A stretch of DNA of 64,000 nt from Chiloscyllium plagiosum. Taxonomy: Eukaryota. Location: positions 31,587,468 through 31,651,467 of the forward strand of contig NC_057719.1 in the NCBI RefSeq assembly GCF_004010195.1, read 5' to 3'. Under the pieces are notes generated by a model. The model made no database searches. It was not told the origin of the DNA and was given only the letters and a program-made list of their open reading frames with translations. Below are positions 1 to 64,000 of this stretch, piece after piece. Numbering within the stretch: position 1 is the first letter of the stretch; every line of letters begins with the position of its first letter. The position numbers and the translations under genes are program-made.

Positions 1-1177
1 ACAAGTGAGGTGCCAGAAGACTGAAGGTGGGCTAATGCGGTGCCACTGTTTAGGAAGGGTGGTAAGGACAAGCCAGGGAACTATAGACCAGTGAGCCTGA
101 TGTCGGTAGTGGGCAGGTTGTTGGAGGGGATCCTGAGGGACAGGATGTACATGTATTTGGAAAGGCAAGGCCTGATTAGGGATAGTCAACATGGCTTTGT
201 GCATGGGAAATCATGTCTCACAAACTTGATTGAGTTTTTTGAAGAAGTAACAAAGAGGATTGATGAGGGCAGAGCGGTAAATGTAGTCTATATGGACTTC
301 AGTAAGGCGTTCGACAAGGTTCCCCATGTGAGACTGATTAGCAAGGTTAGATCTTATGGAATACAGGGAGAACTAGCTATTTAGATACAGAACTGGCTCA
401 TAGGTAGAAAACAGAGGGTGGTGGTGGAGGGTTGTTTTTCAGACTGGAGGCCTGTGACCAGTGGAGTGCCACAAGGATCGGTGCTGGGTCCTCTACGTTT
501 TGTCATTTACATAAATTATTTGGATGTGAAAATAAGAGGTACAGTTAGTAAGTTTGCAGATGACACCAAAATTGGAGGTTACAGGAGTTGGGAGGTCATG
601 CTGTGGCTGTACAGGACATTGGTTAGGCCACTGTTGGAATATTCAGTGCAATTCTGGTCTCCTTCCTATCGGAAAGATGTTGTGAAACATGAAAGGGTTC
701 AGAAAAGATTTACAAGGATGTTGCCAGGGTTGGAGGATTTGAGCTATAGGGAGAGGCTGAACAGATTGGGGCTGTTTCCCCTGGAGCGTCGGAGCTGAGG
801 GGTGACCTTTTTAAGGTTTACAAAATTATGAGGGGCATGGATGGGGTAAATAGGCAAAGTCTTTCCTGGGGTCAGGGAGTCCAGAACTAGAGGGCATAGG
901 TTTAGGGTGAGAGGGGAAAGATATAAAAGAGACCTAAGGGGCAATATTTTCACAGAGGGTGGCACGGGTATGGAATGAGCTGCCAGAGCAAGTGGTGGAG
1001 ACTGTACAATTGCAACATTTAAGAGGCATTTGGATGGGTATATGAATAGGAAGGGTTGGGAGGGATATGGGCCGGATGCTGTCAGGTGGGCCTAGATTGG
1101 GTTGGGATATCTGGTCAGCATGGACGGGTTGGACCAAAGGGTCTGTTTCCATGCTGTACATCTCTATGACTATGACT
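1..1177 (+). mobile_element. CR1/HER1-type LINE, 3' part of ORF2 (RT) plus 3' tail, with internal deletion near 578
   Basis: ORFs 40-384 and 418-798 carry CR1 RT motifs (GNYRPVSL, YMDFSKAFDKVPH, SGVPQGSVLGP, KFADDTK); ends in (CTATGA)n-like tail at ~1163-1177. Confidence 0.95.
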
Positions 1178-2204
1178 CAAAATGTTAACTATATTTTTCT
1201 CTCCGCAGATGCTGCCAGACCTGCTGAGTTTCTCCAACATTGTCCATGTGTCGTCCAATGTCTTTTTGACTTTGGTCTGTTGCTGCTCTGCGTGCTTAGA
1301 CATATTTAGCATGGTGCTCACTGAGACTGCATTGCAATTTCAATATCATTTCTGAAGCAGCCAGGTCAACTATTTTTTCTTCCTTTCTCAGCGCCTTGCA
1401 TGTGTCTCTCCTGCTATTTTTCCAAAATTTAAATGATTGTTTCCAATTAATTTTGTATTTTCTGATTTAACTGTAATACCAAAGTCAGATAGTAATGACT
1501 ATTATGTATTGATTTTTTTGCAAGCAAGTTATTTAAATAAACTGTAAAAATTCTGACCTGTCCCATTTAGGATTTAACATGCTTGACATAAATCCACTTC
1601 TTGCACTTGATTTCTGAATTGCTAGTGCTATGTGTTTAATTAATGTTGAATGTTGCAAAATGTCTTTTGAAAGTGCTGATTAGCCAGGTCATAAAACTTT
1701 TCAGTCCACATAGAATCTTACTTCCTGAAAGAGGTGGAGGAGATTGATTTTGCAGAATTTTCATCTTGGGAATTCACCCTGAAATTTTTGTTCCCAATTT
1801 GTTAGTAAAATACCTCGTTTTAAACTCAAATTTAAAATAACTAACAGAATTAAATAAACTATTGCTTTGTATCAAGAGATGCTGAAATATAGAGCAGTGT
1901 GAATATTTAGAACTTTTTAAAAATAAATCAAGCTTTACAGACTATAGCTGGGAAATTCCTCAAATCTGGTCCCAGTCTGTCAGTGTTACTTTGCCAGAAG
2001 CATGCAGAAAACTATGTTCAAGTACAAAGATAGCAATAACTCCTTCACCTAAATACATTAACTTAATATAGTGCCTGGATATTGTGTTTAAGATTGCAAT
2101 GATTACATTACAAACTAGATAAATTATCAAGACACAGAAAATCCTGCGAACATTGCTAACATATAAAATGGTAAATAAAAAGCATAACATTTTCTAGACA
2201 TTAC

Positions 2205-2344
2205 CGTATTGGATAGAATGCGGGTTTGATACTTGCTCCAGAAGTTCCTTGAGTTTGTCGGTATTTTGCTGTTTCAATGAAAAAGTGAGTAATAGTTCAT
2301 CTGAGGCTGATACTCGCCCTACATGTATCCATCCATTAGGAAGA
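2205..2344 (-). CDS. TPP1: TPP1 coding exon 3 (prodomain), 140 nt
   Basis: ttttctgcag acceptor and gtaatg donor; encodes (S)LPNGWIHVGRVSASDELLLTFSLKQQNTDKLKELLEQVSNPHSIQY(G), matching human [48 protein letters not shown]; phase continuous with exon 2. Confidence 0.93.
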
Positions 2345-2809
2345 CTGCAGAAAAACAGATAACTCATTACAGATACATGTCCAATACATTGAGTGTTGTG
2401 CATATTAGGGTCATACAGCCTTTATTATTCAATCACAAAAATTGAAAAAAAAAATCCAGGAAACTCTTTCACAAAAGGATTATCAAGTAAAGGTTTGAAA
2501 GAGAACTGCTGAATCGGCTCAAGTGAAAAATAAACACATGTTTCATTCTCCACAATAGTTCTACAGGTGTCCAAATACACATTTGTTCTGTCACCTTTGG
2601 CCTTGGCAACATCTTAACTCGCTGCCATCCTGATTATTCCCTTGGTACAGTCCCAATTCCATACGGCCCCATCTATCAAATGTTTATAATGCATTTTTCA
2701 ATGTATCTGGTAAACAACCAGTTTAGTCATCAATGAATTCATACACAATAACAACTTATTTTTTTCTGTCTAAAATTCACAATATTCCCAGATCATTTTA
2801 TTTTCTTTT

Positions 2810-3550
2810 CTCATGATATGTGGGTGTTTCTGACTTGCCAGCATTTATTGCCTGTCCTAGTTGCCCTACAGATTTTGGTGGTGAGCTGCTTCCTTGAACT
2901 TAGCTGCAGTCATGAGCTAATAGGTAGACCCGCAATTCTGTTCGGGAGGAATTCCAGGATTTGCGCTCAGCGACAGTGAAGGAATAACTATAACTTTCCA
3001 AGTCAGGACAGTGTGTGATAATCAGCAGGTGGTTTTCTTGTCCATGTTTAACCTGCTACAATGAAACTTCATGGATTCTGGAGTAAATGTTGAGGACTAC
3101 AGGAAGACTCCCTTCCAACGGTACATCACCACCTCTGCTAGGTCTGTTCTGAACATATCCTAGAATGGTGATGGTGTTTCGAACATTGCATGTAAGGTAT
3201 GACTCCATGAGTCTGACTATGTCAGGCTGTTGTTTAACTAGTCTAAGAGACAACTCTTCCAATTTTGGCACTAGCCCCAGATGTTAGGAGTCAGCAGGGC
3301 TGTTTGTAGCATGGTTGTTTCCAGTGCCCTGGTGAGATTTTGTTGCAATTGATACAACTTGCTAAGCCTTTTTGGATGGCAGTTGAGAATCGATGTTGGT
3401 CTGGAGTCACATGTAAGCCAGAGCAGGTGAGGAAGGCAGATTTCCTTTCCTGAAGGTCATTAGTAAACCAGATGGGTTTTTCTGACAATCAACAATAGTT
3501 TCATGGTCATCATTAGACTTTTCTACCATTTTTATTTCATTTACCATGTT
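2810..3550 (-). mobile_element. Internally deleted L2/CR1-clade LINE: SINE-like head + endonuclease N-terminus + 3' tail
   Basis: ORF 3056-3271 PKLEELSLRLVKQQPDIVRLMESYL (APE endonuclease start); 3380-3540 matches the tRNA-SINE body; ccagcatttattgcc tail at ~2838. Confidence 0.7.
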
Positions 3551-3569
3551 CTGCTCTCTTGACTGATTC

Positions 3570-4800
3570 CCACTGAACCTCTGATCCACTCAACATCTCT
3601 TCTTGGACCTGATTCTAAGTCATGTCACGTATGGTATGGTTTCCTTTCTTCTTGTACTTTCACTTTCAAAATTACCATCAATATTTCTTACTAGAAAAAA
3701 ATGCCCGTCACCTTCTTGTTTTTGAAAGCTACCTATTTCCCCATCCATAACATTCAACTTCGCTCCAATTTCTTCAAATGTCTTTTCAGATCCCAAATTC
3801 TATTTTCCTACAGCTCCTTGTCAGAAACCTTCTAATCAGATTTCCTACTACAACTCTTAACCAACATCTCTAATGGCATGCTCTGAAACTTTGGTGACTT
3901 ATCTGTCCTTTCCTCCTTTAGCTTCCTGTAGCCTTTGACACTATTGAGCTGAACATCTTCCTCCAACATCTCTCTTCTCCACCTCAGCAGGATAAGTCTT
4001 GTTTTGTTATCCAAATCAGAGCCACAGAATCTTTCAATATCATACCATTACCATTGAGACCTCCAGTGATCGGTTTCTGTCTTCTCCCCTATCTCATTTA
4101 TAGGGTTCCCCTCAGCAATATCAAACTGGGATCAACTTCCAACTGGCTTTGACATCAAGCTGTGTTCCCTAATGACATTGCGTTGGCACATAGCTTGTTT
4201 ATCAGACACTATTTAACCAGCAGAATCTTGCTCAAACTAAAATTGATGTCGCTGTTCTGCCATAAACAGTTTCTCTCAGTTCCATTCCTATTACTGGCCA
4301 CTGCCTCCAACTGAACTAGTCTGTTTACAGCCATGACATCTGATTTGACACTGCACAAGCTTCTGACTCCCAAATGTCCTACAAAATCAATATTCTCTTG
4401 TCTTAGCAGCTACACTTCTAAAATCTTTATCCATCACCTCTATCTTTCAATACTGCCTTGGTCAGCGATCAATTCTCATCATACAGTAAACTTCACTCTA
4501 ACCTCAGCTACTTGCAACCTGTCTGCCATCAAATCCTATGCATTCTTCTTTGATTCACATTGACACCTTATCCCCCCAACTCCTTTAATATTCATGTTTA
4601 ACTCTTTGAAACTATATCCCTAACCCATTTCTGACTTCTCCTAGTCCTGTCGTCCACAACTTGCCATTCCTCTGGTGCTAATCTCTTATGCATTGTGTCT
4701 ATTGGTGGTTGTGTGTTCAATGAACTAGGCCGTATGCTCTAAAATTCTTGCCCTAAATCAGATGCCCCCACCCCCCCCAACCTCATCGTCCTCTTCAAGT
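3570..4800 (+). mobile_element. Highly decayed LINE (probably L2-like) fragments
   Basis: C/T-rich decayed sequence with weak L2-like character; no clean ORF. Confidence 0.3.
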
Positions 4801-5403
4801 CTGGCCAATCTTTTGCTTATTTTTCCTATTATTCCCTCCCGTACAATCCCTGTGAAGTGCCGAATGTTGTTTTCCTCATATGTTACTGTGACAAAAGCTT
4901 TATACAGCTAACGGTACAAATGAGTTCTGAGTGTTTTGTTCACACCTTCCAGTTGTGGTTTATGCAGCTTCTATTTGCAGAAGCTGCCTTAAACAGGGGA
5001 TGTTCATGTGACACTGACACATTTCAAACAGATATGGCACAAGACAAACGTTGCTGGTGAAAATATAATATATAATGTTAAAGCAATAACTGCAACTGAT
5101 CAATAATGTCAGCAACAAGTGCACATGGCAGCAATTACGGAGGCAGATGCTGCTGTATGATTTACCCACTGAAGTACTGCTGGTTTTTGTATCTGTAGGC
5201 TATTGCCCAGTTAGGTCTGATTCTGGTCTACAGTTTGAAATCAGCTCGAATTTTACGCAGAATGAGTAAATTGCTCCTCAAGCATTAAGAATTCAGAAAT
5301 TATCATGTGGGCGGACTCGTCAACTTAACAGGGAGTCAGCGGAATGGCATGACATCGTTCCCTGCTTCAAAGGGCAATCACGAGGTCCGTCTCTTGCACT
5401 TAC

Positions 5404-5490
5404 CTAACATTCTGATCTGGTTCCAGGTAAACACCGTGGCTGGAAGAGATCACAGCACTGCAAATACAAAACACCACGAACGAGCACCTC
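5404..5490 (-). CDS. TPP1: TPP1 coding exon 2 (signal peptide), 87 nt
   Basis: tctttgtttgcaacag acceptor and gtaagt donor; encodes (G)RCSFVVFCICSAVISSSHGVYLEPDQNV(S): hydrophobic signal plus EPDQ as in human SPEPDQRR; phase 2/2. Confidence 0.9.
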   Translation of the reverse strand, partial: EVLVRGVLYLQCCDLFQPRCLPGTRSEC

Positions 5491-5692
5491 CTGTTGCAAA
5501 CAAAGACAGAGATTTAGGAGAGGGAACGCGGGCACGCAACTCTAAAATACCGTGAATTCTCTTTCAAATCACGTTAATTCGATATCGTTATGGAAGTCAT
5601 CAGCGTTTCTCGCCCTAAATATCTAGATTCTCGAAGTTCGGTTAAGGATGGCGAAAACGAGTTGGTTGGTTCACTACAGACTTGAGACCTAC

Positions 5693-5703
5693 CCAGAGGC
5701 CAT
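5693..5703 (-). CDS. TPP1: TPP1 coding exon 1 (ATG GCC TCT GG | gtaggt)
   Basis: Short phase-2 first coding exon, as in human TPP1; joins exon 2 in frame to give MASGRCSFVVF... Confidence 0.8.
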
Positions 5704-5899
5704 TGATAAAGAACTGTCAGGGAGGACGCGACTCGTCGCTGCCCAAACTCACTCTGCAATGAATTCACTCAGTCTGCTGTGTAAGTACTTCCGGGACGTA
5801 CTGCACCACAACTCGAATATTACTGGTCATGGAGCTCTTCAATTCCAAAATAGTCCTGCAAAGATATATTTCCCAGCAAATGTTTTCAAAGCTAATTGT

Positions 5900-6630
5900 T
5901 TTGAATAAAGTACGAAAGATGGACGTTTGTTTCAAAGGGTCGAGGATGACTTGCTACCACTCCGAGGAGGATAAATACTTCAATCCTGGAGCCTCAGGCT
6001 CTGCCCAAGAGCCGGTGCAGGTTTGATGATGGAGATGAGTAGGACATTCTGGTGTGCTTTCTACTGCCTGCACGTGACCTCTGAGCATCACTGGGTGCAT
6101 GAAGTGTTTGGTGCCTTCACCAGTTTGTGCTTTCCAGGGCAAGCGATTCCTGTGTGTTGGTGGGATGTTGTATTTGCTTAGGTAGGCTTTCTGGATATCC
6201 TTATAGCATTTACTCTGCCCACCTTACCAAACGTGGAGCTCAGAGTAGAGTGTATTCAGGGAGTTTTGTGTCTGGCTTGTGAGCAGTGGGGCTCACCTAC
6301 CACATCTGGCTATGCTTGTCCCGTGCCTGGATACTAGCAGAATTGGTCTAGGAGAGAACACTTGTATTGGAACATGTATACTGCCAGTGGATTGGCAGCA
6401 TTTTATGAAGGGTTGGTGTAACCCTCCAGTGATTTGAGCTGTCTACACAGTCCACGTTTTATGATCTTGCATTGCAGAAGCATACTGAAGGTTGGGGACC
6501 ACAGCTGCTCAGTAGACTATGAGCTTAGTGTTGAGTTTGCAGTCTTGGGCTTCAACCACTCTGGTTACTCAGGCATCTGAAGGCTGCGCTGGAATTGATG
6601 TTGATTTCATTGTCAATGTTTACTCGCAGC
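5900..6630 (-). mobile_element. Decayed RTE-clade LINE 3' fragment
   Basis: Minus strand near 6195-6225 reads GGQSKCYKDI, resembling the RTE C-terminal GGQxKRYKD motif. Confidence 0.55.
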
Positions 6631-6760
6631 AAGAGAATTATTTCAATTTGTTTGCACAAGCCCACGTGATTTTTTTCTCTTGCCTTTGATATGGTCACTA
6701 ACCCCACCACCCTCCAACATCTTTCAGTTAATTATCTAGCTGAGTAAGATTATCTTTGAG

Positions 6761-6954
6761 GAGAAAGTGAGGTCTGCAGATGCTGGAGATCAGAGCTGAA
6801 AATGTGTTGCTGGAAAAGCGCAGCAGGTCAGGCAGCATCCATGGAACAGGAGAATCGACGTTCCTGAAGAAGGGCTTATGCCCAAAACGTCGATTCTCCT
6901 GTTCCCTGGATGCTGCCTGACCTGCTGCACTTTTCCAGCAACACATTTTCAGCT
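6761..6954 (+). mobile_element. Palindromic Penelope-derived mini-element with a hammerhead motif in the loop
   Basis: ~69-bp inverted repeat 6794-6862 / 6886-6954; loop CTGAAGA-A-GGGC-TTAT-GCCC-AAAA-CGTC; arms match the termini of the Penelope elements at 7525 and 57730. Confidence 0.8.
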
Positions 6955-7524
6955 AAGATTATCCTTGCTTGTTAACTTAAAGTGCTATGTCCTTTTCCTA
7001 ATATTTCTATTCATTCATGTGGGTATTTCTGGCTCAGTCAGTATTTATTGCCCATCTCTACTTGATCAACAGAAGGCTAGATTTTACTGTATAGTAAAAT
7101 GACTGCATAGTATCCAAGGTGGTGCACAATCACCAGCAAACATAATAGGTCTGACCTTCAGAGGAAGTGAAAGTCTTTGTGAAATAGCTGAAGGTGGTTA
7201 GGATATAGCACACCACCCGACAGAAATCCTGCAGTGATGTCCTGTTGCTGAAATGATTGACATTTAACCACCAGATCCATCTTCCTTTTTGGCTAGATAT
7301 AACTCCAATTGATTCCTAGCTTAATTAGGCAAAATTTGGACTTTATAGCTTGTACCAGATTACATTTTGATTTTGATCCGGTGCTGACAAACATTATCTT
7401 GGTTATGCTACTCCGTATTCTGAAGCCTTGTAATCCTGAATTCATTCTCTGCTCGGTCATTAAAATCAATGCATTGTTACCTGATCAGTGATACTCCTTT
7501 TAACATTGAATCCTTTGTCATAAA

Positions 7525-8840
7525 GAGTGGGTGCTGGAAAAGTACAGCTGGTCAGGGAGCATCTGAGGAGCAGAAGAGTTGATGTTTCTATTATAAGCTC
7601 TTAATCAGGAATGTGGAATGGAGGAAGAGGGCTGGGAATGCGATAGGTAGATGAAGGTGGGGGGTGATGGTGATAGGTCGGAGCAGATAGGTGGGAAGGA
7701 AGGTAGACAGCAGGACAGTTCAAGAGGGTGGTGCCGAGTTGGAGGGGTGGATCTGGGACACATTGATCCTGTGTGGTTGGAGGGTGCCAAGGCTGAAGAT
7801 GAGGCATTCTACCTCCAGATGTCAGGTGGCTAGAAATTGGTGGTGGAGGCTGGGGGTGAACTGTTCAACCACAGGGCAGTGGAGTTGTCTAGTGCGAGTG
7901 ACCCAGAGATTTCTCTGAAATGTTCCGCAAGTTGCCGTTCTGTCTCCACAATGTAGAGGAGACCATGGCGAGAGCAACAGACACTGTAGATGACGTATGT
8001 GGAGGTGCAGGAAAATCTGTCGGATGTGGAAGGAGGGGCCTTGGATGGAGGCATGGGCCAGTTTGACACCTCTTGTGGTGGTAAGGAAAGATGTTGGGAG
8101 TGGAGGGTGGGGTAGACCTAATAAGTGAGTCATGGAGGGAATGGTCTCGATGGAACCCAAATAGGGGTAGAGAAGGAAATATCTCTGTGGTGGTGGGGTC
8201 TGTTTGAAAAGGCAGGGGATGATGTGTTGTATCTGGAGGTTGGTGGGATGGAAGGTGAGGAGCTGGGGGGTGGGGTCTGTACTTCTTGCAATTGGAATGG
8301 TCAGGTTCAAGGCGGAGCGGTGGGAAGTGGAGGAGATGCACTAGAGGGCATCATTAACCATGTGGGAGGAGGTCACTGAAGGAGGTAGCCATCTGGGATG
8401 TTCTGTGGTGGAAATGGTCTTCCTGGCAGCTGATGTTGTGGAAACAGAGGAATTGGGAATAAGGGATATCATTTTTACAGGAGGCAGGGTGGAAGGAGGT
8501 GTAATCCAGGTAACTAGGAGTCAATGGGTTTGATTGTAGATGTCAGTGTTGAGTCGGTCACCAGAAATGGAGATGGAGAGGTACAGGAAGGGGAGGCAGG
8601 TGTCCGAGATGGTCCAGGTAAACTGGAGGTCATGGTGGAAGGTTTTGTGAAATTGATGAACTGTTCAACCTCTTTGAGGTGCTGCCAATACAGTCATCGA
8701 AGTAGCAGAGGAAAAAGTGGGGAATGGTGCCGGTGTAGCTGTGGAATATGGACTGTTGAGGCAGGCATAGCTGGGGCCCATGGCTACCTCTCTGGTCTGG
8801 AAGAAGTGAGGGGATTCGAAGGAGAAATCGTTGAGGGTTC
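7525..8840 (-). mobile_element. Penelope-like element (RT + GIY-YIG endonuclease), decayed
   Basis: ORF 7830-8069 FSCTSTYVIYSVCCSRHGLLYIVETERQLAEHFRE (GIY-YIG); ORF 8630-8842 YFDDCIG (RT); terminal repeat with degenerate hammerhead at ~7577-7610. Confidence 0.85.
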
Positions 8841-11800
8841 ATCCTTTGCTAATGAAATTTCCTACAAATACCTACCCTCTCATTGAAAAGAAAGCCATAA
8901 ATTAATTATTAATGTCTTTGCATTCCAACCCATTTTGGAATTTTGCCCGAACAGTTACAGCCCTTTGCTGTACATGGGTGAAGGGTCTTAAAGGTTTAGT
9001 ATGGAGGAGTGCCCAAAGCACCATTAGAATCTTGAATGAGTATGACATAACAGCTGGGTCTTCCTTATTGTGACTTCCACATCAATGAAACCTGTACTTA
9101 ATTGCCACTACAGAAACTACTCCTGTTCAATGCCTCTGAATTAGGAAGCACAGGTTCAAGTCTGTTCTGCTCCACAGGCATGACATAACATCTCTGAACT
9201 GATTGATTAAAAACTGTTTATAAGAGCCTCTTGTGTTAAACCAGTGAGTTTTCCTCTACTACACTAAAACAAACAGGTTCCCAGAGCCCTAAAGATGATT
9301 TGATTTGACTACATACATCATTCCTGTCCACCCGTAATATGCTTTGTATCTCTTTATAATGAAAGCAGTGCTTTAGAATACATGACAATTTCCATTCGTA
9401 CGCCATGCTTATGAACTGTATTCTGCATCTTTATTCTCTGCCCAACCAGAGAACAGGTGAGTTATTCACCATGCATTATTACCTCAGACAACACAATATC
9501 ACATGACTAAATCATTAATACAGTAGGTATACTTTGCTCTACATTTATTTACATAAATACAAAGATATAGGAAATCTATTAAAAACAGTATTTTTAAGAA
9601 CAATCTGGATTAATAGGTCCATTAGAGAAAGTTGACTTTTTAAACATGTGCTTGAAATGTAACAGTCCCCTCTGACCAATCAGAAGAATTTAAGTTTTCT
9701 AAATTGTTTGAGATTAAATGATAGCTTTGGAGGTATGGTCAAAACTTAAAACTAGTAGTTGGAATCATCACAGTTATGAAACAATTTTCAAGCAGTGCCA
9801 ATTTTTCTGCAGTCATTAAGCGATTAAATGTCAAGTCTTCGTGTCATGGTTGAGATTGGAATAAGGGCCTGCAATAGTTGACATTTCTTCTGCACATTTC
9901 TCTCAGACCAGTCATCAGCTCATATGGATGTTATAAAGTAAATTAATATTTCAAGTTAATTAATACTTCAAAAAAGCTGTCAGAAGAAAACATTTAATTT
10001 GTGATTAGGAACCTGGTACATGTAGTTAAGAATTTCTTGTCATCTATAGTTACTCAAAATAAACCCTTAAGTCAACACTGCTTGAAACTAAATAAAACTA
10101 AAACAGATGAATGCATCGTGATATGACTATTTGATCATGCATTCCTGTTATCAGCTCTCTGAAGTAATATTAGTTTTTCATTTATAACCAGAGGTGGAAA
10201 AAGATCTAGTTCTGTTTCTATTTCTAATCAGCAATTCTATTCAACAGATATTTTCTCTGCTCCCTTTTGAAGGTATCAAATAATCCCAGACCAGCATGCA
10301 TATTTTGAACATGTTATCAAGTTAACTAAGTTGCACATTTTTATATATGGACTCTGAACTGAGCAAGCTTGATTAGACAAGTGAGTTCAGAGTGCATAAT
10401 ACGAAGGAAACGTATTTATTTGACAGATGAAGTTTATATACACTAATTTAAAGTCTAGCTCTAAAATTTTAAGTCTTAATTTGTGTATTTTAATATGGAG
10501 CTTAGCAAAACCTAAATATAATACCTTTGAAAACTAATTTGAACTGCATTATTGTGCATTTGGATCATCAGAGTTCTTTAATAGCCAGAGGAAATATATA
10601 TAACTAGCCTTGAGAAACTTATGGCATTCTTTATTCACAATGTTAAAAAAAAATCAAAACCTTCTCCGTTTCCTATATCTCTCTGTGCTACTGGCAAGGT
10701 TAGACTCAATCACCTTTAATTCCACTCAGGAAATGATCATGGGAAGGCACAGCAGCAATCATCTTGTGGGCATTCTCATAGCATTTATTTGGTGCTGCTC
10801 TGAAAGTAACATGAAATAAACTGAGTGAGTGGAAAAGTGCTTATCTCGTGCTCTACCATTGTGAAACAGTATATTCAGGACTTATGTCATACTGGGCACG
10901 CCATGTTAATGGAAGTTATGCAGAGTGCAGCCTGTTCAAATTTCTCAGCCAGCAAATCATTTCAATAATCACCTCAAGTGCTTCCGTTTGATTTGCAGGA
11001 AATAGTAAGAAATTTATTAGCAGCCATAGGGCTCAGTTAACGTCCATCTTGAAGTGTTCAGCTTATTACAGCTTGTATGAAGGAACATTAGGTAAAAATA
11101 TGAAAACATAGTTTAATGACTTATTTTCCCCTGAAGAATGAATACAGAACTTCTAAGAAAATTGTTAGTCCATCTTCAATTCAACTAGTTTACTGTGGTA
11201 CTTGTTGCTTCCTTTGGAAATAGTTTCAGACTGCACTATGAAGAAATGCAAATTGTTTCTGTATTATACTTTGTGCTCTTAATTTACCCAAAAAAGAAAA
11301 TCCCTCACAGAATGGCCCAGTGGATGTGACATATATCGGCAGGCAACTTCTTCCACATAGGGCATTGACTGCATCCTCCACAAGCATCCATAACACACAA
11401 TTCCTCCATAAGCTGAATTCTTGCAGAATCATTGGGTAAAGAACAGGAGTGAATGGCCAGGCTAATTTCCCCCTTTTATAACCAAAGAATATTAAGATAA
11501 GGCTGTTACTGAGATAATTGCTTTCAGAATCCTGCTCAAAATGTTTCTCTCCCTTTATTAAATGTGAAAAAAGGGTCAAGCTGTGAAACCGCAGAAACCA
11601 CTCATCATATACTGGCTAGAGGCCTCCATTTTCTCAGACAGCATGAAAAATCCAAGCACATGTTTAGCACATTTAAAGAATGCTCAGGCAATAATCAAAA
11701 AACCATCATTGTAGACAACAGGAATTAAACATCGGCCAAGGAACTGTCAAGATTAAATTGAAATCAATACCATCTCATTTACAATACAAACTCATTACAA

Positions 11801-12014
11801 AACACTTTAAAAAAAAAACTTGTATGTATTTTATACATGTATGTACATTTGCTGTGCATTTAAAATCATTAAGAAAAACAACCTGAACTTTTAAAATATT
11901 TAACTGATGGTAAATGTAATCCCAGCATCCAAATTTACCAAGGCTGTTCAATCTTAAAAGATGCAAATTAAGTAGTTCAATTTCAGGAAGTTTAGTTTTA
12001 TTATAAATTAAAAG

Positions 12015-12115
12015 CTAATCAGTAACTGAAAAATAGTAATCTTCATCCTCTGTGTCATCTGATTGAGTATCTTCTCTACTCTTGAATACTGTTCCTATGT
12101 TAGACTTCTGTGCAC
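12015..12115 (-). CDS. MIS18BP1: MIS18BP1 last coding exon (stop TAG at 12015-12017)
   Basis: tttttcag acceptor; encodes (G)AQKSNIGTVFKSREDTQSDDTEDEDYYFSVTD*, matching human C-terminus ...SGIGKLF...EEEKDYYFSNSDSA. Confidence 0.9.
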
Positions 12116-12879
12116 CTGAAAAATATAGTCAAATTTCAAAAGCTATTGCAACTAGCAAAACATTACGTGTGTAGACCTGTACAACTATTAATCTGAGAGT
12201 CAAAGCCCAAGGCCTTACTTACCTGCAAGTTGGCGAGTCAGCAGACCTGTGTTTCAGCAGATGGGAGTGGGACAATACACATTGATTTGGATTTTATTGT
12301 CATGTGTACTTTACAGTAAGAATACAATAAAAAATGAAAAGTGATCATTCAGAGAAAGGTTTCAGGTCTTCAGTTTCTGCAAGTTGAACAGAAATTTTCA
12401 CTATCTCATACACAGGCAGCAGCTGGGAGTCAGTGCATGCCAAGTTAAAGAAGAAAATCAGTGGTGTTGCAGCAAAGTCATAAGCTGATGTTTGGTGAGT
12501 ATCTAGTGCAAGTGTCAATTTGCAAAGGGTAGGTTCTGGGAACCAGTTGGTTAATAAATTTACTATTTCAATTATATAGTCTGAAAGTAAGCTTAAGACA
12601 TGGCTGAATAGCTGAGCTGCATGGAATACTTAAACTGTATCATTTGGGGAGACATATGCCTAGACAATCACATGTCTCCAGTCGCAAAGCTTTGAGCTTC
12701 ACATTGTGAAACTTGGTCCCAGATTGGAGACACTGTGCTGCATCCAGAAAACGGACAATGATGGATTGCAGGTTTAACAAAGCAGTCACACCACAGATTA
12801 AGTGCATGTAATTGGAGGGGTAATGGGTAAGCTGTCTAATAAGACTAAGCTGGAAGTACAGGAGTTCTGACTCTGTTTA

Positions 12880-13330
12880 AAATTCAGTTGTGGAATGTGG
12901 GCTCTGCTGGCTGGCTAGCATTCATTGCCTATCTCTAATGGGCTTTGAGAAGTTGTTGTGCTGCCTTCTTGAACTGCTGTAAGTCCACGTGCTGTAGGTT
13001 GACCTACATTACCCTTCGGGAGGCAATTCCAGGATTTTGACCCAGTCACAGGTGAAGGAACGGTGATATATTCCCAAGTCTGGATGGTGAGTGGCTCGGA
13101 GGTAGTGTTTCCATGTATCTGCTGCCCTTGTCCTTCTAGATGGAAGTTGTGGTGGGTTTTCCCTAGATAGTGTCAAGCTTCTTGAGTGTTGTTGGAACTG
13201 CACCCATCCAGGCAACTGGATTCCATCACATTCCTGACTTTGTGCCTGGTAGATGGTTGACAGGCTTTGAGTAATCTGGAGATGGGTTACTCACAGCAGT
13301 ATTCATAGGCTCTGACCAGCTCTTGTAGCC
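12880..13330 (-). mobile_element. 3' end of the L2/CR1-clade LINE family that shares its tail with the tRNA-SINE
   Basis: Collinear with 2810-3050 (gctggctagcattcattgcct...ttccaggattttgacccag...). Confidence 0.65.
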
Positions 13331-13904
13331 TGTGACAATGCTATCACTTTAAAAAGGTTAATTTGTCCTGCATTTCATTTGAAGATAAGTTGTAAAGGCA
13401 GAGGTGCCCAAGTGTCAATGTTCAGAGGCCTTTGGGGTTTCTTTAAAACAGTTTAACATTGGAATGGGAGAAGCCAGTTCAGGCTTTCTAGTTATTTTCT
13501 GGTGCAATGGTCCCAACACGTTGGGGTCCCACAAAGCTTGCAAACTTCAATAACTGATTCTTAACGAGGGCTTTCCCTGAGATCTCTTTGTGTTGAGTTG
13601 TGAGTAAGCATCTGTGTTTGAATTTACATTTTTGCTGAGGGGTATGTTTATGGGATATTACTATATTGGAACAATTAATTAGTAATAGTTACTGTGTCTA
13701 GTATTTGGTTATGTTTTCCAATAGTTAAGTTATTCTAAAATCCACTTTTGCTTGTGTTTAAACTAATTGTGTTTTTAAAGTTGTATGGTTTGACCAGCTG
13801 TATCACATCTGGAACACCCATTTCACATCTACCCTTAAAATAAGAAAAGGGTAGGTGAGAGGTGACCTTAAAATATTTGAGGGGGTCTGACCTGGTCCAT
13901 AACA
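13331..13904 (+). mobile_element. LTR (TG...CA) of an LTR retroelement, followed by a primer-binding site
   Basis: Starts TGTGACA at 13331, ends ATAACA at 13904, immediately followed by a TGGGGGCTC-type PBS. Confidence 0.65.
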
Positions 13905-13907
13905 GAC

Positions 13908-13926
13908 TGGGGGCTCTCGTCAGGAT
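13908..13926 (+). other. Primer-binding site complementary to the tRNA-Pro 3' end
   Basis: TGGGGGCTCTCGTCAGGAT vs canonical PBS-Pro TGGGGGCTCGTCCGGGAT. Confidence 0.7.
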
Positions 13927-14029
13927 AATTCTACAATTCCAATTTGGGTTTAAGGTTGTCAGACTCAAAGGCAGCAAGTAAGTGTTAGAGTCTTTTGTTT
14001 CAGGTGTTGAATTTGGATGGTTTAAACAG

Positions 14030-15090
14030 GGTACAGGGGGAGCTAGCTATTTAGATACAGAACTGACTCAAAGGTAGAAGACAGGGTGGTGGTGGAGGGT
14101 TGCTTTTCAGACTGGAGGCCTGTGACCAGTGGTGTGCCACAAGGATTGGAGTTGGGTCCACTGCTTTTTGTCATTTATATAAATGATTTGGGTGTGAATA
14201 TAGGTACAGTTAGTAAGTTTGCAGATGACACCAAACTTGGAGGTGTATGGACAGTGAAGGTTACCTCAGATTACAATGGGATCTTGATCAGATGGAGTTT
14301 AATTTAGATAAATGTGAGGTGCTGCATTTTGGAAAAGCAAATCAGAGTAGGACTTATGCACTTAATGGCAAGGTCCTAGACAGTATTGCTGAATAGAGAC
14401 CTTGGAGTGCAGGTTCATGGTTCCTTGAAAGTTTAGTCGCAGGTAGACAGGTTAGTGAAGGTGGCAGTTGGTATGCTTTCCTTTATTGGTTAGAGTATTG
14501 AGTACAAGAGTTGGAAGGTCATGTTGCAGCTGTACAGGACATTGTATTCCAAAAGTGGCCTAACCAATGTTCAATTTTGGTCTCTCTGGTATAGGAAAGA
14601 TACCAGGGAGACCTAAATACCTAAAGTATTTTGTATAGTTTTGGTCTCCTTACCTAACAGAAACTATACTTTTCATAGAGGAAACATTTTTATATTTCTA
14701 GCTGCCTCACTGGGCTGATAACAGGGATGGGCAGGATTGTTTGAGGAGAGATTGGTTCGACTAAACCTGTATTCATTAGAGCTTAGAAGAATGAGAGGAG
14801 GGATCTGATTAAAACATATAAAATTGTAACAAGGCTAGATGGAGTAGATGCAGGGAGGTTGTTTTCCCTGGATGGGAAGTCTATAACTGTGAATCACAAT
14901 CTCAGGATACAGGATAGGCCATTTGGGACACAGATGAGGAATTCACATGCAGAAGGCTGTATCACTGAGTTTATTCCAGAAAGAGATTGATATGAAAGAC
15001 ATCAAGGATGGGGACAGGAAGCTGGAATATGACATTGAGATAGAGAATCAGACATGATCATTTTGAACGGCCTACCCTGTTCCAAATCTT
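14030..15090 (+). mobile_element. CR1 LINE fragments (two adjacent copies)
   Basis: ORF 14086-14307 SGVPQG...KFADDTK; second, older 3' fragment from ~14620. Confidence 0.85.
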
Positions 15091-15492
15091 TGTATCTTCC
15101 TAAGTTTCTATCTGTGATCCAGAGACCTGTTAAGCCACAGCTCCACCAACTTGCTTACTACCACTACCTTGTAATTGTAGTTTTCTTGAGTTCTACTTTC
15201 CCTCCCATTTCCTGATTTACAACTTTGTCTTATTTATATCCTCTGTGGTATCTACCAATGAAAAATAGCTGTTCGGTTCCTTTGCTATCTCATTACTTTC
15301 CATTATTAATTCTCCAGACATGCTTTCTGTAGAACCAACACATTTTCCTAATTCTTGATTTTTAATTATCCATAGAACAGTTTTTATATTTCTAGCAGCT
15401 CTTACACTGTAATTTTTCCTTGTTAACAATTTGCATATTCATGTGGGATTAAACAGGAGTTAAATAATTATTACTAGGTGTAGTTCTCTTAC

Positions 15493-15547
15493 CTTCAAAT
15501 AAATGTGATGATTTTGATCTAGCCGGTGACATACAAAATTCAGGTTT
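15493..15547 (-). CDS. MIS18BP1: MIS18BP1 penultimate coding exon, 55 nt
   Basis: ttattttag acceptor and gtaaga donor; encodes KPEFCMSPARSKSSHLFE(G); phase 0/1 fits both neighbours. Confidence 0.82.
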
Positions 15548-15636
15548 CTAAAATAAGAATAATTAGATCTCAAAGTATGAAAATATGAAACATTTTATAT
15601 TGATCATTTAAGTAATTAAAATCAATTGTTTCTTAC

Positions 15637-15715
15637 CGATCTTTTAGGGACCTTGGACCAATTCTTCATCTTGCTTTTTTTTTGCAGTTGAAAAACATAT
15701 TTATCATTATTAGCA
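15637..15715 (-). CDS. MIS18BP1: MIS18BP1 coding exon, 79 nt
   Basis: tttctttatatag acceptor and gtaaga donor; encodes ANNDKYVFQLQKKSKMKNWSKVPKRS, matching human RNDCDKYVFRMQK...WGNIKKK. Confidence 0.88.
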
Positions 15716-15952
15716 CTATATAAAGAAAAAAATAATTATTCCAGTAAGTTGTACAAAACTAAACTTCAGATGTATATGCAGAAGGAAAGCCCAGTGATGT
15801 TTCAGATTGTTACAAAAATTCTTGATCATGAATATTTAGAATTTGAAAATTTGCATTTATACTCCATAATTTCTGATTTGATTACAAATGTATCACTGCA
15901 AAGGTTAAGAATAGGTCACACAGACGTTTGGTTATGAAATACTGCAAGTAAA

Positions 15953-16311
15953 TGGGGAGGAGATGGCCTAGTGGTATTATTGTTGGAGATCCAGGGAATG
16001 TTTGGGCACATGGATTCGAATCCTGCCATGGCAGATAGTGGGATTTTATTCAATAAAAATCTGGAGTTAAGTGTCTAATGATGACCATATCGATTATTGG
16101 TAAAGCCATGAGTCTATTGTCGACTGTTGGGAAAACCCAGCTCCTTCACTAATGGTCTTTAAAAAAGAAAGCTGTCATCCTTACCTAGTCCGGCCTATAT
16201 GTGACTCCAGACCCAGAGTATTGTGGTTGACTGCCCTTTGGGCATTTAGGAAAAGGCATTCAATGCTGGCCTAGCCAGCAACACCCTTATCCTGTGGATG
16301 AATAAAAAAAA
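15953..16311 (+). mobile_element. tRNA-derived SINE (head + LINE-like tail)
   Basis: A-box-like TGGCCTAGTGG, B-box-like GGATTCGAATCC; tail caatgctggcctagccagc...aataaaaaaaaa. Confidence 0.75.
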
Positions 16312-16332
16312 AGGAGGATATTTGCCAGCATG

Positions 16333-16695
16333 AGGAGATGTTGGCACAATGATAATGTCACTGTAATAGTCACACATAGAACCAAGATCTGGAGCATAGA
16401 TTCAAATCTCACCATTGCACAAGGTAGAATTTAAATTCAGTTTAAAAAAATCTGGAATTGAACTGTAACTATTAAACTATCAACTTTTGTAAAAACCCAT
16501 CTGGTTCACTACTGTCCTCCAGAGAAGGGAAGTTTTCATTCCTATCTGGGCTGTGACTCCAGAACAAAGCAATGTAATTGACTTTTAATTACTCTCAACT
16601 TGCTACAAATTAGCTACTTTATTTAAGGACAATAGATAGACAATAAATAATGGCCCAGTGAGTAATGCCCACATCCCATAAAAGAACAAAAAAAG
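16333..16695 (+). mobile_element. Second tandem copy of the same tRNA-derived SINE
   Basis: Collinear with 15953-16311 (aaacccatctggttcact, gtgactccaga, A-rich end). Confidence 0.7.
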
Positions 16696-16892
16696 AACAA
16701 CCATCTTTAGTTGTTTCATCAATTACCTCCCCTCCATGGAGGTATTTGGTGTCTGCACAATGTACCATTCCTCACAACTCAAACGCTGAAGCAGCCCGTA
16801 ACTATTTGCTGCAAGACCTTGACAACATTCAGGTGTGGGCTGATAAGTAACATGCAATGTTCACATCACAAATGCCAGGCAATGACTATCTT

Positions 16893-17392
16893 NNNNNNNN
16901 NNNNNNNNNNNNNNNNNNNNNNNNNNNNNNNNNNNNNNNNNNNNNNNNNNNNNNNNNNNNNNNNNNNNNNNNNNNNNNNNNNNNNNNNNNNNNNNNNNNN
17001 NNNNNNNNNNNNNNNNNNNNNNNNNNNNNNNNNNNNNNNNNNNNNNNNNNNNNNNNNNNNNNNNNNNNNNNNNNNNNNNNNNNNNNNNNNNNNNNNNNNN
17101 NNNNNNNNNNNNNNNNNNNNNNNNNNNNNNNNNNNNNNNNNNNNNNNNNNNNNNNNNNNNNNNNNNNNNNNNNNNNNNNNNNNNNNNNNNNNNNNNNNNN
17201 NNNNNNNNNNNNNNNNNNNNNNNNNNNNNNNNNNNNNNNNNNNNNNNNNNNNNNNNNNNNNNNNNNNNNNNNNNNNNNNNNNNNNNNNNNNNNNNNNNNN
17301 NNNNNNNNNNNNNNNNNNNNNNNNNNNNNNNNNNNNNNNNNNNNNNNNNNNNNNNNNNNNNNNNNNNNNNNNNNNNNNNNNNNNNNNNNNNN
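16893..17392. other. Assembly gap (500 N)
   Basis: Run of N. Confidence 1.
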
Positions 17393-17424
17393 ATTCCAAT
17401 GTATTTTTCTGCTGCACTTTCTTC
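17393..17424 (-). CDS. MIS18BP1: MIS18BP1 coding exon start, truncated by the gap
   Basis: cactttcacttcag acceptor; phase 2 continues the previous exon as (R)KKVQQKNTLE..., basic like the post-SANTA segment; runs into N. Confidence 0.6.
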
Positions 17425-18305
17425 CTGAAGTGAAAGTGTTCAATTATTCTTGGCAATAACATAATCAAAACATAAGTACAGAACAATCTTGAAATACAGC
17501 CATCTTGACAGTTAGCAACTCTGAACAAAAGCATCTCGAAAAACTGTAAATTAGAACAGAGGGTCACCGTCTCCAGCAAGATTGTGTGTGCCAAAGCTGT
17601 AAAGGTTGCCATATAACTCCGAATGATTGCTAACAGCTTCAAGGTTCCTTTTTTAAAAAAAATGATTGAAATACCCTAAGTGAACAATGTTTTATGCATT
17701 CAACTTACAACAGATATTCTCGTAAAGTTTCAATTGGTGCATAAAGATGAAAGCCAAATTTTTTGGGAGTTAGCTTGCGTTGTACATAATTTTATGCTTT
17801 CTCAGGTCCTTACTGAGATGGCACAAACTTGAAAAAGTATACGATTGGTCCTGAAAATGTTACACTTACTGGAAATTAGTGCTCCATTAACATGGTATTT
17901 AATGTACTCCTAGCAGTTCCTTTTAAAATTAATTCACTTTATTGTTATGGCCTTGGAATCTGTTACAATGTGCAGAATGGGGGAAGTGATATTAAAGATA
18001 TTTCAGAACCTTCTTTAAATAGTCTTATTTTTGACAAAGGAAAATTACTGAACTCATGTCTAGTCTGAGCGCTGGGAGGATATTTCTCAGCGATTTTTCA
18101 ATATTTACCAAATACACATGAAGCAACAGACAATAAAAATGACAATTGCATTGGGTTGCAAGGAATGTGACTGAGATAATGAGCAATATATTCTGTAAAG
18201 ATTGTTTCCTTAAAAGTCTTCGTAACCCAACTTGATAATCTTGGACTAGACCATAGCAATTTAAATCAACACCAACTACAGTATAGAAAAGGAAGACTGA
18301 CATAC

Positions 18306-18390
18306 CTCCTTTTAAAGAATTCTTCAATATACTCCTTCCAATCCAATGGAAAACCCAGAAAAAAATGTTTTAAAATGGAATTAGAGAATC
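18306..18390 (-). CDS. MIS18BP1: MIS18BP1 SANTA domain exon (C-terminal part), 85 nt
   Basis: Encodes (G)FSNSILKHFFLGFPLDWKEYIEEFFKR, matching human [26 protein letters not shown]; cag / gtatgt. Confidence 0.93.
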
Positions 18391-18679
18391 CTGTTTCAAA
18401 GAAAAAACACAGTTAAAAGGAATAAATCTAACCGCATTTTTTTCATTGTCATTTAAGTTGACAAGGAAATATTATAGACAAAGGGCTAATCAAGGGTTGA
18501 AAGGAGAAAGGGAATAAAATATACCATTGCTGGAATTAAGCGTGTTGACATTTTTCATATTTAAGTATATAAAGTATTTAGTCACCAATCTGAATTGGCA
18601 TATATTAATTTATAAATTGTAATATAGGCAGACTAAGAGAGTCTCCTCACTATGAACTAGACCTCATAGCTCAAAGACG

Positions 18680-19560
18680 GGGCTGAATCAAACTTATTTT
18701 GGCTAAGTTCAAGTTGCACAAGTTTTTTGGAAGGTTTGGTGAGAACGTTTTCTTACTGCATCTTACCAAACTCACTGTATTAACTACTTACTCCACCCTA
18801 ATGATATTTCTCAAGTCCAATTTTGCTGCATCATTCCACATTCTGCGCCCAAAATAGCTTACCCCTCAACAGATAACAACCAAAACACTGGCACCCCTTG
18901 CATGTGCACCTTCTTTAAAATGTTTCTGTGCATCTGGATGAGCATTTGTATTCTGAAACTTCCCTGTCAGGGACCTGGAGGTCCTGAGGGGATGGGGTGG
19001 TGCAAAGGAAAGGAGTGCTATTCTTGAAAACTGGCAAAAAATGCCATGCTACTAGACCATGTCAATGTTGTCGGAGGTCATCACCCATGTAGGTACCACT
19101 TCCCGGGTGTGGAGGAACATCCAGCCATGCAGAAAGAACGTCAATTGCTTCTCTGCTCCACCATGTTAAGTACCACACTCTGGTCTCTGCTATCTCACAT
19201 TTGGGTGCTCTCTCTCTGCCATTTCCCCAATTCTCATTGCCACTCTGCCACTCTCACTATTTCACGCTTCCTTCTTTCCACACCTCTCTCACTGTCACCC
19301 ACCCCATTCAACCCTCCACACCACTAATGCTGCATGCCCTACAAGTTGCCTCCTCAATCTCTTGGAACCTCACACCAGCTTTCTCCCACATGCAACAGCC
19401 CTAACAACGATGCCACTCATTGCTATCTCAATCATCACCCCACACGCCCCATTTCTGTCATTACAGTGGCATTGATAGATGACTTTCTGAAGACAATCAA
19501 GAGATAAACCTATGTACTGTCAAATGACACATCTTCAAAGCTGCTGAAGTAATTGGGCTA
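18680..19560 (+). mobile_element. Probable PIF/Harbinger transposon relic with a decayed Myb/SANT-like gene
   Basis: Frameshifted pieces at ~18970-19150 read DLEVL...GVVQRKGVLF...CRKNVN, resembling Harbinger Myb/SANT (NAIF1/MSANTD-like) proteins. Confidence 0.45.
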
Positions 19561-19669
19561 GTTTGTTATTTTTTCTTTTTTTAAAATGTACCCGTTTACC
19601 ATGTTTATTTGTATATCTTGTGTGTGAATGGGGCTGAAAACAAAAGTATGACTAAACAAAACAAAAAAA

Positions 19670-19800
19670 AAATCAAAGAACTGCAAATGCTGGAAGTCAG
19701 TTAGTTCTGAGGAAGAGTTATTGAACCTGCAATGTTTAGTCTGCTTTCTCTTCACAGATGCTGCCAGACTTGCTGAATGTTTCCAGCATTTTTTGTTTTG
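19670..19800 (+). mobile_element. Penelope-terminal-repeat-derived fragment with degenerate hammerhead
   Basis: ctgaggaagagtta...cacagatgctgccagacttgctg; same family as 38165-38400 and 1178-1240. Confidence 0.6.
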
Positions 19801-20407
19801 TTTATGAAAAAGGGTTACTGGGTTTAAATCAAACATTAATTAGATTAACTTATTGTTTCACCTTGCTCTGCTGTAGTCGATTATTCACAACATCTAGTTC
19901 TGGTTATTCAAAAAGTCAGGCTCAGAATTAGTGGGGTCAATTTTAAGCATCACTGAGTATTCTACTTTTACAGTTAAAGGCTGATTTGATTTGGCTGTCT
20001 GTCTCCATATTGTAAGAACATGCATACATTTCTGGTGTCACCATAATAAATTTCCTCTGTACCGTCTCCAGTATGTCTGGATCTTTTTTTAATAATATGG
20101 CAACCAAAACTGTATGCTGCATTTAGATCTAACACTACTTGCCTACTTTTCATTTCATTCCCAACTAAAGTTTTGTGTTTGCCTTTCTTCAGTATTCTTT
20201 CTTAAATCTGGGCAATATAATAAGTGATGTTTCTAATCTTCCTATTCATATTGAACTCTAATTGCAAATTATTTAACCACTTTACAAGCTTACTAATGTT
20301 CCAGCAATGACCCTTTTAGAACACCACTTCTTATTTTCTGCCACTTGAATAACAAACCTGCATGCAGTCTCTGCTTTTTGCCTTAACTTAGTTATTAGTC
20401 TACTTAC

Positions 20408-20538
20408 CCTGGTTTTTCATTGCAACATAATCCAAAGGTCCTTTCAGAACATAAATTGAACCAGTGATAGATTTCACTTCAGTTTGTTTAATTCGTTCAG
20501 CAATTACATTACTATGCCAGTATATTCCATCAGTATCT
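20408..20538 (-). CDS. MIS18BP1: MIS18BP1 SANTA domain exon, 131 nt
   Basis: Encodes [43 protein letters not shown](G), matching human [29 protein letters not shown]; cag / gtaagt. Confidence 0.96.
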
Positions 20539-22592
20539 CTGTTTGGGAACACATACATAGTGTTTTAATATCCAGTTGAAGAACCTAAAAATATAGTTCC
20601 AGATACATTGTACAAATTAACCAACTATGAATCCATTCCCAATTCTGACACAAGCTCATTGACCTAAAATACCTTTTAGGAGGAGTACCAAGCCCACCCA
20701 TTTTGTCTTTTAATTGGTCACCTCCTTATTGATTTTTTTTTCGAACACTTCATGACAGAGAGCATGTAGCACTGTCAGGTCAGTGGCTCCACCAGGAGGC
20801 GTGGATGCTGTTATTGGATGCAGAAGAAGTCAAGCATGTCTCAAGCGAGTAGTGCTCTTGGTTGTTTGCATTTAGGTCCTCAAATAAAGCCTGAAGCTAG
20901 CAGGACAATTGAAATAGTGGGGCAACATCTACACCAGAGTTGTAATCTTTTGTGGTTCTGGTCTTTCATTTCAACAAACATATTATTGAGGCACGGAGTT
21001 CCCGTCTCTGATAACCACCCAACATGCCACCAGGAGGTTACCTTAATAGAACTGCAATATCTGCATACAGCAGGAGTCAGGCTAAATGGAGGGAAAATAT
21101 CAATGCCATTGTAAAATTGCTCCCAAATGAGATCTTAAGTGTCCTAACTAATTGCTTGCTTTTGTGGAGAAGGCAGCTGACGCAATTCCTAAGTTGCTCC
21201 TGCAATGTGTCACTAGGAGATGAAATGCAATAGGGAGCTGTCTTGTCTCCTAATTTGCATCTTTCTCCAACCTTTTCTCTATGGAAGCAACAAAAATTAA
21301 CCAGGTAACTGTCTCTCCTTAGCGCCACACTCAGTCGAATGTAGCTTTGATGTTACCTCACGTCTGGAATTTAACATTTTTGTTTGAACCAAGGCTGTAA
21401 TGAGGTCAGAATTAAATTGGCTGAAGACTGGCACCTGTATTTCTAGGGACCACTGGAGAAGGCAGAGATGACACGTCTGGCTAAAAATTACTGCAAGTGC
21501 TTCAGCCTTATCTTTTGCACTGATGTATTGGGCTCTTCAATCGTGGAGATTGGGGATATTTATGGAGCCTCATCCTGTAGAGAGTTGTTTCATTGTTATC
21601 ACCATTCACCACTGAATATGAAAGGACTTTAGAGCTTAGATATAACCCATTCTTTGTGGGGTCACTTCATTCTGTCTAGCAATTTCTGCAAATAGTCCTG
21701 TTTGGTAGCTTCACCAGGCTGACAGCTCACTTTTAGGCACACCTAGTGCTGCTACTGGCATTCCTTCCTACCTCTGTAGGGAAAAAAAATGGACATCCAA
21801 ATAAGTTTCAGATATAACTATTGTGTTTCTTGTGAAGGAACATTGAAGAAATGGGAACAATTCTGAGGAAATTCCTTGTCAGTGTTTTTTTCTGACACAG
21901 CTCCTTCAGTTTCTTTAAATGAAATAATTATTCTAATTTTACCTGTATTTTACTGTACAATTATTTGAGTGTTTTTGCCTAGAAAGTAAAAACATGCAAC
22001 CATTTGCTCATCTTTATTAATGTCTAACTTCGCCACACAAATAAATCAGAGTTCTTAAATTTAATGTGAAAGCAACATTAACTCATTGTAACAGGAGGAA
22101 CATCAAAATTATATCACTACCCTGGATTAGGGGAAACTGGCCACACCACCTGGTGCTGATTAATAACAATAATCACTGTCTCTTGGAGGTCCACTAAATT
22201 ATTTTGATTTGAACAACTTGTTGACAATATTTACGCTCTCGCATAGAACGGTTACAGCACAGAACGGGGCCATTAGCCCAATGCGTTTGTGCTTGCAAGA
22301 GCAAATTCAGCTTATCCCACTATCATACTCTTTCCCTATAGCCCTACATATTTTCATCTTCAGGTGTTTATCAAATTAAAGCCTGATTGTAACCACTTTG
22401 ACCATCTTCTCTCAGAATCTGCCTTCCAGATCCCAACCACTTGGCTAAAAATGTTTTGCACATTATCAATAGTTCATGAAAAGCAGTAAGCCACTTCAGG
22501 ATGAGGGGGTTAAAAATGGCAATAGGACAAGAAAACAGGAAAAGTATTCTTTAAAGATTTCTTTCTCTATTTTTTAAACGTAAAGAGATTAC

Positions 22593-22669
22593 CTTTTTCC
22601 TTCTACACAAATCTCATTGCTGCCTTTTATCTGTTGGATGATCCATTTGGTGAGAGTAATCCTTTTTTC
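22593..22669 (-). CDS. MIS18BP1: MIS18BP1 SANTA domain first exon, 77 nt
   Basis: Encodes EKRITLTKWIIQQIKGSNEICVEGK(R), matching human [22 protein letters not shown]; cag / gtaatc. Confidence 0.94.
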
Positions 22670-23009
22670 CTGCATATTTAAAACAAAAGAGTGATACAAA
22701 GTTAAATAATCTATGACAAAAATATTTGTCAACAAGATAATAATAATTGCTAAATATTGAAGTTATTCAGAGCTTAAAAGATTTCTCTAAAAACCTAACC
22801 AGTATTATCCATTGACCATCTGCTGCTGGTGGGCTGACATCTCAATTATTTAAATCCTAGATATTGTAGGTTACTAGTTAGTTAATGTCCGTTTCTAGTA
22901 CTGCTCTTATTGAATAGTGTTGCCATCCTAAAACCTCCTGATGATTTATACACAAAGACTGATTTCAGAAAACCTGGGAGAATATTGAAATAGGTACCAA
23001 TTGTGGTGT

Positions 23010-23350
23010 GAAATTTATTTTTGTGTTGGTGTTGCTGGCTAAACCAGCATTTATTGCCCATCCCCAATTGTTCAGAAGGCAGTTAAGAGCTAACCACATT
23101 GCTGGGTCTGGAGTCACATGAAGGCCAGACCAGGTAAGGACAACAGTTTCATTCCTTAAGGAACATTAGCGAATCTGGGGTTTTTCCAACAATCAATAAT
23201 GATCATCATAAAATCCTAATTCCAAATTTTTATTGAATTCAAATTTCACTGTTTGCCCCATTGCAGGTTTCAAATTCAGACTCCCAGAACATTATCTGGA
23301 TTTCAAGATTAATAGTCTAGCAGTAATACCATGGGGCCATTCTTTCCCCT
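23010..23350 (-). mobile_element. tRNA-derived SINE (same family as 15953)
   Basis: Reverse-complement match including the tail ccagcatttattgcccatccc. Confidence 0.75.
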
Positions 23351-23789
23351 AATGTTGAATTATGCTCATTATAAACAGAGACTTTGTCTTCCCTATTCAT
23401 AAGTAACTTTTAAATTATGCTTATTTGCATATCACCCATCTTTGATGCAAACTACTCACCATCATAACCCTACTCCCTCTGAATTTATTTTGAAAGATTC
23501 GCCTTTAAGATTACACATACTATTTGAATAGCTAATTTTCTTTTTGGATTCTAGTATTAAAATGGAAACTTTAACTCACATGCAATGAAGGTGCTGTTAA
23601 ACTTTTAGTAATGTGAGGTTAATAAAAACTGTAACTCCAAGCAATCTAACGAGGGAATCAAAGATTATTTGAGGTAGGTGAAAATGTGGTGTTGAGGTTA
23701 CAGTCGTATCAGCTATGGAGACATAGAAAATAGGAGTAGGCATTCAGCCCTTCATGACAACTCCGCCATTCAATATAACCAAATTAAGG

Positions 23790-24828
23790 AGACTCTAAAG
23801 GCATTTTATACGTAAAGTATGAGCAAGAGTGTAACTTGGAGAAAAGTAGGCCCACTCAAGAACAAAGGAGGGAATTTATGTGTGGAGCAAGAGGAAGTGG
23901 ATGAGGTCCTTAAGTATTTCAAATTGGTATACACCAAGGAGAAATACATAGATGATGGCAAGTTTATGGTATGTTGATAGTAAGAAGTGGGAGATGTTGG
24001 GTGTTTTGAGAAACATTAAGCTACATAATGGGCCTAATGGGATCTATCTCAAAATATTGAAGGAGGCAAGGGAGGAGATTGTTGGAGTCTTGACAGAGAT
24101 CTTGGTATCCTTTTTAGTTACAGACAAGGTTCTAGAACATTGAAGATTAGCCAATGTCGTTCCTTTATTCAAGAAGGACAACAGGGATAACCCGGGAAAT
24201 TATAGGTTGGTGACCCTTACATAACTGTTAGGGAAATTATGGGAGGAGATTCTTAGGTATAGCATTTGGAGAAGAATGAAGTTATTAGGGATGGTCAATA
24301 TGCCTTTATGCTGGGGACGTCTTGTCTCTCAAACTTGAGAGTTTTTTCAAGAAAGTGAAGATAATGATTGATGAGGGCATGGCAGTTAATGTTGCCTACA
24401 TGGACTTTACAAAAGCATTTGACAGGGTCCCTCAAGGTGGGCTGGTCCAGAAGGTCAAATTGCAAGGAACCCAAGACGCGCTGACAAATTGGATACAAAA
24501 TTGGCTCGGCCATAGAAGACAGAGGGTAGTTTCGGATGGGTGTTTTTCCAACAGGAAGTGTGAGAACATCCATTTTCTGCAAGGATTGCTGTTGGGACTT
24601 CTGTTGTTTGCAGTATATATAAATTGTTTAGATGCAAATGTGGTAGTCTGATTAGTAAGTTCACAGATGACATGAAACTGAGTGAAGTTGTGGATAGTCA
24701 GGAAGGATATCAAATATTTTTTAGCAGAAAGTTGGGCAGATGGAGTTTAATCAGAACAAATGTGAGGTGATGTATATGACCTCCCAAAATACAAGAGGAA
24801 AGTATACTGTAAATGGCTGAAACTTTAG
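23790..24828 (+). mobile_element. CR1 LINE, 5' part of a copy interrupted by a Penelope element
   Basis: ORF 24322-24651 YMDFTKAFDRVP...NWL..RRQRV; continues at 27445. Confidence 0.85.
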
Positions 24829-27440
24829 GTTAAAATCACAACACCAGGTTAATAGTCCAACAGGTTTATTTGGAATCACTAGTTTTTGAAGCACCATTTC
24901 TTCATCGGGTGGTTATGGAGCAGAATCATAACACAGACTTTACAACACCAGGATTGCAGTGACATGGAATGTAATATTAAACAAATTTAGCTTAAGTCTT
25001 TTATCCTTTAGAATGACCATGTTAGTTTTGGTTTCTTCATATTTAAATTCCAGAACTTTTAAAAAGTTACATTGTCAAGATATCTTTTAACAATAGGTGC
25101 CACCTCAGCTCAGATAATGCATTGAAAGTGTGAAGTGTGAAGTCTGTCTGTGTCCCAATATTAGGTCAGACTGATTCTATTTCTAAAATGGGAGTTACAG
25201 AAGCTTACATGGATTTATGCAGTTTTTGAGCAAAATAAAAATGTAATTCTGCAAATACAAATTAACCCCACAAACTTATATGTTTGTGTGTAGGGGAGAC
25301 TGAGTGTGTGTGCATACATGTGGGAGTTTGTGTGGGGGTGTGTGTCTGTGACAGTGTGTATCTATGTGAAAGTGTAATAGGATACAAGTCTGTGAGAGGG
25401 TGCATGTATGGGTGAGTGTGTGGGAGTGTATGTGTGAGCAAATGAGAGAGAGCTTGTGTATGAGAAAGAGTCTGCATGAGTGTGTGGGTCTCCCTGCAGT
25501 GTGACATGAACCCAAGGTCCCAGTTGAGGTCATCCCCATGAGTAGCAAACTTGGCAGTCAGTTTCTGCTTGGCCACTTTGTAGTGTTGCTTGTTCCGAAG
25601 ACCGCCTTGGAGGATGGTCACCCAAAGGTCCAAGGCTGAATGTCCCGGACCGCTGAAGTATTCCCTGACTGGGAGGGAACACTCCTGACTGGTGTTCGTT
25701 CATCTGTTGCCGTAGCCTCTGCTCGGTCTTGCCAATGTATCATGCCTCAGGGCATCCTTGCCTGCCGCGTATGAGATAGACAACATTGGACAAGTCACAT
25801 GAGTACCTGCCACGTACATGGTGGTATCTGTGGCAAAACTCTGACACATCCTCCAGCGTCTGCCATGACAGGGTTGTATGGTGTTGGCCTGAAGGCCAGG
25901 CAGTTTGCTGCAAACAATGATCTGCTTAAGGTTTGGTGGTTGTTTAAAGGTGAGAGGGAGGTGTCAGGTAGGTTTTGGCAAGGTGCTCATCCTCAATGTG
26001 CTGTAGGCCACAAAGAACATGGAGTAGTTTTTCGGCTCCTGGGAAGTACTGGCCAACGAAGGGTACCTTATTGGTAGCAGCTCGTGACTGTCTCCTGAGG
26101 AGGTCATTACGGTTTCTTGCTGTGGCACTTCAAACTGGTGGTCGATGAGTTAAGCATCGTATCCCGTTCTTATGAGAGCATTCTTGAGTATTTCCAAGTG
26201 TCTATCACGTACCTCCTCATCTGAAAAGATCCTTTGTATGCATAGGGCTTGTCCATAGGGGATAGCTGTTTTAATATGTTTCGGGTGGGAACTACATAAG
26301 TGTAGCATAGTGAGGTTATCCGGGTTTGCAGTACAATGAGGTGACCATTCTTGATGAAGATGCATGTGTCCAAGAATGAGACAGATACTAAAGAGTAGTC
26401 CACGGTGAGTTTGATAGTTGGATGAAACTCATTGATATCACTGTGTAGCTGTTTCAGTGACTCCTCACCATAGGTCTAGAGGAAGAAAATGTTGTCCATA
26501 TATCTGGTGTATAGTGTTGGTTTGAGATCCTGTGCAGAAAAGAAGTCTTGTTCAAATCTGTGCGTGAAAATGTTGGCATATTGGGGTGCAAATGTAGTCC
26601 CCATGGCTGTTCCATGTGTCTGGATGAAGAACTGGTTGTCAAAGGTGAAAATGTTGTAGTCGAGGATGAAGCGGATGAGTTGATATTGAGTACTGAGGCT
26701 GTTGCCGCAATGCCATCGTTGTGGGGAATGCTGGTGTACTTGGATGTACCATTCAGCGGTCCAGGACATTCAGCCTCAGATCTTTGGGTGACCATCCTCC
26801 AAGGCGGACTTCGGGATACGCAACAATGCAAAGAGGCTGAGCAGAGGCTGACAGCCAATTTTGGTACCTATGGTGATGGTCTCAATTGGGACCTTGGGTT
26901 CATGGAACACTACAGGCGACCCCACTACACTATACACGCTCTCAGACACACACACACTCCTCCAGACCCTTTCGCATGCACAAAGTCTCTTTCTTATGCT
27001 CGCTCACACACACAACTCCACACTCACCCTCTCTCAGACTTGTACTCCATTACACCCAACACAGACACATACACACACACATTGTCTCCCCTGCGTGTGC
27101 ACGCGCACACACATACACAATTTGTACTTGCAGAATTACTTTTTATTTCGCTCAAAAACTACATAAATCCATGTAAGATTCTGTAACCTCCACTTTAGAA
27201 ATAGAATCAGTCTGACCTAACATTGGGACACAGACAGACTTTAACTTCACACCTCCAATGCATTATCTGAACTAAGGTGACACCTATTGTTAAAAGCTAT
27301 CTTGAAAATGTAACTTTAAAAAAGTTCTGGAATTTACATATGAAGGAACTGAAACTAATATGATCATTCTAAAGGATGAAAGACTTAAGCTAAATTTGTT
27401 TAATATTTCATTCCATGACACTGCAATCCTGGTGCTATAA
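24829..27440 (-). mobile_element. Penelope-like element with a ~700-bp inverted terminal duplication
   Basis: ORF 26476-26769 QTHGTAMG...YTRYMDNIF (PLE RT); 24946-25657 is mirrored at 26752-27440; (CA)n-rich 3' region; degenerate hammerhead at 24878-24912. Confidence 0.88.
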
Positions 27441-27444
27441 CTCA

Positions 27445-28080
27445 AGTGAATAAGGCAGTAAAGGAAGCATACAGCATTCCTGTCTCCATCATTTGGAGCA
27501 TTGAGTGTAAAAGTTGGCAAATCATGTTACAACTGTATAAGATATTGGTTTGGCCATATTTGGAGTACTTTGTGCTGTTCTGGTCGTTGCATTATAAGGA
27601 GGATGTGGAGGCTTTGGAGAGGATGCATAAGAGATTTCCCAGAATTTTGCTTGACTGGATTTATCTATAGGAGAAATTGGACAAACTGGGATTGTTTTTG
27701 CTAGAAGGTTGGAACCTGAGGGGTGGCATGATAGAAGTATATAAAATTATGATAGGCATGATCAGACTGGATAGCCAGAGCCTTTTTCTAAGCAAAATGT
27801 CAAATACTAGGGGCATAGGTTTAAAGTGAGAGGGGGAAAAATTTAAAGGAGACGTGCAAGGCAAGTTTCTTTCTCAACAGTAAATGCTTGGAACGTGCTG
27901 GCAGGGGAGGTGGTAGAAGCAGATACAGAAGCAAATTTACGAGGCATTTAATCAATAAACATAAACATGCAAAGGATAATAGGATACAAGCTATGTGCTG
28001 TCAGATGGAATACATTTAGAATAATATCACGGTTGGCACAGACATGGCAGACCGAAGGACCCGTTCCTGTGCTATATTCT
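27445..28080 (+). mobile_element. CR1 LINE, 3' part of the interrupted copy
   Basis: ORF 27446-27670 LQLYKILVWPYLEY..FWS; CR1 3' tail ~28050-28078. Confidence 0.85.
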
Positions 28081-29204
28081 CACCAAGGCCCTTTACAATT
28101 CCAGCAAGACAAATCTGCTCCTGCCTTGAATACTCTCACTATGAAGGCTAATATTCCATTTACCTTCATCACTGCCTGTTGTACCTGAATGCTGTGAATG
28201 GCAGAAAAGGTTCAATGACTAAATGGATTCTAATTTGTATGTTGGTATATATTGGAAACAAAGTACAATATTCTCGAAATATTCTAGGTCAAGCCACTCT
28301 TCTCTTCTCTCCGAGAATATTGCCTAAACTGTTGAGTACTTCCAGCATTTCTGTTTCCAATAACGGAATTTTAATAGCTCATATTTCAGCTTTCATTATT
28401 TGTTGTTACTCAGACTAGCTAAAAAGTTTGAAAAATAAGAACAATATTTGGTTCAATTCTCCCACCATTGAATGATGTGTCATTATTCATTGTCTGACCC
28501 CATATTAAAATAGCTATTTGAATAGTTGTCCAGAGTTCACAAAACCATAATCCAAGAAAATTTGGGAGATGGATAGAACAATTTAAACTGTGCTTGCAAT
28601 TTCAACTCATTTGCAACACTGACAGAGGAGCAAACAATAGCTAAGGAGCATGATGTATGATCTATTCATTCATGTTCAATCCATAAAGGTCCCAAGAGCA
28701 AGTCTACTCTAGTAAAGCAGTCTATAATGATGATATTTGTCCAGGCACATGCTTAGCAATGTCAGACCTTCTATTTTTATTAAATAGTGAGATTTTGATG
28801 CAAAAGAGTTGCTCTTTTTGGATGGCACTGTCATCAATCAGAAAATCTTGTAAAATGCAACAGAAGTGTTTCAGTTGAAAAGTAACCATGATATTAACAT
28901 TATAATCTACCTAGCCCTGTTCAGTATTTAGTTACACATATTCTATGATAATGAGTGTCACGTAAGTTTTACGTATAAATCTTAAATTGGAAGTGAAAAT
29001 GAGTGAACTTGTACAGTTTATTCTCTAATTGCAAAACCCTAAATTTTATTTTTTTAAATATGACAGCAATATATGCAGTTTTAATATTATACCAATTTCT
29101 TATGAAATGCATACATTTCAACAATCAACAACAGAAAAGCTTCTGCATTTGTATAAAATTCTTTAAACAGTCAACCTATATGTTCACCTTTTTACTTTGC
29201 TTAC

Positions 29205-29713
29205 CATTTTACTTTCCAGACCATTAACATCCTCAGGTGTTGATTCTACTACTTCTGGTCCTCGTCTCCTTGGTATATTGATCTTTGGTGATGTCAGCAA
29301 GATATTACATAAATTCTTACACTCTTGAATATCATCATTTTCTTTTTTAGAACACTTTGACCTTGTTAGCATTTTTACATTATCTGGATGGACAATCTTT
29401 TGCAAGGAGGAAGCGCTAACATCGGTGAAGTCCTGAATTGCACTTTTTGTACAGTTGATTTGGTTACCAGTAGAAACTGAATTTGTGGTGTTTAGCGCGA
29501 CATCCTGAGACATTTCATTGTCTCCCTCATTGCCATTATCAGTATCCTCATTCAAATAAAGAGTATTCCAATTTTCAGTTTTTTTGACAGTGTTATCAAC
29601 ACTTGATATCGTTGCACTCTTCTGTGAAGCTTCTATACTTTCTGTGGGCTGTTCATTTGACAGGCTCGATATTGTAAATGTTGCTCCATGTTGGTTACTG
29701 TGCAGCAATCCCG
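29205..29713 (-). CDS. MIS18BP1: MIS18BP1 third coding exon, 509 nt
   Basis: Within ORF 29184-29777; tag acceptor 29714-29716, gtaagc donor; ends ...CNILLTSPKINIPRR...SKM (human CQIVLATPRLHITIPRR); phase 1/0. Confidence 0.85.
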
Positions 29714-31843
29714 CTATTATCCAAAATATGAAAATCATTAGGGCAGCAGATTGAGAATATAGTAAAAACACAAACAAACCATCATCCCACCCTCACAAAT
29801 GCACATTATTAATATAACTAGGGATATTAAAAAGATTTAAAGGTCTTAAACATTCTGCATGTGAGCTGGATTGTATCTCACATGACATCCAAGACGTTAT
29901 CAGTCATTATAGGGTCACAATAAAGATGAAGCTAGGTTAGTCTATGTTCAAAAAGGATGACAAATAGGCATATAGTGGAACTGTAAATGAACCTAAGTTG
30001 ATATACAGATAATAAACAATTAATGTATTCAGAAGAAAATAAATCCTGCCTGACTAAAATTCTTCATTGTTTTGACAAATGAATGTCTTAAGTGATAAGC
30101 TTTACTGTTGTTCATGAATTTTAAATGTCATTTAACAAAATTCCACATTAAAGGATATTAGTTCAACTAAAAAACATTAGACTCTAGACAAAATAGAGTT
30201 TTTAGGACTTGTATTGGGGTAGAAGAAATACTCAGAAGGGTGTCACAGAAATAGGTTTTTGAACAATAATTGTTTTCTAACTCAGTTAAATTATTTGACT
30301 GAGAAACCCAATGCAAATTGGTCAAATTTACCTACCAAACTAGAAAGAGTGTTGAAATGGAAGGAGACAGATCATAAATTACAGAATGCTCCAGACAAAA
30401 TGCTGATAGACCCAAGAGAGCTTTTTAGTATCTGGTTACTCAAAACAACTAACCAATGAAAAATAATATTCAGCAAAGCCAACAGAATGTTACATTCTAC
30501 TGTCTAAATAGTGGAACAGGAAGTCATAGTCATTGAATATGAGGAGTACAAAAGGTTATTAAATTTAAAGGTTAAAATGAACTAACTCAAACAAATGAGC
30601 ACAATTGATACTGAAAAGATCAAGTAGTCATCTTATTTCTTTTTATGCCAATAGATTTCTTGTTGATCAATGTCCCACAACTGCAGATCAATATACATGT
30701 GGTCAGCAGGAATTACTGAACAATCAGGATCAGAAACATAGTTGACATTTCCTTCTGTAATAGTGGCATGGACCACCACTGAAGTCAGTTAACTCAGCAG
30801 AAAAAAGGTCACTCCTGAACACTAAGTCTACACAGCTCAGTCACTCTTTGCTGATTTCAGGGCATTCACCAAACAATTGCATTGGAAAGACCCTCAAGTT
30901 GTAGGAAAGCACAGAGATGTGCCTTCAAATTGTCCACACTTTCCATGCTAAGATGCTCATTATAAATTGAGCCACTAAACAATGCATAAAAAGCATGAGG
31001 CAATGCCTGGTCACATTACTTTTGATGGATACATTGTAAAATTGCCATCATACTTCACTATATTTCTAATCTTCCAAAATTAATTGTCTTTAGAATCATC
31101 CACCTGTAATATAACATCTGACAATCTCCAGTGTTGACGATTTCCCTCCCAAATGTTTTCCGACTCTTGTTTCTCCGACTTCAATTTTGCCACAATTTTT
31201 TTAAAAAAAGGCCTCAGAAATTTATTAGATGGAGAGGCCTTCTGTTATAAAAATTACAGTGAATGCCAAATTTGGATGTATAATCCCTGAATGTGAGATT
31301 TCCCATTTTATGGGCAGGGCAAGAGAGACTGGATCATGGGGATGGAATCTAATTCCCATATTCATGGTTCACAGAAGCAAACGAAGAGAAAGTGCAGCTG
31401 CCAAAGGCTGATTATATTTTTGCAAGTGGAATGTGCAAGACATGACTTGTGAATTTTAGACCTGGTAGGTGAAGGTCTAAAGCTGCTGGACTACTTTGGG
31501 GAGGTTCTGGGCAAGGTCAGGCTCCATTTGGAAAAGATAAAGTGCCCTCTGACGATGTTAAAAGCAGATATGAACTTGTATAAAATGTACACAAACTCAT
31601 TCGAAAGATCAAGAAAGCTGTCAAGCTGTCAAGGGATTTAAAACTCGTGCCCTTTAAATACTTGACAACACAAAAAGCTATGTTAAGTGCTTTTAAAAAA
31701 TGCTGACTATTTCACTGTCTGTTGACACATGCCTATGGATTATCATAATAAAATTTGTCTGACATGATAAATTTCAAAACTTTGCACTATCACAGCAGAG
31801 TGCTTGTCACCTGATAGTTTGATTGACAATTATAAACACTTTG

Positions 31844-32045
31844 AGTTAAAAAAATCACACAACACCAGGTTATAGTCCAACAGGTTTAACTGGAAGCACA
31901 CTAGCTTTCACCACTCACAACCACCTGCTGAAGGAGCAGCGCTCCGAAAGCTAGTGTGCTTCCAATTAACCCTGTTGGGCTATAACCTGGTGTTGTGTGA
32001 TTTTTAACTTTGTACACCCCAGTCCAACACCGGCATCTCCAAATC
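31844..32045 (+). mobile_element. Palindromic Penelope-derived mini-element with a hammerhead motif
   Basis: ~60-bp inverted arms 31850-31909 / 31946-32005; motif CAC-CTGCTGA-A-GGAGC-AGC-GCTCC-GAAA-GC-TA-GTG at 31922-31956; arms match the end of the Penelope at 24829. Confidence 0.85.
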
Positions 32046-32999
32046 AAAACAGTTTGAGGATGGACATAAATTCCAATGTTTGTTTTATAAAAGATGGAAG
32101 AATATTAAATGCAGTTAATAGATTTTAACTATTGATTGTAGTTTTATTTTTCCAATAGTTAATTCATTGATAGGACACTTAGCTTTATTTAATATCAGCA
32201 TGGTATGTGTAAGGACATAGGGTGGTGGAGAATAGATTGGCACTAAGTTGGAACAGGATCTGTAATAGGCTATAGGGTATGTAGAGAGGTATGGATATTA
32301 TGAACAACTGTGGGTGTGGGTGAGGGCATGAGGAGCATAAGTGAAGCACAAGTTAGTGAGGGGTTGAGACGGGAAAAAAAACTGTTTGCTTTATTGTTCT
32401 TTTCCTTAGACTCAACAAAGCACTGGCCCTGCTCAGGCTAAATATGCACTGTCTCGAAGGTTACCCACCATGTCTACCATTTTATTTTCATCTGCTGCCT
32501 AGAACTAAATTCCAATTTACTGGAGCACTTATTCCCCAGAACATGTTTGCAGAATTAGGAAATGGAGAGGCTCTGTTCTGAACCCAGGAATAAAAATTTA
32601 GGTCATACTCTCCAGTTGCACGCACAAAAATCCTATTGCCGCTCAACTCATTCGTAAGTGTTACTCTTTTATATTTTGGACACATACAAGAATCCCTGTT
32701 ACCATCTTGCAGATTATCAGGCTGCTTTTCTTGCTAGACTGGAGAAGATGGTGAAGTTAATCATCAGGTTTTAAAAGAATTGGAAATAACTGAAATTAAA
32801 TGATTTTTACATTAAATATTTTGTCACCTAGAAAATAAAACTTCTGCAAATTATAAGAGATACCCCAATGAATAGTTAGAACGGACTAATCATGTATTGT
32901 AAATGTGGATAAGTAAGGAGTAATTTATGTCAACTAATTATCTGAATTCAAGGCATATTCAAGTCAAATGTATATTTAAACAAAGGAAGTATACTGAAT

Positions 33000-33440
33000 G
33001 AGGGCCTAGGATCAATGGATATACTCTTGCCTTCCATTCTGAAAGTTGAGTATTAACACGTTCAATTTCAGTAACTTGAATACATAATCTAGGTGGACAA
33101 TTCAATCTATATTTTAGGGAATTTTGCATTCAGAGATGGAGACTTTTGATAAAATGTTAAACCAAGACTGCCCTCTCAGGTCAAACTCAAAAGTTGCAGA
33201 GACTGAGCTGTGTTCATTTGGTATCACCTTTACGATTAAATTTGCATCAAGACAAGTCGCCTGATCATTTTTTGATGCTGATTATGGAAACTTTGCTGGA
33301 GGCAAACAGCTTGCTCAATTTCCCAATATTACCCCAGTGATTATCCATAGGAAATTTCTCGTAGCACGTAAAGCCTATAGTTAAGTAAACTGAAATCATG
33401 CAAGAAATTGCAGAAAGATAGCAGGAATAGTCTCTTGCAA
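33000..33440 (+). mobile_element. Decayed DeuSINE (SacSINE1/AmnSINE-like)
   Basis: aacttgaatacataatctaggtggaca...gttaaaccaagactgccctctcagg...tttgctg..gcaaacagcttgct resembles the recalled Deu-domain consensus. Confidence 0.55.
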
Positions 33441-33657
33441 TTTACACTTTATTTTTTCCTCATGACCAACTTGGATTAGTCTTATTTGATAACCTAACAC
33501 CTTGGTACCATCTGATCAAAAATAAGGTCATGTACCATACAAATCAGTTATGCACGTAGATTCCAACTTTCAAAGATGTTAACATTGAGTAAGCTCCAAC
33601 AGGTCAAATGACGGTAGACATTATAAATAGATAAGAAATAACACCATCAGACTTTAC

Positions 33658-33810
33658 CTTTATGCTCTGAAAGTTTAACTGAAGCCAATGGATTATTGCC
33701 TAATTCAATCCCTTGTTTCATTTGTAAAAAGATTTTGGCTGGAGATTGTTGGATCACAGGAACATGGTCCTTCTTGTGTGAAGTCTGGCAACCAATTGGC
33801 AGAGTAGGGA
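33658..33810 (-). CDS. MIS18BP1: MIS18BP1 second coding exon, 153 nt
   Basis: tctatttgtag acceptor and gtaaag donor; encodes (V)PTLPIGCQTSHKKDHVPVIQQSPAKIFLQMKQGIELGNNPLASVKLSEHK; phase 1/1. Confidence 0.85.
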
Positions 33811-36299
33811 CTACAAATAGACCACACATTTATATTATACATCTACATCTTACACAAATGTATATAAAAAACACTGTAGATAATTGTGCAACTGGATCAA
33901 AATAAACTAGCAGCCATGAGAATGATAGTGAGTGATCAACAGATAGACCACACTAATTCCCTGCATCTTCTATTAAATGCAAAGGGACTATTTAAACCAT
34001 GGTTAGCATCATTAATTGTTGAAATTAACTGATTGAAATAGGCTCTATACACTTAATATGGGGCAACGATTCAATATCTGAGCTACAGTCTTCAATCTTC
34101 TTTGCTTGGAAGTCCTACAAATGCTCATTCCCAATAAATGGATTAGGGATAAGCAATTGTTTAATTCATTAGTTTTAAGATGATCAAGCTAAAACTGTAC
34201 CATTGTTAAGTGTCAGCAAATCAATGGTAATAAGGACAAATGGAGGTGACATTTTTTGTTAAGTAGTATGGAATGTTTGTTATGGATCAAGCATTTTTCA
34301 GCCTCACCCAGAGTATTGCATGTAGTTCTGGGTACTACACTGTAGGAACGATGTGAAAGTCTTGGAGAAAGAAAAGATTATTGAGATGGGTCCAGGGACG
34401 AAGAGCTTCAATTATGATGATAAAATGACAAAACTAATTGTTGTTTTCCCTTGGAGAAGAGAAGGCTGGTAGGAGATCCATTTGAATTATTCACAATCAT
34501 GAGGATACTACCACAAAATATAGAAAGAAAATATTCACACTCATGGAAACAGCTAGAATGAGAGAATACAGATGAAAATGTAGCAAAAGATTGATACGAG
34601 GAAATTATATTATGCAATGAGTGATTAGAGTCTGGAATACACTGCCCTAGAATGTGCTGGAAGTTTAATTGAGACATTCAAAAGAGAATTAGACAATTAT
34701 TTGAAAAGAATGGCATTTGAGATCCTAATTTTGAACCAGTATATGCATGATGGGCCAAATGGTTTCTTCTGTCTATAATAATTCTGTGACGTCTATTCTG
34801 TGCAGATAGTGCCACATATTTGAGGAGTTGAATTGTGTTGCATTTCTCTCTAAAGGGTACTATTGTTTAGCATTGAGGGCACGAATCGCCTGTGCAAAAG
34901 GCTTCACATTTCTGCAAAATTGTGCAGTGCACTCATTGGATAATTGGTTCAATAGTTCCAGAAAAATGGACGATTGTAATTTGAGTTTGTTACCAATGCT
35001 ACGATAATTGATAAAGATGCTTGCCACTCCCCACACAGGTGGTGCCAGTAACGTCAAGTCACCTGCTGCAACAGAGCCTTTTTCACCAGGATGCATTTGC
35101 ACATGTGCAAATAGGAGCCCCTGCATCAGCACCTTTACAGTGATGTGGCACTACAAAGCTTGTTCATGTAATTCTGCAATCAATCCATTACTTAGCAGTA
35201 TAGACTTCTAATTTAAATTTACTTAAATGTGGGAGAAAAATGTCATGAGGATAGGACAGAAGAGGATTAATTAAATAGTTAATTAATTATTAACTATAAT
35301 GGACCCCGTTGTCTCCTTTCGCATTTCACAATGCCAGGAAATAAACATTGCAGTGTAGTTTAATGTAAAGCTGAATCTAGATAACTGCAATGCAAATTGT
35401 GTGATGCAGCTAAAGCATCAGAAGCCAGTCAATTTCTTGAATTTCAAAAAGTGGAGTTTTCAAGGATAGTATCCTTTTCATAATCTCAAAGAGGGCATGA
35501 TATGAGGTAGGTCATAATCTAGAAAATAATACAAATTCTAGGATGAAGTAGAAATTCTTATGGGAACTTTAGAGAACCTTTGACACAGTGGGCCAATGGG
35601 AGCGAGGTAAACAGCTGACTGAATATTTTCAATCATACTTAGAAAGTAACTAAGACCCTCACATTTATTGATGGGCCGAGGGGGGGTGGGGAGGTGTTTG
35701 AAGCAGGTTGCGGATGGATTTTAAGAATATGGTTAGCAGTCAAGAGATTACAAATTACAGTTGCGGCCACTCATTATAGTGCAGATAGTGTCGAGGAGGT
35801 TCATAGAACCAATGCCAACTCTCTGTTGAGCAATCCAGTCAGCTCCATTCCACAGCCCTGCAAATTTACTTCTCTCAAATACCTGTCTAGTTTTCATTTG
35901 AAAATACTCATTGTCTCCATTTCCACCACCCTCATAGGCATAAAGTTCCAGGCAAAAAAATCTTACACTACATACCATCTGCATTGCATGACCACATCAT
36001 CTAACAGAGCTTTTCAAAGGTTTGTTTTATTTGAAAAAATTAGAGCAGCAAGACCAACCATGTAGCTGGGTCAAAATCGATGGGAAACTGAGAACTGGCA
36101 CAGCAACGGCTTCAGGTGGATACAAAGCGAATACAACATAGCACAACAGGACAATGGTCAAGTCTCAATGGCAGGCCAAGAATCAAGAAAGATGCTTTCT
36201 TATGTAACAATTTTACACAGGAAGTCTATGAATTTCAGATGTCCTAATAGCACTCTATAATCGTTACATATGATTTCCCTTCTAAGTGGAGACCTTTAG

Positions 36300-37500
36300 A
36301 ATACCCCAGGTAACATGGTCATACACATTTTACTTCTCAACTTTAACCACTTATGTCATCACTTTCTTGAGGATTGCATCTTTTTAACAAAAGTCTTCTT
36401 TAATCAGTATTGTCACTTCAGAGGCAACCGTGACCGCGTTTGGCATCAAGGTAGCACTGACCAAGAGTTACATCAAGGAGCCATAGCAAAATATAGTCAA
36501 TTAAGATCACAAAGGAACCTCTTCTTTAGCTGGAGTCAAACTCAGCACAAAAGACGACAACACTGTAGTTGGTGGGGGTTAATCTTTGCATTGTACAAGT
36601 TCAATTAGATGGTGGCTTAGGCCCAAACATCTTCAGACACTTATCAATGGCCTTCTCTCCATAAGGTCAGTGGTGGGGGTGTTTGCTGATGATTGCAGTG
36701 TTTAGTTTCATTTCTAATTCTTCAAATATTGTAGTTGTTTATGGTCACAAGCAACAAAAACTTTGGTTGTTAAGTGACTACTAATATTTGCACCCTCAAG
36801 TGCTAGGCAATAAAAGATGGACCATATTCATGTCCCCTTGACATTTATTACCATTTATGCCCGACCACAAACACCCCAGGATCAGCATTGACCAGAAGTT
36901 TAATTAGATCAGCCTCATAAATACAGTGGGGAAAAAAAAGTCAGGGGCTGAGAATTCTCAGCTTCTCAAAGCCTTTCCATCAGCTTCAAGGCACATACTA
37001 GAATTGTATTAGAATATTCCTATTTGCCTAGATGACTACAGTTCCAACAACACTTATGATGCTGGACACAACAGCAACGAAAGTAGCTTGAATGTACCCG
37101 TAACCTTAATGTTTTAAAATTAATTTGTTCATGGTATGCAGGTACCAACTACAGGGCCAGTTTTATTGCTGTTCTCTAATATTCACCTCTTCCACTACCA
37201 ACACACAGTGTTTGTAGTGTGTACCCCCTGCACAATCTCACACATCAGCTTGCCAAGGCTTCTTCAACAGCACCTCCCAAATGTATAACTTCTACTGAAC
37301 AGAAAGACAAGGGAGCAGGTGCATGGCAAACCTGCAAATTCCTTCACAGTCACACACCACCCTAGACGTTCCTCGCTACTCCCTTTATTGTCACTGGATG
37401 ATAACCTATAAAGCTGTACCAACAGGACTGTCAAGAGTACCTCTATCTCAAGGATTACACTGGTAGTATAAGGCAGCAGCTCATGAGTATTTTCTGAAAT
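36300..37500 (+). mobile_element. Decayed L2/CR1-clade LINE RT region
   Basis: DRVWHQG-like at ~36432 and FADDC at ~36682. Confidence 0.6.
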
Positions 37501-37675
37501 AGAGTTTCTGAAGCACAATAAAGTCTTGATTCAACATGTCGATCCAGTGAAGTACAATGTACTAAAAATAAGCTGAAGTTGTACTTGTTTCCAATACAAT
37601 AGCAAAACAAATCATGGTTGTAATTTAGTATGAATCAACCATGAGGAATTTTTGAATAAGAAATCCAAAATAACA

Positions 37676-37985
37676 GGCGGCACGGTGGCACAGTGGCACG
37701 CACTGCTACCTCACAGCGCCAGAGACCCGGGTTCAATTCCCGCCTCAGGCGACTGACTGTGTGGAGATTGCACGTTCTCCCCATGTCTGCGTGGGTTTCC
37801 TCCGGGTGCTCCGGTTTCCTCCCACAGTCCAAAAATGTGCAGGTCAGGTGAATTGGCCATGCTAAATTACCCGTAGTGTTAGGTGAAAGGGTAAATGTAG
37901 GGGAATGGTTGCACTTCGGCGGATTGGTGTGGACTTGTTGGGCCGAAGGGCCTGTTTCCACATTGTAAATAATCTAATCTAATCT
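37676..37985 (+). mobile_element. HE1-type V-SINE (tRNA-derived)
   Basis: GGCGGCACGGTGGCACAGTGG A-box, GGTTCAATTCC B-box, central V-domain, CR1-like tail gggccgaagggcctgtttcc + (TAATC)n. Confidence 0.9.
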
Positions 37986-38164
37986 AAACATCATTGCAGT
38001 TTGGCTCAGCTGAAGGATGAGTTGTCAATTCCAGATCCACTCCAGTACTTGTGTTCATAATTAGTGGCAAACTGAGGGGAAAGGTTAACCTCCAAAATAG
38101 ATTAACTTTTTATTTCTTTGCACTGCTGTGTTTGCTTAATCACAAGCACTAATCTTCAAAAGTA

Positions 38165-38400
38165 AAAACCGAAAAGAACTGCAGATGCTATAAATCAGAA
38201 ACAAAAACAGAAGTTGCTGGAAAAGCTCAGCAGGTCTGGCAGCATTTATGAAGAGAAATCAAAGTTAATGTTCCAGGTTTCGTGACCTACCTCCCAACTG
38301 ACGAAACTGCAGTTCTGAGGAAGGGTCACCATACCCAAAATATTAATTTTATTTCTCTTCACAGATGCTGCCAGACCTGCTAAGCTTTTCCAGAACCTTC
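38165..38400 (+). mobile_element. Palindromic Penelope-derived mini-element with a hammerhead motif
   Basis: Inverted arms ~38216-38272 / 38339-38393; CTGAGGA-A-GGGT...ACCC-AAAA at 38315-38340. Confidence 0.75.
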
Positions 38401-38551
38401 AAAAGTACATTGGTTATGAAATGTTTTGGAACTAGCAAACATTAAAACAACAATATAACATTGCTTTAGAAGTGAAACAACTACAAATTCAACTTCCATA
38501 CGATACCCTGGAATAAAGAAAAGATACCCCACAGCCAGTATGCTTAAAGCA

Positions 38552-38680
38552 GTGAGAAGAAAATTAGGACTGCAAATGCTGGAGATGAGAGTCAAAATGT
38601 TGGCGCTGGAAAAGCACAGACAGTCAGGCAGCTTCCGAGGAGCAGGAGAGTCAAAGTTTCAAGCATAATGGCTTCATCAG
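38552..38680 (-). mobile_element. Penelope terminal fragment with hammerhead core
   Basis: Minus strand CTGATGA-AGCCATTATGCTT-GAAA-CTTTGAC; rest matches the 6761/57730 family. Confidence 0.7.
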
Positions 38681-39399
38681 CACCATACCTTTTGACTTTG
38701 TTGCCTAAAACAGTACCAATTTCAAATAAAATCTGAGTTGCTAAGAAGTTTCCATATTGTACTTGTTATAAGTCATGGAGTGGGGCAGGAGGGAATATAG
38801 AAATCATCCATTAGAAGTGGGAATTCAGAATATTGTTGTATCTAATTTTCCTCAATTTGGAGCATATGTTCCAAACAAATGGGTTAAGTTGAAAAGGCAA
38901 GGAGAGGCAAAAAGAGTTGAATCTTCATAAGTAGTGAAATGAGCTTAGAACAGACTTAAATGTGACATGCAATAACTTACCAGTGTTAATAAAATATAAA
39001 AAATAGATATTTAGATATCACCAATATAAAATGCATTAAAATAGCTCTCGTGTTGAATGATCATTGCTATTATTACATCTTTTTACCATATTTTAATGTA
39101 AGTAGCCATGAGACAATAGTCAAGAAAGTTAATAGAAAGCTTTTTTTTGTTACATTTAAGGTTTCAAGATTCAGCAGAAATGTTCAAATTTCAAGGTACA
39201 TGTGCAGGTTGAGAAAACAGGTTGTCTTAACTTTTGTTAATATTGATTGCACTCAATTCTCGTGTCTAACTGTCATGAAAGCCATTACAAAAGCTCATGG
39301 CTTAAAGTGGGTGGAAAAAAAATCTTAAAATGATCTGTTGTATTTCACATTTATTTAGCAAATACTAAAGTGGCAAAGTATGTCGCAACTGACAAGACT

Positions 39400-39845
39400 G
39401 GGAAGATGATGGCCTGATAGCAACGTTACTGGACTTGTAATCCAGAGGTTCAGGCTAATGTTCTCAGATTCAACTTCTATTGTAGCAGTTGGTGAAATGT
39501 AAATTTAATTCCCTAATATATTTGGGAAAAATTGCTAACTTCAGCAAAAGTGACAATGAAACTATTGTTGTTGGTCAAAAAATCCAATCTGATTCACTAA
39601 TGCCCTTGAGGGAAGAAAATTATCATTTTTATCATTCGACCTGGTTTAGATGCAACTCTCTACTATCTGCAGTATGATTGACTCTTAATAGCCATCTCTA
39701 TAGAAGTCACTCAGTTGGATAAAACTGCTGTAGAAAAGATGAAGCAGATTGATTGCAGCGACTCAAGGTACCTCAGTGACAGCTTCTTGAGCACTATTAA
39801 GGATAGGCAATATATCCTGACCAACAACACCCACCATCCATGAAA
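39400..39845 (+). mobile_element. tRNA-derived SINE, longer variant
   Basis: Same head as 15953; extra internal sequence before the tail. Confidence 0.65.
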
Positions 39846-40039
39846 GGAGGGGTGTTTAGATTTTCTTTTGTTACACTATCAAATTATACATAGAACAAAC
39901 TTGGATTGTCTCATCAAATGTTGGTGCACCAGTACATGCTGCTCAATACAATTAGCTGCATTCAATGATAAAATAATCAATATATTTAATATGAATAACC
40001 CTGAATAATAATCAATATTCAGTCAATATTGGTTCATAC

Positions 40040-40607
40040 CTGAAAATGTGTTTTCTATTACACGTCCATTCACAGATGCAACAGCCCCATTCAAACCACA
40101 AGTTCTTTTTTGGGGAGTTCGAAGATGGTGATTTTCAGGGATATGAAGATGGTCACCGTGAAGTTTAGCTTTCATTTTTTGGAACATTTTAGCAGGACTC
40201 TCACAGACTATTTGCTTGACCAACGTAGATTCAATAGGATTTAAATCAGATTTGACATGACTCTGGCTTACTTTCACACTTGTTGGATCAGAATCTATTA
40301 TATCACTGATTTCAGGAGGAATTACATGAAACGTTCCCTCATTTTCCAGGGCTGTGGATTGAAGTTGATGAATTACTTGAGGATTTTTCTTAGCTTTTAA
40401 TGAGATAATAGGGAATGTGTCTGGAGGTTTCAGATTGGTATTCTCCCTTTGGATACTTGTTGAAATACATGGGAGTTTATGTAAGTCTTTTAATGGAGTA
40501 CCGTTTGGAATCTGATGAAGAGGTACTGATTTCCAGGTTGTTTTCTGTTCTCTGTCCATTTCAGTGTTGTTGAAAATGTTCTTCTTGGATGGAGTAACAG
40601 ACACCAT
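40040..40607 (-). CDS. MIS18BP1: MIS18BP1 (Mis18-binding protein 1/KNL2) first coding exon, 568 nt coding
   Basis: tttttttcag acceptor 1 nt before the ATG; MVSVTPSKK...IPNGTPLKDLHK...ESPAKMFQKMKAK matches human MIATPLKH...IPSGTLTPVKDLVK...ESPGKIFLRMKEK; gtatga donor. Confidence 0.92.
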
Positions 40608-41038
40608 ACTGAAAAAAAATTATTTTCCTTTTCACTTCTACTGTTCTTCACTGGAAATTTATATCTTTTATATGCATCTGTAAATGATCAAAAAACTAAC
40701 CCTATGTCTCAAAGACTGGATATCCATGCTGAATGAAAAATCTGTTCAGTAAACAAAATAATACTTTTAGTTACGAGCAAAACTGCTTTGCGTGCCCTCA
40801 AGTTTCCCCGTCCTCTGACCTCACAGTATCAAAAGCCAGCAATACTTAAAATTATGTAATTAACACAATGCATATTAAAATTATTCAAAATCAAACTCTG
40901 CAGGCAAGTAGGAATAAGATGTAAATGATTTGAATTTCAACCCATTACAAAGTAGTTAATACAAATCACATTTTTTACTCAGTTAGTAAAAATAAAGTTT
41001 AAAAGGTAGCCAATAAGTCCAGGAAGCTAACACTGTCC

Positions 41039-42186
41039 TTGGAGAGAATCCTGAGGGACAGGATGTACATGTATTTGGAAAGGCAAGCACTAATTAGGGA
41101 AAGTCAATATGGCTTTGTGTGTGGGAAATCATGTCTCACAAACTTGGAGTTTTTTGAAGTAGTAACAAAGAGAATTGATGAGGTCAGAGCGGCAGATGTG
41201 ATATGGATTTCAGTAAGGCGTTCGACAAGGTTCCCAATGGGAGACTGGTTAGCAAGGTTAGATCTCTCAGAATACAGGGAGAACTAGCCATTTGGATACA
41301 GAACTGGCTCAAAGGTAGAGGACAGAGGTTGGTGGTGGAGGGTTGTTTTTCAGACTGAAGGCCTGTGACCAGTGGAGTGCCACAAGGATTGGTGCTGGGT
41401 CCTCTACTTTTTGTCATTTACATAAATGATTTGGATGTGAGCATAAGAGGTCCTAGGGAGTGTTGCTGAAAAAAGAGACCTTGGAGTGCAGGTTCATAAG
41501 TCCTTGAAAGTGGAGTCGCAGGTAGATAGGATAGTGAAGAAGGCGTTTGGTATGCTTTTTTTTTATTAGTCAGAGTATTGAGTACAGTAATTGGGAGGTC
41601 ATGTTGCGGCTGTGCAGGACATTGGTTAGGCCACTGTTGGAATATTGCGTGCAATTCTGGTCTCCTTCCTATCGGAAAGATGTTGTGAAACTTGAAAGGG
41701 TCCAGAAAGGATCTACAAGGATGTTGCCAGGGTTGGAGGATTTGACCTATAGGGAGAGGCTGAACAGGCTGAGGCTGTTTTCTCTGGAGCGTCAGAGGTT
41801 GAGGGATGACCTTTTAGAGGTTTACAAAATCATGAGGGGCATGGATAGGATAAATAGACAAAGTTTTTTCCCTGGAGTCAGGGAGTCCAGAACTAGAGGG
41901 CATAGGTTTAGGGTGAGAGAGGAAAGATTTAAAGAGATCTAAGGGGCAACTTTTTCACACAGAGAGTGGTATGTGTATGGAATGAGCTACCAGAGGAAGT
42001 GGTGAAGGCTGGTACAATTGCAATATTTAAAAGGCATTTGGATGGGTATATGAATAGGAAGGGTTTGGAGGGATATGGGCTGGGTGCTGGCAGGTGGGCC
42101 TAGATTGGGTTGGGATATCTGGTCGGCATGGACGGGTTGGACCAAAGGGTCTGTTTCTATGCTGTACAACTCTATGACTCTATGAT
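41039..42186 (+). mobile_element. Young CR1/HER1-type LINE 3' fragment with internal deletion at ~41450
   Basis: Nearly identical to 1-1177; ORFs 41039-41287 and 41547-41942; ctctatgactctatga tail. Confidence 0.95.
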
Positions 42187-43799
42187 TACTTGTCTGTTAT
42201 GACTTTCCCATTCTGCCCACTTGTACTAGTAGACACAGACATTATGGAACAGTAAATTTACTTACCACTCTCTCAAAATAATGACATTAGATTCTGCTTA
42301 ACAGGAACTGATCATTTTCTTTTAAAATTAATTGATATAAATTAACTGTCCCAGCGCCTTCCCCCCACCAAGAAATTATCCTTTGGGAGAAAATACAGTT
42401 TCCTGATATTGAAATCTGTTCGGGGATTGAAAGTTTTGTAGTAGTCCCTTCTAATCTTATACTAATTAAACAAATTATTTTCCTTACTTTTGTGTTATCT
42501 ATATTGCAGGGCTTTGACAGGAATTTGCTGAACTACCTAGTATTAAGTAATACAATGATGAAGTATGACTATATAGCAATGTGGAATCCATTCTTTACAG
42601 ACCTTCACTACCTTTTTGCCCTTTTATGGATGTTAAGGGCAAGTTTAGCAGTTTGACCATAGGCAATTCAGAATTTCCTTTAAGTCTATCAGGTACTGAA
42701 CATAGGAATAATACAAGACAATATCACACTATCCAAGTAACACCGGTTCTCCCACTAGCAGATGTGAATGCTGGTTGGAAGACTGAAATGAGGTGACAGA
42801 GTACCTTTGGACCTTGATCATTATCAGTAACAGTTTTAACAGCTGGCTCATTAACTCACAGGTGAGATCATTAACATAACACATTTCCTCCATTAAGATC
42901 ACAGTTTGGATGCTGGATTTTTAAGGATTAATTTAGATTTTCAGAACTGAGTTTTCATCAGACACATACTAAAGTAGCTGATATTCCCGATCATGACACT
43001 CAGTTTATTTGCCAACCTTGGCATGGGGCTTCCTGCATGTCAGGATGAAGTTTATGCTGATCTTCCAGTTGTGCCCAATATTTCCCAATAAACTCATGAC
43101 TGTGTGCTAAAATGTGAAGAACTAGTGCTAATTCAGCAGAAATAAACAGAGGAATGAACATGAGAAATAGGGACAGAAGTAGACTATACAGCCTATCGAT
43201 CCTGCTCCACCACTCGTTATGATCATGACTGATTTTGGGCATTAACTTCACTTTCCCACCCACTCCAGATATACTTTTTCAATTCATTTGCAGGTTGCAA
43301 GTGTTGCACGTCCACACAAAAAAAAAGGGGTTTTGTTGAGACAGATGTCTTGAGGGTTTTCAACAACACTATTTACATGCTATAATATCACAGGTTCTGT
43401 GCTAATGTCCCTGTACATTATATACACACAACTAACTGGTTATACACACTATGTTGATTCATGTTGTGTCTTAAAGCACCATCTGTCTGGTCTGTAACTG
43501 ATGCAGGAACACAACATCTGCAATGTTGTCTGACCAATGCTTTTTAACTGAAAGAATGAAGGACGGCATTTTATACAACAGTCACAAAACAGGACTACTG
43601 CATGTCGAACAGCAAAAGATATACAGAGCTAAGTGATTCCATAACCGACCACACTGCAGAATTGCACATCCAGTTGTGAATGGGGTGGACAATTCACTGG
43701 AGATGATCAGCATATAATTGCATCTCAACAATGGAGGAGCTCAGTACTGGGTGAAGTCTTCAGCAACAATCTTCTACAAGAAGTGCTAAGTAGGTGATC

Positions 43800-45360
43800 C
43801 ATCTTTGGAAGGTTCAGTGTTGACACTTCAATTTAGGTGTGCTGCTCCTGGCATACCCTCCTGCATTCTCCATTGAACCAGGGTTGATCCCCTAACTTGA
43901 TGGTACTGATTGGGTGAGGACATACCAGGCTATGAGCTTACAGCTTGTGCTAGAGTACAATTCTGCTGCTGTTGTCAGCCCACAGCACCTTGTGGATATC
44001 CAGTCTTGAGCTGCTAGATCTGTTCAAAATCTGTCCCATTTAGCGTGGTAATGGTGCCACACAGCATAATGGAGGGCATTCTCAGTGTGAAGGTGGGACT
44101 TTGTCTCCACCAGGACTGTGCAGTGGTCACTCTTTTTGATACTGCCATGGACAGATGCACCTGCAGCTGTCAGATTGGTAAAGATGAGGTCAAGTATGTT
44201 TTTCCATCATTGGTTCCCTCACAACCTACTGCAGTTTAGCAGCTTATAGAAATCATCATAAAATCTCATTCAGCCCAATAAGTCTACACATACTCTCCAA
44301 AGAGCATTCCACCCAGACCCTACCCTATCCTTTGGCTAATCCACCTAACCTACACATTTCTGGACACTATGGGCAAATTAGCATGACCAATCCACCTAAC
44401 CGGCACACCTTGGTACCGGATACTGGAGCACAGAGAAACCCATGCAAACACAGGGGGATTGTACGTGTAGACTCTACACAGTTGCCTGCAGTTGGAATTA
44501 AACCTGGGTCCCAGGTGCTCTGAGGCAGCAATGCTAACCACTGAGCCACTGCACTGCCAGTAGTGCTGCTGTTGAGCTATTCTTGCTGGTGAACATTGAA
44601 ATTCTCCACCCAGAGCACACTCAGTGCTTCCTCTGAATGCTGTTCAATGTGGAGTAATACTGATTTATTAGTCAAGCGAGGACAGTACTGTACATCATAT
44701 TCAGCAGGAGGTTTCCTCGCCCATGTTTAATCAGAGGGCAACTTGCTGCTGACTGTATACTACTGTACTGCCACCTCTGTCGAGTCTGTCCTACTGGAAT
44801 AATAGGACATATCCAGGGATGCTAATGGTAGCACTGGGACATCGCATGTAAGGTATATTTTGTGAGTATGTCTACGTCAGGTTGTTGCTTGACTAGTCAG
44901 TCCATGAGACACTTGCCCCAATTTCGGCATTAACCCCCAGATGTTAGTAAGGAAGGCTTTGCAGGTTCAATAGAACTGTTTTGCTGTTGTTATTTCTGGT
45001 GCCTAGGTCAGTGCCAGGTGGTCTGTCCAGTTTCATTTTTCTTTTAGACTTTGTAACAAATGATATAATGAGTGGCTTGCTCGGCCATTTCAGAAGGCAG
45101 TTGAGAGTCTACCACTTTGGAGTCACATCTCTGCCAGATCAGGTAAGTTTGGCAGATTTCCTTCCTTAAAAGGACATTAGTGAGCCAGATGGGTTTTTCC
45201 GACAATCACCCATGGTTTCACGGTCATCACAAGAGTCTTAATTTTAGATATATTTTATTGAATTCAAATTTCACCATCTGCTGTGGCAGGATTCAAACCC
45301 AGGATCCCAAAATATAAGCTAAGTTTCTGCATTTACACTCTAGTGGTAATATCACTAGCC
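43800..45360 (-). mobile_element. 5' portion of an L2/CR1-clade LINE with a tRNA-like SINE head, interrupted by a V-SINE
   Basis: Minus strand ~44870-44947 reads NIWGLMPKLG...LVKQQPD (APE start); 45070-45360 matches the tRNA-SINE body and head. Confidence 0.7.
44255..44555 (-). mobile_element. Older HE1-type V-SINE
   Basis: Minus strand GTGGCTCAGTGGTTAGCATTGCTGCCTCA...GGTGGATTGGTCATGCTAA. Confidence 0.8.
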
Positions 45361-45704
45361 TCCCAAATTACTCATTTTTTCTCAAGACAGACTACCTGGT
45401 CCATTGTTTCTTGCTTCTTGCATACCCCACTTCCAATTCCTATGAATAAAGGAGCAATATTTGCTACTTTCCAATCTGATAGAACTTTTCCATTATTTAG
45501 TCTTCAACGTCTAAAATTAAGCCCACAGACCTAGAGTCTGCCCCCAGCTATGTCTGTTCATCGGTATTCTTTCCATAATGATTGTAACTTGAGTTATTTT
45601 CTTCCTTCCAACTCTTGATTTCTAGCTATTTTGTATTCTTCAGTGAAGACGAAAGCAAATATTTGTTTCCTTCATCCACCATTTCCTTTTCTACAAACTC
45701 ACCG

Positions 45705-45910
45705 AGGATGTGGATTAGTTTAGTTGGCTCGACAGCCAGCTTGCACGTAAAGTGATGCCAACATGGGTCAAATTCCCTCATCGGCTGAGGTTACAATAAA
45801 GGATTCACCTTCTCAACATCGCCTGAGGTATGGCTACCCTCAGTTTAAACCACCAATCATCTTTCACTAAGGAGAGCGTTGCCCCATGGTCTGACAACTT
45901 TACCTTACTT
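45705..45910 (+). mobile_element. Short tRNA-like SINE of a third family
   Basis: tRNA-like head (ttagttggct...gggtcaaattcc) and an actttaccttactt tail. Confidence 0.45.
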
Positions 45911-46239
45911 ATGTTTTTCTTTGTTAAACAGCTGTAGAAATTATTACAATCCATTTTTATATTTCTGGCAAGCTTGTCTTTCATCATTAGATTTCTTCCT
46001 CTTGATTAATTTCAATCATTTTCTCTGGCCTTCTTTACAATTAGCCCAATCACTTTGACACAATTATGTGCATTTTCCTCAAGCCTGATGCTTTCCTTAG
46101 CTTATTTAATAAATAATAGATGGTAGGTCCTCTCTTGAAGCTTCCTCTCACTAGAAATATATTCATTTTATATGTATTTGTATATATTTATTCTGAATAT
46201 TCTGAAATACCCCTGCAAATTCAATGTTTGTGTAAAGAT

Positions 46240-46735
46240 TTGTAGCTTAGGTGCCTGTTGTCGTGGTTGTGGGTATGATTGCCGAGCTGGGAAGTTGATT
46301 TGCAGACATTTCGTCCCCTGTTTAGGTGATATCTTCAGTGCTTTGGAACCTCCTGTGTCTTCTGGAATTTATTTGGTTCCGTTTCTGTTGCTGTGTTTGT
46401 TGTGGCCACTATATTGAGTCTAGGTCAACGTGCTTGTCCGTGGCTGAGTGCCATGCTTTTAGAAATTCTCTGGCTGTCCTCTGTTTAACTGGTCCTCAGC
46501 CACAGGTCTCCATCAACAAGCACTTTGACCTAGACCCAATATACCAGCCACTATAACAAACAACCAGAACTGGCAACTGGAAACAGCGGAAACAGAACCA
46601 AATAAATTCCAGAAGACACAGTACAGCAGTGCTTCACAGAAGACTCCAAAGCACTGAAGACATCACTTAGACAAGGGATGAAACATCTGTAAATATACCT
46701 CCCAGCTCGGTCAACATACCCACAACCACTATCCC
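46240..46735. mobile_element. Penelope 3' ends arranged as an inverted pair, each with a hammerhead motif
   Basis: 46264-46388 mirrors 46586-46728; + strand ends INKHFDLDPIYQPL*; - strand QRTAREFLKAWH (GIY-YIG C-terminus); cores at 46332-46338(-) and 46654-46660(+). Confidence 0.8.
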
Positions 46736-47465
46736 TGTAAATATTGGTCACTGTTTCTCTATTGGCCTACCCCTGAGACAAGTCTCCTGGCTCACTTCAG
46801 CTTTCATGCCCTCACAGTTGCCCTTATTTTAAGTGCAAAATATTAGTCTTGGTTCTAACATTGTCTTCTTCAGACCACATGTAAAAAAATGAATCATATT
46901 TTACTTGCTGATATCTCTATGCACCTTTTACCTGAGCAAATTAATTAATCCTGTCACTTTACACATTATTAAATCTAGTGTAATCTGCTATCTGCTCATT
47001 TCCAGGGCATGTATCCTATGAGATGGTCTCAAAAGCCTTATGAGCAGCCAATGTTTCATAGTGGTTATTATGAGGTTGTCTGTGGATCACTCCTATTAGT
47101 AACTTCCCCTACTATTCGTCAACTCAACCCAAATCGATTGTGAACCATTCATCTTTAACTATTTCACCAATGACATCTTCTGAATATCATTCACGATCTC
47201 CACAACAACTATCAGATCGTGTTTATTGCCTTCATCCTATTTTAATGATCCACTGGTCAAGATTAGCAGAATGTGTATTCAGGAACATTTTAAGGAAATT
47301 CCTGACTGTCTGATGGACTAGATTCTACTACATTAAAGAGAACCTGGAGATACAGGAAGTCAAATCTACAAAGAAAATCACCATTGATACTGATATCAAG
47401 CTGGTGAATCATTGCCAAATTATTAGATATTGGATTGTCTCATCAGGGATTCCCACCTCGATCTT

Positions 47466-47563
47466 AACATACTAGTCTGAAAACACCGGATCTCAGAAGC
47501 TAAGCAGACTCAAGCCCAGTTCGTACTTAAGAGACAAGCTGGGAACAAAAAGTGCAGTAAGCT
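47466..47563 (+). pseudogene. 5S rRNA-derived sequence (pseudogene or SINE3-type head)
   Basis: CATACTAGTCTGAA..CCGGATCTCAGAAGCTAAGCAG..GCCCAGTTCGTACTT..GAGAC..CTGGGAA..GTGCAGTAAGCT aligns with vertebrate 5S rRNA, with two small deletions. Confidence 0.75.
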
Positions 47564-47887
47564 GACCCTCTTGTGGCCCAATGATAGTGGGCCTACTCCT
47601 GAACTGAGTCCTGGATTCAAAAATTACCTACTCCAGATGTGCATAATAACATTTCTGAACAATTTAATTAGAAAAGTAGGTTAAATAGAGAAAAGTGAAA
47701 TTTAATCAGGACAGTGTACATATAAAGAAAGTGTGCTACAAGTTAATTCTAAAAGGAAAATTGTATTTTTCTTTATTATTATTATTTACCTGTTCATAAC
47801 ATTTAATGAAATTGAGTTGGACTGGTTTCAAGTTTTTCACCATTTAAAGAGAACCCCGATTTACATTTGTATACAATAGAGTAAAGT

Positions 47888-48200
47888 GGGCGGCACGGTG
47901 GCACAGTGGTTAGCACTGCTGCCTCACAGCGCCACAGACCCGGGTTCAATTCCTGCCACAGGCGACTGACTGTGTGGAGTTTGCACATTCTCCGTGTCTG
48001 CGTGAGTTTCCTCCGGGTGCTCCGGTTTCCTCCCACAGTCCAAAGATCTGCAGGTCAGGTGAATTGGCCATGCTAATTTGCTCGTAGTGTTAGGTAAGGG
48101 GTAAATGTAGGGGTACGGGTGGGTTGCGCTTCGGCGGGTCAGTGTGGACTTGTTAGGCCGAAGGGCCTGTTTCCACACTGTAAGTAATCTAATCTAATCT
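47888..48200 (+). mobile_element. HE1-type V-SINE, full length
   Basis: Highly similar to 37676-37985; (TAATC)n tail. Confidence 0.92.
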
Positions 48201-49524
48201 AACTATCAAAACGGTCTTAATTAACAATAATCACTTGTGCCTAAAAAGTAGATCTTGAAATTATTTTGAATTTTTCAACCTTAAATCTGGTATTATATTA
48301 AATTTAAATGGTACTGAAAACAAAATTTGAAAACCTTGTTACATATTCAATATTAACTCATTATGCAGTGCATGAATTAACACTCAAGGAATTAAAACAG
48401 GGCCACAGAAGGTCATTTCTCAAAGATGAAAATGTAATCAATGCCTGACAAGTAGATTATAATGGAATTCATAAGGATCTTTAAGTCTACTCTCCATTTA
48501 ATTGAGATTTTTGCTATTTTGTGTATATGCAAGAAATTTGTTTTGGGAAGTGGTAGGTGAAACCAGAACCTAAGAATCCTAGGTATTTGTAAAAAGCTCA
48601 AACAGAATTTTTTTTATGCTGCAGTTGTTGATTTGGAACACAAAAATAAACCACACACAAAAAGAAATAAGGTAGCCAAGCTAAACAATTAATTGCACAA
48701 TTTATTGGTTCTTACTGATTCACTAAAAAGAGACAGCATCTGAATGTGAAGATGACAGATTTGTGATCTTGATTTATAGATGCAAATTCACAAGTTTGAG
48801 GACATTCAGAAGTTTGCTTGACAACAAGCATCATAAGTCATTAATGAATAACTATGTGTTCTAATATATTAATAAAGGCTGCAGTTCCTTGACATAATTA
48901 CAAATAATAAAGACCAGTCAACCAAACTCAATTCATCCATGTGAAAAAATAATAAAATTATCAAAACACGCAATTGTTTAAAAGATTCCAGAACTTTTGT
49001 CTCTGCTACTTTGTCTGCACTATCTCCAGCATTCAAGATACAGTCTGTCCAGAATACGAGCAGGCTTGATCAATCTGGACCTGTACTATTATTATGTAGT
49101 TTAATATTGTGTTGCCTTGCAGCTTGCTTTTCTGCCTTACTTTAAATGGTGTGTCTAAAATATCTAGACCCAAGGCTTTTCTCCAAATTAGACAGCAGTA
49201 CGTCCTAGTGTAGAATGGAAGCAATCATTTAGCCTCTCTAGCCTGTTCCACATTCAATGAAGTCATGATGGATGTGCGATTCAACAATGTAACCACCTGT
49301 GTCCCATATTCCTTAGTATCACTGCTAACAAAAAAAAAGTTTAAAATTAATGAAAGATCTAACAAGAATTATTATTTGTAAAAGAGACAAGCTCAAGGGG
49401 TAAGGCTACTTCAGCACAACCTCCTGGATCCCTCTACCTACCTCGCTGGTAGTCACACCCTTCAGTTCCTGACCAAATGTCAGGTACAAAAGTTAAAAAT
49501 CACAACACCAGGTTTATTTAGAAG

Positions 49525-49560
49525 CACTAACTTTCGAAGCACAACTCCTTCATCAGGTGG
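49525..49560 (-). ncRNA. Minimal type I hammerhead ribozyme motif
   Basis: CCAC-CUGAUGA-A-GGAG-UUGUG-CUUC-GAAA-GU-UA-GUG: both core boxes intact, stem I CAC/GUG. Confidence 0.65.
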
Positions 49561-49576
49561 TTATCATCAGTTACAA

Positions 49577-49612
49577 CCACCTGAAGAAGGAGCAGCGCCC
49601 CGAAAGCTAGTG
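49577..49612 (+). ncRNA. Minimal type I hammerhead ribozyme motif
   Basis: CCAC-CUGAAGA-A-GGAGC-AGC-GCCCC-GAAA-GC-UA-GUG: core intact, palindromic AGCU stem III, one stem II mismatch. Confidence 0.7.
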
Positions 49613-50834
49613 TTTCTAAATAAACCTGGACTATAACCTGGTGTTGTGTACAACCATGAAAACTGTGAGCCAAACAAAAAACACCTCTTCCCCATTGCAT
49701 TAAATTCCATGAACTATATAATCACTTAGGCTGTGTCCTACTCTGAATGTGATCTCTCCTTCACGACCAGCTAAAACTTATTGGTCACCTTGTTTTATAA
49801 CTTATGCCAATTTGCTGGCCCCTCCATTGTTTCCGGGTTTTACCAATTAGAAAATACACTGCTCTTTTATTTTCCGGTCTTAAATGGATGATTTTACATT
49901 CATTTAACATGCAAAGTCAACTGTCACAGTTTTGCCAGTTTACTTAAATCAACATCCTTTTTGTGAATTGCACGTAATGCTACCTATTTGTGCATCATTG
50001 GCAAATTAGCATATGTTGCTTCCTACATCACAAAATAAATATATTGAATAACTCAGGCTATAATACAGACTCTTGCAGGAGATCATTAGCCAATTAGAGC
50101 ATTATTCCCTCTCTGTTTCTGATGACTTGACCAAATCAGTACTCCCTCTCCAGTGCAACTGTCAACTTCTTGAACAATTATGTTTCAGCCAGCTTCGTAA
50201 CCATTTCTAATATGATCTCATCCTCTATAACTTGAGGCTTATTCAAGAGGTTTCACATGCAATGCAGGTAGAAACCTTTTGGAAGAAAAGGTGCATCATC
50301 ACCTTGGATTTATTTCATAATTATCATGGTTTCTCATTTCTTAAGAAAATTAGTTAAGCAGCATTGCTTGAACTCACGTTTCCTGCATTTAATAATAGTC
50401 AGGTTTCAAATGTCAGATATAAACTGATTTTGTCACTTCTTGATTATGGTAATTTATTGGCCAACTTTCACTCTGCTGGGATCTCCTCCATATCCACCAT
50501 CTGTCACATGATGATTGCCAGTACTAAACAAATAACTTTGCCCTGTTAAGATTTAGCCATCTTGCCTTTATTAAGATCATTGAGATTACCTAGCTACGTT
50601 TTAGAGTAGGAATGATGTTCATATCTTCCCTTTTGAGTAATGGGAGAAACTAAACATTAAGAATATTTGTTAAATTGCATCCTTCAGGTTCAAGCCAATT
50701 AACATTCAAATATATGTCACATCATTTCAAATTGTGGCCATGGTCACAGTACCAAATCAAATTATTACAGTTTCATGGAGCCTCATATTATCTATTTAAT
50801 ATGCTTTCTTGTGAACCAGTGAACACTTGCAACT

Positions 50835-51690
50835 TTTTTCACTGGAGCATGGGAGGTTGAGAGGTGACATTATAGAGGTTTATACGATCATGAGCGGTAC
50901 AGATGGGGTTAATGATCGGTGTCTATTCCCTAGGATGGGGGATTTCAAGACTAGGGGGCACATTTTTAAGGTGAAAGGAAAGAGATTTTAAAAAGACATT
51001 GAGATAATTTTGTTTTAAACAGAAGGTGGTTTGCCTGTGAAATGAACATCCTGAGGAAGGAATGGATGTGGGCATAACTGTCACGAAATGACAAAAGGAG
51101 GGAATGAGAAATTCTATAGCCTTAAAACTTGCTCTTAAACATTTAGACTGAAATGCAATATTGAATTATAGAACACATTTGCTGCACACTAGAAAAGACA
51201 GGCAGGGATTGTAAGGCAAGAACATTTGCCTTAACAGCACTGAGTCTGTTCTGTGTAGACATTCACAGCTATTCCCTTGTGAAACTAATAAGGGTGTTTG
51301 ATTCTGACCTTGAAACAAAACTTGGTATCAATTAACTTCTTCTCTCCCTTAATGTCCTTCACGGTCATCTGTCTAGTTAAGAACATGCAGTGTTTTTGTA
51401 AGCTTTTTATATAAAGAAGCCTGTTTGTGACAGGACAGCAAAGCAGCATGCTAAGGCTCTTGAAGAGCTGGTGCCCTACTCTCCTGGGTTATTAGAACCT
51501 AGTTAGTTTAGCTTATAGGTATCAGTGTTATGTTGTAACAGTGATGCTATTGGTAAATAAAGGGGATATCTATAATTAAGCTAAACTGTCTGTGAGGGGT
51601 TTATGGTCCAGGAACGGGCAGTTGGGACTGGTGTAGTTGACATGGACTGGTTGGACTGAAGCATCTGTTTCCATGCTATATGACTGACTT
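50835..51690 (+). mobile_element. CR1 3' end interrupted by an LTR-like insertion (~51079-51590)
   Basis: CR1 3' sequence on both sides; insert starts TGTCACG and has TATA-like (ttttatataaa) and AATAAA motifs. Confidence 0.55.
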
Positions 51691-54310
51691 ACTGCAGTAT
51701 TATGGTAGTCCATTTGCCCTCTATTTTTATTTCATTTGCAAACATACTCAAATAGTCTGACAGCATATTTGTATATTTATCACAGTTGGTTTGGCTAGGA
51801 TAATGATTTTGATTTCCAACTAGTTAAGACATTTCAGACAGAAAGTAGGATAACTGATTCATTGGACGTTTCATGATAGACATTAATGAATCAGCTAAAA
51901 TGTTCTCTTCCACAGTTGCACTGGGAATCACGGCACAGTCAAGCTGTCCATGCTTTATTAGCAATGCAGTTATGAAAGATTAGATTATAAACATTTTAAA
52001 GATCCTTGTTTAAAGAGAAAGTGAATTGAATATTTTAGTTCATACTGCAAACAATACACACATTGTAAATCGCTCCAGTCCTGAATGTATAAAACCACCA
52101 TTTCTGGATTTTGGAATTTGGTGGTAATAGAATGATGTTGCAATGCCTAACCACAAGAGGGAGAACATGAAACACCATCAGTTATAAGCATTGATCTGAA
52201 AGATAAAATACGCTAAAACACAAATTTGTAATAAAATATGTTTTACTAATCCAAAAGATGTATTCTGTCATGCTTCTAGCCCCAAACTATATTAAAGCAA
52301 TTGTGCAAGTTGTTTGTGGCTGCTCAAAAAAACTTCTGGACAACTGGTATTTCTGAACAATCAATTTCAAGACTGGAGAGCTGTGTATCTTACCATTCTA
52401 GACTGCAGCCTGATTATTTATTTTCCTAATTCAAATAAAACTATCTGTTGATTCAAAACTTGTAACAATTTAGGGAATGTTCATTTAGACTATTAGTTTG
52501 TTGGAAATGAATCCAGATGCATTTGGTGCATTCCAATGCTAAAGTATAATGTTGCATTTTATAATGTAATTCCCAGCTTATAGAAAGGCTACAAAGCACA
52601 GGCAGTAATTCAACCCAAGCAAGATTAAAATAGTCTTTCTGGAAACTGGGAACGAAAGCACTGAAAATGCTGTAACGAACAAGTCAAAGTATCTTTGCCT
52701 TTTTAGCTTTGTGAATTTCCAAGTTCGGATAAAAGGTCACACAGCTGAAACAACTTTCTCTCTCCACAGCAATTTCTGCAGCTCTGCTTTTATCTCTCAG
52801 AGGGTATTCCAGCTTGACTCATTTGTCCATTCTTTCCCCTTTAAATGATTATCTAATCCCCTGTTGAAATTACATGCATCTCTACCATCCTCTCAAGCAA
52901 TTAACTCCACATTATAGACAGATGCTGCAAACATTTTTCTCCTCATCACCTTTGGTTCTTTGTCTGATCACTTTGAAGATGTATTTCTAGAATTCAACTC
53001 TTGCATCAATGTCTAGACCTCTCACGATTTTGAATAACTATAAAAATCCCTTAATTGCTGAGGGAATATGAGCTGGTAGGAGTAAAATGAAGAGGATAAT
53101 ATCAAAAGGCAATAATCTTGGATTACTACTCAAAATTACTACGCAAAAGGCTAAATAAAGTGAGTGTTAAATAAGTGGTTTAAAGATTGGCATGAGAGAA
53201 ATAGGTTACAAATCATTGGGGTCTGGCCCCAGTACTGATTGGCACAATTTTACTGTCAAGTCATATAAATAAGGTGATAGAGTGAACATTAAACTAAATA
53301 GTGTGGGCAAAAGATCATATTTAGGATGATGTAGTACGTTGAACAGATAAGGCAAGGCAAACGTGAAGTGTAGCAGTAAGGGAAATGATGATTAGAGCAC
53401 GGCAGGAAGGAATAAAGAATGAAAACCCAAGAGTGAATCAGCAGATAAAGCTTGAGTTTACAAAAACATTTAGTAGACAGAACTAAAGTTTCCATATCTG
53501 AAGGCATATGTCATTAATAGGTGATATAGTAGCACACTATTGGTGAAGTACACAAGAAAAAATAACAGGGTATATAAAAAAGGAATTGTGGATATCGGAA
53601 ATTTGAAACAAAAACAGAAATTGCTGAAGCAGGTCTGGCTAGATCTGGAGCGAGCGAGACAGAGCGAGCGAGAGAGATAACATTTTGAGCCTATTGGTCA
53701 ATCTTCAGAATGAATGAAAGCTTGTGAATGGATATGGAGATACAAATGGGTGATTTTGATCTGCATATGGATCAGACAAATCATATTTACAAGACTTGTC
53801 TCTTAACGTGTTTTTAAAGAGTACTTTCACATCAATTTCTTATCTTCGAGAGCAGACATTACCACACCTGGTAATATGCAATGAGACAGGATTACAGCAA
53901 TTAATGACAGTGAAAGTGCACCTTGACAGCAGTGATTGTAATATGATCAAATATTTATGTTCAGCTTGAGGGACAGAAGAGTGAATCTAAGAAGTATTTT
54001 GAATCAGGACAATTATGAAGCATGTAGACACAAAGTGAAGTGGGAAACTAGAATACAGGGTAGATCATAAGAGATTCCAGAGCATAACATTTAAGGTGAT
54101 GAGAGTGAATATTCAGAAAAGGTACAGTTCACTTTTGGTTCTTTGTCTAAACACTTTGAATATGTATTTCTAGAGCTTGAGAAAAAATAAACTTCAAGGG
54201 ATGGATGCATCATCCACAACCATCTAAGGAAGTTAAAGAGTTTGCATTTAAAGAAAAAGGCCATAATGATGAGTGAAAGTCAGAAAACTGGACTCAAACC
54301 AAAAAGAATG

Positions 54311-54576
54311 TCCCGGGTTCAATTCCCGCCTCAGGCGACTGACTGTGTGGAGTTTGCATGTTCTCCCCGTGTCTGCGTGGGTTTCCTCCAGGTGCTCCGG
54401 TTTCCTCCCACAATCCAAAAGATGTGCAGGTCAGGTGAATTGGCCATGCTAAATTGCCCGTAGTGTTAGGTAAGGGGTAAATGTAGGGGTATGGGTGGGT
54501 TGCGCTTCGGCAGGGCGGTGTGGACTTGTTGGGCCGAAGGGCCTGTTTCCACACTGTAAGTAATCTAATCTAATCT
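54311..54576 (+). mobile_element. 5'-truncated HE1-type V-SINE with target-site duplication
   Basis: Starts at the B-box; flanked by aaaaagaatgtc / aaaaaaatgtc. Confidence 0.9.
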
Positions 54577-54659
54577 AAAAAAATGTCAAAGATGACTAAA
54601 AAATGAAAGCTAAAACGAAATATAAAAAACAGATAGTAAGTGTTCTCACTGAACAATAA

Positions 54660-55500
54660 GTTTGCAAATGGAGCACTATGTGGGAAAATGTGAAGTTGTT
54701 CATTTTGTAAGGCATAATAACAGAAGAGGATTATTTAAATGGAGAAAAAAGCCAGCTGAAAGCAGTTATAGGCAGAAGCCGAATAGCCTGGGGCTCTTTT
54801 ATCTTGGAGCATCAGAGGCTGAATGGTTACCTTATGGGAGATTTACAAAATCATGAGGGGCAAGGAAAGAGTGAATAACCAAGGTCTTTTTCCCAGGGTA
54901 GGGTAGCCCAAAACTAGAAAACATAGGTTTAAGGTGAGATGGGAAAGATTTAAAAAGGTACCTGAGTCGTAACCTTTTGGTGGGTATATGGAATGAGTGG
55001 CCAGAGGGAGTGGTGGAGGCAACATTTAAAAGGCATCTATATGAATAGGAAGGGTTGAGGGATATGAGCCAAATGCTGGCAAATGGAACAGTTTGGAATA
55101 TCTGGCCAGCATGGATGAGCTGGACCCCATTTCCATGCTGTACTAGGACTCTAATTATATAGTATTGTCAATAGGTTTGATAAATGCTGAGAGGATGTTT
55201 CCCCTGATGAGAAGGTATAGGTCCTGATGAGAAGGTATAGGTCCAGATGACATAGTCTCAGAGAATTTAAGACTGAGATAAGGAAAAATCTTTTCCTCCC
55301 TGAATGTTTTTGGAATACCTTGCAGAGCCCTTCTGTATATTTCCCTAAATGCAGTAGAGGCAGGGTCATTGAACACTGGAAGGCAGAGGAGGTACATTTC
55401 TGACTATCTTTAACAAAGGAGTAAAATGCTTTTCAAGGTTAGGCTGAAATGTATAGTTGAGGCCACAGTAAGAACATCATGTTCTTGATACTCCTGACTT
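54660..55500 (+). mobile_element. CR1 3' fragments
   Basis: CR1 3' ORF2/UTR motifs (tttacaaaatcatgagggg, cataggtttaaggtgag). Confidence 0.75.
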
Positions 55501-55544
55501 ATTCCCATAACTTTTAAGGACCCTTGACTGCAGGTCCTACCCCA

Positions 55545-56160
55545 GTTTGCTTTATCAACATGCAACACCTTGTGTTTATCTAACTAAACTCCATCTGCCA
55601 GTTGATCAAGATCTCACTGCATTCCCAGATAACCTGCCCACTATTGCACGAATCTTAGTGTCATCTGCAACCTTACTAACCATAGCTTCTAAATTCTCAT
55701 CCAAATCATTTTTATGAATCACAAATAACAGTGGATCCAGCACCTATCCCCATGGCTCACTGCTGGTCACAGGCCTCCAGTCTCAAAAAACAATCCTCTA
55801 CCACCAACCTCTGTCTAAAGGTCAAGCCAATTTTGTATCCAATTAGCTAGCTCTCCTGGACCCTGTGAGGTTTAACCTTACTCCACAGCCTACATGCAGT
55901 ATCTCAAAGGTCTTGCTAAAGTCCATGTAAACAGCATCTACTGCTCTGCCCTCATCTACTTTCTTGGTCACACTCTCAAAAAAACTCAACCAAATTCATG
56001 AAATGTTATTGCCCATACACAAAGCCATGCTGACTATCCCATATGAGTTTTTGCCTCTCCAAATACCTGTAGATCTTATTTGTCAGAATCCCCTCTAACA
56101 ATTTACCCATCATAGATGTTAGGCTCACTGATGTATAGTTCCCAGGCATTTCCCTGCAGC
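55545..56160 (-). mobile_element. CR1 RT fragment (minus strand)
   Basis: Reverse complement contains VYMDFSK and tgcagatgacactaag (ADDTK). Confidence 0.8.
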
Positions 56161-56176
56161 CTCTCAAAAATGGCAT

Positions 56177-57305
56177 AGTGGCTAATGTTGTTTACATGGA
56201 CTTTAGCAAAGCCTTTAATGAGGTACTGCACAGTAGGTTGTTGAGTAAGGTTAAATCCCACAGGATCCAAGGACAGCTAGCTAACTGGATACATAATTGG
56301 CTTGATGGCAGAAGACAGTTTTTTTTAGACTGGAGGCCTGCGACCAGCAGTGAGCGACAGGGATAGGTGCTGAGTCCACTGTTGTTCGTGATTTATAAAG
56401 ATGATTTGGATGAGAATTTAGGAGGTATGCTTAATAAGTTTGCAAATAACACTAAGATTGGTGGTATGGTGGACAGTGAAGAAGGTTGTCTGGGAATCCA
56501 GCGAGATCTTGATCAACTGGGCCAGTGGGCTGAGGAATGATAGATGGAGTTTAATTTAGATAAATGCAAGGTGCTGCATTTTGATAAAGCAAACCATGGT
56601 AGGACCTACGGTCAATGGTCAGGCCCTGGGGAGTGAACTAGAACAAAGAGATTTAGGGGTACAGGTTCATAGCTCCTTGAAAGTGGACTCACAGATAAAC
56701 AGGGCATTGAAGACAACTTGGCATGCTAGCTTTCATTGGTCAGAACATTGAGTATAGGAGACGAGATATCTTTTTGCAGCTGTACAAGACATTTGGAGTA
56801 ATCCATGCAGTTCTAGTCGCCTTGCTATAGAAAGGATATTATTAAACAAGAAACAGCACAGAAAAGATTTACTAGGACACTACCTGAACTGGAAGGTTTG
56901 TGTTACAAGGGGAGGTTGGATAGGCTGAGACTCTTTTCCCTGGACCACAGGAAGCTGAGGAGTGATCTTATTGAGGTTTATAAAATCATGAGAGGCATAG
57001 ATAACACTGATGGGGACAGGCTCTTCCCCATGGTAGGGGAACTAGAGGACATAGGTTTAAGAGGGGAAGAGACACAAATGGGTCCAGAGATGCAATTCTT
57101 TCACACATATGGTGGTGAGTGTCTGGAACAGAGGTACTGGTGGAAGTTTAAGAAACATTTAGACAGGTGACATGGATAGGATAGGTATGGAGGGACATGG
57201 ATCAAGTGCAGGCAAATGGGATTAGTTAAAATTGTGGAAACTGGGTGGCATGGGCAGGCTGGGCCAAAGAGCCTGTTTTCATGTTGCAGACCTCTATGAC
57301 TCTAT
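56177..57305 (+). mobile_element. CR1 LINE 3' portion
   Basis: ORFs 56178-56366 and 56898-57170; ctctatgactcta tail. Confidence 0.88.
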
Positions 57306-57729
57306 TAGAAACATGTCCAGCTCTGCGCTATACAACATTCCAGATTCATTAGCCAGACAAAAGAAATACAATTTTCACGTGTCTTAAATGGATGACTCCT
57401 TATTCAGATTAAACCCTCTGGTCACAGACTCTTTTAGAGAGGAAATAACCTCTGCACATCTACCACATTAAGTCCCCTAAGAATCTTAAATGTTTCAATA
57501 AGACCCCCTCTAATTCTTCTAAACTTTAATGAGTATAAGCTCAACCTACTGAATCTTCCTCCATACTCAATCAACCAGGTGAACCTTCTGTGGACTACTT
57601 ACATTGCTGGGATAGCTTTCCTTAGATAACAGGACCAAAACTGTTTATGGCATGAGTCAGTCCACAGCCAAAATGCCATGTAGTGTTTTAGTAATACTTA
57701 GGACTATGAGACAAAGACGCAAACATAGG

Positions 57730-58215
57730 CCAGGTGAAAGTGGGTACTGCAGATGCTGGAGATTAGAGTTAAGATTAGAATGGTTCTGGAAAAGCAGAGC
57801 AGGTCAGGCAGCATCCGAGGAGCAGGAAAATTGACGTTTTGGGCAAAAGCCCTTCATCAGGAATGAGGAAGGTTGGAATGGAGTAAGGTGGGGTGGGGTG
57901 GGAGATGAGGAAACTGGTGAAGTCCATATTGATCCCATGGGGTTGAAGGGTCCTGAGGCGGAAAATGAGGCATTCTTTCTCCAAGCGTCGGATGCTAAGG
58001 ATAGTGGCGATGGAGGCGATCCAGGACCTGGATGTCCTCAGCAGAGTGGGAGTTGAAATTTTTGGCCACAGGGCGATTGGGTTGATTGGTACGCATGTCC
58101 CGGAGATGTTCTCTGAAGCGCTCTGCGAGTAGGTGTCCAGTCTCCCCAGTGTAAACGAGACCGCATCGGGAGCAACGGATACAATAAATGATACGTGTGG
58201 AAGTGCAAATATAGG
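57730..58215 (-). mobile_element. Penelope 3' fragment (GIY-YIG endonuclease + terminal repeat with hammerhead motif)
   Basis: ORF 57995-58219 IIYCIRCSRCGLVYTGETGHLLAERFREH; ORF 57775-57984 LIFRLRTLQPHGIN; CTGATGA-A-GGGC-TTTT-GCCC-AAAA-CGTC at 57833-57860. Confidence 0.9.
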
Positions 58216-59149
58216 ACATTCAGGTCATCAAATCTGCTACACCATTCAATTCAATCATAGCAGTGACAAACCTCAGCTCAACTCAGCTGTATATTCTCCA
58301 TAACCCTTAAATGCCTGACTGATTAAAAATGTCCATCTCAGCCTTCAATATAACCCAACATCAACAGGCTTCTGTGGTAAAGAATTCCACAGATTTATAA
58401 CCCTCAAGAAATTCCTTCCCATCTACATCTTAAATGTAAAACCCTTTATTCTCAGATTGTGTCCTCTGGTCCTAGACTGTCCCGCAAAGAGAAACAAACC
58501 TTTCCATATCTCCCTATCAAGTCCTTGAAGAATCTTGTACATTTCCAGAAGGTCACATTTTTAATAAAGGCAAACAATCCATTTGCTTTCTCTTTAACCC
58601 AATGCACTTGAGATTAGCTTTTTGGGATTCATGCACGAGAACACCAAATTCCTCCACTGCAGCTTTTTGTGGTAGTTCCCAAATTAAATATTACTCAACT
58701 CCTCCATTCACACTGTCACGATGCATCACTTCACATTTTTCCATGTCATATTCCATGTCAAGTTTCTGTCCGCTCACTCAACTTGTCTAATTCACTCTGT
58801 AACTGTTACCCTCCTCTTTGTGTCAACTTCAAACTTGGCAGTAATTAATTAATATCATCCAAACATATAGTAAATAACTCTGGACCCAGTACTTATCCCT
58901 GCAGTCCTCCAATAGCCTCCTGTATCCCAACAGGAGTTCATTAAAGAAAACATAACACCTACCCCTGCTTTTAATTCAATTGGCTCCTTTCTGAACTATT
59001 AACATGCTTCTGAGAGTGTAATTCAACATGATACCCCGGCTGTGGTGAAATTAACGCTTTCTTTTATTATCCTATGACCGTACGAGCTACACGTCAACAA
59101 AATATTGTTCAAGGATCCATGCTGAGGCACAGTTAATGCCAGTCTTTCA

Positions 59150-60480
59150 TTAAGTAGATAAACAGGGGGCTGAATGAACACAGCAAGCCAGGCAGCATCA
59201 GGAGGTGGAGAAGTCAACAGTTGGATATAACCCTTCTTCGGGAATGGAAGCGGCGATAAGGGGAGCTGCAGATAAAGAGGGGGTAGAGATGGGAAGGGTA
59301 ATGGTCGGGTGAGGAGTGAAATGGTGAGGTAGTAATAGGAATATGGGTGGTGGGTACAACAGGTTGATTGATGGGAGGGTATCTGGTTGGTATGTAGAAG
59401 GAAGGGCCGGTAGGAGGAATAGAAGGCATGAAGCAGGGCTGAAAAAGGAGTTAGGGGATGGGAAGGACGATTATTTGAAATTGGAGAATTCAACATTAAG
59501 TCCTCCAGGCTGTAAGCTGCCCAGGCATAAGATAAGGTGTTGCTCCTCCAATTTGCAGTCTGATTCGCTGTGGCATGGGAGGAAGCCGTAGTTGGACATG
59601 TCAGAGAGGGAGTGGGAAGGTGAATTGAATGGGCGGTGACCAGGTGGTCAGGCTGGCCCTTACAGTCCCAGCTGAGATGCTTGGCAAAACATTCCCTTAG
59701 TTTATGTTTAGTTTCACCTTTTTAGAGAGGACCATATCGGGAACTCTCCAAAACCACACCCTACCTCCTACTTGATCACAACCCCACCACGATCCATCAA
59801 GCCACTGTCACCCACATTGTTCGTGTCCTCATTGCCTCTAGTGATCTCCTCTCCACTGCCTCAAACTTCAATCCCACAGGTGCGCACTGCCCGTTTCTAC
59901 TTACTCTCCAAGCCCAACTACCCAGCCAACCCATGGCCTTTGCATGGTCCTGCCCCACCGAACTCATTTCTTCCTACCTCGACTCCATTCTCTCCCCCTT
60001 GGTCTAGGCACTTCCACCTACATTTGGGAAACCAACCAAATTCTCCAACTTTTCAGAAACTTCCAGTTCCCCAGTCCCAAGCACTTCATCTTCACTATGG
60101 ACGTGCAGTCCTTACACACATTCATTCCCCACAATGATGGCCTGTTGACCCTCAGTTTCTTGCTGTCCAACAGACCCATCCAGTCCCCTTCCACCAATAC
60201 CCTCCTCTGCCTCACCAAATTAGTCCTCACCATCAATAATTTTTCCTTCATTTCTTCCCATTTCCTCCAAATCCAGGGGCACTCGCACAGGTCCCAGCTA
60301 CACCTGCCTCTTTGTTGGCTACGTCAAAGTCAGTCTTCAATACATACAGAGATACCGTTCCCTAATTCTTCCCTTATTACATGGATGACTGCATTGGTGC
60401 TGCATCCTGCATCCAGGCTGAACTGAAGCAGTTCATCGAATTTGCCAACAACTTCCACCCGACCCTTAACTTCACTTGGT
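59150..60480. mobile_element. Penelope element: minus-strand 3' end (59150-59745) abutting a plus-strand RT segment (59745-60480)
   Basis: ORF 59944-60426 FTMDVQSLHTFIPH...LVLTINNFSF; YMDDCIG at ~60378; terminal repeat at 59150-59245. Confidence 0.8.
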
Positions 60481-60484
60481 CAAG

Positions 60485-62180
60485 ATAAGAATGAGACTGA
60501 CAGGGTAGTTGTTATGGGGAACTTCAACTTTCCAAATATTGACTGGGAACACTATAGTTCAAGTACTTTAGGTGGGTCAGTTTTTGTCCAATGTGTGCAG
60601 GAGGGTTTCCTAACACTATGTAGACAAGGGACGAGGCCACATTAGATGTGGTACTGGGTAATAAACCCAGCCGGGTGTTCGATTTGGAGGTAGGTGAGCA
60701 CTTTGTTGATAGCAACCACAATTCGGTTATGTTTACTTCAGTGATGGAAGGAGATAGGTATATACCGCAGGGCAAGATTTCTAGCTGGGGGAAAGGCAAT
60801 TACAATGCAATTAGGAAAGATTCAGGATGCATAGGATGGGGAAGTAAACTGCAAGGGATGGGCACAACTGAAATGTGGAGCTCATTCATGGAACAGCTAC
60901 TGTGGATCTTTGATAAGTATGTACCTATCAGGCAGGGAGGGAGTTGTAAGGAAAACCCTAAAGCTTTCTATAGCTATATCAGGAATAAAAGAATGACTAG
61001 AGTAAGATTAGGGCCAATCAAGGATAGTAGTGGGAAGTTGTGCGTGGAGTCAGAAGAGATAGGGTAAGCATGAAACTAATACTTTTCATCAGTATTCACA
61101 CTAGAAAAAGACAATGTCGTTCAGGAAAATACTGAGATACAGGCTACTAGACTAGATGGGAGTGAGGTTCACAAGGAGAGGGTGTTAGCAATTCTGGAAA
61201 GTGTAAAAATAGATGAGGCCCCGGGCCAGACGGGATTTATCCTAGGATTCTCTGGGAAACAAGGGAGGAGATTGCTGAGCCTTTGGCTATGATCTTTATG
61301 TCGTCGTTGTCTAGAGGAATAGTACAAAAAGACTGAAGGATAGCAAATGTTGTCCCCTTGTTCAAGAAGGGGAGACAACCATGGTAATTATAGACCAGTG
61401 AGCCTTACTTCTGTTGGAATAGTGTTGGAAAGGGTTATAAGAGATAGGATTTATAATCATCTAGAAAGGAACAATTTGATTAGGGATAGTCAACACAGTT
61501 TTGTAAAGGATAGGTCGTGCCTCATAAACCTTACTGTGTTTTTTGAGAAGGTGACTAAACAGGTAGATGAGGGTAAAATGGTTCATGTGGTATATATGGA
61601 TTTCAGTAAGGCGTTTGATAAGGTTCCCCACAGTAGGCTATTGCACAAAATACAGAGGCATGAGATTGAGGGTGATTTAGTGGTTTGGATCAGAAATTGG
61701 CGAGATGAAAGAAGACAGAGTGGTGGTTGAAGGGAAATGTTCATCCTGGAGTTCAGTTACTAGTGGCATATTGCAAGGATCTGTTTTGGGTCCACTGATT
61801 GTCATTTTTATATATGACCTTGATGAGGGCATAAAAGGATGGGTTAGTAAACTTGCGGATGACACTAAGGTCGGTGTAGAGTTGTGGATAGTGACAAAGG
61901 ATGTTGCTGGTTACAGAGGGACATAGATAAAACAGTAACAGGAATAAAATGAGTACTGGGCGAATGGTAAGATACTTGGTAGTGTAGATGAGCAGAGAGA
62001 TCTGTGTCCATGTACATAGATCCTTGGAAGTTGCCACCTAGGTTTATAGGGTTGTTCAGAAGGCATACAGTGTGTTAGCTTGTATTGTTAGAGGGATGGT
62101 GAGCTTCGGAACCATGAGGTCATGCTGCAGCTGTATAAAACTCTGGTGTGGCTGTGCTTGGAATGTTGCCTATAGTTCCA
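60485..62180 (+). mobile_element. CR1 LINE ORF2 (endonuclease to RT) with deletions
   Basis: VVMGNFNFPNIDW (APE); ORF 61347-61730 GNYRPVSLTS...YMDFSKAFDKVPH; KLADDTK. Confidence 0.9.
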
Positions 62181-62184
62181 GGCA

Positions 62185-64000
62185 ATAGACAATAGGTGCA
62201 GGAGTAGGCCATTTGGCCCTTCAAGCCAGCACCATCATTCATTATGATCATGGCTGATCATCAACAATCAGTATCCTGTTCCTGCCTTATTCCCATAACC
62301 CTTGGTTCCACTATCTTTAAGAGCTCTATCCATCTCTTTCTTGAAAGTACCCAGAGACTTGGCCTCCACTGGCAGAGCATTCCATATATCCACCACTGTC
62401 TGGGTGAAGACGTTTCTCCGCAACTCTGTTCTAAATGGCCTACCCTTTATTTCTAAAATGTGTCCTCTGGTTTTGGAGTCACCCATCAGCAGAAACATGC
62501 TTCCTGCCTCCAGAGTGTCCAATCCTTTAATAACCTTATACGTCTCAATCAGATCCCCTCTCAACATTCTAAACTCAACGGTATACAAGCCCAGTCGTTC
62601 CAATCTTTCAACATATGATAGTCTCACCATTCCAGGAATTGATCTCGTGAACCCACGCTGCACTCCCTCAATAGCCAGAATATCCTTCCTCAAATTTGGA
62701 GACCAAAACTGCACACAATACTCCAGGTGCAGTCTCACCAGGGTCTTGTACAGCTGCAGAAGGACCTCTTTGCTCCTTTACTCAATTCCTCGTGTTATGA
62801 AGGCCAGCATGCCATTACCTTTCTTCATTGCCTGCTGTACCTGCATGCTTGCTTTCATTGACTGAAATACAAGGACACCTAGATGTCGTTGTACTGCCCC
62901 TTTACTTAGCTTGACTCCTCTTAGATAGTAATCTGCCTTCCTGTTCGTGCCACCAAAGTGGATAACCACACATTTATCCACATTAAAGTGCAGCTGCCAT
63001 GCATCCATCCACTCACCTAGCCTGTCCAAATCACCCTATATTCTCATAACATCCTTCTCACATTTCACCCTGCCATCCAACTTTGTGCCATCAGCAAATT
63101 TGCTAATGTTACTTTTAATGCCTTCACCTATATCATTAATGCAGATTGTAAACAGCTGTGGTCCCAGCAGCAAACCTTGTAGTACCCCACTGGTCACTGC
63201 TGGCCATTCCGTTTATCACTACTCCTTGCTTCCTGTCAGTCAATTTTCAATCCAAGTCAGTATTTTGTCCCCAATACCATGTGCCCTAATTTTGCTTACT
63301 AATCTCCTATGTGGGACTTTATCAAAGGCTTTCTGAAAGTCCAGGTACACTACATCCACTGGCTCTCGCTTGTCTATCTTCATAGTTACATCCTCAAAAA
63401 ATTCCAGATTAGTCAAGCATGATTTCCCCTTCATAAATCCATGCTGACTCTGACCTATCCTGTTACTGCTATCCAAATGAGTCATAAGTTCATCTTTTAT
63501 AATTGACTCTAGCATCTTTACCACCACTGACGTCAGGCTAACCGGTCTTAATTCCCTGTTTTCTCTCTCCCTCCCTTCTTGGAAAGTGGGACAACATTAG
63601 CTACCCTCCAATCCGCAGGAACTGATCCTGAATCGATAGAACATTGGAAAATGATTACCAATGCGTCCACGATTTCTCGAGCCACCTCCTTAAATACCCT
63701 GGGATGCAGACAATCAGGTGCTGGGGACTTATCAGCCTTCAGACCTAACAGTCTATCCAACACCATTTCCTGCCTAATATAAATTCCCTTCAGTTATTCC
63801 ATTACCATAGGTCCGTCAGCTACTATTCCATCTGGGAGATTGCTTGTGTCTTCCCCAATGAAGACAGATCCAAAGTACCTATTCAACTCTTCTGCCATTT
63901 CCTTGCTCCCCATAATAAATTCACCCATTTCTGTCTTCAAGGGCCCAAATTTAGTCTTAACCATTTTTTTCTTTTCACATCCTCAAAAAGCTTTTACTAT
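62185..64000 (-). mobile_element. CR1 LINE (different subfamily), 3' ~1.8 kb, continuing beyond the window
   Basis: ORFs 62268-62738, 62778-63029, 63240-63527 (YLDFQKAFDKVPH) and 63548-63766. Confidence 0.93.

Follow-up and report, generated by a model that had tools for sequence, protein, structure and literature searches.

Minimal hammerhead motifs in a Chiloscyllium plagiosum genomic window: probable decayed relics of Penelope-like retrotransposons

A stretch of 64,000 nucleotides of the Chiloscyllium plagiosum genome (NC_057719.1, positions 31,587,468 to 31,651,467; hereafter the window) carries a recurring pattern which resembles the core of the hammerhead ribozyme, raising the question of where these motifs came from and whether they still function. 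The first-pass annotation listed 13 such sites. All are present, to within a few bases, and all belong to repeat families with common tails of 60–140 nt (Table 1). The motifs are very probably minimal type I hammerheads from the pLTR of endonuclease-positive Penelope-like retrotransposons, with the copies in the window being decayed fossils. The earlier observation is correct but ordinary, the motif being already known from Penelope-like elements (PLEs); the known set of PLE minimal hammerheads gains families from cartilaginous fish, at high density and unseen by Rfam.

The minimal hammerhead layout is found at all 13 sites. The CTGANGA box, which had been taken to recur throughout, is exact at nine of them and has one substituted base at 7608, 24908, 31925 and 59241. 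The core bases (CTGANGA, GAAA and U-H) are complete in five copies (38680, 46338, 46654, 49556 and 49581), the remainder having one to three core changes. The 10.1–11.1 pair is G-C in seven of 13 copies, G-T in two or three and another combination in the rest; these departures are mostly CpG transitions, with A at 10.1 in both family D copies. The stem III palindrome, without loop 3, is ACGT at 6864 and 57860, AGCT at 31925 and 49581 and ATAT at 38315, and is one change away in the other copies. Stem I has 3–4 bp in families B (38315), C and D, while that of family A comprises just 2 bp and a mismatch, and N1.1 decay breaks most A copies. Just one site, 49581(+), with a single mismatch in stem II, has a complete core together with G10.1–C11.1, a stem III palindrome in Watson–Crick pairing and 3 bp in stem I. 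A 14th head beyond the original list, 38296(−) of family B, was found along with four tail-only arms, giving a density of 14 heads per 64 kb. A CTGATGA pair at 55204/55224 was rejected as hammerheads, being a 20-nt tandem duplication with no GAAA at the right distance.

Table 1. Mapped features of the window (heads run from C3 to H17; A, A2, B, C and D are families)
Positions	Strand	Feature
1176..1241	+	Family B tail from 3' arm of stem II, without CTGANGA; adjoins CR1-like 3' end
6759..6953	.	Two-headed A insertion: antisense tail arm (~6759-6862) and sense head with shorter tail
6864..6891	+	Head A; G12A; stem II 4 bp; ACGT palindrome intact
7581..7608	-	Head A, decayed: substitution at G8, no remaining stem II, decayed CpG in palindrome
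7726..8868	-	PLE ORF remnant preceding head 7608: RT end, Cys linker and GIY-YIG region
12018..40607	-	MIS18BP1, host gene; span of 9 mapped coding pieces
19707..19736	+	Head B, decayed: substitution at A13, decay of both CpGs; MIS18BP1 intron, antisense
24880..24908	-	Head C; U4 changed, G12A; MIS18BP1 intron, sense
25475..26762	-	PLE ORF remnant (RT, Cys linker, GIY-YIG); head 24908 follows 567 nt downstream of its end
26752..27440	+	Inverted 5'-truncated arm of the 25475..26762 element: ORF end and 3' UTR, stops before hammerhead
31846..32046	.	Two-headed C insertion: antisense arm from GAAA box and sense head with longer tail
31925..31953	+	Head C; A6 changed; rest intact (5-bp stem II, AGCT palindrome, 3-bp stem I)
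38167..38393	.	Two-headed B insertion
38265..38296	-	14th head, B, strongly decayed; approximate limits
38315..38344	+	Head B; G12A; stems I and II 4 bp
38653..38680	-	Head A, full tail; core intact, stem II and palindrome broken; homology from C3
46221..46729	.	Two-headed D insertion; ~150 nt upstream of head in each arm
46305..46338	-	Head D; core intact; 10.1 now A; palindrome CpG decayed
46654..46687	+	Head D; all core bases kept; changes at 10.1 and 11.1; palindrome disrupted
49528..49556	-	Head C; core intact; G-U pairs in stem II and palindrome
49581..49609	+	Head C; best-preserved copy; head-to-head with 49556
57833..57860	-	Head A; G12A, N1.1 G>A; predicted cut 57833/57832
57863..58270	-	GIY-YIG remnant (above cut-off for PF01541, E 6.9e-5) with 3' UTR rich in pyrimidines, preceding head 57860
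59215..59241	-	Head A2; U4 changed, G12A, small deletion; approximate limits
59477..60491	.	PLE remnant, internal inversion: GIY-YIG end 59477-59742(-), RT piece 59719-60491(+)

A pattern this short might simply have arisen by chance within repeat sequence, its structure being under no selection. Listed sites account for nine of the 47 CTGANGA matches in the window and the other 38 lie elsewhere; seven of the 13 sites fail every descriptor set listed; and an Rfam scan of the window returned no hammerhead family among its five matches at E ≤ 5. However, the motif does exceed its frequency in shuffled sequence. A strict descriptor gave three matches and none in any of 12 block-wise dinucleotide shuffles. 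Allowing one core mismatch gave four matches with a 4-bp stem II (shuffle mean 0.08) and six with three of four pairs (mean 0.83, maximum 2). Six of the 13 sites pass at least one descriptor set, the others having been identified by homology. A covariance model trained solely on heads from outside the window recovered 6864 (E ~2e-8) and 57860 (E ~7e-8); five further listed sites scored just E 0.5–9, amid chance-level matches, and six of 13 are absent from the 26 matches listed. The outside set consists of 123 loci from a metagenome pattern scan, none of which matches the window at E 1e-6, and for 35 of the 123 the short flanking sequences contain PLE-like protein matches. Stem I, left free by the pattern behind the 69 non-window heads, pairs at 80.8% of cells, and each of its four pairs shows double-sided changes; for the whole structure the figure is 88.4%, as against 14–48% when slid. 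These covariation statistics describe non-window loci; within the window covariation is seen just between the four groups of heads. Here the tails of A/B, C and D are unrelated and the core, spacing and palindrome are held in common. Stem II differs by family yet pairs, the sequences previously named for it being correct, and the same is true of stem I (A TC/GA, B AGTT/AAC/TT, C CAC/GTG, D GCA/TGC). Together this makes an origin by chance extremely improbable. The family A pattern had no matches in viral contigs.

The heads fall into groups A (with A2), B, C and D, which had been described as at least four Penelope-linked families. That link holds for A, A2 and C, where RT followed by a C-terminal GIY-YIG lies upstream of the hammerhead on the same strand, and several heads do sit at the 3' end of such remnants: 7608 and 57860 (A), 59241 (A2) and 24908 (C). 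It does not extend as far for B, which is tied to A through tail homology (~76–87% over 30–64 nt) and has no PLE body beside its heads in the window, or for D, for which no ORF link was found: a weak search with its upstream peptide gave one candidate and nothing at E ≤ 10, and none of 151 query proteins matched this peptide. Those same proteins matched the remnants upstream of 7608 (119 of 151, E 3e-31) and 24908 (140 of 151, E 1e-45). The Cys linker is decayed in both of these bodies and intact in the homologue P0001. Among 12 translated pieces Pfam recognised GIY-YIG solely at 57998–58219, and RVT_1 in a piece that is CR1-like; it missed the remaining PLE pieces, which were recovered by tblastn with homologues. 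Family D may represent another clade, with a possible resemblance to Poseidon-type C-termini. The window holds no full or direct tandem pLTR-ORF-pLTR unit. This is expected for truncated copies, and thus counts against an active element here and not against PLE origin.

Vertebrate genomes are known to harbour minimal hammerheads in thousands, with ~4,000 in coelacanth and ~9,000 in Xenopus (PMC4209133). The window heads share with these metazoan PLE hammerheads the core, the spare base before stem II, G10.1–C11.1, the palindromic 15.2–16.2 without loop 3 and the short stem I, as well as the occurrence of several families per genome, mostly as solo copies, and of opposite-strand pairs 100–700 bp apart; they differ in the shorter stem II (4–5 bp) of families A–C (PMC4209133). 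Cartilaginous fish are absent from the portion of the PMC4209133 alignment consulted, and neither sharks in general nor Callorhinchus, Leucoraja or Squalus are named in the searchable part of its supplement. Literature searches found no paper on shark PLE hammerheads, although Repbase or Dfam entries or subscription papers may list families; in the one paper combining shark, Penelope and hammerhead ribozyme, “shark” refers only to a shape. The C-terminal GIY-YIG after RT, and the Cys-rich linker of the 7608 and 24908 bodies, agree with published PLE anatomy (PMC8557442). The CX2-5CxxC linker makes the Neptune clade a candidate placement; Nematis has this linker too (PMC8557442).

Most of the short copies in the window are inverted pairs, often flanked by target-site duplications. 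Direct repeats were found at four of the six short inverted insertions tested, one of them weak. The family A insertion at 6759..6953 has a 14-nt repeat with one mismatch (6745, 6954; none of 400 control zone pairs scored as high), the family C insertion a 12-nt repeat with one mismatch (31834, 32047), the family B insertion a 16-nt repeat with two mismatches (38151, 38394; 1/400 controls) and the family D insertion a weak 13-nt repeat with two mismatches (46208, 46730; 12/400). No significant duplication was detected at the 19707 insertion (29/400 controls as high) or the 49556/49581 pair (115/400). A one-sided tail with an inverted truncated copy is seen at 6864, 31925, 38315, 46338/46654 and 49556/49581, the arms of these five insertions differing by ~35–50 nt at the 3' end. 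Published PLE insertions likewise show 5' truncation, an inverted truncated copy and a 30–40 bp tail at one end (PMC8557442). Immediately upstream of head 19707 is a short antisense distal-tail arm.

It is attractive to consider how such copies would arise. In an active element, as described in the literature, the 4-nt palindrome of stem III (ACGU or AGCU) would hold two motifs together, with cutting after H17 probably aided by the element's protein. New copies would be made by target-primed reverse transcription from a tail ~60–140 nt downstream of the hammerhead and back through it, as suggested by the tail anatomy and by PMC11167929. Mostly short cDNAs would result, and frequent head-to-head joining would yield inverted micro-insertions flanked by target-site duplications and having one longer tail. 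The anatomy of these micro-insertions is observed, while the joining we infer. In the Anolis Poseidon element PAc, similarly, a tail that has two end points follows closely after the hammerhead and targets are AT-rich, and nicks on both strands of the PAc type would explain two-headed copies (PMC11167929). PAc is active, with protein-assisted cleavage shown in that study, whereas the window holds decayed fragments only.

A tentative and rather unlikely refinement is that two-headed insertions record both 5' ends of PLE RNA, one arm running off at the cut site and the other ending at the natural start 5' of stem I. This idea arises because the best-supported family A strand-switch joints lie at the predicted cut 57833/57832. 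Among the best 15 of 123 family A joints, 10 are strand-switches, nine of which link 57815–57831 to 57860–57870, although the joints are listed without inserted letters or orientation and the contigs may have insertions in common. Owing to mismatches that the window copy itself has at 57832 and 57828, arms ending there would be cut back to 57831 or 57827. The joints are also consistent with fold-back of stem I, and the top strand-switch joint, from 57827 to 57865, matches the register of such a fold-back exactly. None of the six in-window inverted insertions has an arm ending at the cut site, and of 23 outside loci with an inverted arm a single one ends no more than 2 nt from it and 17 span the whole head. 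That most window arms cross the cut site is expected of uncleaved templates, as with PAc; for PAc no RNA ends were found at the cut site (PMC11167929), whereas family A joints may cluster there. If true, the two-end reading would provide genomic evidence of germline cutting by PLE minimal hammerheads. A genome rich in short two-headed copies would permit a clean count of cDNA end points relative to the cut.

Eight of the 14 heads begin within ~11 nt of the core (C3), which also fits the proposal that a head and its tail form a non-autonomous unit, SINE-like or retrozyme-like, which is transcribed and copied as such and is not a truncation product of full PLEs. Animal retrozymes are traced to PLE pLTRs in a preprint, which describes non-LTR retrozymes that have, like the window copies, type I hammerheads and a PLE origin, with a report from one chondrichthyan genome (bioRxiv 10.64898/2026.07.22.740005). 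In one contig run the family A depth drops ~128-fold immediately 5' of stem I, and the tail reaches ~10 times the depth of the best GIY-YIG bin. However, a variable stretch rich in pyrimidines confounds this drop, and summed depth does not measure copy number. Furthermore, the junctions of the two-headed copies differ, and the tandem head repeats which define non-LTR retrozymes are lacking in the window, where copies are solo or inverted (bioRxiv 10.64898/2026.07.22.740005). The closest same-strand heads, 57860 and 59241, lie 1381 nt from each other on either side of a CR1-like piece, and both are G12A; others are separated by 17–31 kb. Such units are therefore quite improbable, and truncated PLE copies remain the preferred account.

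Following insertion, these PLE copies would decay neutrally. The conserved C11.1–G12 step, and the palindrome in A, B and D, are CpGs and so are the fastest to mutate. GAAA has become AAAA after a C at five of 13 sites (6864, 24908, 38315, 57860 and 59241) and the other CpG transition, C11.1>T, is seen at three. By hand counts CpG bases are changed in 9 of 26 cases and other core bases in 7 of 130 (Fisher p 1.4e-4), a comparison biased by the initial choice of sites with an intact-looking CTGANGA. The earlier attribution of G12A to CpG decay is upheld by the majority of family A retaining G at position 12 (65–82%, three runs): 70% and 65% of summed contig depth in two runs, and 1303 of 1584 RNA reads (82%). 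With the catalytic G12 in an obligate CpG, inserted copies would tend to self-inactivate in a methylated genome.

The claim of a large ribozyme repertoire is overstated, as nearly all window copies are mutated and opposite-strand pairs bury the cut site. Dimers formed in cis by such pairs were rejected, one partner being antisense: a single transcript would give no dimer and instead a hairpin, and in predicted folds all five two-headed transcripts are hairpins which pair the cut site. From sequence and modelling, then, we infer that the window motifs are mostly fossils. That they are instead working, host-relevant ribozymes, for example cutting pre-mRNAs such as that of MIS18BP1, is very unlikely. 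Family A heads do occur in RNA reads, six heads lie within MIS18BP1 introns, and with 86,865 and 74,882 contigs matching family A dimers in trans are conceivable. However, the RNA reads have similar depth on both strands and no pile-up of ends (in a poly(A) single-cell library, poorly suited to this), and a sequencing-run search with 28500–33500 gave no RNA run among the matches listed. Published minimal hammerhead activity is low even for dimers, or depends on the element's protein. For eight of eight heads the double-hammerhead dimer lies 9–23 kcal/mol above the best dimer fold, in a model without tertiary contacts, and the three heads in the MIS18BP1 sense orientation (24908, 38296 and 38680) are all broken.

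All 13 hammerhead sites of the first-pass annotation are present, each in a repeat family with common tails (see the table), and their layout agrees with the minimal hammerhead consensus of Penelope-like elements (PLEs) in the available text of PMC4209133. Tail sequence is common to families A and B, which on this likeness are probably a single lineage; families C and D showed no relation to the A/B tails or to each other in a homology search within the window. The CTGANGA box by which the sites had been recognised is exact in nine of the 13 and substituted in the others, the window holding 47 exact boxes in total. Core bases are all intact at five of the 13 sites, and 49581 is the sole copy with an intact core that also has G10.1-C11.1, a palindrome in Watson-Crick form and a stem I of 3 bp. 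The motif is more frequent than in shuffled sequence: a strict descriptor matched three times in the window and never in 12 shuffles, and looser descriptors gave four or six matches against shuffle means of 0.08 and 0.83. Seven of the 13 sites satisfy none of the descriptor sets, and an Rfam search of the window matched no hammerhead family. A CTGATGA pair at 55204-55250 (+) was rejected as a 20-nt tandem duplication without a second hammerhead box. The original observation is largely right, with most copies decayed; the interpretation drawn from it names the correct kind of motif but gives it too much weight.

Hammerhead, PLE and host-gene features of the window
Feature	Position	Strand	Basis or remark
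Family A heads	6864; 7608; 38680; 57860	+; -; -; -	shared tail
Variant A2 head	59241	-	shared tail
Family B heads	19707; 38315	+; +
Family B, 14th head	38296	-	decayed; added by homology search
Family C heads	24908; 31925; 49556; 49581	-; +; -; +	shared tail
Family D heads	46338; 46654	-; +	shared tail
Tail-only arms	about 6759-6862; 31846-31909; 1176-1241		homology search
Fourth tail-only arm	directly before 19707		short; read by eye
PLE stretch	7726-8868	-	tblastn
PLE stretch	25475-26762	-	tblastn
PLE stretch	26752-26919	+	tblastn
PLE stretch	57863-58270	-	tblastn
PLE stretch	59477-59742	-	tblastn
PLE stretch	59719-60491	+	tblastn
Long CA-rich region, family C	24940-25475; 26920-27440	-; +
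MIS18BP1 exon	40026-40619	-	97% identity to MIS18-binding protein 1 of Chiloscyllium punctatum; other sharks lower
MIS18BP1, nine coding pieces	40607 to 12018	-	C. punctatum protein mapped

Stem I, which had gone unnoticed, varies in sequence by family yet pairs: families C and D have 3 bp, copy 38315 has 4 bp, and family A has 2 bp and a mismatch. Metagenome contigs scanned with a fixed core and three stem II pairs, stem I being left free, yielded at least 123 loci, with 127 motif matches listed; the window's tails have no similarity among the 123 loci listed, and at 35 of these loci the flanks match a PLE-like protein. In the 69 distinct heads among the matches listed, 80.8% of stem I cells are paired and all four of its pairs show double-sided changes; the whole structure pairs in 88.4%, against 14-48% when slid and a level reached by none of 500 shuffles, although related sequences inflate these pairing figures. 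A covariance model from these heads finds 6864 and 57860 (E about 1e-8 to 1e-7), the remaining listed sites being at chance level or unmatched, as expected because its stem II is fixed and the copies are decayed.

The recurrent change of GAAA to AAAA had been attributed to CpG decay, and the copies bear this out. The C11.1-G12 step reads CG in four of 13 copies, CA in five, TG in three and otherwise in one, with G the majority base at position 12 in family A; of the nine copies in A, B and D, two retain the CpG of the palindrome. By hand count, first-CpG bases are changed in 9 of 26 cases versus 7 of 130 other core bases (p 1.4e-4), two of the seven being assigned to a deletion in 59241 and the test being biased upward, since sites were picked by an intact-looking box. 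In public sequences compared with 57700-58240, G occupies position 12 in 70% of the summed contig depth of set X1, in 65% of that of X10 and in 1303 of 1584 RNA reads from X21, which shows that the A of copy 57860 is derived. The same data (best 40 of 122 difference rows) have G at N1.1 in 77-88%, and this base restores the first pair of stem I. Because G12 is the general base (PMC6155905, in the text available), G12A copies should be dead, judging by sequence.

Upstream of 57860 lies a GIY-YIG domain that scores above the PF01541 cut-off and has 72% identity to a shark RT/GIY-YIG protein, P0001. Searching the window with P0001 and 150 relatives gave the six tabulated stretches, and every minus-strand body ends less than 570 nt upstream of a same-strand head. 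At least four Penelope-linked families had been claimed: bodies do lie upstream of A, A2 and C heads, while no B head adjoins any of the six stretches, and a homologue search with the D upstream peptide, which may resemble a Poseidon-type C-terminus, was empty. The 7608 and 24908 bodies contain a decayed Cys-rich linker, a feature given for Neptune and Nematis in the available part of PMC8557442. The interval from ORF end to hammerhead is unusually long and CA-rich in the family C element (about 570 nt; about 100-240 nt in A). A and B tails share a conserved ATG about 20 nt past the cut site, opening a short frame (e.g. 6757-6840 (-), 38360-38400 (+)) and in B directly following a pyrimidine run and AG. 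It may mark an ORF start or a splice acceptor, given that the ORF of the Anolis Poseidon element PAc begins near the hammerhead.

Five insertions are short, inverted and two-armed, and at 19707 a short distal tail is inverted. The insertions at 6864, 31925 and 38315 lie between direct repeats of 12-16 nt (0, 0 and 1 of 400 control pairs scoring as high), the repeat at 46338/46654 is weak (12 of 400), and none above 400 control pairs flanks 19707 or 49556/49581. In every case one arm is longer at its 3' end by about 35-50 nt, this extra stretch being the PLE tail which PMC11167929 connects with two start sites of reverse transcription. Inversions also occur in two long bodies (24908, 59241). 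Within 6759-6953 and 31846-32046 the two arms have private variants in common (97% and 95% alike), and the antisense arm ends at the base of stem II, at the GAAA box, which suggests one template or a fold-back, with a stall at the hairpin. At 38296-38315 the B heads meet in a 10-nt palindrome from both stem I 5' arms. Four loci in non-window contigs (L038, L045, L102, L113) hold, mid-locus, two intact heads 19-31 nt apart on both strands, so this arrangement is general; L038 and L113 seem to be a single insertion. Another, L077, has a junction at stem I in which only one stem I arm is present.

The start lies no more than about 11 nt upstream of C3 in eight of 14 heads, and six carry at least 150 nt, with none between; five short starts were judged against a body-bearing copy and three, all B heads, by mutual divergence. 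Four more arms end short of C3. Contig depth drops about 128-fold above 57870, in a variable stretch, and loose ends at 57863-57864 have a low-agreement AT-rich consensus, as expected of varied flanks, with G-rich natural continuations also present. Reverse transcription would begin in the RNA's 5'-most tail and run off the nearby 5' end or stall at structure; the starts near C3 and the depth drop fit either outcome.

Among the best 15 of 123 joints, ten are strand switches and nine connect 57815-57831 to 57860-57870, these nine occurring in at least 38 contigs of X1, at least 31 of X10 and at least one RNA read, in rows without inserted letters or orientation and with contigs that share an insertion not being independent. 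Mismatches of the window copy would clip arms ending at the cut (57833/57832) to 57831 or 57827. Joints from 57831 to 57863, 57865 and 57867 (at least 25 contigs) still contain part of each stem I arm, as predicted by run-off on cleaved RNA; generation of the strand switches by stem I fold-back fits too, the top joint row being in register with it. Within the window the cut is not the end point of any arm: that of 6864 runs 6 nt past it, that of 31925 8 nt past, and the others further or far short. Of 23 inverted-arm loci among the outside loci listed, 17 run through the whole head, five stop well short and one ends 2 nt or less from the cut. We regard it as improbable that the two-headed insertions record cDNA run-off at a hammerhead-cleaved RNA end.

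Folding gave an extended hairpin of -79 to -147 kcal/mol, with the cut site paired, for all five two-headed transcripts, and for eight of eight heads the double-hammerhead dimer lay 9-23 kcal/mol above the best dimer fold, computed without tertiary terms and with D stems built without bulges. Three heads are in sense to MIS18BP1, all broken, and the closest same-strand pair, 57860/59241, has G12A in both. From X21, 3285 reads matched, covering the two strands about equally, and their ends formed no pile-up in this poly(A) single-cell library, which is unsuited to testing cleavage.

The motif class and its connection with PLEs, its high copy numbers in fish, coelacanth and frog, opposite-strand pairs and inverted truncated copies are already described in the available parts of PMC4209133, PMC8557442 and PMC6765202, and PLE-derived hammerhead repeats in one chondrichthyan in those of a 2026 preprint (bioRxiv 10.64898/2026.07.22.740005). 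In the open-access literature searched, no paper on these shark families was found.

The window, at 39% G+C, is animal DNA and contains one stretch of 500 N (16893-17392). Of the closest MIS18BP1 protein (P0002), residues about 509-1359 match nowhere in the window and should fall across this gap, within 15675-18305; probably the gap hides many exons, or the assembly collapsed there. A weak 5S rRNA-like match at 47462-47563 (+) (26.9 bits, under the family threshold of 38) is perhaps a 5S-derived repeat remnant. An inverted pair at 44479-44558 and 47889-47968, 78% complementary, may by its look carry a tRNA-like SINE head; 3' ends resembling those of the pair are found again, followed by a short tandem tail, at 37907, 48122 and 54498. 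CR1-like LINE fragments are abundant (49-1171, 14027-14544, 41037-42179, 55519-57301, 60624-63449), one such piece matching RVT_1 at E 5e-14.

Follow-up and report, generated by a model that had tools for sequence, protein, structure and literature searches.

Inverted termini in Penelope-like elements

Insertions of EN+ Penelope-like elements (PLEs) are described by Arkhipova et al. 2013 (PMC3846280) and Craig et al. 2021 (PMC8557442) as typically carrying an inverted, 5′-truncated copy and a "tail" on one side. In these accounts, the Penelope-like terminal repeats (pLTRs) of a GIY-YIG-encoding parent lie head to head across a palindromic junction, and the insertion is bordered by a short target-site duplication (TSD). 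How inverted ends form in PLEs is stated in PMC8557442 to be unresolved, and PMC3846280 proposes self-priming on an antisense template as the source of head-to-head junctions. Experimental data on a related system come from PAc, a Poseidon element of Anolis (Frangieh et al. 2024, PMC11167929), which is reported to cut and extend both target strands and to start reverse transcription internally, at two sites by which the tail is defined. The PAc ribozyme is described in that source as requiring its protein, as being dispensable for insertion in vitro, and as uncut in RNA-seq. The minimal hammerheads of PLEs are characterized in PMC4209133 by a type I core, an unpaired base between positions 9 and 10.1, a G10.1-C11.1 pair, and a loop-less palindromic stem III. 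The published monomers are inactive and the dimers weak (PMC4209133), with dimer cleavage also covered in a review (PMC6765202). Opposite-strand hammerhead pairs, 100 to 700 bp apart, were attributed to truncated PLEs as early as 2014 (PMC4209133). Finally, non-LTR retrozymes (Cervera and De la Pena 2020, PMC7229834; Li et al., bioRxiv 10.64898/2026.07.22.740005) are small, noncoding, hammerhead-bearing, and pLTR-related, and are described in these sources as head-to-tail tandems with at least two same-strand ribozymes and a circular RNA.

The locus discussed here is a palindrome at positions 49484-49653 of the window, the 64,000-nucleotide stretch of Chiloscyllium plagiosum DNA that was analyzed. 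It is like the insertions of PMC3846280 and PMC8557442 in its head-to-head 5′-truncated copy, its tail at one end, its palindromic junction, and its GIY-YIG parent, but its copies are only about 80 nt each, whereas the inverted pLTRs described in those sources adjoin longer elements, and its candidate TSD of 6 bp is weak. Its hammerheads have the anatomy given in PMC4209133, with a stem I of 3 bp and a stem II of 5 bp that are both shorter than the schistosome values reported there; unlike the opposite-strand pairs of that source, its two cores are only 24 nt apart, and both have decayed. The initial annotation had likened the palindrome to a retrozyme or viroid-like architecture. This likeness covers its small size, noncoding nature, hammerheads, and pLTR relationship, but not the arrangement, which is a single inverted pair with one motif per strand and no same-strand tandem. 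Taken as an analogy, PAc would be the best mechanistic model for the locus, although PAc belongs to the Poseidon clade and the parent found in the window has a CX4CxxC linker of the Neptune/Nematis type. Earlier work had described both inverted pLTR insertions and pairs of ribozymes on opposite strands, and the locus is classed with the truncated inverted-pLTR insertions of EN+ PLEs.

Anatomy of the palindrome

Sequence comparison bears out the earlier view that the inverted repeat is made up of two inverted Penelope-like terminal repeats. The exact arms, at 49508-49562 and 49575-49629, are 55 nt long and 85% complementary, and an outer pair at 49501-49514 and 49635-49648 forms 14 perfect base pairs. 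Between the exact arms lie 12 nt, not the spacer of about 16 nt first described, and the spacer shrinks to 8 nt (49565-49572) if the arms are aligned to the long copy of the family (the 31917 arm). No ORF of at least 100 aa overlaps the palindrome, in agreement with the original statement that it contains no coding sequence.

The two arms are unequal. The left arm (49484-49564, minus strand) is a 5′-truncated pLTR end whose 3′ end faces left. In alignment to the long copy it lacks 15 nt near 49512, and it has kept part of the tail out to 49484 (about 49484-49500), since a blastn search with the 31917-32046 arm covers 49562-49484. It contains an AATAAA hexamer and the minus-strand hammerhead. 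The right arm (49573-49649, plus strand) is likewise a 5′-truncated pLTR end, with its 3′ end facing right; it lacks 3 nt near 49626 and has no tail. Both arms start 8 nt 5′ of C3 of the hammerhead core. When compared with the long copy, the left arm matches at 8 of 8 positions from -8 to -1 and the right arm at 7 of 8, and both match at 0 of 4 positions from -12 to -9. The spacer at 49565-49572 is non-family sequence, and 49564-49570 repeats 49550-49556, which is the antisense of the CUGAUGA box; a 7-nt match in the spacer has a chance of 0.024 in simulation. Judged from these letters, it is possible that the repeat is a templated insertion, as a template jump or a repair patch would leave.

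The candidate 6-bp TSD is formed by 49484-49489 and 49648-49653, both read on the plus strand. Its left copy also matches the family tail and is for this reason weak, and a match this good arises in 310 of 19726 boundary pairs chosen at random. Aligned over 64 positions, the two arms disagree at 9; of these changes, 7 are transitions and none is compensated. One letter that is in the minority within the family is common to both arms (49520 and 49617), which fits a single template and would also fit later arm-to-arm conversion.

Family identity and coding parent

The terminal sequence of the arms recurs at 31850-32005 and at 24832-24917, and the arms are 78 to 83% like 24837-24916. This last stretch belongs to a decayed coding parent (24832-26756, minus strand) that retains remnants, broken by stops and frameshifts, of the RT/thumb, a CX4CxxC-type linker, and GIY-YIG, as well as a 3′ UTR and the pLTR itself at 24832-24917. 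The parent aligns by tblastn to residues 189 to 641 of the shark protein P0010 over 25499-26756 of the window (E = 4.7e-109). P0010 and its relatives carry RVT_1, the sole Pfam domain scored, and a GIY-YIG-type motif with two cysteines can be read in their printed sequences. The CX4CxxC linker is whole in the relative P0007 and decayed in the window copy, and Pfam searches of the decayed parent fragments gave a sub-threshold RVT_1 match and otherwise chance matches only. Going by the definition of a CX2-5CxxC linker between RT and EN in PMC8557442, the linker and motifs point to the Neptune/Nematis type, within which Neptune and Nematis are not separated here.

The same terminus therefore ends an element with an RT together with a GIY-YIG domain at the C terminus, the linker is present, and the copy at 49484-49653 is inverted, 5′-truncated, and tailed on one side, all of which are characteristic of an EN+ PLE pLTR. 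The initial annotation had invoked a Penelope RT, and this part of it is supported: the arms are Penelope-like termini with minimal hammerheads, an RT/GIY-YIG parent is present in the window, and the insertion is almost certainly the work of a Penelope-type RT/endonuclease. Head to head with the parent lies an inverted 690-bp copy (26752-27440, plus strand), which has the same architecture at a larger scale. The outer end of this 24832-27440 inversion stops at a TATA-like box, not at the pLTR end, and has no clear TSD. A second PLE family is represented at 7532-8900 and 57732-60476 by fragments that include coding remnants as well as pLTR ends.

Other palindromes in the window

Besides the one at 49484-49653, four short or mid-sized pLTR palindromes lie within the 64 kb. 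A second, younger palindrome of the same family (31834-32058) has a left arm that stops at GAAA, a right arm that starts at -9, a full tail on the right only, and a 12-bp TSD. Two further pLTR palindromes, at 6745-6967 and 38151-38407, belong to two other families and have 14-bp TSDs and one-sided tails. In the latter (38210), both arms end about 5 nt before the ribozyme core and are separated by a 9-nt spacer, a layout like that of 49484-49653, and the short arms at 31850 and 6789 end at the GAAA foot of stem II. A palindrome of 467 bp at 46263-46729 comes from a further family and carries hammerhead motifs close to both outer ends (46338 on the minus strand and 46654 on the plus strand); its arms extend well upstream of the core, so it has no -8 pattern. 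The TSD copies match at 13 of 14 positions at 6789, 13 of 14 at 38210, and 11 of 12 at 31850, against a random background that reaches at least 11 matches in 6 of 983. No significant TSD was found for the inverted structures at 46263 and 24832-27440 (7 of 8 matches, reached by chance in 322 of 983). Among the other inverted structures, 5 were tested for a TSD, and 3 of them have one of 12 to 14 bp.

These sister palindromes bear on whether one event or two produced the locus. Two adjacent solo pLTR stumps may have been inserted separately, or one stump may later have been duplicated and inverted by DNA repair. PLE endonucleases favor their own pLTR or AT-rich DNA, and PAc is reported to prefer a cut near its own ORF-pLTR junction (PMC11167929); the weak 6-bp TSD and the resemblance of the spacer to a repair-type templated patch would also suit this history. 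However, each of the three sister palindromes is bounded by a single TSD of 12 to 14 bp, both arms of 49484-49653 have the same starting point in the family sequence and one minority letter in common, and the geometry is always head to head. An origin in two events is accordingly unlikely. A single event is suggested for 49484-49653, where the TSD is weak, by the three sister palindromes in which it is strong.

Hammerhead motifs and predicted folding

Both motifs quoted in the initial annotation are confirmed, each with CUGANGA and GAAA boxes, a UA cleavage site, and a 3-bp stem I (CAC/GUG). The plus-strand minimal type I hammerhead (49578-49612) has a predicted cut at 49609/49610 and has kept the stem III palindrome AGCU, and the one on the minus strand (49525-49559) has a predicted cut at 49528/49527 and a stem III palindrome of AGUU, not AGCU. 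A UH site, an extra base before stem II, and G10.1-C11.1 are present on both strands. The description of these ribozymes as intact holds for the core boxes but not for the stems, as stem II is damaged in both and the dimer palindrome of the minus strand is broken. Plus-strand stem II has an A-C mismatch and a predicted dG of -1.0 kcal/mol, compared with -5.8 kcal/mol in the younger 31917 copy, and minus-strand stem II has two G-U/U-G pairs and a predicted dG of -1.5 kcal/mol. Read pile-ups show that pairing letters are present in the family at 49599, 49530, 49537, 49543, and 49544, that is, at the damaged stem positions, and it follows that the 49484-49653 copy has decayed. In Rfam, no hammerhead family was matched, whether at the gathering threshold or at E ≤ 10, the only matches being to generic miRNA-hairpin models and far below cut-offs, so the hammerhead call is based on motif anatomy compared with PMC4209133.

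The full palindrome folds as one long hairpin of -79.3 kcal/mol on the plus strand and -95.6 kcal/mol on the minus strand, with a folding z of about -14 on both strands and 0 of 200 shuffles equally stable. Fold prediction thus upholds the proposal that RNA of either strand holds one ribozyme inside a long hairpin, where it is paired to its own antisense copy. Within the full element, predicted stem II pair probabilities are below 1e-6 on both strands, and imposing the ribozyme fold is predicted to cost 41.3 (plus) or 50.5 (minus) kcal/mol. For isolated arms, the predicted stem II probability is 0.00 to 0.03 on the plus strand and about 0.46 on the minus strand, compared with 1.0 for the 31917 copy, and predicted dimer folds amount to -9.3 (plus) and -2.6 (minus) versus -18.9 kcal/mol for the 31917 copy. 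The stable stem II and palindromic stem III needed for dimers are not found together on either strand at 49484-49653. Ribozyme activity is unexpected at this locus, where the hammerheads are predicted by these models to be masked by the hairpin. The hammerheads are passengers of the pLTR.

Junctions of related copies

The initial annotation proposed a non-autonomous, ribozyme-only palindromic element, which would be transcribed, would cleave itself or circularize, and would be copied as a unit by a PLE RT. A mobile unit of this kind would be recognized by dispersed copies with the same internal junction. For this comparison, three DNA contig sets (X1, X10, and X18) and one RNA run (X21) were aligned to the locus at 80% likeness. 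In X1, the summed contig depth is 51,917 to 141,539 on the arms (49599 and 49537), 233 at 49568, and 5 to 6 on the unique flanks, which puts the spacer at 0.16 to 0.45% of arm depth, and the same central dip is present in X10 (476) and X18 (72). Contig depth is no copy number, and these values are read only as meaning that the arms are highly repeated and the center is not. Most contigs leave the arm into parent-like sequence (110 at 49562 and 91 at 49573), with an agreement of 0.40 to 0.46. The joints total 31, and the 15 listed have 1 to 4 contigs each per run. Junction inserts from other loci number 66, and the 12 listed are all different. The same is true inside the window, where the spacer of the 31850 palindrome differs from that of 49484-49653 and the two short palindromes of the family therefore have no junction in common. 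Among the 24 of 8612 pieces listed, no record bridges the junction by a 31-letter rule, the locus itself included. In the listed rows, then, centers differ and center depth is low, and dispersed copies with the same internal junction were not seen. An exact 27-nt motif of the family had 0 matches in metagenome, viral, and prokaryote collections.

There are observations that would favor a mobile unit. The spacer in X1, at a depth of 233, still exceeds the flanks about 40-fold, and three records from other loci cross the center with 11 to 12 differences and gaps (among the 24 of 8612 pieces listed). Look-alike centers thus exist, and a subfamily with a near-fixed center remains compatible with the contig data. 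Short pLTR palindromes recur in the window, three have clear TSDs, and the boxes are kept in both cores of 49484-49653. It has also been reported that pLTRs can mobilize other DNA in cis (PMC3846280), and tandem retrozymes have been proposed to derive from pLTRs (bioRxiv 10.64898/2026.07.22.740005). Against these stand the differing centers and the fact that each strand has a single ribozyme, which is paired along its whole length with its antisense and has a damaged stem II. Circularization needs two same-strand cuts, and with one cut site per strand no unit would be released to circularize.

Transcripts of the family

Abundant linear and circular RNA would be expected of a non-LTR retrozyme. 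The RNA data come from X21, a single-cell poly(A) RNA run of which about 2% was read; such data provide a weak test, in which circles and small RNA would go unseen. A total of 787 reads align, all of them partly, of which 2 are at least 99% alike and 1 is 95 to 99% alike. In this one run, 0 reads fall on the unique flanks and there is no pile-up of read starts or ends. RNA that matches the locus itself is therefore almost absent from this run, at 3 of 787 reads at least 95% alike. The X21 reads derive from other family copies, are ribozyme-sense, and run uncut across the cleavage site. Poly(A) begins soon after this site, in 293 reads at 49613 and in 204 reads at its mirror, 49509. An A(A/T)TAAA hexamer, 9 to 11 nt past the cut, precedes the poly(A) start by about 14 nt. 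Some family pLTR ends appear to act as a poly(A) signal at one or few expressed loci, a read agreement of 0.88 to 0.96 suggesting that such loci are few.

An independent non-autonomous, ribozyme-only element is unsupported by junctions that differ and by locus RNA that is almost absent in this weak test, and we consider it highly unlikely. Unique junctions and the lack of a locus transcript, which the initial annotation itself had named as evidence against its proposal, are largely what was found.

Age of the insertion and host gene neighborhood

Unique-flank contigs of two related species (organisms B and C) enter the element from both sides. Four flank records do so, one of them by more than 31 letters, and the insertion site appears to be common to the window genome and the two related species. 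Among the 15 of 31 joints listed there is no clean skip of 49484-49650, and no empty site was seen. An assembly artefact was considered and rejected, because the arms are 14% divergent and the element is reached from the flanks by contigs of three species. Flank records differ from the window at 20 of 779 positions in organism B and at 31 of 794 in organism C. Set beside the divergence between the arms, and if the arms were once identical, this would make the insertion very roughly four times older than the A-C split, an estimate from a small sample dominated by transitions.

Unassigned older repeats flank the element at 49385-49477 and at about 49690-49770 and contig depth over them is elevated in each of the three species. 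One contig of organism B (side 26) has a joint from 49444 to 49687 that skips the intervening sequence, with both ends inside other repeats. This joint might be an empty or deleted allele; no second copy of the 49444/49687 flank repeats was found within the window.

The nearest host gene features belong to MIS18BP1. The exon at 40041-40607 shares 97% identity with Chiloscyllium punctatum MIS18BP1, in keeping with a bamboo- or epaulette-type carpet shark as the host, and further exons continue on the minus strand down to 12018 (12018-40607), which places the palindrome 8.9 kb upstream of the start codon. Residues 509 to 1359 (approximately) of P0046 are unmatched in the window, a 500-N gap is present near 16.9-17.4 kb, and the assembly may lack or misjoin part of MIS18BP1. 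No host-promoter-like CpG island is evident above 40.6 kb, where CpG-rich stretches sit in repeats. A CpG-rich stretch at 5200-6000 (observed/expected 0.84 to 1.02) may be the promoter of a neighboring gene. Elsewhere there are many LINE fragments with an RVT_1 match, for example at 17-1171 and 41039-42179, which we take to be CR1-like. ARAGORN found no tRNA in the window.

The proximity to MIS18BP1 raises the idea that the hairpin has been exapted as a regulatory RNA or DNA structure for this gene, be it an miRNA/siRNA precursor or an editing substrate. The more stable fold of -95.6 kcal/mol is on the minus strand, which is also the MIS18BP1 strand, and the site appears to be common to three species. 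However, the arms show no compensatory change, both carry deletions, and X21, as one poly(A) run and a weak test, contains no RNA from the locus. An miRNA precursor in particular was rejected on the ground that the Rfam miRNA-hairpin matches are far below cut-offs. Exaptation is barely credible in the light of these data, and the locus seems instead to have decayed neutrally.

Proposed origin

The locus is very probably a dead insertion by-product of an autonomous Neptune-type PLE, in which the pLTR end was pasted twice, head to head. Under this scheme, the GIY-YIG endonuclease would have cut the target, and the RT would have extended both sides of the break with copies of no more than the final 75 to 80 nt of the pLTR. 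Both broken ends would have been primed on the pLTR, producing one copy with part of the tail and another without. The two short copies would then have been joined at their truncated 5′ ends via the 8-nt patch, leaving a palindrome whose arms meet head to head and of which one outer end has a partial tail. That both cut strands were primed is suggested by analogy with the in vitro work on PAc, another PLE. The locus is compatible both with such two-ended priming and with the self-priming of PMC3846280, and it cannot tell them apart.

More tentatively, it is conceivable that the RT starts at tail sites inside the 5′ leader of its own mRNA and runs off a TATA-driven RNA start 7 to 12 nt before the hammerhead; with both cut strands primed, the copies would meet head to head. 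We regard this run-off as a plausible suggestion that could easily prove wrong. Arm starts relative to C3 fall at -8 in both arms of 49484-49653 and at -9 in the long 31917 arm, and 10 of the 10 listed other-locus junctions that reach the arm start follow the family for only 1 to 6 more bases, although listed junction contigs must touch both arms, which biases ascertainment toward short extensions. In the long copy, a TATA-like hexamer lies 28 nt upstream of the arm start. This spacing fits a Pol II start. Two observations speak against run-off, namely that there is no RNA-end pile-up at -8 and that 152 X21 reads continue upstream through -8. Among related elements, a putative TATA box is reported for a rotifer pLTR (PMC3846280) and a TATA-less internal promoter for Drosophila Penelope (PMC2377424). 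The run-off model was not found in searches of the open-licence literature.

Implications

The locus itself is ordinary: the repeat family is very abundant, and this is one of its old remnants. The locus does carry a caution for the annotation of shark DNA, where paired opposite-strand hammerheads are insertion scars and not viroid-like RNAs. Short, TSD-bounded palindromes with clustered breakpoints could be used to test both run-off and two-ended priming by counting alone.
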